Source of the DNA: an uncultured Gemmatimonadaceae bacterium
Lineage (GTDB): Bacteria > Gemmatimonadota > Gemmatimonadetes > Gemmatimonadales > Gemmatimonadaceae
Direction: 5' to 3'
Assembly: GCA_963829055.1 (NCBI GenBank)
Contig: CAWHHI010000003.1
Coordinates: forward strand, 320,001-384,000
DNA: 64,000 nt
Below are positions 1 to 64,000 of this stretch, piece by piece. Made by a program: the position numbers and the translations under genes. Every line of letters begins with the position of its first letter. Within the stretch, counting starts at the first letter, position 1. Below the pieces are notes generated by a model that saw nothing but the letters and a program-made list of their open reading frames with translations, was not told the origin of the DNA and searched no databases.

Positions 1-116
1 ACTGTGGCGACCGCTTCGCCGCTGGGATGCAGCGTGTCATCGACGCACGCGGAGCCCGCTGCGGCAATCGACGCGGCCACTGCCCACCGCATCCACGTCA
101 GTTGTAAGCGTCTCAT
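1..116 (-). CDS. Putative lipoprotein, 5' part only (runs off the window)
   Basis: Manual translation from ATG at 116: MRRLQLTWMRWAVAASIAAAGSACVDDTLHPSGE; basic N-terminus, hydrophobic stretch and lipobox-like GSAC. Confidence 0.55.
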   Translation of the reverse strand, partial: MRRLQLTWMRWAVAASIAAAGSACVDDTLHPSGEAVAT

Positions 117-388
117 ATCGAAGTCGCAGGCTGCACGAGTAGAACCTTCGTGGCAGTCGCTCCGGACGCAAGCGTCAAGATCGCTCCCATGGCCCGCCGT
201 GCGGGGCGCCGACAGCGGCCCGCGCCCGTCGCCGGCTCAGACGGTGCCGTAGCGACGCACGTAGGCAGAACGCATCCCGGCCGATTGCCCTGACGGAGGC
301 TCCGCCCGCCTAACGCGTTCCCAGCCGGCGGGTCGAGCATGTCTTTCCGAGTCCTTCGACTGCGCTCAGGGGAGGCACGTCGGGGACA

Positions 389-640
389 TCAGGGATCCGA
401 CGCGTCGAACAACCGGTGAAGTGTCTGCTGTCCGCGCCAATCCATCGGACCGCCGACCCAGCGCGCGAAGCGCTCCTCGCCCTCGCGCTCGAACCGGATC
501 ACGAGGCACAGGTTAGGACCGTCGATCGACGGCGACACGACCTTGAACTCGGCCACCTCGGAAGCGCGCCACACGCGGCCGTGGCGATCGCGGTACTCGA
601 TCGGGCGGCGGAGCCGTTCGCGGGATACGGGACCGGGCAT
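389..640 (-). CDS. Hypothetical protein (83 aa)
   Basis: ORF MPGPVSRERLRRPIEYRDRHGRVW...LVIRFEREGEERFARW has protein-like composition; ATG at 640. Confidence 0.5.
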   Translation of the reverse strand: MPGPVSRERLRRPIEYRDRHGRVWRASEVAEFKVVSPSIDGPNLCLVIRFEREGEERFARWVGGPMDWRGQQTLHRLFDASDP

Positions 641-816
641 GCTACACCGACCTGCAAGCGGGATGCCCGCGTCTCCACCGCGGGCCACGCGTATAATAAC
701 ACAACGCCCCCGTGGGGTCCCGGGGGCGTTGGCACTCCACTCCACCGAGTCTGTATCGGAGGAGCATCCGTAGTATGCACGCCCAGCGCGCGTTTGGGTA
801 CTCGGGGTAACCCCAG

Positions 817-1938
817 GTGGTATTGCTTGCTGGCGCGGGACTCATGGTGCGCACGCTCTCGCAGCTCGGGCACGTGAGCGTCGGCTTCGACGTCGACCGA
901 CTGCTGACGATGCGCTTCGGCATGCCGGGGACTCGTTATGCAACGCCCGCGGAGCGGACGGCTTACCTGCGTCGACTCATCGATCGGTTCGAGAACATCC
1001 CGGGCGTCGAGTCCGGGGCGTTCAGCACACGGCTGCCGCTCGACCCCGCGTACGGCGTCGCGTCGATCGAGATCCAGGGGCGGCCCGTCGCGGCGGGCGA
1101 ACGGCCGGTGGTGGGCGCCCGCGTGGTGAGCGAGAAATACTTTCGGACGATGGGGATTCCTATTCGGTCCGGCAGAGACTTCACCGTTCGGGATGACGAC
1201 AAGGCGCCGTCGGTCGTGCTCGTGAACAACGCGCTGGCCGCGCGCTTCTGGCCAGGTGAGAACGCGGTCGGACGCCGCATTGGATTCGGCGATGGCAGTT
1301 GGTTGGATATCGTTGGCGTCGTGGGCGACGTGAGTCACGATGGCGTCGGGTCCGAGCCGATCGCCGAGATGTACATCCCGTTCGCGCAGTCGCCGGAGAC
1401 TGGCGGCGCGCTCGTGCTGCGGGCGTCGCGCGACCCGGGCGCGCTCGACGCGGCGGTGCGGCGCGCGGCGCTCTCGGCCGATCCCGATCAGGCGCTCATC
1501 GACGTGCGGCCGATGCGCGACACGGCAGCGGATTCTACGGCGCTCCGCCGATTCATGATGCTGCTGCTGACGGCATTCTCGGCGGTCGCGCTGTCGCTCA
1601 CCGCGATCGGGATTTATGGGATGCTCGCGTTCACGGTCAGCACGCGCACGCGCGAGCTGGGCATCCGCGCCGCACTCGGCGCGCGTCCGGCACAGTTGGT
1701 GTCGCTCGTCGGCCGCCAGGGCCTGGCGCTCACCGCGTTAGGCTTCGCGCTGGGAATTCCGGGCACGCTGGCGTTGACGCGGCTGCTGTCGTCGCAACTG
1801 TACGGCGTGACGCCGCATGATCCGGTGACGCTGGGGACGGCCGTCGCGGTCCTGGCGGCGGTTGCACTTGTAGCGACGTACTTCCCCACGCGCCGCGCGG
1901 CGAACGCGGATCCAGTGAAGGCGCTGACGAAGGACTAG
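817..1938 (+). pseudogene. C-terminal half only of an ADOP-family (MacB/FtsX) permease
   Basis: Starts at VLLAGAGLMVRTL, the mid-protein helix of the full-length paralogues in this window, and ends RTRELGIRAALGA...ADPVKAL. No N-terminal half found upstream. Confidence 0.7.
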
Positions 1939-1962
1939 CCGTCGATAACGCACATGCGCAAC

Positions 1963-2276
1963 AACGGCATCTAAGACAAAGGGGCGAACGGATTCACCGG
2001 ATTGGGCAGATCGACTCCGTTGTCATCCCGAGCGACAAGCGAGGGACTTCTCGAACATCATCGTGGCCGGACTGGCTACGATGCCATCACAGAAGGTCCC
2101 CGTCATGCACCTGCCTGCGGCGAGGTTCCCACGTTCCTCGGGACGACAGTGTTGCAGTTTCCTGCGTGCCTCCTGGGAGTCGCGCGTTCGACGCGGCCCG
2201 CGATCAGCCTCCCGCCCGAAATCGATCCGACAGATCCGCGGCATCCGTTCGCCGCTTCGTCTGAGATGTCTATGTT
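1963..2276. repeat. MITE-like element with imperfect inverted arms and a nested REP-like palindrome (2021-2148)
   Basis: Left arm GGCATCTAAGACAAAGGGGCGAACGGAT pairs with right arm ATCCGTTCGCCGCTTCGTCTGAGATGTC; inside lies TGTCATCCCGAGC...CTCGGGACGACA. Sits between convergent permease genes. Confidence 0.7.
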
Positions 2277-2285
2277 CCAGTCCTC

Positions 2286-4736
2286 CTATTCGTCGCGCAG
2301 CGCCACCACTGGATCGACCCGCGTCGCACGCATCGCCGGCACGAACGTCGCCAGCGCCGCCACTCCCACCAGCGTCGTCGCCACGACCAGGAACGTGCTC
2401 GGGTCACTCGGCTGGACTCCGAAGAGCTGACTCGCGATGAGGCGCGTCAGACCGAATGCGCCGGCGAGCCCGATCGCGACGCCGATGCCCACCAGCAACA
2501 ACCCTTGCCGCATGACCATCCCCAGCACGTTCCGGCGCGCCGCGCCTAACGCCATGCGGATACCGATCTCGTGCGCACGCTGCGTCACCGAGTACGACAT
2601 CACCCCGTAGATTCCGATCGACGCCAGCACCAGCGCCATCGCGGCGAACAGTCCGAGCAGGAGCATCGCGAATCGACGCTGGCCCATCGAGGCGGTGATG
2701 TTCGCGTCCATCGTGGCGATGTTCGCGATCGGCACGTCGGCGTCGATGTTCCGGAGCGCGGACCGAACCGCGGGGAGCATGCGGGTCGGATCCCCGGTCG
2801 TGCGTACCGCGAACCCCATGAATCCGCCCACGAACCCGGACGCCGCCCGGTACGGCAGGTAGAGCTGGACCCGGTTCTCGGCGTCCAGGCCCTCGTGCTT
2901 CGTGTGCCCCACCACGCCCACGACCGTGATCCAGTCGACCACTGAATCGCGCTGCGGATTCCCGAACGCGATGCGCTTGCCGATCGGGTCGGCGTTAGGC
3001 CAGTAGCGCTTGACCATCTCATCGTCCACGACCGCGACCGGCGGGCCGCTCGCGCCGTCCTGCTCCGTGAACAGGCGGCCCTTGATGAGCGGGACCTTGA
3101 GCGCCGCGAAGAACCCGGGGCTCACCACGCGCAGGTCGCCCCACGGACCGGGTTTGTTGGGCGGCGGCTGATACCCCTCGACGGCAAAGCTCCCGGTCCT
3201 CCCACCGCCGCCGAACGGCAGCGTGGACGTGATGCCCACGCCAGTCACGCCCGGGACCGTGCGCACCGCTTCGACGGCGCGATCGAAGTACTGGATGCGA
3301 GCCGTGTCCGAACCATAGCGGGCGTTGGGAATCGACACCGTGAACGTGAGCAGACTGCTGGAGTCGAATCCCGGATTGACGTGCTGCAGCAGCGCCAGGC
3401 TCTTGATCAGGAGCCCCGCACCGGTGAGCAGCGCCAGCGCCAGCGCCACCTCGGCGACCACGAGCACGCGTCGGAGCGCATGCCCGCTCCGATCGCTCGA
3501 CGAGCTCCGGCCTCCCTCCTTGAGCGTCTCCTGGAGGTTCGTGCGCGACGTCTGCACGGCCGGCGCGAGGCCGAACAGCAGCCCGGTCACGACCGAGACG
3601 CCTAACGTGAATAGCGCGACGACCCAGTCGATCCGCAGCTCGTTGATGCGCGGTACGTTGGCCGGCTTGAGCGCGATCAACCCCTTCATGCCGAGCCAGG
3701 CCAGGCCCAGCCCGAGCACGCCACCCAAAACCGCCAGCAGCATGCTCTCCGCGAGCAGTTGGCGGAGGAGGTCCCCGCGCTTCGCGCCGAGCGCGGCGCG
3801 GATGGCGACTTCCTTGATCCGGGACGCCGCGCGCGCGAGCAGCAGGTTCGCCACGTTGGCGCACGCGATGAGCAGCACGAATCCGACAGCGCCGAGCAGG
3901 ACGAGCAGCGCCGGACGGATGTCGCCGCTCACCTTCTCGTTCATGGACGTGACCTTGAGCGTCCAGTCCGTGGGGTAGCTGTTCGGGAACTGCGCCTTGA
4001 GCTGACTCGCGAACGCCTTCATGTCGCTGCGCGCACGCTCGATGGTGATCGCGGGCTTGAGCCGCGCGACCAGCGTCAGGAACTCGCTCGTGCGGTTGTT
4101 GTCGGAGAACTGCTCCGGCGTCAGCGCCAGCGGGGTCCAGAGATCCACGGGACGTCCCCTGAAGTCGCCGAACGTCTGCTGGCATCACCCCGATCACGTC
4201 GTACGGCTCGCCGTTCAGCGTGATCGGCTTCCCGATGACGGAGCGATCAGCGCCGAATTGCCGCTGCCAGAACCCGTCGCTCAGGACCACGACTCTGTTG
4301 TTCCCGGGGTGTCCTCTTCCGGCGTGAAGCTGCGGCCTATGGCCGGTGCCACGCCGAGCGTCTTGAAGATCAGCCCTGACGCGCGCGTACCCTGAAGGCG
4401 CTGCGGGTCGCCGCTGGTACCCGTCAGCGTAGGTGCCCACCCGGTCATCACGAACACGCCGTCGAAGATCGGTGCCTTGTCCCGGAGATCGCGGAACCCC
4501 GGCGGCGATGCACCAGCCTCGAGGTTGTTGAGCGACGGATAGAAGTGGTCGACGATCACGAGCTGCTCGGGGGCCCGATACGGGAACGGCCGCAGCAGCA
4601 CCGTATTCACGACGCTGAAGATCGCGGTGTTCGCGCCGATGCCGAGCGCGAGCGTGAGTAGCACGATGGCCGAGAAGCCGGGCGTCTTGCGCAGCCGGCG
4701 CAGGGCGTACCGGACGTCCTTGAGCAGCGTATCCAT
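2286..4736 (-). CDS. ADOP-family duplicated ABC-type permease (frameshifted near 4150-4290)
   Basis: [78 protein letters not shown]. Confidence 0.9.
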
Positions 4737-4899
4737 ATCGGAAACCCCGCGACTCGGGGCGTGTTGGCGGGAAACGATCGCGAATGGAGCGATGTTAGGT
4801 AGACAGCCGGGTCGGGGCGATGGTTCGCAGGTCCAGCGGTCGCTCCCGTGCGACGAGTGGTCACCCCCGTGTGTCGGGACGATGAGCGCTCGTACTTCC

Positions 4900-5125
4900 G
4901 CCACTACCGGCCTCCCGCCGCGTGCGCGCTCGACCCGCTTCCCGAAGCGCATGCCGTTGAACGCCTGAAGGGAGCCGAGCAGCGCGTAGCTGAATCCCGC
5001 TACCGGTCGAGGAGCTCGTCGAACGTGTTAGGCACCTCGAGCGACACGACGAGGAGCGTGATCTCGAACCCGAACACGGCGTCGCTCAACCCCTCGATGC
5101 GCGACATCTCGCGACCACGGAGCCA
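4900..5125 (-). pseudogene. Internally deleted remnant of a TMEM175/DUF1211-family membrane protein
   Basis: Manual translation: RGREMSRIEGLSDAVFGFEITLLVVSLEVPNTFDELL then stop at 5000-5002; another frame continues AGFSYALLGSLQAFNGMRFGKR. Confidence 0.6.
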
Positions 5126-5227
5126 TGTCATCCCGAGCATCCGCGAGGGATCTTCTGTGAACTGTTCGTGGCCGGGCCGGCTGCAATGCCATCAAACACG
5201 ATCCCTCGCTGGGCGCTCGGGATGACA
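5126..5227. repeat. REP-like palindromic element
   Basis: TGTCATCCCGAGC..GCGAGGGATC ... GATCCCTCGC..GCTCGGGATGACA; followed by a copy of the CATCCGTTCGCC..GTCTGAGATGTC arm seen at about 2240-2270. Confidence 0.85.
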
Positions 5228-5416
5228 CCGCATCCGTTCGCCCTGCCGTCTGAGATGTCGGCGGTTGTGGAATCCGCCGCAGGCCGTAGAATGTCGCTGT
5301 GCCGTTTCGTCGGTGTCCCATATCCGTCATCGCATTCTCACGTCCAGCGATAAACTCGACCCGCGCTCGATTTCATCTCCGGACGATTCAGGTCGTCGTG
5401 ACGGACGACGTCGCTG

Positions 5417-8293
5417 ATGCCTAACGCCGCTGAGCTCGGGCGTCTCGCCGAGGACGCGCGGCGCGAGCGCAACTGGAAGCGGTGGGGGCCTTACCTGTCC
5501 GAGCGTCAGTGGGGCACCGTACGCGAGGACTACTCCGCATCGGGCGACTGCTGGAGCTACTTCCCCCACGACCACGCCCGTAGCCGCGCCTACCGCTGGG
5601 GCGAGGACGGCCTGCTCGGCTTCTCCGACCGCGAGGGCCGGCTGTGCTTCGCGCCTCGCGCTCTGGAACGGGCAGCGACCCCATCCTCAAGGAGCGGCTC
5701 TTCGGCCTCACGGGGCCCGAAGGCAACCACGGCGAGGACGTCAAGGAGTGCTACTACTACCTCGACGCCACGCCGACGCACTCCTACAATCGCGCACTCT
5801 ACAAGTACCCGCAGCGCGCGTTCCCGTACGCCGAGCTCGTGGCCGAGAGCGCGCGGCGCGGGAAGCACGAACCGGAGTACGAGCTCGCGGACACCGGCGC
5901 GTTCGACGAGGGCCGCTACTTCGACGTGCAGGCCGAGTACGCGAAGGGCGGGCCCGACGACGTGCTCGTGCGCGTGACGGTGTCGAACCGCGGGCCGGAC
6001 GCCGCGCCGCTCGCACCTGCTCCCCACTCTCTGGTTCCGCAACACGTGGAGCTGGGGCGGCACCGGTGAGAACTTCCCGCCGCGCGGCGAGATCGCGCTG
6101 CAGGGCCAGGCCCGGCTCCGCGCCTCGCACGCGACACTCGGTTCGTTCACGCTGTTCGGCGAGATCGACGGGGACGCCGGCCCGCCGACGCCGCTGTTCA
6201 CCGAGAACGAGACGAACTTCGCGCGCGTGTTCCGCATGCCTAACGTGCGGCCGTACGTCAAGGACGCGTTCCACGACTACGTCGTCGACGGACGCCACGA
6301 CGCCGTGAACCACGCGAACGTCGGAAGCAAGGCGGCACTCCACTACCACCTGGCGCTCGCGCCAGGCGCGATCCGTCACGGTGCGTCTGCGCCTCGTCCC
6401 GACCGACGAAATCCCGGTCGATCCGTTCGGCACCGCCTTCGACGCCACCTTCGCCGAACGCGCAGGCGGAGGCGGACGCGTTCTACGCGGCGCGGATGGC
6501 GCCCGAAGCGACGGCGGACGAGCGTGCAGTCGTGCGCCAGGCGTACGCCGGCCTGCTGTGGACGAAGCAGTTCTACCACTACGTCGTGAAGGACTGGCTC
6601 GACGGCGACCCGGCGCAACCGCCGCCGCCGGCGGAGCGCCTAACGGGACGCAACTGCCGACTGGCGTCACGTGCACGCGCGCGACGTGATGTCGGTGCCG
6701 GACAAGTGGGAGTACCCGTGGTTCGCGGCGTGGGATCTCGCGTTCCACGTGGTGCCGTTCGCGCAGATCGACCCCGAGTTCGCGAAGAGCCAGCTGCTGC
6801 TACTGCTCCGCGAGTGGTACATGCACGCGAACGGGGAGCTGCCGGCGTACGAGTTCGCGTTCGACGACGTGAACCCGCCGGTGCATGCGTGGGCGTGCTA
6901 TCGCGTGTACCGCATGACCGGCGCTCGCGGGTCTCGCGACCGGGTGTTCCTCGAGCGCGCGTTCCACAAGTTGCTCATCAACTTCACCTGGTGGGTGAAT
7001 CGCAAGGACGCCGAAGGGCAACAACCTGTTCGGCGGCGGATTCCTCGGCCTCGACAACATCGGGGTGTTCGACCGCTCGAAGCCGCTGCCCACCGGCGGT
7101 CATCTCGAGCAGGCGGACGGCACCGCGTGGATGGCGTTCTTCTGCGGCACGCATGCTGTTCATCGCGCTCGAGCTCGCGAGCGAGGATCCGGCCTACGAG
7201 GACGTCGCGTCGAAGTTCTTCGAGCACTACGTCGCGATCTCCGACGCGATGAACGCCGTTGGCGGCGACGGCCTGTGGGATGAGAAGGACGGGTTCTACT
7301 ACGACCAGCTGCACTTCGACGGACAGCTGCATGCCGCTCCGCATCCGGTCGATGGTCGGCATCATCCCGCTGTTCGTGTGCGGCATTCTCGAGGACACTG
7401 TGCTCGCGCGCCTGCCGGGTTTCCGGAAGCGCCTGCAGTGGTTCATCGACAATCGGCCGGACCTCGCGCACCACATCGTGTCCGGCAGCTTCATGCGCGG
7501 GCCGCGCGCGGCCGTTCACAGCGACGGCCAGCCGCTCGAGGGACGGCTCCTGTCCGATCGCGTCACGCGAGCGACTCGTGCGCGCGCTTCGCTACGTGCT
7601 CGATGAGACCGAGTTCCTGTCGCCGTACGGCGTGCGTTCGCTGTCGCGCGTGCATGCCGACCACCCGTTCGTGCTCGATGCGATGGGCACGACGTACAGC
7701 GTCGAGTACGCGCCGGGCGAGTCGGCGTCCGGGCTGTTCGGCGGAAACTCGAACTGGCGCGGGCCGGTGTGGTTCCCGCTCAACTATCTGCTCATCGAGG
7801 CGCTCGACCGCTATCACCTGTTCTACGGCGATGATCTCACGGTCGAGTGCCCGACGGGTTCGGGCACGATTCATGACGCTGGGCGAGGTCGCGCGCGAGA
7901 TCGAGCGGCGGCTGGCGACGCTCTTTCTCGCGGACGCGTCAGGCAGCCCGCCCCGTGCACGGCGGCGACGAGCGCTACGCCAGCGATCCGTACTGGAAGG
8001 ATCTCGTGCTGTTCTACGAGTATTTCCACGGCGACACCGGCCGCGGTGTCGGCGCGAGCCATCAGACCGGCTGGACGGCGCTCATCGTGCGCTCCATCGA
8101 AGAGGCGGCGCGGCGGCGCTCACCGCCGGTCGCCGACGTCGGCGGCCGCCGACTCGGCCTAACGAACCAGGTCGCTCACCCGTCCGCCCGCATGGCGCTC
8201 AAGCGGATCGACCCGCGCGGCACGCCGCGCCGGAATCCACGACGCGAGCAGCGCGACGACGCCGAGCAGTGCCGCCACACGCGACGAACGTGA
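5417..8293 (+). CDS. GH63 / MGH1-like glucosidase (multiple frameshifts; 3' end uncertain)
   Basis: [78 protein letters not shown]. Confidence 0.9.
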
Positions 8294-10883
8294 ATGGGTC
8301 GCGCACACTGACGCCGAAGAGCAGACTCCTGAGCACGCGCGAGACCGCGTACGCGCCGACGCTGCCTAACACCACGCCAGCCAGCGCCAGTACGAGTCCG
8401 CGGCGCACGACCATGGCCGACCACGCGCTCCGCGCTCGCGCCGAGCGCGATGCGGATGCCGATCTCACGCGTCCGCTGCTGTACCGTGTAGGCGATCACG
8501 CCGTAGATGCCCACCACCGCGAGCACGACCGCGAGCGCGGCGAAGACCGTGAGCAGGAGTGACGTAGAACCTCGGCTGACCGAGCGAGCGGTCGATCATC
8601 GTCTCGAGCGTGAACGCGTCGTAGACGGGCAGGTCGCGGTCGAGCGACGCGACCGTCGCCTGCGCTGCCGGAGCGGCGCGGCCGGGTCGCCGCGCGTGCG
8701 CATCACGACGGTGATCTCGTCGAGCGGCCACTGATCGAACGCGGCGTAGACGTGCGGCGTGAGCCCCGCGGTCGAGACTCCGCTGCCTGACGTCCCCGAC
8801 GATGCCGACGATCTCACCGGCGAGCTCGCTCGCCCGTCCTGCTTCCATCCGAACCGGAGCCGCTTGCCGATCGGGTCTTCGCCGGCGAAGAAGCGGCGCG
8901 CCGTCTCCTCGCTGATGACCATCGTGCGCTGGCTGCCTGGACCGGTCCGCGCCGCTGAACGCCCGCCCGCGAATCGACCGGGATCGCCGACCGTCGCGAA
9001 GTACCCGGGACTCACGATACGCACCTGTGCCCTCGGCTCCACGTTAGGCGGCGGGGCGATCTCGTCCCTCGACTTCGAATGCTCAGCTGAAAGCTCTGGC
9101 CCGAGAGCGGGAGCCCGAACGTCACCGCGGCGGAGTCGACGCCGGGGATGCGGCGTACTTCCTCGAGCAACGTCGCCGCGAACGGCGCTGCTGGTCGAGC
9201 GTCTCGTACTTCATCGGACGACGAGCGTCACCGAGAACGTCGACACCCGCGCGGCCTGGAAGCCGGGGTTCACATCGCGAAGTCGCGCGAAGCTCTTGAG
9301 CAGGAGGCCCGCGCCGACGAGGAGCATGAGCGCGAGCGTGATCTCCGCGACGACGAGCGCGCCGCGCGCGCGTGCGCTTCCAGGATCTCGTGCGCGATCC
9401 GCGATTCCCGTCGCGGAGTGAGAGCGCCAGCTGTCCGCGCGGACGCCTGCAGCGCCGGGATCGAGCCGAAGAGCAGCGCCGCCAGCGCCTGTCACGCCCA
9501 GCGTGAACAGCAGTACCGTCGCGTCGACGTGCACGTTGTACAGGCGCGGTATGTCGCTCGGCGCGAGCGAGAGGAGCAGTCGAGTTCCCCAGCGCGGCGA
9601 GCACGAACCCGAGCACCCCTCCGATCAGCGCGAGGCGAGACAGCTCTCGGTGAGCAGCTGCCTGACGAGTCGCCCGCGACCGGCGCCGAGCGCCGTCCGG
9701 ACCGCGAGCTCGGACTCGCGAGCGGCGGTGCGCCCCAGCATGAGACTCGCGACGTTCGCGCACGCGATGAGCATGACGAAGCCCACGGCGGCGAGCAGGA
9801 TGATCAGCGCCGGTCGCACCTCGCCGACCATGTCTTCGCGCAGCGGAACGAGGCTACGTGCCGAGTACCCGCGTCGTGTCTCGGATCCTGCAGCCTCGAG
9901 GCGGCGAGCGATCGTCGTCCATCTCGCTGCTGCGCCTGTTCCCGCGTGACGCCAGGCGCCAGCCGGCCGATGACGTCGATCCACCGCGACCCGCGACTCG
10001 CGTCGGACAGGTCCCGTTGGGAGAAGCGCGTCGTGAGCCACATGTCCACCGGTGATGGATAGCGCATGTCGGCCGGCGCGACGCCGATCACCGTCGGTCG
10101 GGATACTCGTCGAGCGTGATGAGTTGCCGATGATGGCTGGGATCGGCGCCGAAACCGGCTGCGCCACAGGCCGTCGCTCAGGATCACGACGCGCGGCGCG
10201 TCCGCCGCATCCTCGCCGGCGGCGAACGCGCGACCGAGCGCGACGCCGAACGCCGAGCAGCTGGAACATGTTCGCGCTCACGCGCGCCTGCGTGAAGCGT
10301 TCGGCGGTGCCGCTTCCGGTCAGGTTGACCGTGCTCTCGTACGATGCGGCGAGCGCGGAAAACGCTGTCGATTGTCGGCGCCAGTCGGTGAAGTCGGCCG
10401 GGAGAGACCGCGATCCTGCCGCCATTGATCGTCGAGTAGACGCGCGATGCAGCTCGCGCGGGTTCGGCGTAGGGCAGCTCGCGGAGCAGCACGCCGCGGA
10501 CGACGGAGAAGATCGCGGTGTTCGCCCCGATGCCCGAGCGCGAGCGTGATGAGCGCGATGGAGGTGAAGCCCGGATTGCGGCGGAGCTGGCGGAACGCGA
10601 AGCGCATGTCCTGCCGGAGCTCATCGCCCAATTCGGCGCGTCGCTCGTGGTCGCATGCGCGCGCGGTCGTCGTCGTTCAGGTAGCGACGCGTGTATTCGA
10701 GGTCGCCGAACTCGGCGCGCGCACGGTGCTCAGCTTCCTGCGGTGAGAGTGCCGGCGTCGATGAGCTCCTGCGTCTTCATGTCGAGGTGGAAGCGCAGCT
10801 CGTCGTCGACTTCGCGGCGGACGCGCGTCGGCGGAGGACCAGGGGAGTCGGAACGCTCGGCGAATACCGCGAATGCGTCTCAT
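8176..10883 (-). CDS. ADOP-family duplicated permease (heavily frameshifted)
   Basis: Fragments [60 protein letters not shown] across frames. Confidence 0.85.
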
Positions 10884-11232
10884 CGAACGCGTGCTCGATC
10901 GGAGTTGCGTCCGGTACGCGGTTTCGAGCACCTTGAAGATCGCCTCGGCGTACTGCCTCCATTCGGACGGTTTCGGCGCGGAACTGCGTGCGGCCGGCAG
11001 TGGTGAGCTGGTAGTACTTGGCGCGGCGGTTGTTCTCGGAGAGTCCCCACTCGGATTCGATGAGGCCTTTGCGCTCGAGGCGATGGAGTGCCTGGTAGAG
11101 CGCGGCGTCTTCGACGGTGAGGACGTTGTCGGTGCGCTGACGGATCCACCGGGAGATGGCGTAGCCGTGCATGGCGTCCCACGAGAGTGTCTTGAGGATC
11201 AGGACGTCGAGCGTTCCCTGGAGGAGGTCCAT
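10880..11232 (-). CDS. PadR-family transcriptional regulator (3' end frameshifted, approximate)
   Basis: MDLLQGTLDVLILKTL..MHGYAISRWI..LYQALHRLE..EWGLSENNRRAKYYQLT; directly upstream of an ADOP permease. Confidence 0.92.
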
Positions 11233-11274
11233 GGCGTGGCAGCTGAGTGACGCATTGGCGGAATCGTTTGCCAT

Positions 11275-11293
11275 CCCCTCACAATGTGAGGGG
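11275..11293. promoter_or_regulatory. Candidate PadR operator (perfect 9-1-9 palindrome)
   Basis: CCCCTCACA-A-TGTGAGGGG about 40 bp upstream of the padR start. Confidence 0.65.
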
Positions 11294-11798
11294 AGTAGAT
11301 TCGAATTGTCAAGCGATGAAGAACCTTGGCGGTTCGTCGGGCGCTCGTCCTAGCCATCCTCGGCGCGGCGAGGCTCGGTCTATGTGTCACGACGTGAAAT
11401 CTGGCTCCGCGATCGCTCCATTAGAATTGACGTTCTAGAATGCGGACATTATCTGACACTATTGACGCGTCATTATGACGCCACCATGCGAGCAAACTAT
11501 TAATAAGTATCAATTTGCTCAGAAATTGGCCACATGAGCCGAAGTACGTTGGTTTGCTGGCGCTCTCCACGGTTGTTGCACGACTTCTAGCAGGGTTAAC
11601 ATCCGGATCCTTCGATCGTCGAGATAGCGTCCTCTGCAATTGTCGAGCAATCGATCGAGAGAACCATCGAGGCCGGTCAGGGTGTCGTAGTAGAGCACGA
11701 TCGAGCTTGGACGAGGCGGCGCAAGCAGGTGGCGCGACGATCGATCCAGGCATTTTTTTGCGAAACGGACGGGTAGCCGCGGTCGTGCGGCCACTCTC

Positions 11799-12619
11799 AT
11801 GGCGCTGCGGGCCGCACGACGCGGCGCCGATGGAGGGGATTCCGAATGGCGAAGTCCGTCAGACCCGTTGTCGTGGTTGAAGCAGGTCGCGTTAGGGATC
11901 GGCGCATTGGGAACGATGATCTTCACCGCGCAGCACGTCCGCCCGGTCTACGCCGGTCGCGCTCCGGTCGTGCGAGAGCTGCTCGAGCCGCGCGCGTGGG
12001 GCGACTCCGCGCTCGCCCGTGCTCCATGGGCGATCGGGATCCAGCGACGTGGCACTCCTCAGCCCACAGTTCGAGATCGACCGACGCGCGTTCATGGAAG
12101 ACCTCATTCGCACGTCCGGCATCACGCCGGGCTCGCGCGGATTCCGTCGCGACGTTCGCGGTGCGTGAGGCCTATCGTCGTCGAGTCCCGCCCGCGCTCG
12201 TGTTCGGCGTCCTCATGGTCGAGAACCGCGAGCTCAAGTCGTCGGCGACATCCAACGCCGGCGCGGTGGGGCTCATGCAGATCGACACGAGCACCTGGGT
12301 GAGCGCACTCGGCAAGCATTTCGGCACGAATCTGCGCAACGACGAGACGAACCTCCGCTACGGCGTGTTCATTCTCAGTCATCTGCTCTACGACAGCGAC
12401 GACGACTGCGCCGGCCGACTCGGCGAACGTGCACGGGTCGCTGCGTCGCGGCCTCCTGCGCTACAACGGATGCGTGCGCGGCACGAACACGAAGAACTGC
12501 TTCCGCTATCCAGAGATCGTGCGCACGCGCATCGACACACTTCGCGATCGTCGCAGTGCGGTTGGCGCGGGTACGAGCGCTGCGTCGCCGAGCCGCTCAA
12601 GTACGCGCTCGACGACTGA
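11799..12619 (+). CDS. Lytic transglycosylase SLT-domain protein (frameshifted)
   Basis: VPPALVFGVLMVEN...SNAGAVGLMQI...NLRYGVFIL...LLRYNGC; N-terminal membrane anchor. Confidence 0.85.
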
Positions 12620-12642
12620 TCCGCTCTGACCGACTCGCAGAA

Positions 12643-12689
12643 AAAACCCCCGGTGATCGCTCTCGGGGAGAGCTCATCCCGGGGTTTCT
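12643..12689. terminator. Probable intrinsic terminator between convergent genes
   Basis: AAAAAACCCCCGG...CCCGGGGTTTC inverted repeat with A-tract between the SLT stop and the next gene's stop. Confidence 0.5.
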
Positions 12690-12706
12690 CGCGCGTCGCT
12701 GCGTCG

Positions 12707-12973
12707 CTATTTCTTTCGCGCCGCTCGCTTGGTGCCGCTCTGCTTCGCGGCGCGCTTGCGCGGAACCTTCGCGCCTTTCTCGCGGGCCTCGGAGAGCCCG
12801 ATCGCGATCGCCTGCTTGCGACTCTTCACCGTTCCGCCCTTCCCGCCACGACCGCTCTTGAGCGTTCCCTTCTTCCGGCGGCGCATCGCGCTTCCGACGC
12901 GCTTCGATGCCGCCTTCCCGTACTTGCGTCCGCCGGATCGCTTCGAGGTGCTCTTTCGCTTTGCCGTTGCCAT
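12707..12973 (-). CDS. Small basic DUF6496-like protein
   Basis: KGTLKSGRGGKGGTVKSRKQAIAIGLSEAREKGAKVP signature. Confidence 0.85.
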   Translation of the reverse strand: MATAKRKSTSKRSGGRKYGKAASKRVGSAMRRRKKGTLKSGRGGKGGTVKSRKQAIAIGLSEAREKGAKVPRKRAAKQSGTKRAARKK

Positions 12974-13071
12974 TGGCTCACCCGGATTGAGGTTGGCTGG
13001 CTAGCCTTGCACAGCCTCGTCCGGCAAGAATTGGCCCTCAGGCGTTGTCAGTCGCGCAGATATCGAGCGGT

Positions 13072-13101
13072 TGTCATCCCGGAGCGCGAGCTCGAGGAAT
13101 C
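13072..13101. repeat. Single arm of the REP-like family
   Basis: TGTCATCCCGGAGCGCGAGCTCGAGGAATC just past the HAD gene stop. Confidence 0.55.
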
Positions 13102-13118
13102 GAGCGACAGGCTCCGCT

Positions 13119-13732
13119 CTAGATCAGCACGCCGTACTGCGCGCAGCTCTCCGCGCCAAGCGACTCCGGATTCGTGAAGCGAATCGTGTGCATGCCGAGT
13201 GCTGCGGCAGGAGCGAGGTTCTGATCGCGGTCATCGACGAGCAGCGACGACCCGGGATCGGCCTGCGCGATCCCGAGCCCGCGCTCGAAGAACGCACGCT
13301 GCGGCTTGCGGACGCCGAGCCAGCACGAGCTGAGAAACGTCGGGAAGATCGCCTTCAGATCCGAAGCGATCGATGCGATACACGTTCAGCACCGCGGACT
13401 CGTTGTTCATCGTCATGAGCCGCACGCGACCCGACGCGGCGACGTGCTTCGCGATCTCGATGCGTGTACGGGTTCGGCTCGCTCAGCGCGAGCATGTACA
13501 ACTCGAAGTCCTCGCGCGAGAACAGGCGAGGCGTGTAGAACACGGTCACGTCGAGGTATTCCTCGAGCGACATCGCGCCGGTCTCGAACTCGCTCACGAC
13601 CTGATGATGGCGGTGCTCGAAGTCGTCTTCCTCGACGCCGAACTTCTCGAGCGCTCGTGCGCGCTGCTCGCGGTCCCAGCCATTCGTGCCGAGGACGCCG
13701 CCGATGTCGAAGAACACGTGCGTGAGGGCCAA
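13119..13732 (-). CDS. HAD-family phosphatase (frameshifted)
   Basis: LTHVFFDIGGVLGTNGWD (motif I), MNNES, SCWLGVRKP, LVDDRDQN; GGAG upstream of TTG start. Confidence 0.85.
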
Positions 13733-13785
13733 GTCCAGCTCCGCTGCGGTTGACCGGAATCTGCTACACGAGCCGTGACGAGAAC

Positions 13786-14190
13786 AGCAACGGCAACGGC
13801 AAGACAGGATGGCCAGGATCGGCAGGATTGGACAGGATGATGGCCGGCATTCACCCGTGCTCGCGCAACGCGCCGTGAATAAGGCGACAGCCGCTCGGGA
13901 CGCGACTCTCACTGAGAGCTGTTCCTAGAAACGTTAGGCGGTGCGGCAACTGCAACTGCAGGACAGGATGGCCAGGATGACAGGATTGAACAGAGCCTCC
14001 GTGTCGCGCTCGCGGTCCCTCCCGCAACGAGCCCAGATGAGGGGAACCGCGGCTCGGGACGCCACTCTCCCTGAGATGTGTTCCTTCATTCGTTAGGCCC
14101 CGGCGACACGCTCCCCGACGCCGAAGCGGTCATCTTCTCAATCCTGCCAATCCTGGCCATCCTGTCCTGCAGTTGTTGTTGTTGTTGTTG
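13786..14190. repeat. Composite repeat: two direct units of about 159 bp plus an inverted terminal arm
   Basis: GACAGGATGGCCAGGAT at 13803 and 13962, inverted (ATCCTGGCCATCCTGTC) at 14150; GCTCGGGACGCNACTCTCNCTGAGA..GTTCCT..CGTTAGGC occurs twice. Confidence 0.8.
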
Positions 14191-14206
14191 CTTGCTTGCT
14201 GTTCGT

Positions 14207-14779
14207 TCACACGCCGGGAACTCGCACCCACGTCAAATCTTCGATCCGCCAGCGTCCATCCTGTCGTCGTGCCAGGATTCGCCACGCGTTGCGACAATGC
14301 TCGCCGCAGCTTCGTCCGACGTAGGTCGTCGCGGTAATCCCGTCAGGCGCCAACCAGACCGGCGATAGCTCCACCAACCCGGCCGACCCCGAATACTCGC
14401 GGTAGAACGCCGCCCAGCCGTCAGCATTTCTCCGGAACAGGTCGGCGACCGCGTCCTCCGTCAGAGTGCGCGCAGGCAGCGACGGCGCGAGGCGCGTGAC
14501 GTCTATGGCGCGCGGGGCCGCGGATCTCGTGACTACAGACCCAAGCGGTTCGAGTGCGGGCCCGTTGGTCACGTCGGTTGCCCAGAGCACGAGACGCTGC
14601 GCATGCTCGCGACCGTTGAACAGCGAGTCCAGCGCCAGCCGCTGCACGGCGTACGTGGTGGTGTCATCAGCCTGACGCGTAGCGCTGCGGCCGCCGGTGT
14701 CCGTCGCGCATCGCGCGCCAACCACGAGCAGCGCTGCCGTCGCCGTCACGCGCGCCGCGTGGCGCGCGCGGATCTTCAC
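14207..14779 (-). CDS. Hypothetical exported protein
   Basis: MKIRARHAARVTATAALLVVGARC signal-like N-terminus; C-terminal YVGRSCGEHC motif. Confidence 0.65.
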   Translation of the reverse strand: MKIRARHAARVTATAALLVVGARCATDTGGRSATRQADDTTTYAVQRLALDSLFNGREHAQRLVLWATDVTNGPALEPLGSVVTRSAAPRAIDVTRLAPSLPARTLTEDAVADLFRRNADGWAAFYREYSGSAGLVELSPVWLAPDGITATTYVGRSCGEHCRNAWRILARRQDGRWRIEDLTWVRVPGV

Positions 14780-14786
14780 CGGCCGA

Positions 14787-15854
14787 TCATCGCCCGAACG
14801 GCGAGTACGCGATGCCGTCCGGACCGGCGCCGGTGGGCACGTAGCCGACGATGGTGCCACCCGCGATGTCGATCATGCGACGCGCGAGCTGCCCTGCAGC
14901 GCCACGAACGCCGTAGCGACCGTCGCGCGACAGCGATGATGCCCTCCGGCGACGGCGAGCCCGGGAATTCCGCCGTTCGGCCCGCACGCCCTCGGCCGGG
15001 ATCTTCACGGTCGCCCGGTCCTGTCGCGTCACCCGGTCGACGATGCGGACGACGGCGTTAGGCGGATCGGTGATGACGACGGTCCGACTGTCCGGCGTGA
15101 CGGCGAGACGGTAGGGCATCCCGAATCCGGACGATCGTGCCGCTGATCGTGCCGGCCTTCGGGTCGAGGATCGAAACGGTTTTCGCCTGGTTGCTGCCGG
15201 ACCCACACCTGCTCGCCGCCGGGCGCTCACCGCGATGCCCTCGACCGCCGGCGCGACGTTGTACTCGCGCACGAACTTGCGTCCCGGCACATCGATCTCG
15301 CTCACGGTGCCGTCGGCGATGTTGCTCGTGTAGATGCGCCGGCCGTCAGCCGTCAGCGCGAGCATGTGCGACGCCGGATGGTTCGTGGGGATCGAACCAG
15401 CGACCGTCCCGGCGTTGAAGTTCACGAGCACGATCGCTTTGCTCATCTCCGACGTCACGACGAAGAGCGAATCACCGGGCAGGAACGCCGAGCCGTGCGG
15501 GCGCCTGAACTCGCCGAGGTCGATCGTGCGCGTGACGACGGCGGCGGGCACATCGATCACCGTGAGCGTGTTCCCAGGTGCACCGCGCACGCCATAGTTG
15601 CTCACGACCGCCCAGCGCCCGTCGTGCGAGACGGCGACTTCGTGCGCGCCGTTGCCGGTGGGCAGCGTCGCGACGACGCGCTTCGAGGCGACGTCGATCA
15701 GCGTCGCGGTGTTGTCACCCATGTTGGCGACTATGACGGTGCCGCGCGCGGCTCGCCGCCGACGGCGTTCGGCGCGCTCGACGTGCCGTTCGACCTGCGC
15801 GCCGCTGGAACACGCGACGGCGGCGAGGAGCAGCGATGCGAGACGCATCATCAT
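14787..15854 (-). CDS. YncE/YVTN beta-propeller lipoprotein
   Basis: Lipobox-like AVAC; repeats LPTGNGAHEVAVSHDGRWAVVSN, MLALTADGRRIYTSN, VPTGAGPDGIAYS. Confidence 0.85.
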   Translation of the reverse strand: MMMRLASLLLAAVACSSGAQVERHVERAERRRRRAARGTVIVANMGDNTATLIDVASKRVVATLPTGNGAHEVAVSHDGRWAVVSNYGVRGAPGNTLTVIDVPAAVVTRTIDLGEFRRPHGSAFLPGDSLFVVTSEMSKAIVLVNFNAGTVAGSIPTNHPASHMLALTADGRRIYTSNIADGTVSEIDVPGRKFVREYNVAPAVEGIAVSARRRAGVGPAATRRKPFRSSTRRPARSAARSSGFGMPYRLAVTPDSRTVVITDPPNAVVRIVDRVTRQDRATVKIPAEGVRAERRNSRARRRRRASSLSRDGRYGVRGAAGQLARRMIDIAGGTIVGYVPTGAGPDGIAYSPFGR

Positions 15855-15872
15855 CGATTCATCACGAGTTCG

Positions 15873-17477
15873 TCATTGGCGGTTGCCCTGCGAGCTCCAT
15901 GCCACTTCTGCATTCAGACTCTCGATATCCCGGAAGATGCTGGCGACGGCCAGCGTGCGCCCGCCGCGCTTGAACCGCACCGCGACATCGCGCGCGGACG
16001 GATCGCCATCCACTTCGACCTCGTCCCACTGCTCGGCGTGGCCGACGTAGTTGATCGACACGTCGTAGTGCGCGCTCCAGAAGAACGGGACGTCGTCGTA
16101 GGGCCATCCCAGCACCGAGCATGTTGCGCGCGGCCGCCTGTCCCTGCCGTTCGGCGTGTACCCAGTGCTCGACGCGAATGCGCTCGCCGGTGTACGGGTC
16201 AGGGTACCGCGCGATGTCACCGGCCGCGAATACGTGCGGCGCGCTCGTCTCCAGAAACTCGTTGACGGTGACGCCGCGATCGATGGCCAATCGAGCCTGT
16301 TCGGCCAGACCGGTGCGCGGCCTAACGCCGACGCCGATGACGACCAGGTCGGCGGCGAGCGTTCCCGCCGCTCTTGAGCGTCACGTCGCGGTCGCCAATG
16401 GCTGTCGCCGTGTCCTCGAGGTGGAAGACGACGCCATGCTCCTCGTGCAGCGCCTTGACGAACGTGCCGAGCTCGGTGCCCATGACGCGCTCGAGCGGCA
16501 GCTTCTCGGGCGCCACGACGTGCACGTCGATCTCCGCGCGTTTCGAGCGACGCCGCGACCTCGAGGCCGATGAAGCTCGCGCCGATGACGACCGCGCGCT
16601 TCGCCGTCTTCGCCTTGTCGATGATCGCCCGGCTGTCGGCCGAGCGAGCGCAGGTAGTGCACGTGGGGCAGGTCGGCACCCGGCAGCGGAAGTCGAACCG
16701 GGTCGGCGCCGGTGGCGAGCAGGAGACGGTCGAATCGGTACGTGGCACCGTTCGCGAGCTGCACCTCGCGCTTCGGCGAGTCGAGCGCCGAGACTTGCGC
16801 GTCGTGCACGAGATCGATCCGATGCTCGGCGTGAAAGCCCGGCGGGCGCAGCGGGATCCACTCCTCGGGCGCGTTGCCGGCGAGGTAGTCCTTCGAGAGG
16901 TTCGGACGATCGTACGGCGAGTCGGGCTCCGCGTCGAGCATCGTGATGCGCCCGCTGTAGCCGAGCCGGCGGAGCATCTCGGCGGCGCGTTGCCGGCGGC
17001 GCCAGCGCCGACGATGACGATGTCCTCCGGTGCGCTGGCCGGATGGCGCGACGACGTGCGCGGCGTGCGCCGTCGCTCGCGTTCGCGTGACGCCGCGCTT
17101 CGGCTTCCTCACTCGGCGCGAGCGGATCGCGATCTGTCTTCGCTGGTGACGCGCACGCGATCGCCGGTGCGCTCGACGCGCCAGCACGCGACGGGGTTGA
17201 GTGCCGGCGCGCCGACGGCTTCGCCCGTGCGGAGGCTGAAACACGCGTGATGCCAGGGACACCGAACGGTGTCTTCGACGAGGAGCCCTTCGGCGAGCGG
17301 CCCGCCGTAGTGCGTAGCAGGTGGCGCCGATCGCGAAGACCTCGTCACCGCGTCGAGCGAGCAGCACGGCCTCGCCGTCCGCGTGACCGAGGAGCATCGC
17401 GCCATCGGCGAGGTCGGCCGAGCGGAATGCCTGACGCGAGATCCGGTCCTTTCAGCTCCTTCTCGCCCGCCACCCAT
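15873..17477 (-). CDS. Rieske 2Fe-2S / FAD-dependent pyridine nucleotide oxidoreductase fusion (frameshifted)
   Basis: [16 protein letters not shown] (Rieske); [48 protein letters not shown]. Confidence 0.9.
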
Positions 17478-17541
17478 GTCGCCCCTGCACACGCTGAGTT
17501 GCGGTAATCATATGCTCGGTCGCGAGCGTCCGTCACCAAGG

Positions 17542-17692
17542 AACTGCACTACGCAACGCAGAACGCTCAGGACGCGCAGATCACACAGAAACTGGACCCA
17601 AGAGACGAATTCGTTTCAAATGGCCGCTTCGAGGAGCCGATGTTTCTGCGGATTCTGAGCGCTCTGAGGCTTCTGCGTTGCGTAGTGCTGTT
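17542..17692. repeat. MITE-like element with 22-bp terminal inverted repeats
   Basis: AACTGCACTACGCAACGCAGAA (17542-17563) vs TTCTGCGTTGCGTAGTGCTGTT (17671-17692), 21/22 complementary. Confidence 0.8.
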
Positions 17693-17700
17693 TCAGCCGG

Positions 17701-18681
17701 CTACGGGTTTCGCACAGGAGATCCCTCGCTGACGCTCGGGATGACAACGCTGACGCTCGGGATGACAGCGCTGACGCTCGGGGCGACACCGTCGGGGTTC
17801 CGAATCCGACGCGAGAATTCCGGCGAGGTCGCGTAGCGGCGCGCCTGGACATTCACGCGGAAGCGGCGGCGCGCTTCGTCGAGCGAGATCGAGTTGTCAA
17901 TGAGGCCGAGGCTGTACGCGACACCGTCGGCGTAACCGGGCAGGATCGTCCGGATCCCGTGCGGCACCGCGCGCGGCACGATGCGGTTCACGTGATCGAC
18001 CATGTTGCTCGTGCAGTTGTTCGTCAGCGTGTTGTAGAACTCCGGCTTCGTCGCGAGCGCGTTCGAGCGGGTGAGCATTTCCGTGAACAGCGTTCGTGCC
18101 CGCGCCGGAGTGGTGCGGATCGGGTAGACGTACACGTCGTACCCGCCGTACACGGCGCGCGAGCCGATGAGATCGCGTTCGTCGCCGATCACGTAGATCA
18201 CTTCGAACTGGTTGAAGAGTCCGGTGAGCGCGCTGTACGTCTCGGTCGGCTCACGGCGTGCCTCGACCGAGATCGCGACGTACTGCGAATCCGAGAAGCC
18301 GAAGCTGACGAACGTGTGGGCCGGACCGCGCCAGGTCTTCGAGAACGGGGTGACGATGAACCAGACCGTCTCGAGCTTGCTCAGGTCGTAGTCGCGATCG
18401 TCGTACGCCGGCGTGAACTGCTCCTCGCTCGTGTACGTGAAGTTGCGCACGTGATGGAGGTGCACCGAATCGCCGCGAATGTCGGCGTGCGCCATGACCG
18501 CGTGCTGGGCAGCCCACGTGCGATCGGCGCGCGGTTGCATGACGATCAACGCAATCGCCCACGCGACGACGAGCAGCGCGACGGACGCACCAGCGAGTTT
18601 CCCAGCCTTCCTGACGCGCTTCCGTCCGTCGGCCGATGCGTTCATGCGATTCGTCCTCTGGTCGTCCGCCTCGTTATTCAT
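17701..18681 (-). CDS. DUF4105 (Lnb N-terminal-like) domain protein
   Basis: HVRNFTY, PAHTFVSFGF, ISVEARRE, PEFYNTLTNNCTS, ILPGYAD. Confidence 0.85.
   Translation of the reverse strand: MNNEADDQRTNRMNASADGRKRVRKAGKLAGASVALLVVAWAIALIVMQPRADRTWAAQHAVMAHADIRGDSVHLHHVRNFTYTSEEQFTPAYDDRDYDLSKLETVWFIVTPFSKTWRGPAHTFVSFGFSDSQYVAISVEARREPTETYSALTGLFNQFEVIYVIGDERDLIGSRAVYGGYDVYVYPIRTTPARARTLFTEMLTRSNALATKPEFYNTLTNNCTSNMVDHVNRIVPRAVPHGIRTILPGYADGVAYSLGLIDNSISLDEARRRFRVNVQARRYATSPEFSRRIRNPDGVAPSVSAVIPSVSVVIPSVSEGSPVRNP
17720..17788. repeat. REP arm tandemly triplicated (21-bp period)
   Basis: CGCTGACGCTCGGGATGACA three times (third degenerate), overlapping the DUF4105 3' end. Confidence 0.85.
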
Positions 18682-18739
18682 CGCTGTCGACGACGACTCG
18701 TCGTGTGTACAGGTTACCTCCCCGTTGACCCGCAACATG

Positions 18740-18850
18740 CCGGCCAGTATTGGTATCTGTTTGCGACGAAATATAATACGGACGAGGCGGCGGAGCGCGT
18801 GAAGTCGTTAGGCGGCCAGGTGCTGCACGGACCCGATGAATTACCCTCGG
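18740..18850 (+). pseudogene. Short remnant resembling a VOC/glyoxalase C-terminal segment
   Basis: YWYLFATKYNTDEAAERVKSLGGQVLHGPDELP, with no N-terminal domain upstream. Confidence 0.45.
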
Positions 18851-18939
18851 CACCGGTCCGGTTGATCCCCGACACGGGGAGCGCCGCGTTCATGACCAGT
18901 TCAGCCTCGCCACGCAGTTTCCGGCTACCTGGAACGAGA

Positions 18940-19804
18940 ATGTCCGTGCGCGCCATCATCACGCTGTTCCTTCTCATCATCACCACCACCGCCGCACGCA
19001 GCGGCGCGCAACAAACATTGACCGGAACCGCGGGCGCATCGGGAGATTCGGTGCGCCCGTCGCTGGTTGTGACGTCGGGGCCAACGAGTCGGCCGGAGTT
19101 CGGACGCAACACTCTCGCGATGGCGACGGGGGCGCTCGGCGCGGCTGTCGCCGTGTCGCTGTTCGACTCGCGCCTGCTCGACTGGAACGCGGCGGCTCGG
19201 GAATCACGCGGAGATGGACCGCGGCTCGGCCTTCGGAAGCATGATCGGCGGACCCGGGCCCATCGCGCTCGGTGCCACGCTGTATGCGGCGGGACGCGGT
19301 CACGGGCGACGGGTTCGTCGACGAGCACTGGTCGCGAAGTCATGCGGGCCGTGGTCGTGAGCGGCGGCCTCACGGCGGTGATGAAGGGGGCGGTCGGCCG
19401 GACTCGCCCGTTCGCATCGCCCGGCGACGCGGATGAGTACAACCCCGGCCACGGGTTTCTCAACAGCGTGCGCGGGCGTCGTTTCCGTCGGGTCACACGA
19501 GCGCCGCGTTCGCCACCGCGACCGTGCTCGTCCGCGAGATGGACGTGGCGCATCCGACACGCCGCTAGATCGTGAATCCGCTCTTGTTCGGCAGCGCGAC
19601 GTTCGTCGGCTTTTCGCGCGTCTACGACCGACCAGCACTGGCCGAGTGACGTGGTGGTGGGGCGGCGTTAGGGTCGATCACCGGATATGAGGTCGTTGCG
19701 CATGCCCACGGCGATCGCTCGCGCATAGACGCTCGGGTTCCTGTCGCACCTCGTGATTGGCCCGCAGAAGCAGTGGCATGCAGCTCGGATGGTCGCTTCG
19801 GTAG
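18940..19804 (+). CDS. PAP2-family phosphatase, exported (frameshifted)
   Basis: Signal peptide; MKGAVGRTRP, SFPSGHTSAAF and SRVY..QHWPSDV reconstructed across frames. Confidence 0.75.
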
Positions 19805-19849
19805 CAAGAGGCAGCGCGTAAGCAAGTTGGACGAATACTGTGTGCGGGC

Positions 19850-20824
19850 GTGCTGCTTGCCGCGTGCCGTGCGCGCTGTCGGTCAGGAGATGGGCACCGG
19901 GTCGCATGCTCGTCGGCGGCCCCCAAGCGGCAACTCGTATGGCGCGACTCGACGACCGCGTTCGTGTACACGCGGCCGCAGCCGTTCCACGCCGTGACCG
20001 GCGTCCCGAAGACGTTAGGCATCACCGCCCGCGAGACGTTTCGCGCGCGGAACGTCCCGATGATGCTGGTGGTCACGACGAGCACGCTGGCCCTCATCGC
20101 GATTGACGAGCCGGTGCTGCACGAGTCTCGTCGGTTGGCGTGGCGATTGGGCCTCCCGCCGAATCACCCGTCGGCGAACGTGCGCCTCGGGCCGTTCAAG
20201 ATGGCGTTCCCAACGACCGTCGGCTCCGGACTCTATTTCATTGGCGACGGGCTGACGAGCGTGGGTCTCGCGTCGGCGTTCGCCGCGCGCGGCGCGCTCG
20301 CCAACGACATGCGGGCGCGACGGACCGCGAGCGAGGTGATCGAGGCGCTTCTCGCGTCAGGCACGGTGGCGCAGGCGCTCAAGCACGTCGCCGGACGACA
20401 GACGCCGTCGGAGGCGACGGTGCCGCGCGGCCGGTGGCGACCGTTTCCCAACCTCCGAGACTACAGCGCGAACGTTCCGGCGTACGACGCGTTTCCGTCC
20501 GGCCACCTAACGACGACGATGGCCGTGGTCACCGTGATCGCCGGGAACTACCCGGAACACCGATTCATCTGGCCGGTCGCCGCTGTGACCATGGGGGCGT
20601 TGTCGTTCACGATGGTGAATAACGGCGTGCACTGGGCGAGCGACTATCCACTCGCGCTGGCGATCGGCACTGCCGTCGGGAAAGTCGTTGTCGCGCGAGG
20701 GCGGCTGGTGGTTCGTCGACCGGCAAACCCATCAGATGCGGTTCCGCCAGCAACCCACCAGTCGCGCGTGCACGTCACGCCGCTTCTCGGCGCGGGCGTG
20801 CTGGGGCTGCGAGCGAGCTGGTAA
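19850..20824 (+). CDS. PAP2-family phosphatase
   Basis: LKHVAGRQTP, AFPSGH, GVHWASDY. Confidence 0.85.
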   Translation: MLLAACRARCRSGDGHRVACSSAAPKRQLVWRDSTTAFVYTRPQPFHAVTGVPKTLGITARETFRARNVPMMLVVTTSTLALIAIDEPVLHESRRLAWRLGLPPNHPSANVRLGPFKMAFPTTVGSGLYFIGDGLTSVGLASAFAARGALANDMRARRTASEVIEALLASGTVAQALKHVAGRQTPSEATVPRGRWRPFPNLRDYSANVPAYDAFPSGHLTTTMAVVTVIAGNYPEHRFIWPVAAVTMGALSFTMVNNGVHWASDYPLALAIGTAVGKVVVARGRLVVRRPANPSDAVPPATHQSRVHVTPLLGAGVLGLRASW

Positions 20825-20830
20825 GCGACG

Positions 20831-21646
20831 CTACTCGGGGCCGGGCTTCACCGCGCGCGATCGCAGGTGGAGGCTGATCGTTCCGAACTTGAGGTGTGAC
20901 GTCATCTGCAGCACCAGATGATCCGGATCGTCCGAGATCCAGACCTCGGCGCGTCCGTCTTCCGAGAAGACGCCCTTCGCCTTGATCACCGGTCGGATCA
21001 CGAGAGCGGCGAAACGTCCGGCGGGAACGTCGATCGTGTCTCGTTGCAGGACATCCAGCCGCACCGGATTGCGGTCGGGGATGAAGTAGCGCTCAAACTC
21101 GTACGTCGCTCCGAGCTCCAGCGGCACGGTGCGAAGAAAGTAGAGGAACGAGCCGTCATCGAGCGGGTGCGACACGCTCGCGCGCTCCGGCTTCCCTTTC
21201 GCGATGAACGTCGCGCGCTCGGGAAAGATCTCGTACTCGTGCAGTCGGTCGTGCGACCCTTCCGAGAGCTGCTGGCGAAAACGCAGCGACGAGAATGTCT
21301 CGATGTCGATCCAGCTCTCGAGGATGTCGTTCACGCGAAAGAAGAGCGTCCCGCCGGTGACCTGAAAGCGGGTGTGCCAGGCTCGGCGTCCGCGCACTTC
21401 CTCGATGCCCAGGATTTCCATGTTGGCGCGCCCGACCCTGAGCGGTCCGAACTTCACGTCGTACGTGAGGCGTTCGCCAACGGTGAGCGCCTTCGAGGGT
21501 GGAACTGCGGCGGACTGCCCGCTCGCGACCCGCGGGCCCGCGGCGGTCGCGAGGATGGCGACCACAATGGCCATCGTCGACACCCAGCTCCGTTGGTGGC
21601 AAACGCTAGCGGGACGCGCCTGTGTTGCGTGTGTTGCACGCGGCAT
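20831..21646 (-). CDS. DUF3108-domain exported protein
   Basis: GERLTYDVKFGPLRVG, TIDVPAGRF, AEVWISDD..HLVLQM. Confidence 0.8.
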   Translation of the reverse strand: MPRATHATQARPASVCHQRSWVSTMAIVVAILATAAGPRVASGQSAAVPPSKALTVGERLTYDVKFGPLRVGRANMEILGIEEVRGRRAWHTRFQVTGGTLFFRVNDILESWIDIETFSSLRFRQQLSEGSHDRLHEYEIFPERATFIAKGKPERASVSHPLDDGSFLYFLRTVPLELGATYEFERYFIPDRNPVRLDVLQRDTIDVPAGRFAALVIRPVIKAKGVFSEDGRAEVWISDDPDHLVLQMTSHLKFGTISLHLRSRAVKPGPE

Positions 21647-21850
21647 TTCTGAAAATATCAATGGGAACTCGACCGGAGCTCACAGCATGGCACTCGTCGG
21701 TGTCGAGTCTGATACCCACGATCCAGCACGCGGGACGTAAACCGTTTGATCGTCTACGCGTGTCGGATAGGCGTGTCGGAGACGGGTGGTCCGGTCGCTC
21801 CTCCAACACGTCCGGCTTCTCGGGTTCCTCCATCCCGCACCGAGGCAGAC

Positions 21851-24424
21851 ATGGGCTCGACTCTGTTGCACGACCTGCGCTATGGTGCTCGCGCACTTCG
21901 CGGCGCTGCCGGCTTCACGCTGGTGGCCGTTTCCACGCTGGCACTCGGCATCGGGGCCAACACGGCAATGTTTGGTGTCGTGGATGCGCTGCTCTTCAAG
22001 CCGCCGGCGGAAGTCGTGAGTCCGCGCGACGTCATGAAGGTTCGTGTCGCGGTGCCGCCCCGTGGCGGCGAAGGAAGTCCCGTGCTGTCGTCGGTGCTCT
22101 CCTATCCCGATTTCGTCGACCTGCGAACGCATGCGCGCGGCTTCACGTCGATTGCCGCCTACGCCCGCAACTCGCTGAGCATCGGCGAAGGGACCGAAGC
22201 CAAGCAGCAGCAATCGTTGCTCGTGACAGGGACGTACTTCCCGCTGCTCGGCGTTCGGCCGGCCATCGGCCGGTTGATCGGGCCGACCGATGACCTGGAG
22301 AACGCCGCGGTCCCGGTGGCTGTACTGAGCTGGGACTTCTGGCAGCGCTCGTACTCCGCGGACGCGGCGGTGATCGGCCGGGCGATCCGGATCAACGGGC
22401 GGCCGTTCACCATCATCGGCGTGGCGCCCGAGCATTTCGGCGGCACCGACCTCGACGCGCCGGCGCTCTGGGTGCCCATGGGAACCTCGACCACTCTGGG
22501 CTATGACGCGCGGATGATGCGCTCGCGATTCGCGTCGTGGCTGTCGATCGTTGGCCGACTCGCGCCGGGCACGTCGTTGGAGCAGGCGCAGGCGTCCGCT
22601 CAGGCGGCGCTGCTCGCGGCGCGCGATGCCGGCGAGGCTCCGACGCCCGGTGACGGTCCGCTGGGTGCCGCGCCCGGCGGCGGCGAGGTCCGCGTCGAGA
22701 TCGGCGGACCTGGCCCGGGCGGGCCGGGCAACGGCCCGCGAGCGGCGCCGCCGCCGAGGCAGGTGCGCCTAACGCCGCTCGGTGGGAGCGGCACGTCGGC
22801 ACTGCCGTCGCCGTTCGGCGGGACGCAGCCGGTTCCAGTGTCGCTGTGGTTCCTGGCCGTGACGGGTGCCGTGCTGCTCATCGCGTGCGCGAACGTCGCG
22901 AACCTGTTGCTCGCACGAGCGGCACGGCGCGAGCACGAGATCGCGGTACGGCTCTCGCTGGGCGCGCCGGCCTGGCGCCTAACGCGCCAGCTCATGATCG
23001 AGAGCCTGCTGCTGGCGGCGCTCGGGGGCGCTGGCGGACTGGTGCTCGCGTTCGCCGGCGTGGCGGTGTTGCCGAGTGTGGTGGAGATGCCGCCGATGCC
23101 ACCGTTTCTCGACGCGCGCGTGCTGGGGTTCACGGCTGCGCTGACGCTCGTGACGACGCTCGCGTTCGGGCTCATCCCGGCGATCCGGCTGGCGCGCACG
23201 GATCTGCAGCGCGTGCTGTCGTCGACGGGACGCTCGCGGTCTGGCCGGTCGTTCGGCAAGAACGTTCTGGTCGTCGCGCAACTCGCGGCGTCACTGGTGC
23301 TCGTCATCGGCGCCGGGCTGTTCATCCGGAGCCTGCGGAACGTTCGCGCCGTGAACACGGGATTCGCGGCGGAGCAGGTCGCGTTCGCGTCTGTCGAGGG
23401 TGGCCAGCGGATGACGCGCGAACAGTCGGCGGAATTCTGGCAGCGGGCGGTGGAGCGGGTCCGCGCGCTCCCGGGCGTCCGCAGCGCCTCGCTGGGCGCG
23501 GTGATTCCGTTCGAGATGAACATCATGATGCCCGTCGACGTGCCGGGGTACCAGTCGTCCGACGGCCGCCCGACGCCGGCGCAGATCGACTTCGCGGGGA
23601 CGGACTACTTCTCGACGTTAGGCATCCCCATCCGGCAGGGACGCGCGTTCACGGCCGAGGACCGCGAGGGCGGTGCGCCGGTGGTGATCATCAACGAGAC
23701 GCTGGCACGGCGGGCGTGGGGCGGCGCGTCGCCGATTGGCCGGTGCCTGCGTATCGGCGGCGGTGGCGACGGGCCATGCATGGAGGTGGTCGGCGTGGCG
23801 GCGGATGCGCGGTATGCGGACGTGACGCAGCCGTCACCGCCGTTCGTCTACCGCGCGCTGGCGCAGCGGCCGCGCATGGCGCCGCCGATGACGATCATGC
23901 ACTTCCGCTCGAGCGGCGATCCAGCGGCGGTCGCGGGAGTCGTCAGGCGCGAGCTCCAGGCGCTGGCGCCGAGCGTCCCGTTCGTGCGTGTGGTGCCGAT
24001 GATGGACCTCATCGCGCCGCAGCTCGCGCCGTGGCGGACGGGGACGCTCATGTTCTCCCTGTTCGGCGTGCTCGGGCTCGCGCTGGCGGCCATCGGATTG
24101 TACGGCGTGATCTCGTTCCTCGTCGCTCAGCGTACGCGGGAGATGGGTGTGCGGATAGCGCTCGGGGCGCGCCGCGCCGACGTACTCACGCTCGTGCTGG
24201 CACAAGGCGGGCGGCTGATCGTGACGGGCATTGTGATCGGCGCCGCGGTCGCGATGGCGTCGACGCGGTTATTCGGCTCGATGATGTACGGGGTGAGCGC
24301 GGTGGATCCGGTCGTCTACATCGGGACGGCGGCGTTGTTAGGCGTGGTGGGGTTCGTGGCGCTCATCGTCCCGGCGCGACGGGCCACGAGAGTCGATCCA
24401 CTGGTGGCGCTTCGGGCGGAATAG
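21851..24424 (+). CDS. ADOP-family duplicated permease (intact)
   Basis: [74 protein letters not shown]. Confidence 0.93.
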   Translation: MGSTLLHDLRYGARALRGAAGFTLVAVSTLALGIGANTAMFGVVDALLFKPPAEVVSPRDVMKVRVAVPPRGGEGSPVLSSVLSYPDFVDLRTHARGFTSIAAYARNSLSIGEGTEAKQQQSLLVTGTYFPLLGVRPAIGRLIGPTDDLENAAVPVAVLSWDFWQRSYSADAAVIGRAIRINGRPFTIIGVAPEHFGGTDLDAPALWVPMGTSTTLGYDARMMRSRFASWLSIVGRLAPGTSLEQAQASAQAALLAARDAGEAPTPGDGPLGAAPGGGEVRVEIGGPGPGGPGNGPRAAPPPRQVRLTPLGGSGTSALPSPFGGTQPVPVSLWFLAVTGAVLLIACANVANLLLARAARREHEIAVRLSLGAPAWRLTRQLMIESLLLAALGGAGGLVLAFAGVAVLPSVVEMPPMPPFLDARVLGFTAALTLVTTLAFGLIPAIRLARTDLQRVLSSTGRSRSGRSFGKNVLVVAQLAASLVLVIGAGLFIRSLRNVRAVNTGFAAEQVAFASVEGGQRMTREQSAEFWQRAVERVRALPGVRSASLGAVIPFEMNIMMPVDVPGYQSSDGRPTPAQIDFAGTDYFSTLGIPIRQGRAFTAEDREGGAPVVIINETLARRAWGGASPIGRCLRIGGGGDGPCMEVVGVAADARYADVTQPSPPFVYRALAQRPRMAPPMTIMHFRSSGDPAAVAGVVRRELQALAPSVPFVRVVPMMDLIAPQLAPWRTGTLMFSLFGVLGLALAAIGLYGVISFLVAQRTREMGVRIALGARRADVLTLVLAQGGRLIVTGIVIGAAVAMASTRLFGSMMYGVSAVDPVVYIGTAALLGVVGFVALIVPARRATRVDPLVALRAE

Positions 24425-24503
24425 GAGGGCGGCCTGAGGAAGGAGGCGGAAGGCGGAGCGAAGGCGGATGGCGGAGGGCGGAGCGGCAGCGAGCGGAGCG
24501 CCA

Positions 24504-24629
24504 TGTCATCCCGAGCGCGGGAGCCCGCGCAGCGGGCAGATGAGGGATCTTCTCGATCGTTCTCGTGGCCTGGCCAGCTACAATGACCTCACAGGAGGTC
24601 CCTCGTCGCTAGCGCTCCTCGGGATGACA
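24504..24629. repeat. REP-like palindromic element
   Basis: TGTCATCCCGAGC..GAGGGATCT ... GGTCCCTCG..CTCGGGATGACA between convergent genes. Confidence 0.85.
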
Positions 24630-24714
24630 ACGCCCGTATCCGGTGGTTTCCGCGTCATCCGCGTCATCGCTGTTCCCACAGGCCACGGCGTGATGGATCC
24701 GCGCAATCGGGGCA

Positions 24715-25663
24715 TCAGAATTTCACGGAGAACGACACATACGGGATCCCGGGAAACACCATGTCATTCCCCGGCGCGTTCCAGAACGCGAGGTCTGTCG
24801 ACAGCTTCTCGCCGAAGAAGCGCAGGCCGTATGAGATGAGGACGTTCGCGTCCTGGTTCGGGATCACGTAGTTCTCCGTGACGAACGAGACGCGACGACC
24901 CAGCCGTTTCTCGGCGCCGAGCATCGCGACCGGGTAGTCCGCGAACTGGCCGGCGGCGTACGCGAGCCCGGTTCCGAACGAGACGCTGGCGTCAGTCGAT
25001 GCCGGCCGTGCCGACTGCGTAGACGATACCGAAGGTCGCGTTGACGTCGTCGTCGACGAGACCACCGACGATGCCCGCGAGTCCGCCGACCGCTACGTTG
25101 AGCTTGGGTGAGGCGTAGACGCCGAACTTCGGCATGACGAACAGCGCGTTGTCGGAGAAGTCGTCCAGTGGCAGCACCGAGATGCCGCCGCCGAGCGAGA
25201 AGCGCGGACTGATCCCGCCGTGGGCGCTCATGAGGAAGAGGTACGTGTCGTTGAAATAGCCTTCCCCTTTTTCGAGCATGCGACCAGTCGGCGCGAACAG
25301 GAGCCGAGTCGCGTTAGGGTTCGCGGGCCAGACCTCGCCGCTTCGGAGCGACGATGCCGCGACCTCGCGCAGCTCGATGATGTCCGCGCGGGCGAGGGAG
25401 AGTGAGCCCGCCTTGCCGACGAATCGCACCGTGTCCTCGGCGACCTCCGTCACTCGCCCCACGATGGACGATCCGTCGCGAAGCCGAATGATCTGAATCT
25501 GTGTGGGATCCGCCACGCGGATGGCGACCGGTCTGGATACCGGCGCGGGCTGCTGCGCGAGCACGATTCCGGTCGTGGCGACCACCGCCCCCAGCTCGGC
25601 CAGCAGAACGGTCGCGATGCGGATGATCGATCGGGCAATGGCTTCGCGGTGCGTGCGGCGCAT
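24715..25663 (-). CDS. Hypothetical exported / outer-membrane protein (frameshift near 25000)
   Basis: Signal peptide, IRLRDGSSIVGRV, NATRLLFAPTGRMLEKGEGY, C-terminal PYVSFSVKF. Confidence 0.7.
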
Positions 25664-25870
25664 AGTGGCCTCCGATTTCAGGACTGAGGGAAGGCGCGAC
25701 TCGCGAGCCGTTCCGTGCACGATCATACCGCCGTGCCCGACGCGGTCGCATGAGCGCCGGTACGTAGCACGAACGCGGAATTGACGTAGAAAAAGGCTCA
25801 GAAAAGGCTCATGGAGGGCTCAATCAGTCTGCCTCTTGAGGCAACGCCGTCCGGCCGGTAGGCTCCGCGC

Positions 25871-26700
25871 ATGACCGCTCGAGCAAAGCCGCGGCGACGT
25901 GAGTGGACACCGCCTGTCGCGTCGTCCTACGCCGAGTACGCCCCGTCGGACGTGTTGCGACCGTTCGTGGAATGCTTCTGGACGCGTGAGGCGGAGAGGA
26001 CACAAACGGTTGCGTCGCAGCCCGGCGTGCAACGCGTGCTGCCCGACGGATGCATGGACGTCATCCTGTCGTTCCCGGAGTGGGACGCGGCACCGGAGTC
26101 CGCGATGGCGGTCGGGACGATGACGAGGGCGCTCGTGCTCGACGCGAGCGTGGCGCCTCAATGTTACGTCGGCGTTCGGTTTCGTCCGGCCAGGGCGGCT
26201 GCTTTTCTGAGCTTGCCCGCGAGCGAGATCACGGACCTCCGTGTGTCGCTCGATGAGCTGTGGCCGGATGCGGCGGAGGTTGGCGAGGCACTCGCCGACG
26301 GGCTCGAGTGTTCGCGAACGAGTGAGGGCGTTCGACCGTGTACTGACGACGCGGCTATCTCCGAGCGCGGTGGCGGACAATCAGCGGGATGTGGACGAGG
26401 CGGTCCGACGGATCGTCGCGGCGGGCGGAAGCTTGGGGCTCACGCGGCTGGCTCCGTCGTTAGGCGTCAGCCGGCAGCATCTGGCGCGGCGGTTCGCGCA
26501 GCTGGTCGGCGTCTCGCCCAAGGTGTTCGCGCGCGTCGTGCGGTTGGGGCGAGTCGTCGAGCGCGTCCGCGCGGCGGCGCCGGGTGAGCACATCCGCTGG
26601 AGCATGTTGGCGCTCGAGCTCGGGTATTACGATCAGTCGCATCTCATCGATGAGTTTCGTGGAGATGACGGGGGTCACGCCGGGAGCGTGGGTGAGGTGA
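25871..26700 (+). CDS. AraC-family regulator with DUF6597-like N-terminus (frameshifted)
   Basis: LRPFVECFW, RVLPDGCMD, VGVRFRP; LARRFAQLVGVSPK, LGYYDQSHLIDEF. Confidence 0.88.
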
Positions 26701-26877
26701 GAGGTCGGGATGGGGACTGGGGAGACTGGGGACTGGGGACTGAACGACAACCGGCGGATTCCATTTTTCCAAGACCTTCGGGGCGCATCGTTCTAGCTTC
26801 ATCCTGGCTTCATCGCGAACACAAGCGGGCGCCGCACGAGCGGCCGGACATCACGAGACGAGGAGCGACGGACGACA

Positions 26878-27279
26878 ATGCCTACAATGCAACAGAGTGC
26901 TATGAAGAAGCTGACCCCGGTGATCATGGTCGAGGCCATCGAACCGTGCCTGCCGTTCTGGGATCGGCTGGGGTTCACGAAGACCGCGGAAGTTCCGGAC
27001 GGCGACCGGTTGGGGTTCGTCATTCTCGCGAAGGACAGTGTCGAGGTGATGTATCAGACGCACGAGAGCGTCGAGAAGGACGCGCCGGGGCTCGTGCCTC
27101 GCGCGCATGGTCACGGCGCCGCGCTCTTCATTGAAGTGAGCGACGTCGCGAGCGTCGAGCGCGCGCTGGAAGGAGTCGAGGTGGTGGTGCCGCGCCGAAA
27201 GACGTTCTACGGGATGGACGAGATCGGCGTCCGTGAGCCGGGCGGACATATCGTCATGTTTGCTCAACCGGTCGGCTGA
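26878..27279 (+). CDS. VOC/glyoxalase-family protein
   Basis: KLTPVIMVEAIE..FWDRLGF; LFIEVSDV; TFYGMDEIGVREPGG. Confidence 0.85.
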   Translation: MPTMQQSAMKKLTPVIMVEAIEPCLPFWDRLGFTKTAEVPDGDRLGFVILAKDSVEVMYQTHESVEKDAPGLVPRAHGHGAALFIEVSDVASVERALEGVEVVVPRRKTFYGMDEIGVREPGGHIVMFAQPVG

Positions 27280-27287
27280 GATCCGGG

Positions 27288-27421
27288 TGTCATTCCGAGC
27301 GGAGCCGCGAAGCGGCGCGGGTGCCCTCTGGGCGCATCGAGGAATCCTTGCTCTCCCGGCAGAGAGCCCTCTACCGCGCAGGCCGAGGATTCCTCGACTC
27401 GCTTCGCTCGCTCGGAATGAC
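27288..27421. repeat. REP-like palindromic element (TTCC variant)
   Basis: TGTCATTCCGAGC..TCGAGGAATCCT ... AGGATTCCTCGA..GCTCGGAATGAC; similar to 58479-58608. Confidence 0.85.
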
Positions 27422-27429
27422 GAGAGGGG

Positions 27430-27957
27430 CTAGTCGGTTCGCTTGATGCGCTGGGCCGGCGCGCGGAGGAGTGACACCGCGCCGGCCCCATCCCGGACGC
27501 CGACAATGACATCCACGTCGATGCCTGGTCCCCATTTCGGGCCGTCGCGCGCGACCACGTCGAACTCCTTGGCGCCCGGCGTGCGCTGTTGTTCCTCACG
27601 CGGGACCGAGGTCCAGACGTTGTCGCCGTTGACCACCCAGAGGCCCACCACACGCGTACTCGACGGGACGCTCGCGCCATCCACGGAGCGGATGCGTACG
27701 ATACCGACGAGCGGCTTGCCGTTAGGCGGCGAGATCGGCTGAAAGTCTCGCCAGAGGTCTGCGTCGAGCGACAACGCCGTCCCGCCCACCACCACAGTCG
27801 TTGGCGCCACGCGCAGCTCGGCGGGATCTCGCGGCGCGACGGTCGACTCCGGCGTACACGCCACCGCCAGCATCACCACAGCGGTCAGCGCGCGATACCG
27901 CCATGACCACCCTGGTGCGCACCAGGGTGCGCACCCTTTCGTGTCGGCGAACGTCAT
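27430..27957 (-). CDS. Hypothetical lipoprotein
   Basis: Lipobox-like LAVAC; DLWRDFQPISPPNGKPL, ARDGPKWGPG. Confidence 0.7.
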   Translation of the reverse strand: MTFADTKGCAPWCAPGWSWRYRALTAVVMLAVACTPESTVAPRDPAELRVAPTTVVVGGTALSLDADLWRDFQPISPPNGKPLVGIVRIRSVDGASVPSSTRVVGLWVVNGDNVWTSVPREEQQRTPGAKEFDVVARDGPKWGPGIDVDVIVGVRDGAGAVSLLRAPAQRIKRTD

Positions 27958-28035
27958 CCTATCCTTGGTCTGAGACGGCACGCCGGACGAACGGTCCGGC
28001 CCAATGGATCGGCCCCTTCCAGCACAGCCAAACCC

Positions 28036-28311
28036 ATGTCCACCGACGGGCGTCACGCACCGAACAGTTCAAGGTCAGCGGCGCCAACCTCAAGGCGAAG
28101 CTGAAAGAGATCATCCGCCAGGGCAACGTTAGGCGCGTGGTGATCAAGAACGGCCAGGGTCGGACGGTGCTGGACATCCCGCTCGCCGCCGGGCATCGTG
28201 GGCGCCGCGCTGCTTCCGTTCTGGGCCGCCGTCGGCGGCATCGCCGCGCTCGCCTCGGACTTCAGCATCGAGGTCGAGCGAAACGAGCCGACCGGCATCA
28301 CGAAGAAGTAG
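28036..28311 (+). CDS. DUF4342-domain protein (frameshifted)
   Basis: EQFKVSGANLKAKLKEIIRQGNVRRVVIKN..LDIPL..GIVGAALLPFWAAVGGIAAL..IEVER. Confidence 0.8.
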
Positions 28312-28337
28312 CGCGAGCGCCGCACTGGCCGGCGCTG

Positions 28338-29171
28338 CTACCGGCCGCCGTTCAGCTCCTCGACGCGGCGCGCCAGATCGCCAAACGTGCGCAGCCGCTC
28401 GAGGTCGGTCGGGTCGAACTCGATGCGGAAGCGCTCCTCGATCGCCATCACGAGCACGACGAGATCGAGCGAGTTGACACCGAGGTCGCGAAGGGACGAC
28501 GCCTCGAGGATCGTATCGTCCGATACGCCGAGCGACTTCGCGACGAGCCGACGCACCTCGGCGATCGGAATCGGGGGTCTCGGTCGCGGTCGGATTCGCG
28601 TAACTGCGCCGCGCGGTACGAGGGGTCGAGCAGCGCTCGCGGGTTGTCGCGGTAGCGCATCGCGGCCTCGTACACGCGCTGATCGACTTCGGTGAACCGA
28701 CGCATCGTCTCGGCCACGAGCGCCGCGCCCTTCTCCGCCGCGTAACGATCGAGGCGGTCCTTCACCCAGCTGATGTGGCCGACTTCGTCCTCGATCATCC
28801 GCTGGAGCGTCTCGATCACCGCGGGATGCATGTTCGGCCACTTGAGGTGCGCGCGGAAGTGGCGGATGACGCGTCGCTCGAACACCTGCGTGAGGGTGAG
28901 GATCTCGAGGAGGCTCGTCGGCGTGCCGATCTCGGCGTAGTAGCGCGTCTGATACGTCTCGGCGACGCGACTTCGGCGTGCCGCCGACTTTCAGAATCGT
29001 CTGCGTCCACAGCCACGCGTGGTTCGCCTCTTCCGCGCAGTGCTCGGTGAGATGCACGCGCAGATCGTCGTCGTCGGTCTCGCGCGCGAGGCGACCCATG
29101 ACGAGCCCTCCCGCGAGCTCCGACTCGCGGTAGTAGCTCAGGATCCAGAGGTCGTTTTCGCTAATTTCCAC
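28338..29171 (-). CDS. Ferritin-like diiron protein probably fused to a C-terminal acyl carrier protein
   Basis: YYRESELAG, AEEANH, VFERRV, EDEVGH diiron-type motifs; C-terminal LRDLGVNSLDLVVLVMAIEERFRIEF ACP. N- and C-termini share one frame (two compensating indels). AAGGAG precedes GTG. Confidence 0.8.
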   Translation of the reverse strand: MEISENDLWILSYYRESELAGGLVMGRLARETDDDDLRVHLTEHCAEEANHAWLWTQTILKVGGTPKSRRRDVSDALLRRDRHADEPPRDPHPHAGVRATRHPPLPRAPQVAEHASRGDRDAPADDRGRSRPHQLGEGPPRSLRGGEGRGARGRDDASVHRSRSARVRGRDALPRQPASAARPLVPRGAVTRIRPRPRPPIPIAEVRRLVAKSLGVSDDTILEASSLRDLGVNSLDLVVLVMAIEERFRIEFDPTDLERLRTFGDLARRVEELNGGR

Positions 29172-29896
29172 CGGGAATGGACTCCTTGAGATGTTCGGTC
29201 GGCGCGAGCCCGCAGACGAGGCGGATCTTCCGGTTCACCGCCATGATCGCCTCGAAGTCGTTCTCCTCGGCGACCGGGACCTGCGACGACGTCACTCCCA
29301 TAGTGGCGGAATCGCTCCGCCGCCGCGAGCACCTGCGCGGCGACGTCGGGGTCGGCGGTCGATCCGCTTCTTGAGCACGTCGCCCGCGCTCGCGCTGTGG
29401 CGGAACTCGTCGCGCGACATGTAGCCTAACAGGTCACGCAGCACCGGCTCGTTCGTGCGTCGCGACATGCGCAGGAAGAAGTACGCGGCGAAGAGCTCCG
29501 AGCACATGAAGTTCGTGAGATGCGCGATGAGCTCGTCTTCGACGTATTCGATGGCGAGGGCACGCCCCCGTGCGGCGACGAGTGTCGCTCGCTGAAACTT
29601 CCTCGCGCTGGAAGCCGACGCGGTCGAGGTAGCGCGTGAGGGCCGTGAAGTGCTTGAGCCCCTCGTACAGCTCCATGCTGAGCACAGCCGTCGCATCGAT
29701 GTCATCCCACAGCAGCTGCATGAGACGCGCGGCGTACACGGGCAGATAGCCCTCGATGAGCGCCGCGTCATGCAGCGCCTGATGCAGCTCGCGCTCGGAC
29801 GCCGCGACGCGCTGGTCGATCGCGTCCCACGCGATGGTGGTGTCGAGCGGCCACGCGTTCTCTTCGGTGGCGCGGAGATGAGACTTCGTAGATCAT
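29161..29896 (-). CDS. Ferritin-like diiron protein (frameshifted)
   Basis: Reconstructed IAWDAID, AALIEGYLP, ELYEGLKH, FMCSELFAA, SRDEFRH; ATGA overlap with the upstream gene. Confidence 0.8.
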
Positions 29897-30790
29897 TGCG
29901 CACGCTCGCTGGTGTCCGGCTGACGTCGTCGTTCGATCTTGCGAGCGACGACGAGCGTCTGCAACCCGACGTCGTCCTGCCGAGTGGTGGCCTCGTGAAA
30001 GCCCGCGATGCGAAGCCAGCGCACGAGCTCGTCGCCGGACGATAGTGCGTGTGGAGCTCCGCGAGCTGTCGCATCAGGTAGTCGGCGATGCGATCGGCCT
30101 GCATGCCGGACGTGACGAACGTACCGCCGTGCCGAAGACGGTCGTGACAGTTCCTGTAGAACTGCACGAGCAGACTCGTCAGCGAGGAATTCACCGAGCC
30201 CTGTGGAGACGATGACATCCAACTCTGACGGGAAACGCCTTCAGATCGAGGGCGTCGCCGTGGGTGAACACGAAGCGATCGTCTTCGCCCGCGAGCTGAC
30301 GCGACAGCTCGAGTGGCGCTGGATCGAGGTCCACACCGAAGAATGTGCTTCGCGCGTAGACCGCGGGGAGCTCATCCTCGATCCGCTTGGCGGCCACCAC
30401 GAGATCGCGCGCAATGCCGCACGGGACCGAGAGAACGCGGAACGGCGCGGTGTCCGGACCGCGCGGATCATTGGCCTTTCGCGTGTGCACCGCACGCGCG
30501 GCGGCGACGATCTCGTGCTGCGTGTGATGGAACCGGTTTCGCATGGAGCGCGCCCCACGCATTCGAAGCAGCATCGCGTCGAGCACGCGGCCGATGCCGA
30601 AGCGCCCACTCGCTTCGTTGCGATATACGTGATCAGCGAAGCGATAGCTGCCGGAGTTCTCGATCCCTTCGCGCGCGAGGTCGCTCGTGCGCATGAGCGC
30701 GTAGATCGGGAGCAGATGCAGCTTGCCCTCGCGCAGCAGCTTTCGCGGGATCGAGTCCGAGGTGCGCGTGCGGTTGTGCAGCGGCGTCAC
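29893..30790 (-). CDS. Class I SAM-dependent methyltransferase (frameshifted)
   Basis: RVLSVPCGIARD, FGVDLD, HGDALD, DVIVSTGLGEF, LRHGGTFVT; GTGA overlap with the upstream stop. Confidence 0.8.
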
Positions 30791-32037
30791 GCACGTCGCT
30801 CCGAGCCGACGCGCGGCGTCGCGCCAGCAGGCCGCGTGGCACGCTCGTCGACGCCATGTTGCGCGAGCACGGCCAGCACCCATCGCTCGAGGCCGAACGC
30901 GACGCATCCGCTGTGCGCTGGTCCGTCGGCCGCCAGCGAGATGTCGAATCGCGTGCCGAAGAAGTCGTGATGGTGGTTGAACGACGCGGCGGCAATAGCG
31001 CGGCCAGTCGCCGTCGACGGTGAGCAGCAGCTCGTACTTGAGCGCGCCCGCCTGCTGCATCAGCCGTCGGCCTTCGTCGCCGGCGGTGAAGAACGGGTCG
31101 GTCGCTGGCTCGATCCTGCCGTCGAGGTCGAGCGTCGTCGATGAGGTCGGACGACCTGCCTGACGAGCGACTGCCTAACGTCCTCCACTTGCTCGCGGCT
31201 GCCGAGCACGATGATCTCGCGCATGGTGAAGTCCCAGAGGCGCTCGAGCGGTACGTGGTTGCCGTCCTCGAAGCGGTAGCAGTCGGCCGCGTGCGGTGAG
31301 GATGGTCGGCGTCCGAGCCGACGGTTCTTCCCTGACCATTCGGGGTAGGCGTGATAGCAGACGGCTGGGGAGAGTGCGTGGCGGGATGCCGAGTCGATCG
31401 GGTCGATCATCCCGATGCCAGACAGCAGGTCCCTCGTTCGCACGATCGACGGGCTTCGCTCGGGATGACAGACGAGCGTTAGGTGCTGTGGGAACGATGC
31501 GACCTGTCCGGCGCGCTCGAGGACGCCCAGGTCGATCAGGCTCGGGTAGCGGTGCTCCGTGGCGCCGAGTGCGCGCGCCCATTCGAGCACGCGTGTGGTC
31601 GATCGGCGCGAGGACGTCGAGCGCGAGTCCCGACAGCGAGACCTGGCCAGCTGCCGTTACGACTACGTCGCCTCGCTCCCGCAGCACGCCAAGCGGCGAC
31701 GCGAATCGTGACCGGTCGCCTCGACGCTCGAACAGCCGATCGGGCGGCGCGGCTGACGCGGCCCGACGAAGCGTCCGGGTGAAACGCCAGCCACGATCGT
31801 TGCGATCGTGCGGAAGTTCGCGAGGCTGCACCGCGCGGTCGGGAATGCGCGCGCCCAGCGACTTCTCCACCGCGGCGATGAGGTCGAGGATGCGGAGCGA
31901 GTTCATGTAGCCGTCCTCGAACAGCCGCGTGTCGCGTCCGACGTTCGCGGCGCCGCCCAGCAACGTGACGTTGATGAAGTGTGCGAGCTGACGCTCGAGC
32001 TCCTCCGGCGTCGGGAGCTGGCTTGCGATGTCGTCAT
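30787..32037 (-). CDS. ACP fused to a SerRS-like amino acid:[carrier protein] ligase (class II aaRS homologue; frameshifted)
   Basis: N-terminal LFEDGYMNSLRILDLIAAVEKSLG (ACP); SFPQHL, LSPAVCYH, CYRFE..LERLWDFTMREI, ATDPFF, LKYEL, SFNHHHDFFG, HSGCVAFGLERW. Confidence 0.85.
31406..31470. repeat. Shortened REP-like element inside the ligase CDS
   Basis: Minus strand TGTCATCCCGAGCGAAGC..CGAGGGACC..CGGGATGA, read in frame as CHPERSPSIVRTRDLLSGIGM. Confidence 0.7.
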
Positions 32038-33146
32038 GCCGCCGCCCCCCAGTTGGTCGCGATGCACCAGCGCACGACGGCGTCGTAGTAGTCGAGAACA
32101 TGCGGCGCCTCAATGCCGGCAGGCGCGAGCACCGCGCTCGCGTGACGGGCGTCGAAGATCTTCGGGTATGCCAGCTGGTACGCGAACGCCTGCACGGCGC
32201 GCGTCGCCTGCAGCAGCACCTCGTTGCCCGCTTCCTCCACCGTGCGGACGAACAGCTCGTACGTCGTCGAGGTCCACGATCGCCGGCCGCGCGATGCTCC
32301 GCTTGCGCCACGCAGGGCGGTGCCGCTCGAACGCCGCCGTGGTCGCATCGAGCAGTGCACCTAACGTGGCAGAGTTCGCCTGCGCCCGCGCACAGATGGT
32401 ACGTGGCGCCGGCGCTGAACGCGTGCTCGAACAGGTGATGAGACGCGTCCGCCGCGAAGTCGACAGGAATGAGGTCCACGAGCGCCGACTCCTGTCCTGG
32501 AACCATGGGCGCCAGGCCCTGGTACAGCAGGCGCAGCGCGTGGTGGACGGCGTTGAAACCGCTGACCGCGCCAGAGCGCGAGTCTCCGATGATGGTGCTC
32601 AGGCGGTACAGCGCGATCGGCAGATCGCGCCATCGCGTCGCGCACCACCGCTTCCATCTCCGCCTTGGACTGCTCGTAGCTGTTGACGAACCCATCCTGC
32701 GCCGCCGATGTCGCCCTCGCCGAAGCATCCCGTCGCTGCGCCCGGCAACGTAGACGGTGCTGAAGCACGCGATGCGCTCGAGGTTCGGGCACTCCTCGGC
32801 GAAGGCGAGGAGCGCGCGCGTGCCCTCGACGTTCGTCGCGCGCGCGTCGGGCAGCGGCCGGTTGAACATCGTGTCCGCGGCGCAGTGGACGATGTCGGTG
32901 ACACTCCCGCGAAGCGCCGCACGGTCGCCGGGAGCAATGCCTAACGTCGGACCCGCACGCAGATCGCCGGTCAGCGTGCTCACGCCTGGGCAGCGTTGCG
33001 CCGGCGCGGACGTCGAGATGCCGCGCGTCAGCACGACGACCGATGCGTCACCGGCGCTCGCGAAGCGGCGCGACGAGATCGCGACCTAACGTGCCGGTGC
33101 CGCCGGTCACGAGGATGGTACGTGGCTGATGCCGCGTCAGCGCCAT
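32034..33146 (-). CDS. Thioester-reductase-like extended SDR (NAD_binding_4 type; frameshifted)
   Basis: ILVTGGTGTLG, IVHCAA, NVEGT, FSTVYVAG, NSYEQSK (YxxxK), RLSTIIGDSRSG, DLIPVDF. Confidence 0.88.
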
Positions 33147-33159
33147 GACGCAACCACGG

Positions 33160-34130
33160 TCAGTGCTCGACGACCATGCAGCTCCAGTTCAGTCCGTAGC
33201 CGAACGTGAACAGGAGCAGCAGATCGCCTTTGCGCAGGAGCCCGGCGTCGGTCGCATCGCGCAGGTTGATGAAGTTGTCCGCCGCGATCGTGTGACCGAC
33301 CCGCCCGATGTTCGCGCTGAACAGCTTCTCGCGCGGACAGCCGATGAGGCCGAGCAGGATCTCCCAGCTGCGGAGCGAGACGTTATGCGGGATCACCCAC
33401 GCGATGTCATCGAGTGTCACGCCGGCCTTCCGGAGCGTCGTCTCGATCACCGTGCGGGCCGTGGGGAAGTACGCGGCGATGATCTCGTTCTCGAGCGAGC
33501 CGGAATCCCAGAACGCGCCCTTCGTCACCTGGTGCGTGGCGACGATGCGATTCCGCCCGGCTCTCGGCGCAGCAGCATTGCGCACGCGCCGTCGGACACG
33601 AGGTTGTAGACGACCTCGCGTGAGGCGTCGTGCGGCAGACGATCGGCGCTCACGCACAGCACGGTGCGCACGTCGGGCTCCGCGAGGAGCGTGGCGCGCG
33701 CGAGGCGGATGGCCGAGAAGATGGCGGCGCACCCTTGCTGGTCGATCCCGGCGACGGAGGCGCTCGTGAGATCGAACTCGCTCTGCAGCCGCGACACGGG
33801 ATACTTGAAGAAGTCCATGAACTCGCGCATGTGCAGCACGGAACCCGCGGGGCGGGCCGCGGTTTCCATGGTGGAGCTCGAGGTCAGTGCGCCCGCGTAG
33901 AGCACGAGGTCGATCTCGTCAGGCGACGTGCCCGTTTCTTCGAGCAGCGCGCGGACTGCGTGCATGGCCATGTCCACGTGACTGTCCGCTTCGGCCACGC
34001 GCGCCTGGCGGAAGCCGAAGCTCGCGAGCGCCGCCGCACCGCGGAGCGCACCGCGCTGTTCCAGCTCCGCGAGTGTCGGCGACGACGCCGGGAGCCAGTA
34101 CGTCAGCGCATCGATACCGACATCGGTCAC
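33160..34130 (-). CDS. KAS III (FabH)-like condensing enzyme / acyltransferase (frameshift near 33555)
   Basis: QQGCAAIFSAIRLA (catalytic Cys), VSDGACA, VIPHN, RVGHTIAAD, FTFGYGLNW. Alternative start at 34220. Confidence 0.88.
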
Positions 34131-34260
34131 ACCAGCTCTCGCTTGGGCCAAAAGGTTCGCGTAAGGTAGTAGCCGCATCGGCGAATTGGCGATAATGTCC
34201 GGCGCGAGCGACGCATCCACTATACGTCATCACACGTAGCAGAAATTTTCGGAGGGTTCG

Positions 34261-34695
34261 ATGGCCCGGGTAGCCAAGTCTGCTGTCATCAACGGCAACG
34301 CCGATCAGATCATCAACTACATCGCCGATGTGAAGAATCACCCCGCGTTCATCGGTCCGCTCAAGTCGATCGCGAACGTGAACGGCGATCCGAAGAAGTC
34401 CGGCACGTCGTGGGATTGGACGTTCGTCATGGCGGGCGTGGAGTTTTCAGGCCGCGCCGAGACGGTGGGCTTCGAGGCGGGCAAGACGTTCAGCTACAAA
34501 ACGACAACCGGCGTCGAGAGCACGTGGACGTACAGCGTCGAGCCGCAGGGCGGTGGGTCGAAGGTGACGGTGGACGTGTCGTACGAAGTACCGAAAACGC
34601 TGTTGTCGAAGATGCAGGCCGGTGTGGTCGAGAAGCTCAACGACGCCGAGGGGCTGCGCGCGGTGGAGAACCTGAAGGCGATTCTCGACCAGTAG
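34261..34695 (+). CDS. SRPBCC / polyketide cyclase-dehydrase family protein
   Basis: MARVAKSAVING..IINYIADVKNHPAF..TWTYSVEPQGGGSKVTVDVSYE..VENLKAILD; GGAGG RBS. Confidence 0.85.
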   Translation: MARVAKSAVINGNADQIINYIADVKNHPAFIGPLKSIANVNGDPKKSGTSWDWTFVMAGVEFSGRAETVGFEAGKTFSYKTTTGVESTWTYSVEPQGGGSKVTVDVSYEVPKTLLSKMQAGVVEKLNDAEGLRAVENLKAILDQ

Positions 34696-34717
34696 ACTCC
34701 ACCAGTAGGCGAGAGTC

Positions 34718-35224
34718 GTGCTTGCCTGGGCGGCCGCGTACGTCGCGCTCGTGATCGTCGCGGCGGCGGTCGTCCTCGCTCGGCGCGAGCCGACGATCGT
34801 ACGCGGCGACTGGGTCTTTCTCCTCACATCGCTGTTCGTCCTCCTGGTGGCAATGGTCAGCGCGCTGCGCGGTAATCGCTTTTCGTTAGGCATGCTGCTC
34901 GCGACCATCGTCGTGCTGCTGGCGGGGTGGTTCGTACAGTCGCGCTGGTGGGTGATCGGCGCGCCGCCCGACGCCGTCACGACGACGATCGAGGAATGCG
35001 CGGCCCGACTCTGCGCGCCATCGGTGCGAGCGGCCGGTGCGTGTACCGTGACTGTGCCCGGCGGCGCCGTTCGGCTCCGCGTTGCGCCAGTCGGAGGCTC
35101 GACGGTGATCCAGTTCGTGGCGAGCAGCAGGCACAGGAAGGCGCATCTCTTCCGCCGGCTGCTGGCGAAACAGTATCGACCGGTGATGCCGACGCTGCGC
35201 GTCGGCGGGTCGAGCCATGGCTGA
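34718..35224 (+). CDS. Hypothetical membrane protein
   Basis: Three N-terminal hydrophobic helices; closely spaced between SRPBCC and hydrolase genes. Confidence 0.65.
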   Translation: MLAWAAAYVALVIVAAAVVLARREPTIVRGDWVFLLTSLFVLLVAMVSALRGNRFSLGMLLATIVVLLAGWFVQSRWWVIGAPPDAVTTTIEECAARLCAPSVRAAGACTVTVPGGAVRLRVAPVGGSTVIQFVASSRHRKAHLFRRLLAKQYRPVMPTLRVGGSSHG

Positions 35225-35229
35225 CGACC

Positions 35230-36085
35230 ATGGCTGACGCGCGACGGCGCTGGATTCGGCTCGGCGTGCTGGTGGCGGTGCTCGCCATCGTCTTCGCCGG
35301 CATCCGCCGCCTCGCCTTCCTGGCGGTCGAGCGAGGCGGGATCGTCACCACGCCTAACGGGCCGGAGACGCCGGCGACGTTCGGCGCGCCGTTCACGCGA
35401 GTGGCGATCACGAGCGGCGACCGGATGCTCGACGCGACGCTCGTCCGTGCTGCGGGCGACTCCAGCCCGGCGCTGTTGATCTTTCACGGGACGGGCGAGG
35501 CCGTGTCGTTCTGGGCGGATACGCAGGCGCTGCTCTATCGCCACGGCGTCACGTCGATGGTCTTCGACTACTCCGGGTTTGGCCGCAGCACGGGCCGGCC
35601 CGACGGTGGCGCACCTCGAGGAAGACGCCGACGCCGCCTACGCCGAGTTCGTGCGGCAGGTCGGGCGACGGACGCGACCGTACGTGCTGGGGTACTCGTT
35701 AGGTACCGGCGTCGTGTTCGACGCCGTCGCTCGCTGGACGCCGCAACCCGCCGGCGTGGTCTTCGTTGCGTCGTACTCCTCGGCCCGCGAGGGCGCGGTC
35801 GCGTTCGGGCTCGTGCCGCACTGGGCGACGTTCCTCTTGCCCGACCTCTGGAACAACGTGCGCGACGCGCGGAACCTGCGTCAGCCGCTGCTGGTCATGC
35901 AGAGCGACGCCGACCAGCTCTTTCCGGTGAGCATGGCGAAGGCCGTCTACGACGCGGCGACGGTGCCCAAGCAGATGGTCGTGGTGCACGGCTATCGACA
36001 CGAGGACGGCCACCAGCGTCCGACCGACGACTACTGGGCGCCGGTCATTCGCTTTCTGACGACCGGCGTGCACTCAGGGGAGTGA
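35230..36085 (+). CDS. Alpha/beta hydrolase, membrane-anchored (frameshift near 35600)
   Basis: LIFHGTGE, FDYSGFGRS, GYSLG nucleophile elbow, SDADQL, GYRH. Confidence 0.85.
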
Positions 36086-36558
36086 GCGGAGGAGCGACGG
36101 CGGCGGCGTGAAGCTTCCCCACGGCATCGAACGGCACGTTCGGGTCGCCGAGCGGCGTGTCGAGCGTGACGGTGCCCGTTAGGCGGTAGTCGACGGTGCC
36201 GTCCCGCGACGCGTCACGCGCCGCGGCGCGCAGACCCTGCCACGAGACGTCGACGGGCAGTTGCACCGTCGTGGAGTCGTGGGCGGGCAGCGTGAACGGG
36301 GCGGCGGATTCGTCCGCGCCCGACCTCGGTCGAGTCGGTGAGCACGAAGCGATACGTGGCGAGCTTGACCGGGAGCGGGTAGGGGTTCGGATTGCTGATG
36401 GACAGCGAGACCTCGATGGCCCCGCCAGTGAGGCCGACACTGTGGACCTTCACGCCACTCACGCCAATCACCGGCCTGCTGAACGCGCGCTCGGCGAGAC
36501 GGCTGCACGCCGGTATCGCCAGCAGGATCAGGAATGCAAGAGAACGTCGATTCATCAC
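36045..36558 (-). CDS. LEA type 2 (WHy-domain) lipoprotein (frameshifted)
   Basis: Lipobox-like IPAC; LSISNPNPYPL; VDYRLTGTV. Confidence 0.8.
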
Positions 36559-36624
36559 AGGAAAGTATCGCCGATCAATCGAGTGCAGGGATGCAGGCGA
36601 CGGTCATCGGATTTCCGCGCGGGC

Positions 36625-38586
36625 TTATCGGCCCCAGCGGTTGTTGGTCCGATCGATGTCCGGGAACGCGTTCTCTGGGTCGATCTCCACTTTCGTGATC
36701 TTCGGCGACGCCGCCACACGCAGCGTCGCGCGACGCTCGCCACGCAGCCACACGTCGACCGGAATTTCCCGCCGCTCCACGCGTGTCACGCCCTGACGGG
36801 TGATCGCCAGCCTAACGGGCATCGGGGCGAGGCCGCGATCCTCGACGGTGATCGTCGCGCTGTCGCCGCTCGACTGAACGTCCGTGATCGCCTGGTCGAG
36901 CGTCCACGTCTCGTAGAACCACGTGCGCCAGAACCACGACAGGTCGCGGCCACTCACGTCGTCGAACGTGTGGAAGAAGTCGTACGCCGTCGGATGCTTG
37001 CTTGATCCAGCGACGTCCGTACTCGCGGTACGCCTTCATGAACACGTCGTCCCCGAGCAGCGCGCGGAGCGCGACCATGTTCGTCGCCATCTTCTGGTAG
37101 CTCGCCACGCTGTACGCCGGCGTCCCCACGGGGTACAGATCGCCGTGACGCATGAGCTCCACCTCGTCGCCGCGTGCGCGCGAACCCGAGGTACGCGTCG
37201 CGCACGATGCGCTCGAGGTCGTAGCCGCCGAAGAACGAGCGCATCGCCTGCGCCTGATTGAAGCGCGTGAGCCCCTCGTCCTGCCAGGCGTGGCGCTTCT
37301 CGTCGGAGCCCACCTGCATCGGGAACCACATGTGCCCGAACTCGTGCACCGTCACCGAGTAGAGCGCCAGCGTGTCGCGCTGGCCACCGATGCACGTGAT
37401 CATCGGGTACTCCATCCCGCTGCACGACACGACGCCGTCGAGCGCCGTCATCTGCGGGTACGGGATACGGCCAGAGGAATCCCGACAGGAACTCGATGGC
37501 GTGCTGTGCATAACGCGCGGACTGGTCCCACGCCCACGCCACGCGCGACGGACGATAGAACGAGTTGATCGTCGCCGTGTCCCCGAACGCCGCCTGCGTC
37601 GCATCCCACAGGTACTTGTCCGACGTGCCCCACGCGAAGTCGCGCACGTTTCGGGCCTCGAACAGCCACGTGACCTTGCCGCCCGCGCCGAGCGTCGTCG
37701 ACTTGCCCGCACCGCGATCGCCTTCCGCGACGACATGCACGACCTCCGGCGAACGACGCGCTTCGGCGAGCCGCTCGCGCGTCGCGGGCGTCAACACCTC
37801 GTTCGCGTTCTTCAGCTTCGCCCGTCGCGCCGATGAGCCATCCGGCGGGAACGGTCAGCGCGACGTCGTAGTCCGCCCAGCCCATGTAGAACTCGGCGTT
37901 CCCCATGTACCGGTCGGTCTGCCAGCCGTTCACGTCGTCGTACACGGCGATCTGCGGATACCAGTACGAGATCATGAACACTTCACCGTCGGTGCCGGAG
38001 CGCGGTGCGCCGTCTGGCGGGATCGTGAACTTCCACGAGAACTCGAACTCCGCCGCGCCACCCGGGGCGAGCGGCAGTCGGCAGCTTGATCCATGCGATC
38101 GTGCCCTCGATCTGGAATCCCGCCTGCACGCTGGCGTCGACGTCGCGGAGCTGCGGCAGCGGGCGCCCCTGCGCCACCACGCGCGACAGCTCCATGCCAT
38201 TCGTCGGCGGCACCTCGACGTTCCGCGCCGCGCCCGGCGCGAACAGGTTCTGGTACAGGTGAACGGCAATGAGTCGGAGCGTGTCGGGCGACCGGTTCTG
38301 GTACCGCGATGCGCCCCTCGCCCGTTAGGCGCTTCGTCGCCGGGTCGAGCTCGGCCCGCAGCGCATAACGCGCGTACTGCGTCCAGTACTTCGGCCCCGG
38401 CTCACCCGTCCGCGTCCGCGTACCGCGCTCGACCGCGCGCCGGAACGCCGCCGTCTCGAACACCGGGTACGGAATGGGACGTCGCCCTGCGGCATCGCCC
38501 GGGTGTCCGCCGACAGGAGCTGGCGTTGGCCGGCGCGTGCCAGACGAGCACGCGAGCACCGTGGCGGACACGACCACGGCGATCAT
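36625..38586 (-). CDS. M1-family zinc aminopeptidase (frameshifted)
   Basis: ISYWYPQIAVYDD, NVRDFAW, SGMEYP, HEFGH..WQDEGLT, SGRDLSWFWRTW. Confidence 0.9.
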
Positions 38587-38718
38587 AACGCGCGGCACAC
38601 GGCAGAGCTGGGCAGATGCGCGGGTGCAGCGGCTGTAGTCGTCATGACGCTCGGTCGGAGTTGACCCGGCGCGCATGCAGGCGGGCCAGAGGCCCGGGCA
38701 CCGGCAATCTACCGCCGG

Positions 38719-39897
38719 CTACCGTTTGCGGTACGTCACGCGGTCCCCGGTTCGGCTGTCGGTCAGGACGAGCGCATCCGCGCTCAACGATCCGCGTGCA
38801 TTCGTAGTCGTCGATTGGCCCGATCCGCTGGTGTCGAGGAAGTCGAGCCCGACAGCGTTCCCGTTGATCGAGCCGAACGCCTGCATGTTCCGCCCAGTCG
38901 ATGAGCGCCCGGATCCCGATACGGGGACGTCACCGGCGAACGTCGGCCCGGGGAAGAACGGCGACGAGTAGAGCGTCATCGTAAGCGGGCAGCGTCGACG
39001 AATTCCTGTCGCCGGTCCACGAGCCTTCGATCGGGGTGTCCACGTTCGCCGTGAGGTCGAGTGTCTTGGACATGATCGTCGCGACCGCGCCGAACAGGCC
39101 GACACCGCCCGTGAGCGTGTTGCCGCGCGTGTCATCGCCGAACGGATCGAAGCCGGCGACGTAGTAGTGGAAGTAGTTCGAGTCCACCGCGATGACGGCG
39201 AAGCTCTGCGGCACTCCGGGGAACATCGTACTCGCGCGCGAACGAGAATGACCACTCCGCGTCGTCGGGGTTTCCGGCGGCGCGCGCGAGGGGGAGGATG
39301 AGCTCCCGGTCGAGTGACACCGTGAACTGCTGGCGCCCGGTCCCGCTCCCCTCGTGCCGAAGCACGTAGCCGGCCGCGTTGCGGACCCCGGCGAGATTGA
39401 TGCGCAGCGTATCACGGTCCACGTTGAACGTGCGCCGCGCCGCGTCGACCGCTCCGCCCACCGGCACCGTCGTCTCACCGAGCACGACGCCGAGCGACGT
39501 CTCGATCCGCAACGTGTAGCGTTCGCCGGGCCGCACCCGGAGTACGTTAGGCGGCGCCGTCCCGGGCGAGCCGTTGGTGATGGTGACGCTCGTGACGCTG
39601 ATACACGCCGTCGTTCGCCACGCTCGGCACCGCGATGACCGAGTCCTGCCGCGGCCCGTAGATGACGACGCGCGCGTTCGTGATCGGCTCCCGCCCCGTC
39701 GGTGTGCCGGCCGCCGTCACGACCGAGCGCAGCGTGCGCTCGACGATGACGATCTGCTGCGTGGCCGTCGCGTTGAGCACCGCGTGCACGACCGCGCGCG
39801 GCTCGACGTCCGGCGCCGTCGTGTCCGCCAGCTCGCAGCCGGTCGCGAACGCGATGACGAGCGCGGCGCCACCCACGGTGGTCACGTTCCGGCGCAT
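38719..39897 (-). CDS. DUF4249-like lipoprotein (frameshifted)
   Basis: Lipobox ATGC; VVHAVLN..QIVIVERT, PGERYTLRI, GGVGLFGA; directly downstream of a TonB-dependent receptor. Confidence 0.7.
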
Positions 39898-39899
39898 CG

Positions 39900-42280
39900 T
39901 CACCACTCCACCCGCATGCCGAACGACGGCAGGAACGGGAACTGCGACGCACCCTTCACGACCGGCGGGTCGACATTCGTCTCGAGCGTGTACAGGAACA
40001 CGTTCTTCCGGTTGAAGACGTTCACGACGTTGATGTACGGTCTCAGCGTCGCGCCTCCGACGTCGAACCGCCGCTCGGCGCTCAGGTCCAGGCGCCAGTA
40101 GAATGGAAATCGTTCCGTGTTTCGTCGCGCTGCGCACCATCTTCCTCGCCGTCGCTGCGCGGTCCGCCCCACGTGTTGCGGACGGGATCGTAGCGGTACC
40201 GGTTCATCACGCCGGCCCAGCCCGTGTACGGCGTCCCGGTGGCGACGCCGAGGTGGGTGCCTAACGCCCACCGGCTCTGCGGCCGCGCCTAGGCGGCGAC
40301 GACGTTCGCGTTATGCCGCCGGTCGTGCGCCGGCCAGTACGCCACATCGTCCCGCTCGCGCGTCGTCACGCCGTAGCTGTACGCGATCCAGCCGCTGAAG
40401 CCGTTGCGCTCGAGCTGCCGGAGGTAGACGTCCACGCCGTACGACCGGCCGTCGTAGTACCTGAGCAGCGACGGCCGGATGCGCGGGTCGACGGTGCTCG
40501 CCGGCTCCGAGAGGTTGTCGTACGTCTTGCCGTACGCCTCGACACGAAAGAAGCGCGAGCCCGACAGCCACCGCTCCGCTCCGAGTACCACCTGGTCCGA
40601 CGTCGATACCGGAATCGTCTTGTCGCTGCCTAACCAGAGATCGAACACACGGAGCGGCAGATCCTCGTTGCGCATGGCGCGCATCCACTGCGTGTAGCGG
40701 CCGCCGGCCGCCGTGATCGCCAGCTGCGGTGTCACGAAGTACTTCACCGACACACGTGGCGAGACGCCGAGCCAGTTCGCGCCGCCCACGTATTCACCGC
40801 GCAATCCGCCGCGCAGCGAGCCAGCGGTCGTTCGGCTTCCACACGTCTTCCGCGAACAGCGCGCCCATCGCCGGACGCTGGCGCATCGTCGTGTCGCCAT
40901 CGGTGGCGAGCGGGTCGGGGAACCCGATGTCGTCATTGTTGTCGCTCGTCACGGTCAGCTGCTCGCGATACGACGTGCGGTACGCGGACGCCTCGTACCC
41001 GGCGCTCAGCGTCTGATGATCGCGCGCGTGCGTGATCGAGCCCGCGAGCTGCACCTCGCTCACGCTCTGCGCGAGGTAGATCGTCTCGCCCGGCAGTCGA
41101 AGTGCGTGGCGAAGCGCGTGAACGCGAGCCGCTGCGACATCGTCGTGCGCGCGCCGAGCGGCTGATCCCACGTTAGGCCGACGACGCGATTGCCCCAGTC
41201 GAACGTGATCGTCTCGTCATCGTCGTCCACCGGGTCGAACGGCCCGCCGGGAATCGTGACCCTGCGGCGTCGACTCATCGATGTGGTAGAGCAGATCCTT
41301 CCCCGTGTATGCCGTCAGGCCGAGCGCGCCACCAGCGGGCAGCCGGAGCCGCGCGCGGAGCTGCGCGTCCTGGAAGTGATACGGAAAGTCGTTGTTCCCA
41401 CGAATCCACTCGATCGACCCTGTCGGCGTACGTGCGCCGCACGGCGACGTTCCACGACAGCTTGCCCTCGACCCGTCGCACCGCCCATGAACAGCGAGGA
41501 CGACAGGAGCGAGACCTCCGCGGTGCCGTGCGCGCCGTTCCGCGTCTCCTCGAGGCTCTTCACGTCGAGCACGCTCGAGAGTCGGCCGCCATAACGCGAC
41601 GGGAACGCGCCGGTGAGCACGTCCACGCCGCTCACGGCCTTGTCGATGAACGTCCCGAACAGACCGCCCAGATGGAACGGGTTGTAGATGGGGATGCCGT
41701 CGAGCAACACGAGGTTCTGATCCGCCTCGCCGCCGCGCACGTTGAAGCCGGCCGAGAAATCGTTGCGCGCGACGACGCCTGGCAGGAGCGCGACGGAACG
41801 GAGGACGTCGGCCTCGCCGATCGCCGGAACACGACGCACCTCCGCCCCGGAGATGCTCACGACACTCGGCGTCGCCTCCTCCTCGAACCGCACCCGCTCC
41901 GGCGATTTCGCCACCGTGCGCACGGGCGCGAGCGACTGGGGCAGCATGCGGACGCGGAGCGTGACGGTCACCGTGTCGTTCGAGCGAACGACGACGGCCG
42001 TGTCGACCGACTCGTAGCCCAGGAAGGTGGCGTGCAACTGGACGCGCCCCGCCGGCAGATCGGGAAACACGAAGTGGCCCGCGGAGTCAGCGCGCACGGC
42101 GCGGCGCGGGCGATCGATCCTGACAGTGGCGCGAATCGGAACGCCGGTCGCGACGTCCGTGATCGAGCCCATGAGCGCTCCGGTGGGCGCGGCCGCCTGA
42201 CGCGCGGCCGCGGGCTGCTGTGCAGCCGCGCCCGAAGCGGTAACAACGGCTATGACGAGCGCGACCGGAAATCGGTGCAT
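39900..42280 (-). CDS. TonB-dependent receptor (frameshifted)
   Basis: GEADVLRSVALLPGV, VRGGEADQNLVLLDGIPIYNPFHLGG, YGGRLSSV, SPRVSVKY, HDRRH, PFLPSFGMRVEW. Confidence 0.9.
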
Positions 42281-42427
42281 GCGATGGACGCAGTGGGCGG
42301 CGGAGCGCGAGTCCTACCCGACGTACAACCCTTTGATCCGTCGATGCCCTTATGTACTTCCGCGAGGCGTGTGCGGCACGTGGTCACGTAATGCGGGCGT
42401 GATCTCGTCGGCTGTACATTCTTCCAC

Positions 42428-43117
42428 ATGTTCATCGGCCACTATGGCGTCGCCCTCGCCGCCAAGCGCGTGGCGCCACGTGTGTCGCTCGGGGTGCTCG
42501 TCGCAGCCGCGCAGCTCGCGGACCTCGTCTGGCCCATCCTGCTCATCCTCGGGGTCGAGCGCATCCGCATCACACCGAGCGACAATCCGTTTCTCGGCAT
42601 CACGTTCGAGTCGTATCCGTGGACGCACAGCCTTCTGGCCGCCATCGTCTGGGGCGCGCTCGCCGGCCTCGGCTACGCGGCGCTCCGGGGACGGCGCGCC
42701 GACGGCGTGGTCGTCGGTCTCGTGGTCGTGAGCCACTGGGTGCTCGACTGGATCACGCACGTGCCGGACCTGCCGCTGTATCCGGGCGGCGCCTCGCGTC
42801 GGGCTCGGGCTCTGGCGGTACCCCTCGGCCACCATGGTCGTCGAGGCGCTCGTGTTCCTGCTCGGTCTCGCTCTCTATTGGCGCTTTACCCGCCCGGTGG
42901 ACCGGACGGGAAGGTGGGCGTTGTGGGCGTTCGTCATCGTTGCTCGTCGTCCTGACCCTTGCGAAGCATCTACAGTCCTCCGCCCACGAGCGCGAACGCG
43001 ATCGGCTGGGCGGCGTTAGGCGGCTGGCTCATCCCCGTGTTCGGCTGGTGGGTGGATCGACACCGACAGCCGGTATCTTCGTCGCCCCTGGCCCCGCACC
43101 TCTCGTTGCACACATGA
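42428..43117 (+). CDS. Membrane-bound metal-dependent hydrolase-like protein (frameshifted)
   Basis: MFIGHY, QLADLVW, YPWTHSL, SHWVLDWITHVPDL. Confidence 0.8.
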
Positions 43118-43195
43118 GCTACCTGCTCGCGCTCGTGCGTGGCGCTTTCGGCATCGTTGACCAGCGCGTGATGCTTCGCGCGTGACACGTCCCCT

Positions 43196-44407
43196 GTGAC
43201 GCGCCGCGACTCGCTCTCGCTCGGCGAAGCACGGCGTATCGCGCTCGCCGCGCAGGGCTTCGACCGCCCTCGGCCGACCGGTGCGGTGAACGCGGGACAT
43301 CTGCGTCGCCTGCTCCGCCAGATCGGGCTGCTGCAGATCGATTCCGTGAGCATACTGCTGCCGGCGCACTATCAGGTCCCGTTCTCGCGACTGGGTCCGT
43401 ACGACCGCGCGCGACTGGACGCGCTCATCTACAAGGAGCGCGAGTTCACGGAGCAGTGGGCGCACGAGGCGTGCATCCTTCCGGTCGAGCACTGGCCGCT
43501 CATCCGCCATCACCTCGGGCCGCACGAACGACGGTGGGGCGCGCTGGCGAAGTTCATGGAAGCGAACGCCAGCTACGCCGCGCGCGTGCTCGAGGAGGTG
43601 CGCGCGCGTGGACCAGTGGTCGCCGGCGACATCGATGAGCCGGATGGGACGCGCGGCCGCGGCGGCGGCTGGTGGGGATGGACCACGGCCAAGACGACCC
43701 TCGAAGGTCACTTCGCTCGCGGGGCCGTCGCGATCGCCGAGCGGCGGACCGCGGGGTTCGCGCGCGCGTACGACCTGGCCGAGCGCGTCGTGCCTAACGA
43801 GCATCACACGCGCGTGATGTCGCGTGAGGACGCCCAGCGCGAGCTGATCCGCCTCGCCAGCCGAGCGACCGGCATCGCGACCGCGAGTGATCTCGCCGAC
43901 TACTATCGTATGGCGCCGCGTGAAGCGCGGCAGCGCGCGGCAGAGCTGGCGTCGGCCGGCGAGTTACGCGAGGTGCGCGTGGATGGCTGGCGCGAGCCGG
44001 CGTACCTGCATCCGGACGCGCGGATTCCTCGCGCGATTGCCGCCGCCGCGCTGCTGTCGCCGTTCGACCCGGTGATCTGGTACCGTCCGCGCGCGGAGCG
44101 GCTGTTCGAGTTCGACTACCGCATCGAGATGTATGTCCCGCGCGAGAAACGGAAATACGGCTACTATGTGCTGCCCTTTCTTCTGGGCGACCGCATCGTG
44201 GCTCGTGTGGATCTCAAGGCGGATCGGGCGGAGGGATGCCTGCGCGTTCTGGGTGCCTACGTCGAGGCGCACGCGGACGCGGACGACGTGGCCGGCCCGC
44301 TGGCCAACGAGCTGCGGACGATGGCTCGTTGGCTCGCGCTGGACGATGTGTCGGTCGCGCGACGCGGTCCGTTGAGCCGAGCCCTCGGGTCCGCTATTCG
44401 AAGCTAG
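43196..44407 (+). CDS. ycaQ: YcaQ-family (HTH_42) interstrand-crosslink DNA glycosylase
   Basis: EARRIALAAQG, LLQIDSV (QxD), EQWAHEAC, LLSPFDP, FDYRIEMYVP..RKYGYYVLPFL. Confidence 0.9.
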   Translation: MTRRDSLSLGEARRIALAAQGFDRPRPTGAVNAGHLRRLLRQIGLLQIDSVSILLPAHYQVPFSRLGPYDRARLDALIYKEREFTEQWAHEACILPVEHWPLIRHHLGPHERRWGALAKFMEANASYAARVLEEVRARGPVVAGDIDEPDGTRGRGGGWWGWTTAKTTLEGHFARGAVAIAERRTAGFARAYDLAERVVPNEHHTRVMSREDAQRELIRLASRATGIATASDLADYYRMAPREARQRAAELASAGELREVRVDGWREPAYLHPDARIPRAIAAAALLSPFDPVIWYRPRAERLFEFDYRIEMYVPREKRKYGYYVLPFLLGDRIVARVDLKADRAEGCLRVLGAYVEAHADADDVAGPLANELRTMARWLALDDVSVARRGPLSRALGSAIRS

Positions 44408-44601
44408 ACCGGCGGGTTCCTGGCTGGTTGCCGCCGCGAGCAGCGAGCAGCGCGTGGTGTAATTGGCGGTATTGGCAGCAGCGGGCAGCGTGCGGCCGCA
44501 GCATGCAGCCGTCGGCAGATGTCCCCAGCGTGCAGCCGCTCGTGCTGGACGAGACTCGTGTCGCTTCGTAGTGTAGCGATAGGCAACGCCGCGAGGGATC
44601 C

Positions 44602-44973
44602 ATGGCTATTGTGTCCACGCACTATGACGAGCACGCTCCCGAGCCCACACTCGCGGCGCTCGCGACGCGCCTCGTCCGCACGACGGTGCTGCCGCGCCGT
44701 CTCTACCAGGTCTTCCACCTCGCGCTGCCGGTCGCGATCGATCTGGCAATGCGCGGCTGGTGGCGCGGTGCGGGCTGGTCACTAGCTATCGCGTCGTTCG
44801 GGGCGTGGGGACTCGCCGACCACTGGCTGGCCGAGTCCGCACGTGACAACCCGTCGCGCGCGCGGTGGGTCCGACTGGCTCGCGTTGTTACCGGCGGGCT
44901 CGCCATCACGCCGCCAGTCGTTCTCTTGCTCGAGGCGTTCCTCCGCTTGTTAGGCAACGCTCCCATTTCCTGA
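44602..44973 (+). CDS. Hypothetical membrane protein
   Basis: 123 aa with about three hydrophobic segments; GAGG upstream of ATG. Confidence 0.6.
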   Translation: MAIVSTHYDEHAPEPTLAALATRLVRTTVLPRRLYQVFHLALPVAIDLAMRGWWRGAGWSLAIASFGAWGLADHWLAESARDNPSRARWVRLARVVTGGLAITPPVVLLLEAFLRLLGNAPIS

Positions 44974-45003
44974 TTTCGCACCCGGAACCAGCCACGCCTT
45001 CTT

Positions 45004-45308
45004 ATGCCTGCTTACGTCGTCGTCGAAGTGGATGTGCACGACCGCGAGCGTTACGACCGGTACAAGCAGCTCGCGCCCCCTTCCATCTATCAGTACGGCG
45101 GGCGCTACATCGCCCGCGGCGGCACCTGCGAGGCGCTCGAAGGCGACTGGAACCCGCCGCGCTTCGTGATCCTCGAGTTCGAGAATGCCGACCGGCGCGC
45201 GCGTGGTGGGCGTCGCCGGAGTACGCCGAAGCGAAGAAGCTTCGTCACGCGACGGCAACGTCGAAGATGCTCCTCGTGGACGGCCTGCCGCCGGGCTGGA
45301 CGCCCTAG
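45004..45308 (+). CDS. DUF1330-domain protein (frameshifted)
   Basis: MPAYVVVEVDVHD..YGGRYIARGG..LEGDW..VILEF; WWASPEYAEAKKLR. Confidence 0.88.
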
Positions 45309-45357
45309 ACGCGAATGCGCCAGCGTTGCAACGGCCCGCCTGACGCGACGTCTCACG

Positions 45358-46826
45358 TCAGTCACTCGCCGCCTGCTCTGCCAGCTTCTCGATCGCGTCC
45401 GGCCCCGTCGCCCATCGCGCCAGACTCGGCAACGCGCGCAGCAGCGCTTCGCTGGAGAAGAACCGGCACCGCTTCTCGAGCCCGAGCGCGCGGAAGGTCG
45501 GTCGCGCGAGCTCGCGTCCGACCTTCGCCAGTCGCGCCGCGGGCGCGACAATGTAGAGCGGGAAGTTGAGGTTCGGCGAGAGCGCCGCGAGATCAGCCAT
45601 CCGCAGGAGTCCCGAGTACACCGACGTCGTGTGCTCCACCTCGAACGCCGCCGCCACCTGGTTCGAGCCGCTCAGCCACACGACGTCGATCAGCGAGACG
45701 AGCCGCTGCGAATCGGGCGACATCCCGAGCGGCGGCAGGCGCGGCACGCTGAGCGCACCGAGCGGCTCGCCTCCCCACTCGCGTCGTCGGTCGTTCGCGG
45801 CGATCCAGACGCGGCAGCCGAGGTGCTGGCCGACCTTCGCGAGCAGCCACTGGACGTGCGTATGGTCGAGCGGCGGCGGTTCGGTGAAGGGGACGTACGG
45901 CGGCGACGTCTCGCGCACCGCCGAGCGTACCCCCGAATGCACTCCCGTGCGCGCGGGGCGCGCCTGCCGGTCGACCAGCGTTAGGCTCGGCGTTTCGCGG
46001 ACCGGCTGGCGGGCTCGACGTCGCGCTCGGGGCGACACGCTCTCGTCGTACGGGAGCGGCTCGTCGCCCAAGGTCGGCAGCCGCTGGGCGTGCCACCAGC
46101 AAAGGTGCTCCAACTGCCAGACCGTGAGCGAGAGCGCCGCGGCGAGCGACAGGAACGACTCGCGGAACAGGAAGTAGTCGCGCATCGGGTCGCCGCTCGC
46201 CGTGAACAGCTCCTCTTCCTCGTGCAGCACCACGCGCGCGGACGGCTGGAAGCCCGGCCACTGATCCGGTTCCTGCAGATGCCAGCACATCGTGGCGAGG
46301 AAGACCGCGTGCGTGGGCTGCGCGACGGTCGGCTCGATGGTCGGCTCGACTGGCGTCCGGTCGGCCTGCGCTTTCACGCCGTCTCGAGCGCGAGCGACGG
46401 CGGCGCCACGTACGCGACAAGCTCGGCGAGCTGGACCGCCGCGGCCTCGATCCCGTCGGGAGCGCGGAACGCCGCGCGCAGACGCCGCGCAAGCTTCACC
46501 GGATGCTCAGTGTGCTTGACGAGCGCGTTCAGGTACATCGCGCCGGATGCTCCCTTGAGCGCGAACGCGTCCCAATCGGTGCGGGTACGCCGGTCGAACG
46601 TCGAGCGGAACTGCTCGAGCCCGACGTCGCCCGCGAGAAAGCGCCTGAGCCAGGCGAGCATCTGCGGCCGCACCTGTGCGCGACCCCGCTCCCAGGCCTC
46701 GTACTCCGCTCGCGCCGATGGGTCGGCGGACCATTCCTCGCGCAGGAGCCGCCACGACTCGGTCTCGAGGTCGGTGCGCGGACGCGGCACCGCGACGTAC
46801 GCGGCTCGCGTTGACTGTACTACCAC
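45358..46826 (-). CDS. Protein with C-terminal PD-(D/E)XK restriction-endonuclease-like domain (one gene with a frameshift near 46375, or two coupled genes)
   Basis: HTHVQWLL..VWIAANDR..IDVVW..AAFEVEHTTSVYSGLLRMADL..LYIVAP..LARPTF. Confidence 0.7.
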
Positions 46827-47013
46827 AGCAAACTGCCCCGCTGAGTGTCGATGAGTGTCCAGCCCCAAGTCTAGAGGGCGGACACGCCGCGGGCGAGTGC
46901 GAGAGCGCATGGTCTGGCACATCGCGTCTCACGGCGCAATGCTATAGCGGATCGCTTTTCAGCCAGAATAGCGTCGTCACCCCGCGCACCCTTCCTCGCG
47001 CCCCGCCCCGCCT

Positions 47014-50000
47014 ATGCCTCGTACTCATCACATCACCCGCGGCGCAGCACTCGTCGCATCTCTGCTCGCGGCCGCCGTGCCCGCCGGCGCGCAGACACGG
47101 ATGCTGCGCAGTCCCACCGTCAGCGAGAAGAACATCGCGTTCGCGTACGCGAACAACGTCTGGATCGTCGATCGCGCCGGCGGCGCCGCACGTCGCCTAA
47201 CGAGCTTCCAGGGCGAAACGACGAACCCGAAGCTCTCACCCGACGGCAAGTGGCTCGCGTTCAGCGCCGAGTACGGTGGCAACACCGACGTCTACGTCGT
47301 CGCCACCGACCCGACGACCGCCGCGCAGACCGGCGGTCAGCCGAAGCGCCTGACGTGGCACCCGGGCGCTGACGTCGTGCAGGGATGGACGCCCGACGGC
47401 AAGCGGATCATGTTCTCGTCCGGACGCGCGGCCAACGCGCCTAACGGCGCGCCGCGCTTCTTCACCGTGGCGACCGAAGGTGGCGTGGAAGAAGCCATGC
47501 CGCTGCCGCGCGCGTATCAGGGCAAGATCTCGCCCGACGGCAAGCGCATCGCCTACCGCATGAACAACTCGTGGGACGAGGAGCGCCGTAACTACCGCGG
47601 CGGTCAGAACCGCCCCATCTGGATCGTCGACCTCAAAACGTTCGAGCTCGAGTCGCCGCCGTGGACGGATTCGAAGGACATGGATCCGGTCTGGTTAGGC
47701 GACGTCGTGTACTTCCTCTCCGACCGCGACGGCGTCTCCAACGTCTGGGGGTACGACTCGCGCACGAAGAAGCTCGGGCAGATCACGAACTACAACGACT
47801 TCGACGTGAAGACGCTCGATGCCGGCGCGGGCGTGCTCGTGTTCGAGCAGGCGGGCTACATCCACGAGATCGATCCCGGCTCGGAGCGCGACCGCGTCGT
47901 GAACATCACGGCGGTCGGCGACTTCCCGTGGATGATGGCGCAGTGGAAGGACGTCTCGAACCGCATGACGAACCTCGCGCTCTCGGCCACGGGCAAACGG
48001 GCCGCGGTGGAAGCGCGCGGCGAGATCTTCACGATTCCCGCCGAGAAGGGCGACATCCGCAACCTCACGAACTCGAGCGCGTCGGCCGAGATCGCGCCGG
48101 CGTGGTCGCCGGACGGCCGGTTCGTCTCGTACTTCAGCGACAAGTCCGGCGAGTACAAGCTGTACATCGCGTCGCAGGACGGCCTGACGCCGCCACGCGA
48201 GATCACGATCCCGGAGCCGAGTCACTTCTTCGTGCCCTCGTGGTCGCCGAACGGGCAGAAGATCACGTTCCAGGACACGCACTTCCGCGTGTGGCTCGTG
48301 GACGTCGCGAGCGGCAAGGCCGACATCGCCGACGGGGATCTCGTGTACAACGGCGATCGGTCGATCATTCCCGTGTGGAGCCCCGACTCGCGGTACATCG
48401 CGTATCCGAAACACCTGCCGTCGCTGTTCCGCGCGATCTTCCTCTACGACACGCAGACGGGCGAGAAGAAGCAGATCACCGACGGTCTCGCCGACGCGAC
48501 GTCGCCGACGTGGGACGCCAGCGGCAAGTACCTCTGGTTCTTCGGCTCCACGAACTACGGACTGAACTCGTCCGTGCTCGACATGTCGGCGTACGAGCGT
48601 TCGACCACGCGCGGTCTGTACCTGACGGTGTTGTCGAAGGCGGATTCGTCGCCGCTGCTGCCGGAGAGCGACGAGGAAGCCGCGCGCGCGGGCCGACCGC
48701 CGCGCGAGCCGGGCCGCGAGGTTCCGAACCGCCCCGACAGCGCCGCGCCGCCACGTGGTGGTGCGGCTCCCCGGCGCGCGCCGCCGCCCAGAACGCCGAG
48801 TCGCCGGACTCGATGCCTAACGTTCAGCGGGCCGCGGCCGGACGTCCGGTGCGCATCGACTTCGACGGCATCCAGCAACGCCTCATCGCGGTTCCGGACC
48901 TGGCGCTTCGCGACTACTCGCAGCTCCGCGCGGGTCCGCCTGGCACGGTGTTCTTCCTCGAGGCGATTCCGGCCACCGGTACCAACGACCGTCCCGGCGG
49001 AGGTCAGGGTGGTGTCCCTGTCGGCACGCTCCACCGCTATCAGCTCAACACCAGACGCGCCACGCCGTTCGCGCAGGGCGTCGCGCAGTACGTCGTGAGC
49101 GCCGACGGACACAAGCTGCTCTATCGCACGGCCGGTGGCGGCGGACAGGGCGGCGGTGGTGGACAGGGCGGCGGCGCCGGTGGCGCGCTGTTCCTCGTCG
49201 ACGCCGACAAGCAGCCGCCGACGGCGGGTCAGGGTCGCCTCAACACGCAGCTCCGCGCGTACGTGGACCCGAAGGCCGAGTTCCAGCAGATCTTCAACGA
49301 GGGATGGCGCAACGAGCGCAACAATCTCTACGTGAAGAACCTGCACGGCACCGACTGGCCGAAGATGAAGCAGATGTACAGCCAGCTCCTGCCGTACGTG
49401 AACCACCGCGCGGATCTGAATTACCTGATGGACATGATGGGCGCCGAGATCGCCATCGGGCACTCGTACGTGCGCGGCGGTGACATGCCCGAAGTCCCGC
49501 AGGCGAACGGCGGCTTGTTAGGCGCCGACTTCACGGTCGACAACGGCCGCTACCGCATCGCCCGCATCTACGACACGGAAGGCTGGAACCCGGAGCTCCG
49601 CGCGCCGCTCGCCATGCCGGGCCTGAACGTGAGCCGCGGCGACTACGTCGTGGCCATCAACGGCACCGAGCTGAAGACGCCGGACAACATCTACCGTCTG
49701 CTCGACGGCACGGCGAACCGTCAGACGGTGATCGCGGTCAACTCGCGCCCGACGCTCGAAGGCGCGCGACAGATCACGGTCATCCCCGTGGCGAACGAGC
49801 AGGGTCTGCGCACACGAGCGTGGGTGGAGCAGAGCCGCCGCATCGTGGATTCGCTGTCCAACGGCAAGCTCGCGTACGTCTACATCCCGAACACCGGGCA
49901 GCCGGGCTACACGAGCTTCAACCGCTACTACTTCGCGCAGCAGGACCGGAAGGGCGCCATCATCGACGAGCGCTACAACGGTGGTGGCTCCGCCGCCGAC

Positions 50001-50498
50001 TACATCGTCGACATCCTCGGCCGCGACTACGACGGGTACTTCAACAACCCGGCCGGTAACCGCGTGCCGTTCACGAGCCCCGCGTCAGGCATCTGGGGCC
50101 CGAAGGTGATGATCATCAATGAGATGGCCGGCTCCGGCGGCGATCTCATGCCCTACATGTTCAAGCACCGGAAGATCGGCCCGCTCGTCGGGAAGCGCAC
50201 GTGGGGCGGACTCGTCGCCACGAGTGACACGCCGCCGTTCGTGGATGGCGGATCGATGATCGCGCCGCGGTTCGGCTTCTTCGCCCGTGACAACAAGTGG
50301 GCGGTGGAGAACGAAGGCGTCGCGCCCGACGTGGACGTGGAGAACTGGCCGAAGGACGTCATAGCCGGCCACGATCCGCAGCTCGAGCGCGCGGTGCAGG
50401 AAGCGCTGAAGCTGCTCGCGGCGAACCCGGGCAATCGACTGATGCAGGAACCGCCCCCGCCGATGTGGGGCAAGCGCGTGAAGCCGCTCGATCGTTAG
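47014..50498 (+). CDS. Tricorn protease homologue, S41 family (frameshift near 48790)
   Basis: PD40-like repeats (LSPDGKW, WSPDGR), PDZ-like segment, IIDERYNGGG, EMAGSGGD, GKRTWGG, ENEGVAPD, DPQLERAV. Confidence 0.93.
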
Positions 50499-50639
50499 GC
50501 ACTCGGCAGCGCTGCACGGCAGGAGTTCGAGGGGCTGGGCGCCAGGAGTTGGGCGTCCAGCCCCTCGTGCATCGCGGGCCTACTGGCCTGCCCGCACCGG
50601 CGCCGAATGGCCTTGCGCGCCGCCCTGCACCGTTCTACC

Positions 50640-50666
50640 GTGTCCCATAGTCTTGCCAAGGGACAC
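50640..50666. promoter_or_regulatory. Candidate PadR operator
   Basis: GTGTCCC-N13-GGGACAC ending 2 bp before the padR ATG. Confidence 0.55.
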
Positions 50667-50668
50667 GC

Positions 50669-51013
50669 ATGCGCGCTGACACCGGGGATCTGCTCCAGGG
50701 CACTCTCGCCATTCTCATCCTCAAGGCCCTCCTCGGCGGGACGCAGCACGGCTATGGCATAGCCCGCTGGGTTGAAGGCACGACCGACGACGTCCTGCGC
50801 ATCGAGGAAGGCTCGCTCTACCCCGCGCTGCGACGCCTCGAGGACAACGGCTGGGTGACGTCCGAGTGGGGACTGTCCGAGAACAACCGGCGCGCGCGCT
50901 TCTACACCATCACGCGCGCCGGCCGGACGCACCTGCGCGCGGAAGCCACCGTGTGGTTCCGCTACGCGAGCGCCGTCACCCAGGTGCTCAGGTCTTCGCC
51001 CGCGCTGTCGTGA
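50669..51013 (+). CDS. PadR-family transcriptional regulator
   Basis: DLLQGTLAILILKAL..HGYGIARW..EEGSLYPALRRLE..EWGLSENNRRARFY. Confidence 0.95.
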   Translation: MRADTGDLLQGTLAILILKALLGGTQHGYGIARWVEGTTDDVLRIEEGSLYPALRRLEDNGWVTSEWGLSENNRRARFYTITRAGRTHLRAEATVWFRYASAVTQVLRSSPALS

Positions 51014-51020
51014 CAAGGTC

Positions 51021-53741
51021 ATGAGCCCGGCGTCACACGGCGGCGACCCGCCCGCCAAGCCACCCCGCCAGCCGCCCACGTGGCGGCGCTACCTGCGCTT
51101 CTGGGGGCCTAACGTCGACGCGGACGTCGACGACGAGCTCCGCTTCCATCTCGAGATGCGCGCCCGTGACTACGCGGCGCGCGGCCTGACCTCCGACGAC
51201 GCCCTCCGGGCCGCCGCCGAACGGTTCGGCGACCTCCACGGTATCGGCGGCGCCCTGCGCGCCCACGATCGGCGCCGCGAGCGCGGCCGCCAGAGGAAAG
51301 AGTACATGAGTGACCTCACGAACGACCTCCGCTACGGGATGCGCGCGTTCACCCGCGCGCCGGCGTTCACCACCGTGGCGCTCCTCACCATCGCGTTAGG
51401 TATCGGGGCCACCACCGCGATCTTCAGCGTCGTCAACGCCGTCATCCTCCGCCCGCTCCCCTACCCCGATGCCGACCGCATCGTGCAGGTGTGGATGGAC
51501 AACCGACGCCAGGGTCTGAAAGAAGACCTGCACTCGTGGCCGAACTACGCCGACCTGCGCGAGCAGAACCACGTCTTCTCCGCCATGGCCGCGTACACCA
51601 CCGGCGGATACAACATCACGGCCGGCTGCAAGGAAAGCGACTGCGAGCCGCAGCGCATCAAAGCACTGTTCGCGACGCCCGACATCTTCCGCGTCCTCGG
51701 CCTAACGCCAGCAATGGGCCGAGCGTTCACGGTCGAGGAGGATCAACCGGGCAAGGATGGCGTCGTCATCATCAGTCACGGGCTGTGGACTGGGCTTTTC
51801 GCCGCCGATCGCGGCATCATCGGCCGCACCGTTCGACTGAACGGGCGCGAGCGCACGGTCATTGGCGTGCTGCCGCCGTGGTTCGCGTTCCCGAACCGCG
51901 ACACCGACGTGCTGGTGCCACTCGCCATGGACGCCGACGACAAGCAGTACCGCTCCTCGTTCGGTCTCTACTCCGTCGCCCGCCTCGAGCCCGGCATCAC
52001 GTTCGAGCGCGCCGTGGCCGACCTGAACGCCATCGGCCGGCGGCTCGAGCAGCAGTACCCGACGAACCGCGACTACGGCGTCTACCTCGTGCCGCTTCCG
52101 GAACAGGTCGTCGGACGCACGCTCCGCACGTCGCTGTGGGTGATGATGGCCGCCGTCGGCGCCGTGCTGCTCATCGCCTGCGCGAACGTCGCGAACCTGA
52201 TGCTGTCGCGGGCCGCCGTCCGCGAGCGCGAGATCAGCGTCCGCGTCGCCCTCGGCGCCGCTCGCACGCGCCTCGTCCGGCAACTCCTCACCGAGAGCAT
52301 CCTCCTGTCCGTGCTGGGTGGCGCGTTAGGTACCGCACTGGCGTGGGTCGGGCTGCGCGTGCTCACGCGCATGGCGCCAGAAGACATCCCGCGAATGGAC
52401 CAGGTCCGCATCGATCTCCCGGTGCTCGGCGTCGCGCTCGTACTCGCGGTCTTCACCGGCATCGCGTTCGGGCTCGCGCCGGCATTGCAGTCGTCACGCG
52501 TGGCCGTCGGAGGCGCGCTGCGCGAGGGCATTCGCGGCGGCACCGGCGGACGAAGAGCGCAGCGCATGCGTCGCACGCTCGTCGCCGCGCAGATCGCGCT
52601 CGTGGTCATGCTGCTCACCGGCGCGGGGCTGCTCATCAAGAGCTTCATGCATCTGCAGCGCGTCGACCTCGGGTTCCGCCCCGACCATCTGCTGACGATG
52701 CGCTTCTCGTTGCCGGGCGCGAAGTACCCGACGCCGCAGGCGCGCGCGGCATTCCAGGAGACGCTGCTCGAGCGCACCCGGCAGATCCCTGGCGTTCAGG
52801 GCGCGGCGTTCATCTCCGACATCTTCCTCAGCGCGACCCCGAACTCCACGACCATCACGATCGACGGGCGTGAGATGACCCCCGAGGAACAGAACGTCGA
52901 GGTGCCGCTCGACGCCGTATCGCCCGACTACTTCAAGGTCATGGGCATCCCGCTCCGCAGCGGGCGCACGTTCGCCGCTACCGACAATCTCGAGGCGCCG
53001 CAGGTCGTCATCGTCAACGAGAGCCTGGCGCGACACTTCTGGCCTAACGAGGACGCGGTCGGCAAGCGCTTCAAGTACGGCAACGCCACGAGCACCGGCC
53101 CGGTCATGACCGTCGTCGGCGTGGTCGCCGACATGCGCCGCACCGGCTTCGACGCGCCGGTGCGCTACGAGACGTTCCGCCCGTACACGCAGCGCGTCGT
53201 CGGCTACCTCACGCTCGTGGTCCGAACCGCCGGCGATCCGCTCGCGATGGTCGCACCGGTGCGCGCGCAGTTCCGCGCCCTCGACCCCGAGCAGCCTGTC
53301 TTCGCGGTCGAGTCGATGGATCAGCTGCTTTCCTCCATGGTCGCCCAGCGCCGCTTCAGCATGGCGCTGCTCGGCACGTTCGCCGCGCTCGCGCTCGTGC
53401 TCGGCGTCGTGGGTGTGTACGGCGTCACGTCGTACCTCGTAGCCCAACGCACGCGCGAAGTCGGCGTGCGGCTCGCGCTCGGTGCGCAGCCGCGGCAGGT
53501 GGTCGGCATGGTCGTCCGCCAGGGAATGCTGGTGGCGGCTGCCGGACTCGCGGTTGGTCTGGTGGGCGCTCTCGCTACCGGCCGGCTCATTACCGGTTTG
53601 CTCTATGGCGTCAGCCCGTACGACGTCGCGACGCTGGCAGTCGTGACCGTCGCGATCGGCCTCGCCACCCTCGTGGCGAACTGGCTGCCCGCCCTGCGCG
53701 CCGCTCACGTCGATCCGTTGATTGCGTTGCGAAGCGATTGA
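51021..53741 (+). CDS. ADOP-family duplicated permease (intact)
   Basis: [14 protein letters not shown]-terminal extension, [37 protein letters not shown]. Confidence 0.95.
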   Translation: MSPASHGGDPPAKPPRQPPTWRRYLRFWGPNVDADVDDELRFHLEMRARDYAARGLTSDDALRAAAERFGDLHGIGGALRAHDRRRERGRQRKEYMSDLTNDLRYGMRAFTRAPAFTTVALLTIALGIGATTAIFSVVNAVILRPLPYPDADRIVQVWMDNRRQGLKEDLHSWPNYADLREQNHVFSAMAAYTTGGYNITAGCKESDCEPQRIKALFATPDIFRVLGLTPAMGRAFTVEEDQPGKDGVVIISHGLWTGLFAADRGIIGRTVRLNGRERTVIGVLPPWFAFPNRDTDVLVPLAMDADDKQYRSSFGLYSVARLEPGITFERAVADLNAIGRRLEQQYPTNRDYGVYLVPLPEQVVGRTLRTSLWVMMAAVGAVLLIACANVANLMLSRAAVREREISVRVALGAARTRLVRQLLTESILLSVLGGALGTALAWVGLRVLTRMAPEDIPRMDQVRIDLPVLGVALVLAVFTGIAFGLAPALQSSRVAVGGALREGIRGGTGGRRAQRMRRTLVAAQIALVVMLLTGAGLLIKSFMHLQRVDLGFRPDHLLTMRFSLPGAKYPTPQARAAFQETLLERTRQIPGVQGAAFISDIFLSATPNSTTITIDGREMTPEEQNVEVPLDAVSPDYFKVMGIPLRSGRTFAATDNLEAPQVVIVNESLARHFWPNEDAVGKRFKYGNATSTGPVMTVVGVVADMRRTGFDAPVRYETFRPYTQRVVGYLTLVVRTAGDPLAMVAPVRAQFRALDPEQPVFAVESMDQLLSSMVAQRRFSMALLGTFAALALVLGVVGVYGVTSYLVAQRTREVGVRLALGAQPRQVVGMVVRQGMLVAAAGLAVGLVGALATGRLITGLLYGVSPYDVATLAVVTVAIGLATLVANWLPALRAAHVDPLIALRSD

Positions 53742-54044
53742 CGGATTTCCCCATCGCCCGGGATGCTCAGCCGGTCGGGGATGGCGTACACGTCCGCAGG
53801 GTGTGACTCGACGAGCCGTCGCCGCGATTGACAAGCTTTGGTCTGGTGGTCTGACACTAACCTGACCACTTCAGGTCGGCATTGCGCCGTTTCGCCTAAC
53901 GTACGGCGTGTTCCCGATCTAACTGGTCTGGTTCCCCTTGACCCGCCATCTGCGCGCGGTGATGATAGCGCGCAATTGTTCCCTCCGATCGCTGGCCATG
54001 CTATCGAGCACGGTCAGCCATTGCCCACCGCTGGAGGACCCTTC

Positions 54045-57000
54045 ATGATTGTCGCACGTGTACTACGCGGCACCGCCCTCGCCGCCATCGCGCTCGCCGC
54101 GTCGGCGCTCACGCAACGCGCCCACGCCCAACAGACCGGCACCGTCCGCGGGACGGTCACCGACTCGGCTTCGGCCCGCGGCATCGCGGGCGCGCAGGTC
54201 ACCATTACCGGCTCTACCCGCGGCGGCCTAACGAACGACGTCGGCCAGTACACCATCCGCGACGTCCCACCCGGCACCATCACGGTCCGCGCGCAGCGCA
54301 TCGGCTTCACGCCCGTGGACCGGACCGTGACCGTCACCGCGAATGGGACCGTCGTCGCCGACTTCACGCTCGCGACATCCGCTCGCACGCTGTCCGAGGT
54401 CGTCGTCGTCGGTTACGGCACGAGCAGCCGGCAGAACGTCAGTAGCGCCATCAGCTCGGTCACCGCCGCGGACATCGCGAACACGCCGGCCGCCGGCCTC
54501 GACGCGGCGCTCCAGGGCAAGGCGCCCGGCGTGCAGGTGATGCAGAACGCCGGCAATCCCGGGAACGGCATCTCCGTCCGCGTCCGCGGGCCCGCGTCGA
54601 TCAACGCCGGCAATCAGCCACTGTACGTCGTCGACGGCGTGCCGATCCTGCAGGAGAATTTCTCGCAGCTCGGACTCGGCGGCCAGGACGTCACGGCCGT
54701 CACCGGCATCAACCCGGACGAGATCGAGACCATCGACATTCTGAAGGACGCCGCCGCCTCCGCGATCTACGGCTCGCGCGGCTCCAACGGCGTCGTGATG
54801 ATCACCACGAAGCGCGGCCGCGCCGGTAAGTCGCACATCACCTTCAGCGGCTACAACGGATGGCAGGCCACGTCGGAGACGATCCCGATGCTGAACGCGC
54901 AGCAGTACGTCGAGATCTTCAACGAGAGCGCGAAGAACGACGGCTACGACCCCGACGACTACGACTTCACGCCGGGCGTGGACGACAGCGCCAACTACGA
55001 CTGGCAGAAGGCCGTGTTCCGCAACGCCCCTGTGCGCGACCTGCAGCTCGGCGCCAGCGGCGGCAGCGAGCGCGTGCTCTACTACCTCTCGGGTTCGTAC
55101 TTCGACCAGAGCGGCATCGTGATTGGCTCGAAGTACACGCGCGCCGCGGGCCGCGTGAACCTCGACTTCAACGCGAACAGCAAGCTGTCCGTGCGCACGT
55201 CGCTCGGACTCGACGCGCGAGGACAATGACCGCATTCAGGGCGACGGGAGCCTCGACGGCATCGTCACGAATGCGATCGGCATGCAGCCCATGCGCCCTG
55301 TCTATCGGGCGGATGGTAGCTTCGCTGGCCGCGCCCAGGGGCTCCGCTACTCGAACCCGGTCGCCCTCGCCAACCTGAATTCCTCCGAGCTCGAGACGCA
55401 GCGCGCGTTCGGCAACATCGAAGCGAACTACCAGCTCACACACAGCCTGCGCCTAACGGGCCGCGGCGGCTTCGACGCGCTCGGTCTCGACGAGACGGCC
55501 TGGGACTCACCGACCGTCGATCGCACGTACGCCGCGAGCGCGAACGGCGTCGGCAAGTCGGGCCACACGGGAGCGACCAAGTATCTCGGTGAGGGCTACC
55601 TGACGATCGAGCCGTTCTCGTCGGCGACGAGTCACCTCTCGCTCGTCGGCGGCGCCAGTGTCGAGTACAACAAGAGCACGCTGAACTTCGTCCGCGGCGA
55701 AGGTTTCACGAGCGGCTTCCACACCTACGTGCGCAACGCGTCCAACGTCACCGAGTACGACGGCTCGTCGACGACGAACAACCTCGTCGGCTTCTTCACG
55801 CGTGCCGACTACTCGCTCCGCGATCGCTACCTCCTCTCGGCGAGCCTGCGCTCCGACGGCTCGTCGCGCTTCGGCGAGGAGAATCGGTACGGCCTGTTCC
55901 CCGCCGCGTCCGTCGGGTGGGTGTTGAGTGAAGAGTCGTTCGCGAGCAGCCTTCGGAAGTTCGCGAACGTGAAGCTCCGCGCGAGCTACGGCGCCACCGG
56001 CAACCAGGGCATCGGCGATTTCGCGGCGCGGGCACTCGCCACCGGCTCTCCGTACAGCGGCACACCTGGTATCTCGGTCTCGCAGCTCGGCAATCCTGAT
56101 CTCCGTTGGGAAACGACGCGAGAGTTCGACACCGGTGCCGACCTGTCGATGTTCAACGGCCGCGTGAACCTGATCGCCGACTACTACGTGCGCCAAACGT
56201 CCGATCTGCTCGTGCAGCGCCCGATCCCCGCGACCACGGGCCTCACGACTTACTGGGGCAACATCGGCGACATCGACAACCGCGGCGTCGACCTCGGTCT
56301 CAACACCACGAATATCGAGACGGGCGGTACCGACGGCTTCGCATGGCGCAGCACGCTCACCATGACATTTAATCGCAACAAGGTGACGTCGCTGTTCAAC
56401 GATCAGCCGTTCACGACGGGTATCAACGGACGAGAGACGAGCATCGCGACGGTCGGCAAGCCGTTAGGCTCGTTCTTCATGTACAAGTTCGACGGCGTCG
56501 ACCCGCAGACCGGCAGACGCGATTCTGCGCGACGTGGACGGCGATGGCGACATCACCGACCGCTGACCGCATGATCGTCGGCAACCCGCAGCCCGAATTA
56601 CTTCGGCGGCTTCACGAACACGTTCAGCCTGAAGAGCTTCGAGCTCAACACGCTTCCTCCAGTTCAGCAAGGGGAACGACGTGTTCAACATGATGCGCAT
56701 CTTCGCCGATGACGGCGCCTGCACGTACGACAACAAGTTCACCGACGTCCTCAGTCGCTGGCAGAAGCCGGGCGACATCACCGACGTGCCGCGCATGAGC
56801 TACGACTGCGCCTCGGGCGCGGACGCGATCTCGAGCCGCTTCATCGAAGACGGCTCGTACCTCCGCATCCGGGAGATCACGCTCGGCTACCGCTTCCCGT
56901 CGCGCCTCTCGGGCAAGGCGGGGCTCGACAACGCGCGGCTGTACGTGTCCGGGCGCAACCTGGCCACGTTCACGAAGTACTCGGGCTACAACCCCGACGT

Positions 57001-57101
57001 GAACAGCGCCGGCTCCGACTCGAACGTCATCATCGGCACCGACTACTACGCGTATCCGCTCGCCGCGAACGTTCACCATCGGTATCACCGCTGGCTGGTG
57101 A
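54045..57101 (+). CDS. SusC/RagA-family TonB-linked outer membrane protein (frameshifted)
   Basis: EVVVVGYG, PLYVVDGVP, ILKDAAASAIYGSRGSNGVVMITTKRG, DGSSRFG, NPDLRWE, EDGSYLRIREITLGY; GGAGG RBS. Confidence 0.93.
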
Positions 57102-57143
57102 CCGGCATCCCAGCCACCGTGACCCTTCATTGAGACTTCATAC

Positions 57144-58469
57144 ATGAAACTTCGACTGCTGATGCCGGCCGTGCTGCTCGTCGCCGCCGCCGGATGCGAT
57201 TCCGCCCTCACGACCGACCCCGTCGACCGCGTTCCGGCCGAACAGGCGATCGTCGACGCGCCCACCGCACGCGCTGCTCTCGTCGGCGCGTACGACGCGC
57301 TTCAGAGCCTGAGCTACTACGGGCGCACGTTCCAGGTCCTTGGCGATCTCTCCGCCGACAACGCCGAGCACGTCGGCACCTTTCAGTACCTCGGCCAGGT
57401 GGACCGCAACCAGCTCCAGGCCGACAACACCGCCGTCACGAACGTCTGGATCGCCATCTACGATGCGGTGGCGCGCGTCAACCTGATCCTGCGCGAGGTG
57501 CCTAACGTCCCTGGCCTCACCGCCGCCCAGAAGAACCAGATCCTCGGCGAGGCCCACTTTCTGCGCGCGCTCCACTATCACAACCTCGTGAAGTTCTGGG
57601 GCGACGTTCCCATGCCGCTCGAGCCGCTCGAGAGCCCGGCCGAAGCAGCGCAGCTGACGCGCACGCCCAAGGCGCAGGTGTACACCCAGATCCTGAGCGA
57701 CCTGACGCAGGCCGAGCAGCTCATGACCACGGCCAAGCAGGCGCGTCAGGCGTCACTGGGTGCCGCACGAGCGCTCCGCGCGCGTGTCATGCTGTACATG
57801 GAGAATTATCAGGGTGCGCTCGACGCCGCGAACACGGTCCAGGCGATGAGCTACTCCCTCGCTCCGGCGTTCGAGTCCCTCTTCACGGATGAAGGAACCG
57901 ACACGCCGGAAGACGTCTTCCGCGTGAGCTTCACGGCCACCGAGTACAACGAGATGGGCTACTACTATCTCTTCGACGGCCGGTGGGAAGTCGCCCCGAC
58001 CGCCAACCTGTACGCGGCCTACAGCGCCACCGACGCTCGGCGCAGCCGCACCGTCGGGAAGGACGGCAGTGACTACGAGGGCACGAAGTTCCCGACGACG
58101 ATCGGTGCGGAAGACCTGCACGTGATCCGGTTCGCGGAAGTCGTGCTCACCAAGGCCGAGGCGCTCGCGCGGCTGAACCGCCTGCCGGAGGCGATCACGG
58201 AGTACAACAAGACCCGCGTTAGGGCCAAGCTCGCGCCACACGTCCTCGGCGTCGATGTCACGTCGCAGGCGGACGTGTTGAACGCGATCGCGAACGAGCG
58301 TCGCCTGGAGCTCGCGCTCGAAGGCGATCGGTTCCCCGATCTCGTTCGCACCGGGCGAGCCCTTGCGGTGCTCGGCCTGCCGGCGAATCGCGCGTTCCAG
58401 TTGCTGTATCCGATTCCGTCGCGTGAGCTGATCGTGTCGCCCGCGCTCACGCAGAACCCCGGCTACTGA
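57144..58469 (+). CDS. RagB/SusD-family lipoprotein
   Basis: Lipobox AAGC; GEAHFLRALHYHNLVKFWGDVP, IRFAEVVL..AEA, ERRLELALEGDRFPDLVR, QNPGY. Confidence 0.95.
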   Translation: MKLRLLMPAVLLVAAAGCDSALTTDPVDRVPAEQAIVDAPTARAALVGAYDALQSLSYYGRTFQVLGDLSADNAEHVGTFQYLGQVDRNQLQADNTAVTNVWIAIYDAVARVNLILREVPNVPGLTAAQKNQILGEAHFLRALHYHNLVKFWGDVPMPLEPLESPAEAAQLTRTPKAQVYTQILSDLTQAEQLMTTAKQARQASLGAARALRARVMLYMENYQGALDAANTVQAMSYSLAPAFESLFTDEGTDTPEDVFRVSFTATEYNEMGYYYLFDGRWEVAPTANLYAAYSATDARRSRTVGKDGSDYEGTKFPTTIGAEDLHVIRFAEVVLTKAEALARLNRLPEAITEYNKTRVRAKLAPHVLGVDVTSQADVLNAIANERRLELALEGDRFPDLVRTGRALAVLGLPANRAFQLLYPIPSRELIVSPALTQNPGY

Positions 58470-58478
58470 TTTCACGCG

Positions 58479-58608
58479 GTCATTCCGAGCGGCCTTGTCA
58501 TCCGAGCGAAGCGGCGCGAGTCGAGGAATCCTCGAGCTGTCCCGACAGAGGGCCTCTCTACCGGTATGAGCACGATTCCTCGACTCGCTATCGCTCGCTC
58601 GGAATGAC
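58479..58608. repeat. REP-like palindromic element (TTCC variant, duplicated left end)
   Basis: GTCATTCCGAGC..TGTCATCCGAGCGAAGC..GAGTCGAGGAATC ... GATTCCTCGACTCGC..CGCTCGGAATGACA. Confidence 0.85.
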
Positions 58609-58625
58609 ACGTGATCCCAATGGGG

Positions 58626-58667
58626 ACGACCCCGGCGGCCACAGGCCGCCGGGGTCGTTTCTTTGTT
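58626..58667 (+). terminator. Rho-independent terminator of susC-susD
   Basis: Perfect 15-bp stem ACGACCCCGGCGGCC-ACA-GGCCGCCGGGGTCGT followed by TTCTTTGTT. Confidence 0.85.
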
Positions 58668-58763
58668 GCTTCAGACGCGGCGCCGTGTCGATGCGAGTGC
58701 GCGATCCGATAGCTTCCGGGTCATCAGTTCGATCGTTGTTCAGCCGTTCGGTCGCAGATCTGG

Positions 58764-59423
58764 ATGATGACCGTCGCCAGCCCGCCAATCGTTCTGCTCC
58801 ACGGCCTCGGCCGCACGCGCCATTCGCTGTGGCCGGTTGCTCGCGAGGCCGCGCGGCGAGGCTATCGCGTACACAACTTCGGCTACCCCTCGCGACGCGC
58901 GCCGATCGAGCAACTCGCCGAGACCGTCGGACGGCGCATCACCGAGATCGCCACCACAGGGATCGTCGACGTCGTCACGCACTCGATGGGCGGAATCATC
59001 ATCCGGGCGGCCGTCGCCTTCGGCGCGCTACCCGCCGAGGCCGTCCGGCGCGTCGTGATGCTCGCGCCGCCTAACCATGGCAGCGAGCTCGCCGATCGAC
59101 TCCGGGATTTCCGAGCCTATCGCCTCGCCACCGGGCCGGCCGGCCAGCAGATCGGCACGAATGATGACAGTGTTCCACGACGCCTGCCTCCACCGCCGTT
59201 CGAGGTCGGCATCATCGCCGGCCGGCGAAGCACGAACCCACTCTTCTCCCACCTCCTCGGCGCGGAGGGCGATGGCAAGGTGACCGTGGAGAGTACGCGC
59301 CTCGAGGGCATGCGCGAGATCGTCGTCGTGGATCGCTCACACACGTTCATCATGTGGGCACCGGATGTGCTCGCCCATACGTTTGCCTTCCTCGAGAATG
59401 GACGGTTCGCAACGGACGTGTGA
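58764..59423 (+). CDS. Alpha/beta hydrolase (lipase/esterase-like)
   Basis: LLHGLG, VTHSMGG, LAPPNHGS, DGKV, HTFIM. Confidence 0.9.
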   Translation: MMTVASPPIVLLHGLGRTRHSLWPVAREAARRGYRVHNFGYPSRRAPIEQLAETVGRRITEIATTGIVDVVTHSMGGIIIRAAVAFGALPAEAVRRVVMLAPPNHGSELADRLRDFRAYRLATGPAGQQIGTNDDSVPRRLPPPPFEVGIIAGRRSTNPLFSHLLGAEGDGKVTVESTRLEGMREIVVVDRSHTFIMWAPDVLAHTFAFLENGRFATDV

Positions 59424-59890
59424 TGACCCTGCTCACGATGACGCTGCTCGAGGACACTGGTGTTCTGCGAGAGCGCGACCTCTGGCTCGAGCTGCGCGCC
59501 CGGGAGCCGGCCTATCCCCCGCGCGGCTGGGTGCCCGCCTATCGGTTCGCCATGCGCCTCGACGGAGTCGATGAGGCCGTGGGCCGACTCAGCTTTCGCG
59601 TGGGAAGCACCCACACGATCGAGCACTACGCCGGCCACATCGGCTACGAGGTGACGCCGGAGTTTCGCGGGGCTCGTCTTGCGGAGCGCTCGTGCCGTCT
59701 CGTGCTGCCGCTCGCGCGGCGCCATGGCTTTCGTGAGCTGTGGATCACGTGTAACCCGGACAACCTGCCGTCGCGGCGCACGTGCGAGCGACTCGGCGCC
59801 GAGTTGGTCGATATCGTCAATGTCCCCCGTGACAACAATGTGTACGGTCCGGGGAGTGAGCGCAAATGCCGCTATCGGCTGACGCTGTGA
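59423..59890 (+). CDS. GNAT-family acetyltransferase
   Basis: AGHIGYEVTPEFRG, WITCNPDNLPSRRTCERLGA. Confidence 0.88.
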   Translation: MTLLTMTLLEDTGVLRERDLWLELRAREPAYPPRGWVPAYRFAMRLDGVDEAVGRLSFRVGSTHTIEHYAGHIGYEVTPEFRGARLAERSCRLVLPLARRHGFRELWITCNPDNLPSRRTCERLGAELVDIVNVPRDNNVYGPGSERKCRYRLTL

Positions 59891-59936
59891 TGCGCGATCC
59901 GCGGTCACGTTAGGCAACCGCTCCTTACAAGCGCCT

Positions 59937-60296
59937 GTGGCCCGAACGTTTCTCGAATCGGCACTGGGAAGCACGCTGCCGTCGTTCACGTCCGAGTGGG
60001 CGGCGCTCCGGCGGACGTATCCTCCCACATCTCCACCCACCGACGCCGATTTTCTCGCGGCGCTGCGTGCGCACGTGCTGCGGTTGCTCGGTGAAGGCCG
60101 CGTCGCGGAGACGACGCGGTTCTTCTACGCGCTCGAGCGGCTGCTCGAGGAGGCGGACCCAATTCTGCACGAGTTGATCGCGCGCGATCTCGTCGCCGCG
60201 CTCGCCACCGAGTGTCGGCTCGCGGCGATCGACGCGCGTCGTGTCGAGCCCTACCTCGGGACGCGCACCCGCGCAGCGTGGATGAACACGGCGTGA
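59937..60296 (+). CDS. Hypothetical alpha-helical protein
   Basis: 119-aa ORF (RFFYALERLLEEAD..YLGTRTRAAW) following the GNAT gene. Confidence 0.6.
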   Translation: MARTFLESALGSTLPSFTSEWAALRRTYPPTSPPTDADFLAALRAHVLRLLGEGRVAETTRFFYALERLLEEADPILHELIARDLVAALATECRLAAIDARRVEPYLGTRTRAAWMNTA

Positions 60297-60303
60297 CAAC
60301 TAC

Positions 60304-60406
60304 GTCATCCCGAGCGCTCAGCGAGGGACCTTCTGTGACGCATTCGTGCCGGACGGCCACGATCACGTCCGAGGGGCTCCTTCGCTGACGGCCTCGTCGG
60401 ATGACA
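60304..60406. repeat. REP-like palindromic element (degenerate)
   Basis: GTCATCCCGAGCGCTCAGCGAGGGACC ... CCTTCGCTGACG..TCGGATGACA between convergent genes. Confidence 0.75.
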
Positions 60407-60450
60407 CGCTTTTTCCCCGTCCGCTCCGCCCTCCGAAGGCCGTCCTTCAG

Positions 60451-63186
60451 CTATTCCCGCAACGCAATGATCGGGTCCACACGCGTGGCCCGCACCGCCG
60501 GAATCAACGTCGCCAACACGCCAGCCACGCCGACTACCGCCACGATCACCACGTACGTCGGCACGTCGGTGCGCTGGACGCCGTACAGGAAGTTCGACAG
60601 CAGCCGCGTCGCCGCGAACGCCCCACCGACCCCGATCACGAGCCCGGCCACCGTCAACACCACGCCCTGCCGGACCACCAGCGCCAGCACCGACGACGGC
60701 TGCGCGCCGATGGCCATCCGTACGCCGAACTCCCGCCTGCGCTGCGTCACGAGATACGCCAGCACGCCGTAGACGCCTAACGCGGCAAGCAGCGCGGCGG
60801 CGAGCCCGAAGCCGGACAGCAGCATCGTCACGAACCGCGTGCCCGACGCCGCCCGCGCCACCATCTCGTCACCAGTCGCCACTCCGTACACCGCGATCGT
60901 CGGATCCGTTTCGGTGATCGCCCGGCGGATCGCCGGCATCGTCTCCGCGGGGCTGGTACGCGTCCGCGCGACGATCACCGACCCGCCAGGCGCCGAGAAC
61001 TGGCCAGCGTCGTAGTAGACGGCCGGCCGAGAAGGGGCGTCGATCGCCTCGTACTTCACGTCCGCGACGACGCCCACGACTTCCATGGGCGGGGTCGAGT
61101 CTCCCAACGTCGAGAGCCGGCGGCCAATGGGAGATTGCCCCCGCCAGAGGAGACGCGCCGCCGACTCGTTCACGATGACCGCCGTCGGCCGGCCCGGTGC
61201 CTCGCGCGAGTCGAACACACGCCCACGCCGCAACGGCACGCGCAGCGTGCGCAGGAAATCACGCGAAACGACGTGAATCTCCATCGGCGGGTACTCGCCA
61301 CGCGTCGTCGCACGTGAGTCCACTCGCGACACCGGCATGAAGACACAGTCGCTGCCGAGTGGCGGACAGTTCGACGAAGCGGCGGACTCCATGCCGGGCA
61401 GTGCCGCGATCCGCGCGACCATCTCCGCGCGGCGGTCCGGCGTCGCGAGCGTTGAGTCACCGCCCGACAGCCGGAGTGTCACGAGATGGTCCGCGGCGAA
61501 TCCGATGTCGCTCGCGAGCAACGCGCGGAAGCTGCGCACCATGAGACCCGCGCCGACCAGCAACGCCGTCGCGAGTCCCACCTGTCCGATGACCAGCAGG
61601 CGACGGCCGCGAGCCCGTGTCGTTCCGCCTCTGCTACCCGCGACTTTGATGATGTCCGCGATGTTCGTCCGCGACGCGGCGAGCGCGGGCGCGGCGCCGA
61701 ACAGCATGCCCACGGCCAGGGTCAGCACGGTCACGAACGCCAGGACGCGCCAGTCGGGCGCGAGCGAGACGCCCTGCAGGATATCCACGTTGCGAAGCAG
61801 CACGAAGTTGGGCGGCAGCGTCGGTCGAACGCGCGCCAGCGCGGCCGCGCCGCCGTAGGCGATCAGCACGCCCGGAATCCCGCCGGCGAGCGCCAGCACG
61901 ACGCTCTCGGTGAGCATCTGCCTAACGAGCCTGCCGCGGCCGGCACCGAGCGCGATGCGCACTCCCATCTCGGACTCACGGGCGCGGGCGCGGGCCAGCA
62001 ACAACCCGGCGAGGTTCGCGCACACGATCAGCAACACGCCCCCTACCGCGATCGAGAGCACCGTCAGCAGCGGACGGATCAGCGGGTGACGCCTCGCCTC
62101 GGCGAAGCCGACCACGCCGCCACTCCACTCCGCCTTCCGACTGCCGAACGCCGGCGGCGGGAAGATCGCGTTCAGAGCCCGGGCGGCGGTCTTGATTTGA
62201 GCGTTCGCGGTCGCGAGCGACGCGTTAGGCGCGAGACGTGCGACCACGGCGCCCATCTCGTTCGCCATCTGCTCGCGCCGCTCTCGCGGGCCCAACTCGG
62301 CGAGCGCCTTGATCGGCACCCACATCTCCGCGCTCTCGCGAATGCCGGTGAAGCTCGCCGGCATGACGCCGATGATCGTCACGGGCAGCTTGTCCAGAAC
62401 GGCGGTCGTCCCGATCACGGCGGTGTCGCCGCCGAAGTGTCGCCGCCAGAGCGGCTCGGACAATACCGCGACGGCGCCCGACGCCGATGGCATCGAGTCG
62501 GCCGCGGCAATGGTGCGGCCAATGAGAGCCCGCGCCCCGAGCGTCGAGAACAGACTCGTAGTCACGAGTTCCGCCCGCACGCGCTCCGCTGATTGCGCGG
62601 GCGCGCCGGCCGGGAGCCCGGTGCGTCGGAGGTTGTACTCGTCCCAGCTCGAGAAGCCGGCGTCCGCGAAGGCAGGGACCATCTCGCGCAGCCGGACGTA
62701 CTTGTTGTACGTCCACGGCATGGAGTCCACGGCGAAGAAGAAGCCGGGCGTGACCGTCTGGGCTGTGACCACCAACCGCTCGGCGGCCGGAAACGGGAGC
62801 GGCCGGAGGAGGATGACGTTCACGAGCGTGAAGACCGCCGTTGTGGCCCCGATACCTAACGCGAGCGACGTAATGGCGACGGCGGTGAACGCTGGTGCCT
62901 GGCGGAGCGACCGGAGCGCGTAGCGCGCGTCCTGTATCGCCGCCTCGACCCACCCGACAGCCATCACGTCGCCGGTCTGGTCCCGCAATCGCGCCGCGTT
63001 GCCGAACTGGCGACGCGCGGCCCACGCCGCCTCGTCCGCGCTCATGCCGGCTTGCTCGTGGTCCCGTGCATTCATCTCGACGTGGAACCGCATTTCCTCG
63101 GCGAGCTCGCGCTCGAAGCGCTCGCGGTTGAGATAGAATCGGATGCGGCGCGCGAGCTCGGCCACGTACTCAATCGGGTTTCGCAT
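60451..63186 (-). CDS. ADOP-family duplicated permease (intact)
   Basis: ELAEEMRFHVEM, QDARYALRSLR, LALGIGATTAVF, LIVCANLAGLLLAR, RRREFGVRMAIGA. Confidence 0.95.
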   Translation of the reverse strand: MRNPIEYVAELARRIRFYLNRERFERELAEEMRFHVEMNARDHEQAGMSADEAAWAARRQFGNAARLRDQTGDVMAVGWVEAAIQDARYALRSLRQAPAFTAVAITSLALGIGATTAVFTLVNVILLRPLPFPAAERLVVTAQTVTPGFFFAVDSMPWTYNKYVRLREMVPAFADAGFSSWDEYNLRRTGLPAGAPAQSAERVRAELVTTSLFSTLGARALIGRTIAAADSMPSASGAVAVLSEPLWRRHFGGDTAVIGTTAVLDKLPVTIIGVMPASFTGIRESAEMWVPIKALAELGPRERREQMANEMGAVVARLAPNASLATANAQIKTAARALNAIFPPPAFGSRKAEWSGGVVGFAEARRHPLIRPLLTVLSIAVGGVLLIVCANLAGLLLARARARESEMGVRIALGAGRGRLVRQMLTESVVLALAGGIPGVLIAYGGAAALARVRPTLPPNFVLLRNVDILQGVSLAPDWRVLAFVTVLTLAVGMLFGAAPALAASRTNIADIIKVAGSRGGTTRARGRRLLVIGQVGLATALLVGAGLMVRSFRALLASDIGFAADHLVTLRLSGGDSTLATPDRRAEMVARIAALPGMESAASSNCPPLGSDCVFMPVSRVDSRATTRGEYPPMEIHVVSRDFLRTLRVPLRRGRVFDSREAPGRPTAVIVNESAARLLWRGQSPIGRRLSTLGDSTPPMEVVGVVADVKYEAIDAPSRPAVYYDAGQFSAPGGSVIVARTRTSPAETMPAIRRAITETDPTIAVYGVATGDEMVARAASGTRFVTMLLSGFGLAAALLAALGVYGVLAYLVTQRRREFGVRMAIGAQPSSVLALVVRQGVVLTVAGLVIGVGGAFAATRLLSNFLYGVQRTDVPTYVVIVAVVGVAGVLATLIPAVRATRVDPIIALRE

Positions 63187-63522
63187 TCAGGTCGTCCCCA
63201 TGACGCGTTGAATGGCCACCAACAATCGGTCGAAGTCCGCCACTTCCTGCGCGAGCTGCTTCTTCCCGAGCGGCGTCAGCTTGTAGTAGCGCGCGCGGCG
63301 CTTGGTCGGCGTCTGTCCCCACTCCGATGACACCCATCCCTTGAGCTGCATCCGCTGCAGCGCGGGATAGAGCGAGCCCTCCTCCACCTGGAGCACGTCC
63401 TGCGAGAGCTGCTGCAGATGCTGAGCGATCCCGTACCCGTGCATCGGGGCGATCGTGAGCGTCTTGAGGATCAGCATCTCGAGCGTCCCGGGCAGGATCT
63501 CGCTGCGTTCGTTCTTTGCCAT
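63187..63522 (-). CDS. PadR-family transcriptional regulator
   Basis: EILPGTLEMLILKTL..MHGYGIAQHL..EEGSLYPALQRM..EWGQTPTKRRARYYKLT. Confidence 0.95.
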   Translation of the reverse strand: MAKNERSEILPGTLEMLILKTLTIAPMHGYGIAQHLQQLSQDVLQVEEGSLYPALQRMQLKGWVSSEWGQTPTKRRARYYKLTPLGKKQLAQEVADFDRLLVAIQRVMGTT

Positions 63523-63550
63523 AGATAGTCTATAGGTAGTCTGTCTATGG
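63518..63550. promoter_or_regulatory. Candidate PadR operator overlapping the padR start codon
   Basis: GCC-ATAGA-TAG-TCTAT-AGG (63518-63536) inside a larger CCATAGATAG...CTGTCTATGG inverted repeat; locally AT-rich. Confidence 0.6.
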
Positions 63551-63671
63551 TAGAACACCGTGCCGCCACCGTCAAGAGCGGCCTCCTGCTACGTCGCGCG
63601 ACGTATGCCTCGTCGCGCCGCGAGGTTGTACCCTCACGTCGACGCTCACGCCGACGCTCACGGAGACTCCC

Positions 63672-64000
63672 ATGACCTCTCGATCTGCCGCCACCGTACT
63701 CGCACTGTGCCTGGCAAGTGGCTGCCTTCCTTACACTGTCGGGTCCACGGCGCGAACGCTGCCCGCCGGACAGTCGACCAAGGCGGCCATCGTCTATTAC
63801 ATCCCCGACGCGGTCGACGTCCTCGGCGATTCGGTGTCGGCCCCCATGCGCGGCACTGACCTCGAGCTCCGCTACGGCCTCGATGACAAGTCGGACCTCG
63901 GCGTCCGCTTACCCTCTTACAGCGGCGCCGTGTTCACGTACAAGCGACGGCTCGCTGGCACCTCAGCGCCGGAGAGCGGTGCTGTCTCCGTCATGGCCGG
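63672..64000 (+). CDS. Hypothetical lipoprotein, 5' part (runs off the window)
   Basis: MTSRSAATVLALCLASGCLPYTVGSTARTLPAG..., open to the window end; GGAG RBS. Confidence 0.7.
   Translation, partial: MTSRSAATVLALCLASGCLPYTVGSTARTLPAGQSTKAAIVYYIPDAVDVLGDSVSAPMRGTDLELRYGLDDKSDLGVRLPSYSGAVFTYKRRLAGTSAPESGAVSVMA

Follow-up and report, generated by a model that had tools for sequence, protein, structure and literature searches.

The 8-mer GCCTAACG is confirmed as a genome-wide DNA word of an uncultured soil bacterium of the Gemmatimonadaceae; it is not polar, an artefact is excluded, and the evidence supports selection or drive on it. The genome includes 5,004 copies of GCCTAACG and 7,103 copies of the hexamer CCTAAC/GTTAGG. 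The 8-mer lies about 30-fold above a synonymous-codon null; good CDS hold 2,967 copies, whereas three synonymous-codon resamplings give 84-95 and a dipeptide-conditioned null, which includes the motif's own codons, gives about 600. Thus, the excess survives codon- and dipeptide-preserving nulls, in agreement with the genome-wide signal of the original prediction. The word accounts for 70% of TTA codons and for 39% of Pro-Asn pairs, occurs in four frames of codons and in stops, and is denser outside called genes (1.28 per kb) than inside (0.79 per kb) genome-wide. Its core, (C)CTAAC, is nearly fixed, while the end bases are graded, one-off variants cluster at the first and last base, and no flank conservation is detected past 8-9 bases.

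In the window (the whole stretch of 64,000 nucleotides analysed), CCTAAC/GTTAGG occurs 74 times (36 plus, 38 minus), GCCTAAC 60 times and GCCTAACG 51 times (Table 1). Dinucleotide shuffles predict 6.7 copies of CCTAAC and 2.2 of GCCTAAC, and 0 of 100 shuffles match the observed counts. The manual counts of about 74 and about 60 reported previously, and the strand balance of about 36 to 38, prove exact, and the word is present at 10 of the 10 coordinates given as examples. By contrast, the accompanying zero-order expectations of about 18 and about 6-7 were too high; the excess is therefore greater than that estimate. The motif is non-palindromic as claimed, since GCCTAACG differs from its reverse complement, CGTTAGGC. 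The codon readings Ala-Leu-Gly, Arg-Leu-Thr and Pro-Asn agree with the open reading frame (ORF) coordinates (1735, 22766 and 51108), and the TAG stop of the tricorn ORF is indeed provided by a copy of the word; the tricorn protease gene is in two pieces, probably through an assembly frameshift. The statement that most copies reside inside CDS holds only narrowly in the window, where 39 are inside called genes, 3 lie across a gene end and 32 are outside, as judged by a gene caller that overlooks frameshifted genes; genome-wide, 4,653 of the 7,103 copies are inside called genes. Native site-free gaps elsewhere in the genome reach 15.8 kb; thus, coverage is graded and not absolute.

Table 1. Copies of the word and related features mapped in the window.
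Feature	Position	Strand	Context
Dispersed copies, n=74	308..62861	both	local sample of 7,103 genome-wide copies
GCCTAACG	308..315	+	outside called genes
Site GCG TTA GGC (Ala-Leu-Gly, rare TTA)	1736..1743	-	in FtsX/MacB permease ORF 817-1938
Site bordering intergenic AATCCTG-type repeat element	13932..13939	-	
Site CGC CTA ACG (Arg-Leu-Thr, rare CTA)	22767..22774	+	in permease ORF 21746-24424
Further site in permease ORF 21746-24424	22977..22984	+	210 bp beyond 22767 site
Site in N-terminal piece of tricorn protease gene	47195..47202	+	
Site giving TAG stop (50496-50498)	50493..50500	-	ORF 47661-50498, tricorn protease domains
Site CCT AAC (Pro-Asn)	51107..51114	+	in permease ORF 51021-53741
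Site in permease ORF 60451-63186 (minus strand)	62223..62230	-	
Longest site-free stretch of the window, 2.8 kb	9050..11890		

Foreign-looking stretches of 48 kb and 37 kb on the genome's own contigs have 0 sites (about 44 and about 33 expected), and short-read assemblies of relatives (k141-named contigs) contain the word. Short-read contigs from four runs closely cover the window at 44-64 kb, and 0 of the 40 substitutions listed (about 1,770 in total) fall inside a site. These observations bear out the earlier argument that the word is not a base-calling artefact. An artefact, a codon or peptide preference, a polar signal of the Chi/KOPS type or a dispersed repeat is hardly credible as the source of the word: the assembly does have many single-base frameshift errors, and a seeming strand polarity of G275 stems from the subset of matches listed, but the short-read presence, failed codon nulls, bare flanks and unpolarised direct counts all contradict this origin. 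Chi is the site of RecBCD/AddAB, and KOPS is that of FtsK. The case originally made against such a polar role is sustained by the lack of replichore polarity in three genomes (r with GC skew of -0.13, +0.13 and -0.10). Around dif, sites number 127 versus 188 on the left and 184 versus 175 on the right, which is mostly a coding-strand effect.

Copies of the word keep apart from one another whatever their orientation, within about 300 bp in this genome and about 100 bp in Chthoniobacterales. Within genes, the pair ratios in 50-bp bins are 0.12, 0.29, 0.45, 0.65, 0.84 and 0.98, with a similar ramp in the same-strand and both opposite-strand classes, while the pair-spacing curve of a control hexamer is flat. 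Pair spacing has no helical phasing at 10-11 bp, and close inverted pairs are under chance (33 of 3,420 opposite-strand neighbours are <50 bp apart). The exclusion is shared (z -5 to -8) by the variants ACCTAACG, CCCTAACG, GCCTAACA and GCATAACG and is not shared by GCCGAACG, GCCTGACG and GCCTCACG; thus, a reader of graded specificity is indicated. The exclusion is shorter and weaker in Chthoniobacterales and irregular in G056. On a larger scale, a simple periodogram of the three largest contigs detects no periodicity at 10-200 kb (P 0.24-0.41). The original prediction overlooked the short-range mutual exclusion, as well as the attC/attI identity, the second phylum and the phages described below.

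By hand count, 68 of 251 family genomes (about a quarter) are rich in the word, and its 8-mer reaches about 1.3 per kb in the richest hosts. A GTDB-wide scan finds just one other lineage, the Chthoniobacterales, an unrelated soil lineage of a second phylum in which the word appears as the 9-mer GCCTAACGA. Lineage dialects exist, including this one-base-longer form, and the word arose or arrived independently in the second phylum. Word-rich lineages are dispersed over the marker tree, and within genus g54 five rich members stand beside four poor members that have almost no copies, a distribution that fits the gain and loss of a factor. Retention of sites between relatives above background is found when relatives and phages are compared: relatives keep 7/12, 6/12, 6/10 and 3/11 sites versus 24-27% for random hexamers, and about half of the sites turn over inside one genus. 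Word density is lowest in core regions, and the core genes of G000 have 0.69 per kb versus 0.81 for all genes. If the word bound a nucleoid-organising protein that covers or spreads over a few hundred bases, and selection on chromosome structure maintained it, the orientation-free exclusion, the retention between relatives and the presence on all replicons would be accounted for. This role is nonetheless very improbable in light of the missing helical phasing and 10-200 kb period (three largest contigs tested), the turnover within a genus, the low core density and the near absence of sites from g54 relatives.

The word is not confined to chromosomes. All four replicons of the complete genome G056 carry it, and the 21-kb integrase-bearing element of this genome has 1.0 per kb versus 0.3-1.1 in chromosome windows. 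Among phages, which were selected by the motif itself, the 8-mer density is 1.5-2.1 per kb, just 1.2-1.6x that of the richest of their probable hosts. Phage L312 has 3.7 sites per kb versus 0.11 for 78 related phage loci, with a smallest gap between sites of 95 bp (P<0.001), and 26 of 27 sites are kept between L312 and L280 (90.5% identity) versus 57% of random hexamers (P 5e-6). A 98%-complete phage without a tyrosine integrase has 34 CCTAACG in 44 kb, while phage G399 has none over a stretch of 6.7 kb. The densest phages are fragments that are 21-47% complete and may thus be temperate. The picture for newly acquired DNA and constrained genes is mixed: foreign stretches are empty and core genes slightly lower in the word, yet resident mobile elements and phages are undepleted.

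The DUS receptor of the Neisseriaceae is ComP. For the Pasteurellaceae USS, the receptor predicted in a section of bioRxiv 10.1101/2025.06.16.659825 is PpdA/ComN, a FimT-like pilin. The word may similarly be a DNA uptake sequence of a third type, favoured by a receptor on the pilus or in the periplasm and spread by uptake and homologous recombination; this reading is possible but is not the favoured one. The redundancy range would correspond to short environmental DNA fragments. The word is non-palindromic, present at about 1 per kb, unpolarised, evenly spaced, found in four frames and stops, absent from foreign segments and less frequent in core genes, in keeping with what passages of PMC1939737 and PMC7811141 describe for USS/DUS, where a second site within 100 bp brings no gain. 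The word also has dialects, and the type IV pilus genes and DprA (identified in G000 from motifs and by inspection), ComEC and a FimT-like pilin ending in GRxR are at hand. The FimT-like pilin, however, has strong hits (45 of 48) in rich and poor genomes alike; its alignment has no column that separates 24 rich from 23 poor genomes (best difference 0.45), and no orthologue is found in 12 Chthoniobacterales, in a comparison that covered this one of several pilins. ComEC is likewise in 5/5 genomes checked, rich and poor, close inverted pairs are not in excess, and mobile elements and phages match or exceed the chromosome in density; by contrast, a portion of PMC7811141 gives 0.58 sites per kb in accessory DNA versus 1.08 in shared DNA of H. 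influenzae.

Four methyltransferase classes are rejected as the exclusive correlate of the word. A C5 methyltransferase is not found in G000, G056 (100% complete) and G086, all of which are word-rich, and 10 of 18 rich family genomes lack the N6/N4 (beta) class. The D12 class is missing from the rich G056 and G276, yet present in the poor G113, while the Eco57I-like enzyme occurs both in rich and in poor genomes and is not found in G276. A HIP1-type ratchet, in which CCTAAC is the target of an orphan methyltransferase of a class outside these four and a new site is fixed by methyl-directed mismatch repair where no other is near, is quite unlikely with these classes failing to follow the word, although it would work on all replicons, yield local redundancy and suit a strict core whose variants differ mostly at the two end positions, as a passage of PMC4390886 reports for HIP1. 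FimT, ComEC, Ku, AddAB, IntI and one unannotated shared protein do not track the word exclusively either; an AddAB/RecB-type nuclease (PF12705, E<1e-20) is in 4 of 25 rich versus 12 of 23 poor family genomes. When about 1.4 Mb of Chthoniobacterales DNA is screened against this proteome, 307 low-copy shared proteins emerge, none conspicuous by eye. Among the kinds of signal originally listed, a genome-wide signal stands, methylation has lost ground because four methyltransferase classes fail to track the word, and uptake is possible with no receptor that co-varies.

The word is spelled like the attC/attI ends of these lineages, including the commonest ends, with GTT/AAC invariant. The tolerated variants GTTAGGT and (in G065) GTTGGGC are both compatible with GTTRRRY, the integron core-site consensus (boxes R' and R'' in attC, box R in attI). 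True attC arrays, with inverted R''/R' boxes flanking a hairpin, are represented by the sites on contig C20 and by arrays of motif-poor relatives. About 10 attC sites on C20 make up <1% of the 7,103 copies, and >99% of copies stand singly in ordinary genes and have no attC hairpin. Among Chthoniobacterales of the rich and intermediate groups, most of the attI/attC ends found read TCGTTAGRY, with the extra T of the 9-mer. Against a link, a poor genome also has TCGTTAGGC, and a rich one has TGTTAGAC. IntI passes the cut-off in 12 of the 14 rich or intermediate Chthoniobacterales and in 6 of the 16 poor ones, a correlation confounded by kinship. A tie to integrons, in which an IntI/attC-attI factor reads the word or the reader evolved for cassette capture, would draw on this spelling, the variants, the TCGTTAGRY ends and the IntI counts, and is nonetheless very unlikely: IntI is untied to abundance in Gemmatimonadaceae (33/40 rich, 15/20 poor), attC sites are so small a fraction, GTTAGAC, which is frequent in attC, is not enriched (24 versus 19 expected), and the drive may have converted attC ends, instead of attC being the source.

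The explanation that ranks first, with uptake-sequence drive close behind, is that the word serves as an intracellular self-tag, tentatively read by a putative DNA-binding protein or enzyme that favours the repair, recombination or survival of nearby DNA. The joint pattern includes dialects, local redundancy, presence on the chromosome, secondary replicons, an integrative element and phages, absence from foreign DNA, and patchy gain and loss. In the proposed mechanism, one copy would render another redundant inside about 100-300 bp in either orientation, and the reader would be cytoplasmic and work on any replicon. Strands or molecules that bear a site may win locally via biased heteroduplex repair or protection, and point mutation would add sites until every few-hundred-base stretch holds one. 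Phages may be driven above host density by more recombination or by a gain from mimicry. Several observations weigh against a self-tag: no reader emerged from the candidates tested; coverage is not obligatory, as the native gaps and the bare stretch in phage G399 illustrate; the host pattern suits uptake sequences too, with type IV pilus genes, ComEC and DprA present; the exclusion loses strength and reach in Chthoniobacterales and regularity in G056; and the phages were picked by motif, with a small 8-mer excess over the richest hosts. In a bolder and rather doubtful form, the self-tag would be a horizontally shared self-recognition system of two soil phyla, beyond the uptake-sequence and HIP1 models, that has the spelling of the integron tyrosine-recombinase core site and a cytoplasmic reader that favours native DNA within 100-300 bp, tends to replace AddAB and is mimicked under selection by phages.

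To our knowledge, hyper-abundant genome words are well studied in just three bacterial groups. The word described here has advantages over these in its close relatives with and without the word (g54), its one-base dialect in a second phylum and its measurable range, and the phages of the motif-picked set are denser in the word than their probable hosts. Given the rich and poor relatives, second phylum, range and phages, the reader should be findable by whole-genome gene association. The system also permits a direct test of whether such a word originates by uptake drive, repair bias or selection. For the engineering of abundant soil bacteria, the word on incoming DNA may alter uptake or retention.

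Compared to known systems, the word is most readily set beside DUS/USS, with which it shares a non-palindromic form, about 1 copy per kb, lack of orientation, genic location in several frames, even spacing, graded one-off variants, lineage dialects and absence from foreign DNA. It differs from DUS/USS in its sequence, the lack of an inverted-pair terminator excess and of a tracking pilin, its occurrence in two phyla, and mobile elements and phages that are at least as rich in it as core DNA. HIP1 (GCGATCGC) of cyanobacteria is similarly a hyper-abundant 8-mer held against codon preference, with a strict inner core and variable ends. Parts of PMC4390886, PMC5861425 and PMC13756078 name DmtA/DmtC as HIP1 methyltransferases and present the function as disputed (repair ratchet, chromosome structure or gene transfer), and a section of PMC5861425 describes HIP1 as periodic at 10-90 kb. 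By contrast, the word is not palindromic, has no C5 methyltransferase found in three rich genomes and no 10-200 kb period found in G000, and is patchy inside one family while HIP1 is phylum-wide. Like Chi/KOPS, it is an over-represented short word that phages can carry too; unlike these, it has no replichore polarity, its redundancy is orientation-blind, and most rich genomes are without an AddAB/RecB-type nuclease. With the integron core site, the word has in common the letters of the commonest attC/attI ends, but >99% of its copies stand without the hairpin.

The word GCCTAACG (core CCTAAC/GTTAGG, 7-mer GCCTAAC) is iterated across the window much as originally predicted: the core occurs 74 times (36 plus, 38 minus; dinucleotide shuffles give 6.7) and GCCTAAC 60 times (2.2 from shuffles), the word is present at 10/10 coordinates singled out beforehand, and the site at 50493-50500 supplies the TAG stop of the tricorn protease ORF. 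The source Gemmatimonadaceae genome (G000; 7.78 Mb in 20 contigs, the window being C3:320001-384000) includes 7,103 CCTAAC, 5,630 GCCTAAC and 5,004 GCCTAACG. The word is on 20/20 contigs, whose CCTAAC density is 0.75-1.2 per kb. On native contigs, two stretches of foreign appearance, 48 and 37 kb long, contain 0 sites vs ~44 and ~33 expected, and are chimeric joins, contamination or recent transfer. These empty stretches, together with the occurrence of the word in short-read assemblies of relatives (a further expectation that held), argue that the word is not a base-calling artefact; an artefactual origin is barely credible. Proteins of the window have a median identity of 62% to Gemmatimonadaceae-named loci and 37% to loci named for Chthoniobacterales, the unrelated verrucomicrobial lineage that also has the word; on this basis the source is assigned to Gemmatimonadaceae. 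Between 44,001 and 63,900 the window has single-base indels relative to short-read contigs (e.g., 55215, 56556, 56596 and 56653), which indicates that the split ORFs of this region are assembly errors. Intergenic repeats made up of AATCCTG(C/T)C words in tandem, with tails of GTTGCC, are noted at ~13,900-14,100 of the window and at ~113 places in the genome, and this family lies near GCCTAACG about twice as often as expected.

Motif-free stretches and integron features of the source genome, by contig.
Feature	Location	Description
Motif-free stretch	C6:6854-55038	Foreign-looking proteins (by eye, of other phyla); housekeeping genes in duplicate
Motif-free stretch	C11:7377-44055	Foreign-looking proteins (by eye, of other phyla); housekeeping genes in duplicate
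Chromosomal integron	C20 ~119,000-209,000	~10 dispersed attC-like sites ending in the word; locus L169 covers the integrase end
Separate N-terminal IntI fragment	C4:2850-3239	

The signal had been proposed to be a selected one, and its excess survives codon- and dipeptide-preserving nulls. The 5,312 well-supported genes of the source genome hold 2,967 copies of GCCTAACG, compared to 84-95 under synonymous-codon resampling and ~600 under a dipeptide-conditioned null, the latter being conservative as it absorbs the motif's own codons; the 6-mer is seen 4,160 times vs ~2,300 under the same dipeptide null. The word is used in four reading frames plus two stop-making frames, spells 70% of TTA codons and 39% of Pro-Asn pairs, and contains 422/2,065 of the TAA/TAG stops. 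Its density is 0.79 per kb inside called genes vs 1.28 outside, where gene calls cover just 75% of the genome due to frameshift errors. Position 1 is G in 79% and A in 12% of copies, and position 8 G in 90% and A in 7%, with no conserved bases in the flanks beyond the eight positions. With a Markov model trained on site-masked sequence as the reference, enrichment is 10-70-fold for end-base variants, and inner variants are near baseline, except GCATAACG at 4-fold, the ratios of CCTAAC-containing words being upper bounds since masking lowers their null. Double end variants fall far below the frequency predicted by independence. GCATAACG is often found as CGTT-ATG-C, and many examples give the impression of start-codon overlap.

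Neighboring sites exclude one another. Within-gene site pairs of the source genome occur at 0.12, 0.29, 0.45, 0.65, 0.84 and 0.98 of expectation in successive 50-bp bins, with a similar ramp for the same-strand and both opposite-strand arrangements; a control hexamer has a flat pair distribution and no exclusion. When taken as a read-out of function to rank word variants, exclusion is common to ACCTAACG, CCCTAACG, GCCTAACA and GCATAACG (z -5 to -8) and is absent for GCCGAACG, GCCTGACG and GCCTCACG in the same pair test. Exclusion is shorter in the Chthoniobacterales (depletion <100 bp only) and irregular in the complete genome G056. Helical phasing at 10-11 bp is not detected in site pairs of the source genome, nor is a 10-200 kb period in its site positions, nor a special locus marked by a site cluster besides attC sites. 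That the word is a nucleoid site is very unlikely. The polar Chi and KOPS roles discounted by the original prediction are rejected, as replichore polarity is missing in three genomes, with motif skew uncorrelated to GC skew in G000 (r -0.13) and in the Chthoniobacterales G276 (+0.13, 20 windows) and G275 (-0.10, 18 windows). A small strand bias around the dif-like site at C16:560818 is mostly a coding-strand effect. From ~100 to 1,000 kb of this contig, genes converge on the dif-like site with very strong strand bias in both arms, core genes cluster around the site, and motif density is lowest there.

Sites are partially retained among relatives. Of the source genome sites in a 20-kb orthologous block (~78% identity), relatives keep 7/12, 6/12, 6/10 and 3/11, the value for random hexamers in the same block being 24-27%, and have sites of their own elsewhere; thus, sites arise and decay by point change. 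Some lost sites have a new site 170-300 bp away, which at this small sample size is only suggestive of compensatory turnover.

By hand count, 68/251 genomes of the family, in 21/64 genera, reach 100 or more GCCTAACG per Mb (rich), 9/251 have 30-100 and 174/251 have fewer than 30, with the unpublished genomes G013, G226 and G245 entering tallies solely as motif-poor rows. Genus g54 includes five rich (G065, G147, G175, G198 and G219) and four poor members, and rich lineages are scattered on a helicase tree of 24 genomes, which suggests that the word was gained or lost repeatedly across the family. A few genomes are elevated in two sister families, and 0/43 elsewhere in the class and phylum. A GTDB scan (one genome per species, three spaced copies needed), which is biased toward the densest genomes and would overlook weaker ones, identified 33 loci, 16 of Gemmatimonadota and 17 of Verrucomicrobiota (Chthoniobacterales and related labels), and no other lineage. 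Among Chthoniobacterales genomes, 10/121 reach 100 per Mb, and the dialect is the 9-mer GCCTAACGA (86-89% A). GCCCAAC is tolerated in G065, a rich g54 genome, and no substitute word is apparent in 140 kb of G067 or ~120 kb of G113, which are poor.

The word extends to mobile DNA and phages. In G056, it is on 4/4 replicons, and a 21-kb element with an integrase carries it at 1.0 per kb. Motif scans yielded 246 viral loci, in which many dense matches are attC arrays and several phages have dispersed sites; these phages were chosen for the motif, have only inferred hosts and, in the densest cases, are incomplete fragments. Phage L087 (terminase, portal, scaffold) has 43 sites in 17 kb, and phage L312 has 29 in 7.8 kb with the smallest gap not under 95 bp; 78 related phage loci have 0.11 per kb. 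L312 and phage L280 are 90.5% identical and share 26/27 sites, where 57% would be expected (P 5e-6). CCTAACG occurs 21 times over the 49 kb of a provirus and 34 times over the 44 kb of a 98%-complete phage lacking a tyrosine integrase. A database search for a longer assembly of the densest phage found none. Integron cassette arrays are also noted within contigs classed as viral (L040, L047 and L064). In the motif-bearing phage G399, which lacks a tyrosine integrase, a RecT recombinase adjoins an MT-A70 methyltransferase (L563:2597-4095). A viral contig of 118 kb and 42% GC (L022) has 14 same-strand CCCATCGCCTAACGG at 133-3999, spaced 110-840 bp, a set that resembles promoter or operator repeats and seems to have no relation to the dispersed word.

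The word has the properties of a tag and is tentatively proposed, at somewhat less than even confidence, to be an intracellular self-tag, in which a reader inside the cell would recognize the word and favor the repair, recombination or survival of DNA nearby. An intracellular reader is favored as site density in resident mobile DNA and in phages equals or exceeds that of chromosomes, unlike in the accessory DNA of Haemophilus influenzae, which is poorer in uptake sequences (PMC7811141), as two phyla with no FimT in common carry the same word, and as the range of redundancy is only 100-300 bp. Drive by DNA uptake sequences (DUS/USS) is a real but doubtful possibility. The host pattern alone fits uptake drive, as USS/DUS are reported to be unoriented, evenly spaced, lost from new DNA and of no added benefit at a second nearby site (PMC1939737, PMC7811141); against it stand the density of mobile DNA and phages and a FimT-like pilin that does not track the word. 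This pilin is an orphan of the source genome, encoded in addition to type IV pilus genes, and ends in GRxR, which is reported as a motif of DNA-binding FimT (PMC8897410). It is common to rich and poor genomes, with no separating residue, no orthologue in 12 Chthoniobacterales and no match in the plasmid collection.

Among the candidate families compared between rich and poor genomes, no protein that reads the word was found. ComEC failed as a correlate, and an SLBB profile search aimed at ComEA matched 61/61 genomes and, thus, does not discriminate. The co-occurrence with a methyltransferase envisaged by the original prediction was not borne out for the four classes compared: C5 enzymes were not found in the rich genomes G000, G056 and G086, N6/N4-class enzymes are missing from 10/18 rich family genomes, and D12-class and Eco57I-like enzymes are found in poor genomes but not in every rich one. 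A methylase ratchet would have to act through a class other than these, which is unlikely. N6/N4-class enzymes, several of ~270-285 aa, are in 7/7 rich Chthoniobacterales tested (G274-G277, G306, G340 and G357), most of which have two Ku genes, and in 5/7 poor ones. An Eco57I-like methyltransferase followed by a helicase (L165; C8:73,550-78,300 of the source genome) is in 4/4 of the family genomes tested, irrespective of how rich they are in the motif.

Ku is in 23/25 rich vs 14/23 poor family genomes and in 7/7 vs 2/6 Chthoniobacterales, yet is rejected as reader as it is missing from both near-complete genomes of genus g75; it is probably a habitat correlate. An AddAB/RecB-type nuclease is in 4/25 rich vs 12/23 poor family genomes (Fisher P 0.013, though related genomes are not independent), and one of the poor-genome matches may not be AddB. 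In g54, the AddAB-type nuclease is absent from 4/4 rich members tested (G065, G147, G175 and G198) and present in 4/4 poor ones (G113, G237, G253 and G268), with Ku nearly opposite in pattern. The anti-correlation of AddAB with the word is only partial, so it is not an explanation, and a synteny search revealed no gene replacing AddAB. One unannotated protein common to both phyla is also in poor genomes, and 307 shared proteins screened by eye, covering part of one Chthoniobacterales genome, gave no candidate.

The core-site consensus of integrons is GTTRRRY, and in motif-poor relatives the few copies of the word form both ends of attC sites within cassette arrays. The chromosomal integron of the source genome has a divergent IntI (265.7 bits, just above cut-off). 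attC hairpin folding is good at C20:205101 (z -2.8) and at a site of G027 (z -4.0), weak in G276 (z -1.2) and not formed at the putative C20:207858 site (z 0.68). The attI/attC ends of Chthoniobacterales are mostly TCGTTAGRY, which matches the extra base of the local 9-mer, with counter-examples on both sides; this match in spelling is an unexplained lead. An integron link is nonetheless decidedly unlikely, as attC sites are <1% of word copies in the source genome, GTTAGAC is not enriched there, and IntI occurs in rich (33/40) and poor (15/20) family genomes alike, which also excludes it as reader. In Chthoniobacterales, IntI is in 12/14 rich or intermediate vs 6/16 poor genomes, an excess that probably reflects kinship since most of those integrases group together. 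The tyrosine recombinases of the source genome are only XerC, XerD, IntI and one fragment, which leaves no additional recombinase as reader.

A description of the word was not found in the literature searched, in which few subscription journals were represented. Compared to known systems, the word works similarly to the DUS/USS and to HIP1, the iterated palindrome of cyanobacteria, yet on the features tested it belongs to neither.

Follow-up and report, generated by a model that had tools for sequence, protein, structure and literature searches.

Among the described systems closest to the locus analysed here are the SerRS-like amino acid:[carrier protein] ligases Bll0957 and Bll6282 of Bradyrhizobium and Atu2573 of Agrobacterium (structures 3mey and 4h2s-4h2y), which have a class II SerRS-like core and lack the tRNA-binding arm, and we know of no biological role for these rhizobial enzymes. 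In the pvf and ham operons (PvfB/HamC, PvfC/HamD and PvfD/HamE), the amino acid is tethered to a carrier, a ferritin-like diiron oxygenase takes part and the release is reductive. As far as the accessible part of PMC11659414 describes them, loading is by the adenylation domain of the A-T-R NRPS-like protein PvfC/HamD, PvfD/HamE is of the 'polyketide cyclase/dehydrase' type, and the ham operon bears an AurF-like diiron N-oxygenase that acts on NRPS-tethered valine (PMC11659414).

We analysed a 64,000-nt stretch of DNA from an uncultured Gemmatimonadaceae bacterium (GCA_963829055.1 CAWHHI010000003.1:320001-384000; hereafter the window), in which six genes follow one another on the minus strand. 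They encode a KAS III-like condensing enzyme with a Cys-His-His triad (33160..34130), a stand-alone thioester reductase of the NAD_binding_4 SDR type (32034..33146), a fusion of an acyl carrier domain (ACP1) with a SerRS-like amino acid:[carrier protein] ligase (30787..32037), a class I SAM-dependent methyltransferase of the Methyltransf_20 family (29893..30790), a 243-aa ferritin-like diiron protein (DI1; 29161..29896) and a second ferritin-like diiron protein of about 190 aa with a C-terminal acyl carrier domain (DI2-ACP2; 28338..29171). The KAS III stop codon TGA (33160-33162) is separated by 13 nt from the reductase ATG (33146-33144), and the following genes overlap at ATGA (reductase/ligase, 32034-32037), GTGA (ligase/methyltransferase, 30787-30790) and ATGA (methyltransferase/DI1, 29893-29896), while the DI1 stop TAG (29161-29163) lies within the start of DI2 (GTG, 29171-29169), giving an 11-bp overlap. 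A terminator-like hairpin on the minus strand (28310..28326) stands just 3' of the last gene; the consensus scan that found it returned four sites against 2.6 expected in shuffles and is thus weak evidence for it. Beyond the divergent intergenic region (34131..34260), an SRPBCC protein (34261..34695; Polyketide_cyc2, 47 bits), a small membrane protein that matches no Pfam family (34718..35224) and an alpha/beta hydrolase, frame-shifted in the window (35230..36085), are encoded on the plus strand. Pieces of the window genes match ACP_syn_III_C (74.1 bits), ACP_syn_III (27.2), NAD_binding_4 (89.8), Methyltransf_20 (26.5) and PP-binding (51.6). An earlier note had described six minus-strand genes with these identities, this gap and these overlaps, beside a divergent SRPBCC/membrane protein/alpha-beta hydrolase unit; every junction was found in the sequence, the unit is present at 34261-36085, and the identities are upheld by Pfam, NCBIfam and PDB matches of intact orthologues from relatives.

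Compared by description with pvf/ham in the accessible part of that source (PMC11659414), the locus would share the carrier-tethered amino acid, the ferritin-like diiron oxygenase and the reductive release, and its SRPBCC protein may correspond to the 'polyketide cyclase/dehydrase'-type PvfD/HamE. In contrast, an aaRS-like ligase in place of the adenylation domain of PvfC/HamD would do the loading here, and loading, carrier and reduction are split among the ligase, an ACP and the stand-alone reductase; no adenylation or NRPS domain was found in the cluster proteins with Pfam and NCBIfam models. Beyond the pvf/ham genes as described there (PMC11659414), the locus has a KAS III-like enzyme, a methyltransferase, one further carrier and one further diiron protein, and its diiron proteins fall below the AurF family threshold.

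The arrangement is widely shared among relatives. In a search of the window's own genome and 40 relatives, 22 of the 41 genomes match the cluster, and the region is present in all six other genomes of the genus at 76-81% identity, with intact copies of all six genes in same-genus Gemmatimonadaceae genomes. The same six genes recur in the same order in 16 further loci (type 1; rearranged in one more), and the six-gene arrangement is therefore far beyond chance. Co-occurrence of these genes elsewhere, on which the earlier note had made its reading depend, is thus conserved. A five-gene core (type 2) was found in eight loci, and such a paralogous cluster is also present in the window's own genome. 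In type 1, ACP1 and the ligase form one protein, but type 2 clusters encode ACP1 in an adjacent ORF of its own. ACP2, which resembles fatty-acid-synthase ACPs, is joined to DI2 in most type 1 loci; one genome (G014) encodes it separately, as an ACP of 84 aa adjoining an extra acyl-CoA dehydrogenase. No second carrier was seen within the type 2 loci examined, which fits an extender delivered on a housekeeping ACP. The SRPBCC gene adjoins the type 1 cluster in 14 loci, in 4 of which it precedes KAS III on the same strand; the small membrane protein, a conserved neighbour of the SRPBCC gene, was detected by tblastn in 11 of 15 tested loci, and the alpha/beta hydrolase is beside the cluster in two same-genus loci only. 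An Sfp-type PPTase gene lies between the KAS III and SRPBCC genes in several same-genus relatives and is absent from the window; two ACPS-family genes are located elsewhere in the window's genome. In a low-GC variant contig, the gene that directly follows DI1 encodes a flavin monooxygenase that partially matches a Lys/Orn N-hydroxylase. No characterised cluster with a matching gene set was found in a comparison made without MIBiG and antiSMASH, and to that extent the view that the combination is not a recognised characterised pathway still stands.

None of the six genes is a single open frame in the window. The KAS III-like gene has one single-base deletion, the reductase gene six single-base insertions, the ligase gene about 10 frame-shifting indels, the methyltransferase gene three, the DI1 gene four single-base insertions and the DI2-ACP2 gene at least two frame shifts; the breaks unique to the window amount to 22 single-base insertions and 2 single-base deletions and are not in homopolymers. 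These frame breaks look like assembly artefacts rather than gene decay, because they occur genome-wide, rpoB is split as well, other contigs lack the extra bases and dN/dS is unchanged. In the neighbouring blocks, 15 single-base insertions were counted in one block and none in three others, rpoB of the same genome is split between two frames, and 99 of 771 ten-kb bins show at least 20 frame switches (median 10) in a map that is a composition proxy and not a gene-by-gene count. Contigs from four other metagenomes, about 97% identical to the window, are shorter than it within the cluster (2120 nt versus 2140; 1423 versus 1432), and all 12 indels listed, of 117, are window bases absent from the contigs. 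Read in register, five of the six genes are stop-free, and dN/dS for the cluster genes (0.10-0.25) compares with 0.09-0.29 between intact relatives. We consider it very improbable that the operon has truly decayed in the source strain into a pseudogene cluster with real frame shifts. Such decay would be in line with the breakage of all six genes, the one in-register stop left in the ligase gene (which may be a misalignment or real damage), the missing in-cluster PPTase of some relatives and the intact-looking paralogous cluster in the same genome, which could compensate. However, a set of indels composed nearly entirely of single-base insertions (22 versus 2) is unlike a decay pattern, the same damage extends to neighbouring unrelated genes, and the extra bases are missing from nearly identical contigs of four other studies. 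The independent contigs, being without the frame-shifting bases, speak against the decay by frameshifts that the earlier note had allowed for.

An intact ligase orthologue matches tRNA-synt_2b (37 bits; cut-off 29.3) and PP-binding (21 bits). The ligase scores 173 bits against NF005479, whose cut-off is 357, with its C-terminal half alone, covering only profile positions 128-315 of 318. Its match with Bll0957 (3mey) over residues 196-389 has an E-value of 4.4e-32; it is best called a divergent relative of the NF005479 SerRS-like amino acid:[carrier protein] ligases, judging from these matches. With Zn-site positions transferred from the 3mey alignment, Cys204 and Cys353 are invariant in 18/18 ligases, as are the ACP serine Ser48 and the motif-2 Arg231; Glu359 and Arg360 of motif 3 are likewise kept in 18/18, and Zn-site position 233 has Glu in 15 sequences and Asp in the other 3. 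The Zn ligands of Bll0957 itself we take to be the Cys/Glu/Cys set of the methanogen-type SerRS lineage. The protein thus shares with the Bll0957-type ligases the class II SerRS-like core, the Zn-site, motif 2 and motif 3 residues and the absence of a tRNA-binding arm, but differs in its N-terminal carrier fusion in type 1 clusters, in the divergent N-terminal half of its catalytic domain and in the conserved surrounding operon of KAS III, reductase and diiron enzymes. A carrier with an invariant Ser48, fused or adjacent, lends indirect support to ATP-dependent loading of a carrier and not of tRNA.

The intact KAS III orthologue carries both KAS III Pfam domains above their cut-offs (ACP_syn_III, 24.5 bits; ACP_syn_III_C, 73 bits), which are common to FabH and to the KAS III-like enzymes of secondary metabolism, but all NCBIfam FabH models score far below cut-off. 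When aligned with FabH 2ebd, the Cys and the first His match, and a His takes the place of the FabH Asn. The canonical FabH/KAS III triad Cys-His-Asn was accordingly rejected, the triad being Cys-His-His in all 23 KAS III-like sequences. A third-position His is found in the decarboxylating KAS I/II enzymes, while the KAS III-type acyltransferases known to us have Asp or Asn there. Because KAS III-type enzymes can act as acyltransferases too, the triad is only suggestive of decarboxylative condensation. A further difference from FabH, whose starter is an acyl-CoA, is that the starter in the cluster would likely be a carrier-bound aminoacyl group.

For the reductase, an intact orthologue matches NAD_binding_4 at 142.4 bits, above the Pfam threshold, and TIGR01746 at 99.5 bits, below its cut-off of 213. 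The nearest solved structure is MxaA (4u7w, E 3.8e-21). As in MxaA-type terminal thioester reductases, the NAD_binding_4 fold comes with the TGxxGxxG and YxxxK motifs: the catalytic Tyr157 and Lys161 are kept in 24/24 sequences, and Thr15, Gly16 and Gly19 in 23/24, with a gap in the 24th. Unlike these reductases, which are terminal domains of NRPS or PKS proteins, the present one is a stand-alone protein. The intact methyltransferase orthologue scores 38.9 bits against Methyltransf_20.

The DI1 family is small, with 180 representatives at E <= 0.001 among 1.84 billion, and is related to acyl-ACP desaturases and R2lox. FA_desaturase_2 is matched by 24 of 42 family members at E <= 0.01 (best 1.4e-16), although DI1 itself scores only 16 bits against the soluble acyl-ACP desaturase family PF03405, below the gathering score of 22.7. 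In Foldseek, the AF2 model of DI1 (pLDDT 93.6) has as top matches 7qbk, 6qrz, 1syy and 1oq9, comprising R2lox, R2 and stearoyl-ACP desaturase, with TMq of 0.56-0.64, identities of 14-17% and E-values of 7e-4 or weaker. Residues E48, E75, E78, H82, E133, E163 and H166 are invariant in 27/27 sequences. DI1 thus has the ferritin-like dimetal fold and the full Glu/His ligand set of acyl-ACP desaturases and R2-like ligand-binding oxidases, but is only 243 aa long, and its first metal motif is E-x3-H (E78...H82) and not E-x2-H.

An intact DI2 orthologue matches PP-binding (52.4 bits) and Ferritin (25.9 bits), and against the AurF-type N-oxygenases (PF11583) DI2 reaches 22.8 bits (E 6.1e-5), below the gathering score of 29.6. 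E18, E47/E48, H51, E98, E129 and H132 are invariant in 22/22 sequences, H44, H104 and H108 are further invariant residues, and the serine of ACP2 is invariant in 16/16. The carboxylate/His ligand set of DI2 is generic to ferritin-like enzymes. Its top structural matches are proteins resembling aldehyde-deformylating oxygenase (ADO; 5ux2_B, Z 17.1 and rmsd 3.1 over 172 residues, followed by 8fhc_B and 5uwz_A), at Z 15.7-17.1 against a helical-bundle background of about 14 given by the tool. DI2 has a compact ferritin-like diiron bundle of about 180 aa in common with cyanobacterial ADO and ADO-like proteins; however, it is only 13-16% identical to them and has no match to Pfam Ald_deCOase (PF11266), and ADO, to our knowledge, is not fused to an ACP. 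ADO-like proteins act on free aldehydes and not on carrier-bound substrates, whereas a carrier-bound substrate is favoured for DI2 because it is fused to an ACP.

Our best guess at the product is an aminoacyl starter that is extended on a carrier, oxidised, reductively released and methylated. Because the ligase is homologous to Bll0957 and fused to ACP1, it is proposed to adenylate a small amino acid and to load the phosphopantetheine of its own N-terminal ACP1 in cis. The Cys-His-His KAS III would then join the aminoacyl starter by decarboxylative condensation to malonyl on ACP2, or on a housekeeping ACP in clusters without ACP2, to give a carrier-bound gamma-amino-beta-ketoacyl thioester. 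DI1 and DI2 may oxidise the carrier-bound intermediate, DI2 on its fused ACP. The NAD_binding_4 reductase would free the intermediate from its thioester, giving an aldehyde or alcohol that may cyclise, and the methyltransferase would cap it; more speculatively, the SRPBCC protein and the small membrane protein may bind, cyclise or export the product.

Other chemistries can be proposed for the same genes. In an amino-lipid route that spells out the reading of the earlier note, KAS III would act as an acyltransferase and N-acylate aminoacyl-ACP1 with a fatty chain from ACP2 or a housekeeping ACP, the chain having first been tailored by the desaturase-like diiron enzymes, and the reductase would free an N-acyl amino aldehyde or alcohol that is then methylated. 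We regard this route as rather unlikely. The kinship of DI1 with soluble acyl-ACP desaturases (24/42 FA_desaturase_2 matches and the stearoyl-ACP desaturase fold match), the FAS-like ACP2 fused to DI2, the lipid-binding SRPBCC fold and membrane protein as conserved neighbours, and the acyl-CoA dehydrogenase added in G014 agree with it, but the third triad residue is the His (23/23) of decarboxylating enzymes instead of the Asp/Asn of acyltransferases, the type 2 loci examined lack a second carrier, and DI1, with 243 aa against a desaturase model of 325 positions, scores below the family cut-off. Extension by malonyl appears at least as likely as this route, because the Cys-His-His triad is invariant and type 2 clusters use one dedicated carrier. 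A reductase and deformylase logic as in cyanobacterial alkane synthesis, in which the reductase makes an aldehyde and the ADO-like DI2 removes C1 as formate to leave a shortened amine or hydrocarbon, seems most improbable: the best structural matches of DI2 have aldehyde-deformylating oxidase activity (5ux2_B) and a thioester reductase is in the same operon, yet a Z of 17 is only modestly above the background, Ald_deCOase is not matched, and the DI2-ACP fusion argues for a carrier-bound and not a free substrate.

It is also doubtful, and we would judge it improbable, that the locus makes a pvf/ham-like signal without an NRPS, where a diiron enzyme would N-oxygenate the carrier-bound amino acid, reductive release as an N-hydroxy amino aldehyde would lead to N-oxide or diazeniumdiolate-type signals, and KAS III and the methyltransferase would elaborate these further. 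A carrier-loading ligase, a thioester reductase, a weakly AurF-matching diiron protein and an SRPBCC protein are all present, and the flavin monooxygenase of the low-GC contig points in the same direction. Against this, the AurF match of DI2 is under the gathering score, DI2 is only some 190 aa long, neither a haem-oxygenase-like nor a cupin partner was seen in the cluster, and nothing equivalent to the KAS III or the second carrier is among the ham genes described in the accessible part of the source (PMC11659414).

Taken as a whole, we give an even chance to the reading that the six genes form a genuine and conserved operon of uncultured soil Gemmatimonadaceae, with breaks due to assembly, which makes a small nitrogen-containing metabolite on carriers without NRPS or PKS modules. 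More tentatively, and with somewhat less than even confidence, we propose that the operon encodes a tRNA-synthetase-derived, NRPS/PKS-independent line, so far found almost only in uncultured Gemmatimonadaceae, that leads from a self-loading ACP-ligase through a Cys-His-His KAS III to two previously undescribed diiron oxidase families acting on carrier-bound intermediates. If this is true, the product would belong to a new class of small metabolites that are N-heterocyclic or N-oxygenated, and amino acid:carrier-protein ligases would gain their first physiological role.

Minus-strand coding sequence extends from 28338 to about 34130, as judged from stop-to-stop open reading frames together with the GC3 frame track, and each gene within it is interrupted, with no single frame open through any of them. 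A Pfam search of 30 translated pieces of the window recovered the domains that an earlier note had named from the sequence, namely ACP_syn_III (27.2 bits), ACP_syn_III_C (74.1 bits), NAD_binding_4 (89.8 bits), Methyltransf_20 (26.5 bits) and PP-binding (51.6 bits), and, on the plus strand, Polyketide_cyc2 (47 bits) and alpha/beta-hydrolase matches. Every gene junction quoted in that note is also borne out by the window sequence: on the minus strand, the KAS III and reductase genes are joined by TGA, 13 nt and ATG, and the following junctions are ATGA at 32034-32037, GTGA at 30787-30790, ATGA at 29893-29896 and an overlap of 11 bp at 29161-29171. 3' of the last stop codon lies a weak hairpin that resembles a terminator. 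A scan of 27800-34800 gave no sigma-70-like promoter, and no Rfam family reached its gathering score across the whole window.

The interrupted frames could reflect either errors of the assembly or a real decay of the operon in this strain. A search at the DNA level covered 41 genomes, the window's own and 40 relatives; all six other members of the genus have the region (76-81% identity), with its six genes as intact open reading frames. An alignment with five relatives shows 32 window-specific indels in 28300-34260, 29 of which are not a multiple of three; they include 22 single-base insertions and 2 single-base deletions, and none of the window's own indels lies inside a homopolymer run. The syntenic block at 37592-43065 adjoins the cluster; its gene content in relatives includes an M1 peptidase and a TonB-dependent receptor-like gene. 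It shows 15 single-base insertions specific to the window, and each of 43201-44367, 45376-50493 and 50634-52805 shows none. Because the insertion counts differ among neighbouring syntenic blocks, the frame damage is patchy and independent of the operon. It is also evident that rpoB of the same genome (G000:C19:47991-52509) is divided between two frames near 51345, a break that must be an assembly error since rpoB is essential. By a GC3-based Viterbi count, same-strand frame switches have a genome-wide median of 10 per 10 kb; at least 20 occur in 99 of 771 bins, spread over all large contigs, and the bins of the window hold 26, 32, 12, 27, 12, 9 and 5. Dense patches are seen at window 1-43000 (G000:C3, about 200-365 kb) and also on all large contigs, with a maximum of 38 per 10 kb against the median of 10, and their cause, where checked, is single-base insertion. 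Gene calls within such patches of this assembly are unreliable.

Independent sequences bear on the same question. The stretch is partly present in 20 sequencing-run rows from 14 studies, and contigs from four of these runs, each of a different study, align to the window at about 96-97% identity. Inside the cluster they are shorter than the window: against window 29239-31378 (2140 nt) they have 2120 nt with 26 gaps, and against 31799-33230 (1432 nt) 1423 nt with 11 gaps; elsewhere they equal the window in length, as in the ungapped 1189 nt on 33991-35179. Among the 117 indel rows between these contigs and the window, the 12 listed are all letters left out. When the window genes are read in register via the alignment, five of the six contain no stop and the ligase contains one, and dN/dS between the window and L002, a same-genus locus with intact orthologues, is 0.10-0.25, compared with 0.09-0.29 among the intact relatives themselves. 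The excess of single-base insertions, the unchanged selective constraint and the genome-wide patches fit an assembly error and do not fit decay, which we consider very improbable as the source of the frame shifts. Assembly errors have damaged the frames of the window copy and so make it unsuitable for synthesis or expression, and intact orthologues such as those of L002 should be used instead.

The protein assignments are based on L002. Its KAS III-like enzyme (324 aa) has both KAS III domains; in an alignment with FabH the Cys and the first His match, and a His stands at the position of the FabH Asn. All 23 orthologues and paralogues compared carry this Cys-His-His triad, which is unusual and marks the KAS III clade of the operon. 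The reductase (369 aa) matches NAD_binding_4 with 142 bits and, among solved structures, comes nearest to the reductase domain of MxaA; its Tyr157 and Lys161 are conserved in 24/24. The ligase (397 aa) carries a PP-binding domain at the N-terminus and a class II core that matches Bll0957 (E = 4.4e-32); it scores 173 bits against NF005479, below the cut-off of 357, and Ser48 of its ACP, Cys204, Arg231 and Cys353 are invariant in 18/18. The methyltransferase belongs to Methyltransf_20 (38.9 bits), and our searches found no characterised close relative of it. The ESM Atlas clusters matched are generic ferritin-like and Methyltransf_20 clusters only.

The two ferritin-like proteins, DI1 and DI2, represent two small diiron families, neither with a characterised member. 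DI1 (243 aa) has no Pfam family at threshold. It belongs to a small family, with 180 representatives at E <= 0.001 in a set of 1.84 billion, and FA_desaturase_2 is matched by 24 of 42 aligned members. Its AF2 model (pLDDT 93.6) most resembles R2lox, R2 and stearoyl-ACP desaturases (TM about 0.6), and seven Glu/His positions are invariant in 27/27. As a single query DI1 retrieved 18 loci, all from Gemmatimonadota/Gemmatimonadaceae MAGs, and no match in the plasmid collection. DI2 (about 190 aa) shows weak Ferritin and AurF matches and an invariant ligand set of E, ExxH, E and ExxH; its best structural matches are aldehyde-deformylating-oxygenase-like, at a Z of 17.1 that is only modestly above the helical-bundle background. 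ACP2, fused to DI2, resembles the fatty-acid-synthase ACP, and the whole DI2-ACP2 model matched ACP chains only in Foldseek. Since the profile-profile match between the DI1 and DI2 families is weak (probability 42.5%, E = 2.6e-4), we treat them as separate families. A predicted complex of DI1 with residues 1-190 of DI2 scored 0.00 against a mark of 0.32, which is neutral on a heterodimer.

Judged by source names, the window comes from an uncultured bacterium of the family Gemmatimonadaceae. The gene order of its cluster, here called type 1 (KAS III, reductase, ACP1-ligase, methyltransferase, DI1, DI2-ACP2), is shared by 16 other loci, and one more locus has the genes rearranged. In this variant, from the relative genome G014 (L018:9573-11571), DI2 directly follows the reductase, and ACP2 is a separate 84-aa protein adjoining an extra acyl-CoA dehydrogenase family gene. 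A paralogous five-gene core, type 2, comprises KAS III, reductase, ACP and ligase, DI1 and DI2, and has neither ACP2 nor a Methyltransf_20 gene. Of the 8 loci with this core, one lies in the window's own genome (L016, G000:C20:130492-132978; 37-54% protein identity), and in type 2 the ACP1 is a separate open reading frame. Through these fusion and fission events, the ligase is linked with ACP1, and DI2 with ACP2. In L037 (genome G069), a type 2 cluster that keeps the SRPBCC gene, DI2 is followed by an ICMT-family membrane methyltransferase (L037:7627-8292); this enzyme was dismissed as a core member, since the six other cluster-containing type 2 loci tested (L016, L017, L019, L033, L034 and L036) gave no match to it.

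Around the clusters, the SRPBCC gene adjoins in 14 loci (13 of type 1 and the type 2 locus L037), lying upstream of KAS III on the same strand in four of them, and a small membrane protein accompanies it at 11 of the 15 loci tested. Among those 15, only the two same-genus loci gave a match to the alpha/beta hydrolase. An Sfp-type PPTase gene lies between SRPBCC and KAS III in the genomes G001, G002, G005 and G006 and the locus L067, with L002:668-1495 as the stretch compared, and is absent from the window (34131-34260), G003 and G004; two further genes of the ACPS family lie elsewhere in the window's genome.

A ligase match at E <= 1e-20 was found in 22 of 301 genomes of the phylum and 16 of 128 genera, a sample that includes the window's own genome. 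Among 20 ligase neighbourhoods examined, seven (L021, L032, L033, L034, L036, L037 and L039) contain a cluster of type 1 or type 2, and the remaining 13 contain the ligase match alone. The leads outside the phylum consist only of the metagenome contig L069 and a DI1 homologue of Archangium gephyra. L069:1-2680 (45.6% GC) has four consecutive genes: one is KAS III-like, with PNN replacing PHN at the first His; the next encodes a separate ACP; the third is a homologue of DI1 at 42% identity; and the last is a flavin monooxygenase that matches Pyr_redox_3 and, in part, Lys/Orn N-hydroxylase. The homologue of A. gephyra, a cultured myxobacterium, is annotated as WP_047860898.1 (protein P0397), and the representative of its 90%-identity cluster (P0254) is 38% identical to DI1. 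Ligase homologues occur on plasmids or chromids in 110 records of the plasmid collection, and in two Streptomyces loci checked the other cluster genes are absent beside them. On the Streptomyces plasmid NZ_CP108735.1 (L071:6029-10898), a ligase homologue annotated as 'hypothetical protein' lies inside an NRPS/PKS cluster, between genes for a 3-hydroxyacyl-CoA dehydrogenase, a PP-binding protein, an acyl-CoA dehydrogenase and an acyltransferase. This layout resembles the cassettes that make aminomalonyl-ACP extender units, except that an aaRS-like ligase replaces the adenylation enzyme.

The enzyme families, catalytic residues, carrier links and synteny are established by these comparisons, and they are consistent with a pathway in which the ligase would load a small amino acid onto ACP1 in cis and the Cys-His-His KAS III would take the aminoacyl unit as starter. 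The starter may then be condensed with malonyl on ACP2 or, in clusters without ACP2, on a housekeeping ACP; the diiron enzymes would oxidise the carrier-bound intermediate, the reductase would release an aldehyde or alcohol that may cyclise, and the methyltransferase would cap the released product. We give this general scheme an even chance of being right, and hold its malonyl-extension step only tentatively. The earlier note had instead proposed an amino-lipid-type product, for which KAS III would N-acylate the amino acid; this route is rather unlikely, and an N-oxygenation route resembling pvf or ham seems improbable. The structural neighbours of DI2 raise the further thought that a reductase is paired with deformylase logic, to which we attach very little likelihood.

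Each part of the operon belongs to or resembles a known superfamily, and several depart from it, in a defining feature for the KAS III (its triad) and in a missed family cut-off for NF005479, AurF and FA_desaturase_2. No characterised pathway with this gene set was found in open-licence literature and preprints or in the plasmid collection, and the titles and opening parts of abstracts in the Gemmatimonadota BGC literature do not name the combination. We class the operon with carrier-protein-dependent small-molecule biosynthesis, in this case with an aaRS-like ligase as the probable loading enzyme. Amino acid:carrier-protein ligases load carriers in vitro and are not known to have a defined role in cells. 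The operon supplies such a ligase with fixed partners that recur in many genomes and exist as two paralogous sets, and these partners, together with the fusion and fission of carriers and enzymes, make the role of the ligase directly testable with six or seven proteins. Because Gemmatimonadaceae are abundant in soil and rarely cultured, any defined metabolite from this family would be new ground.
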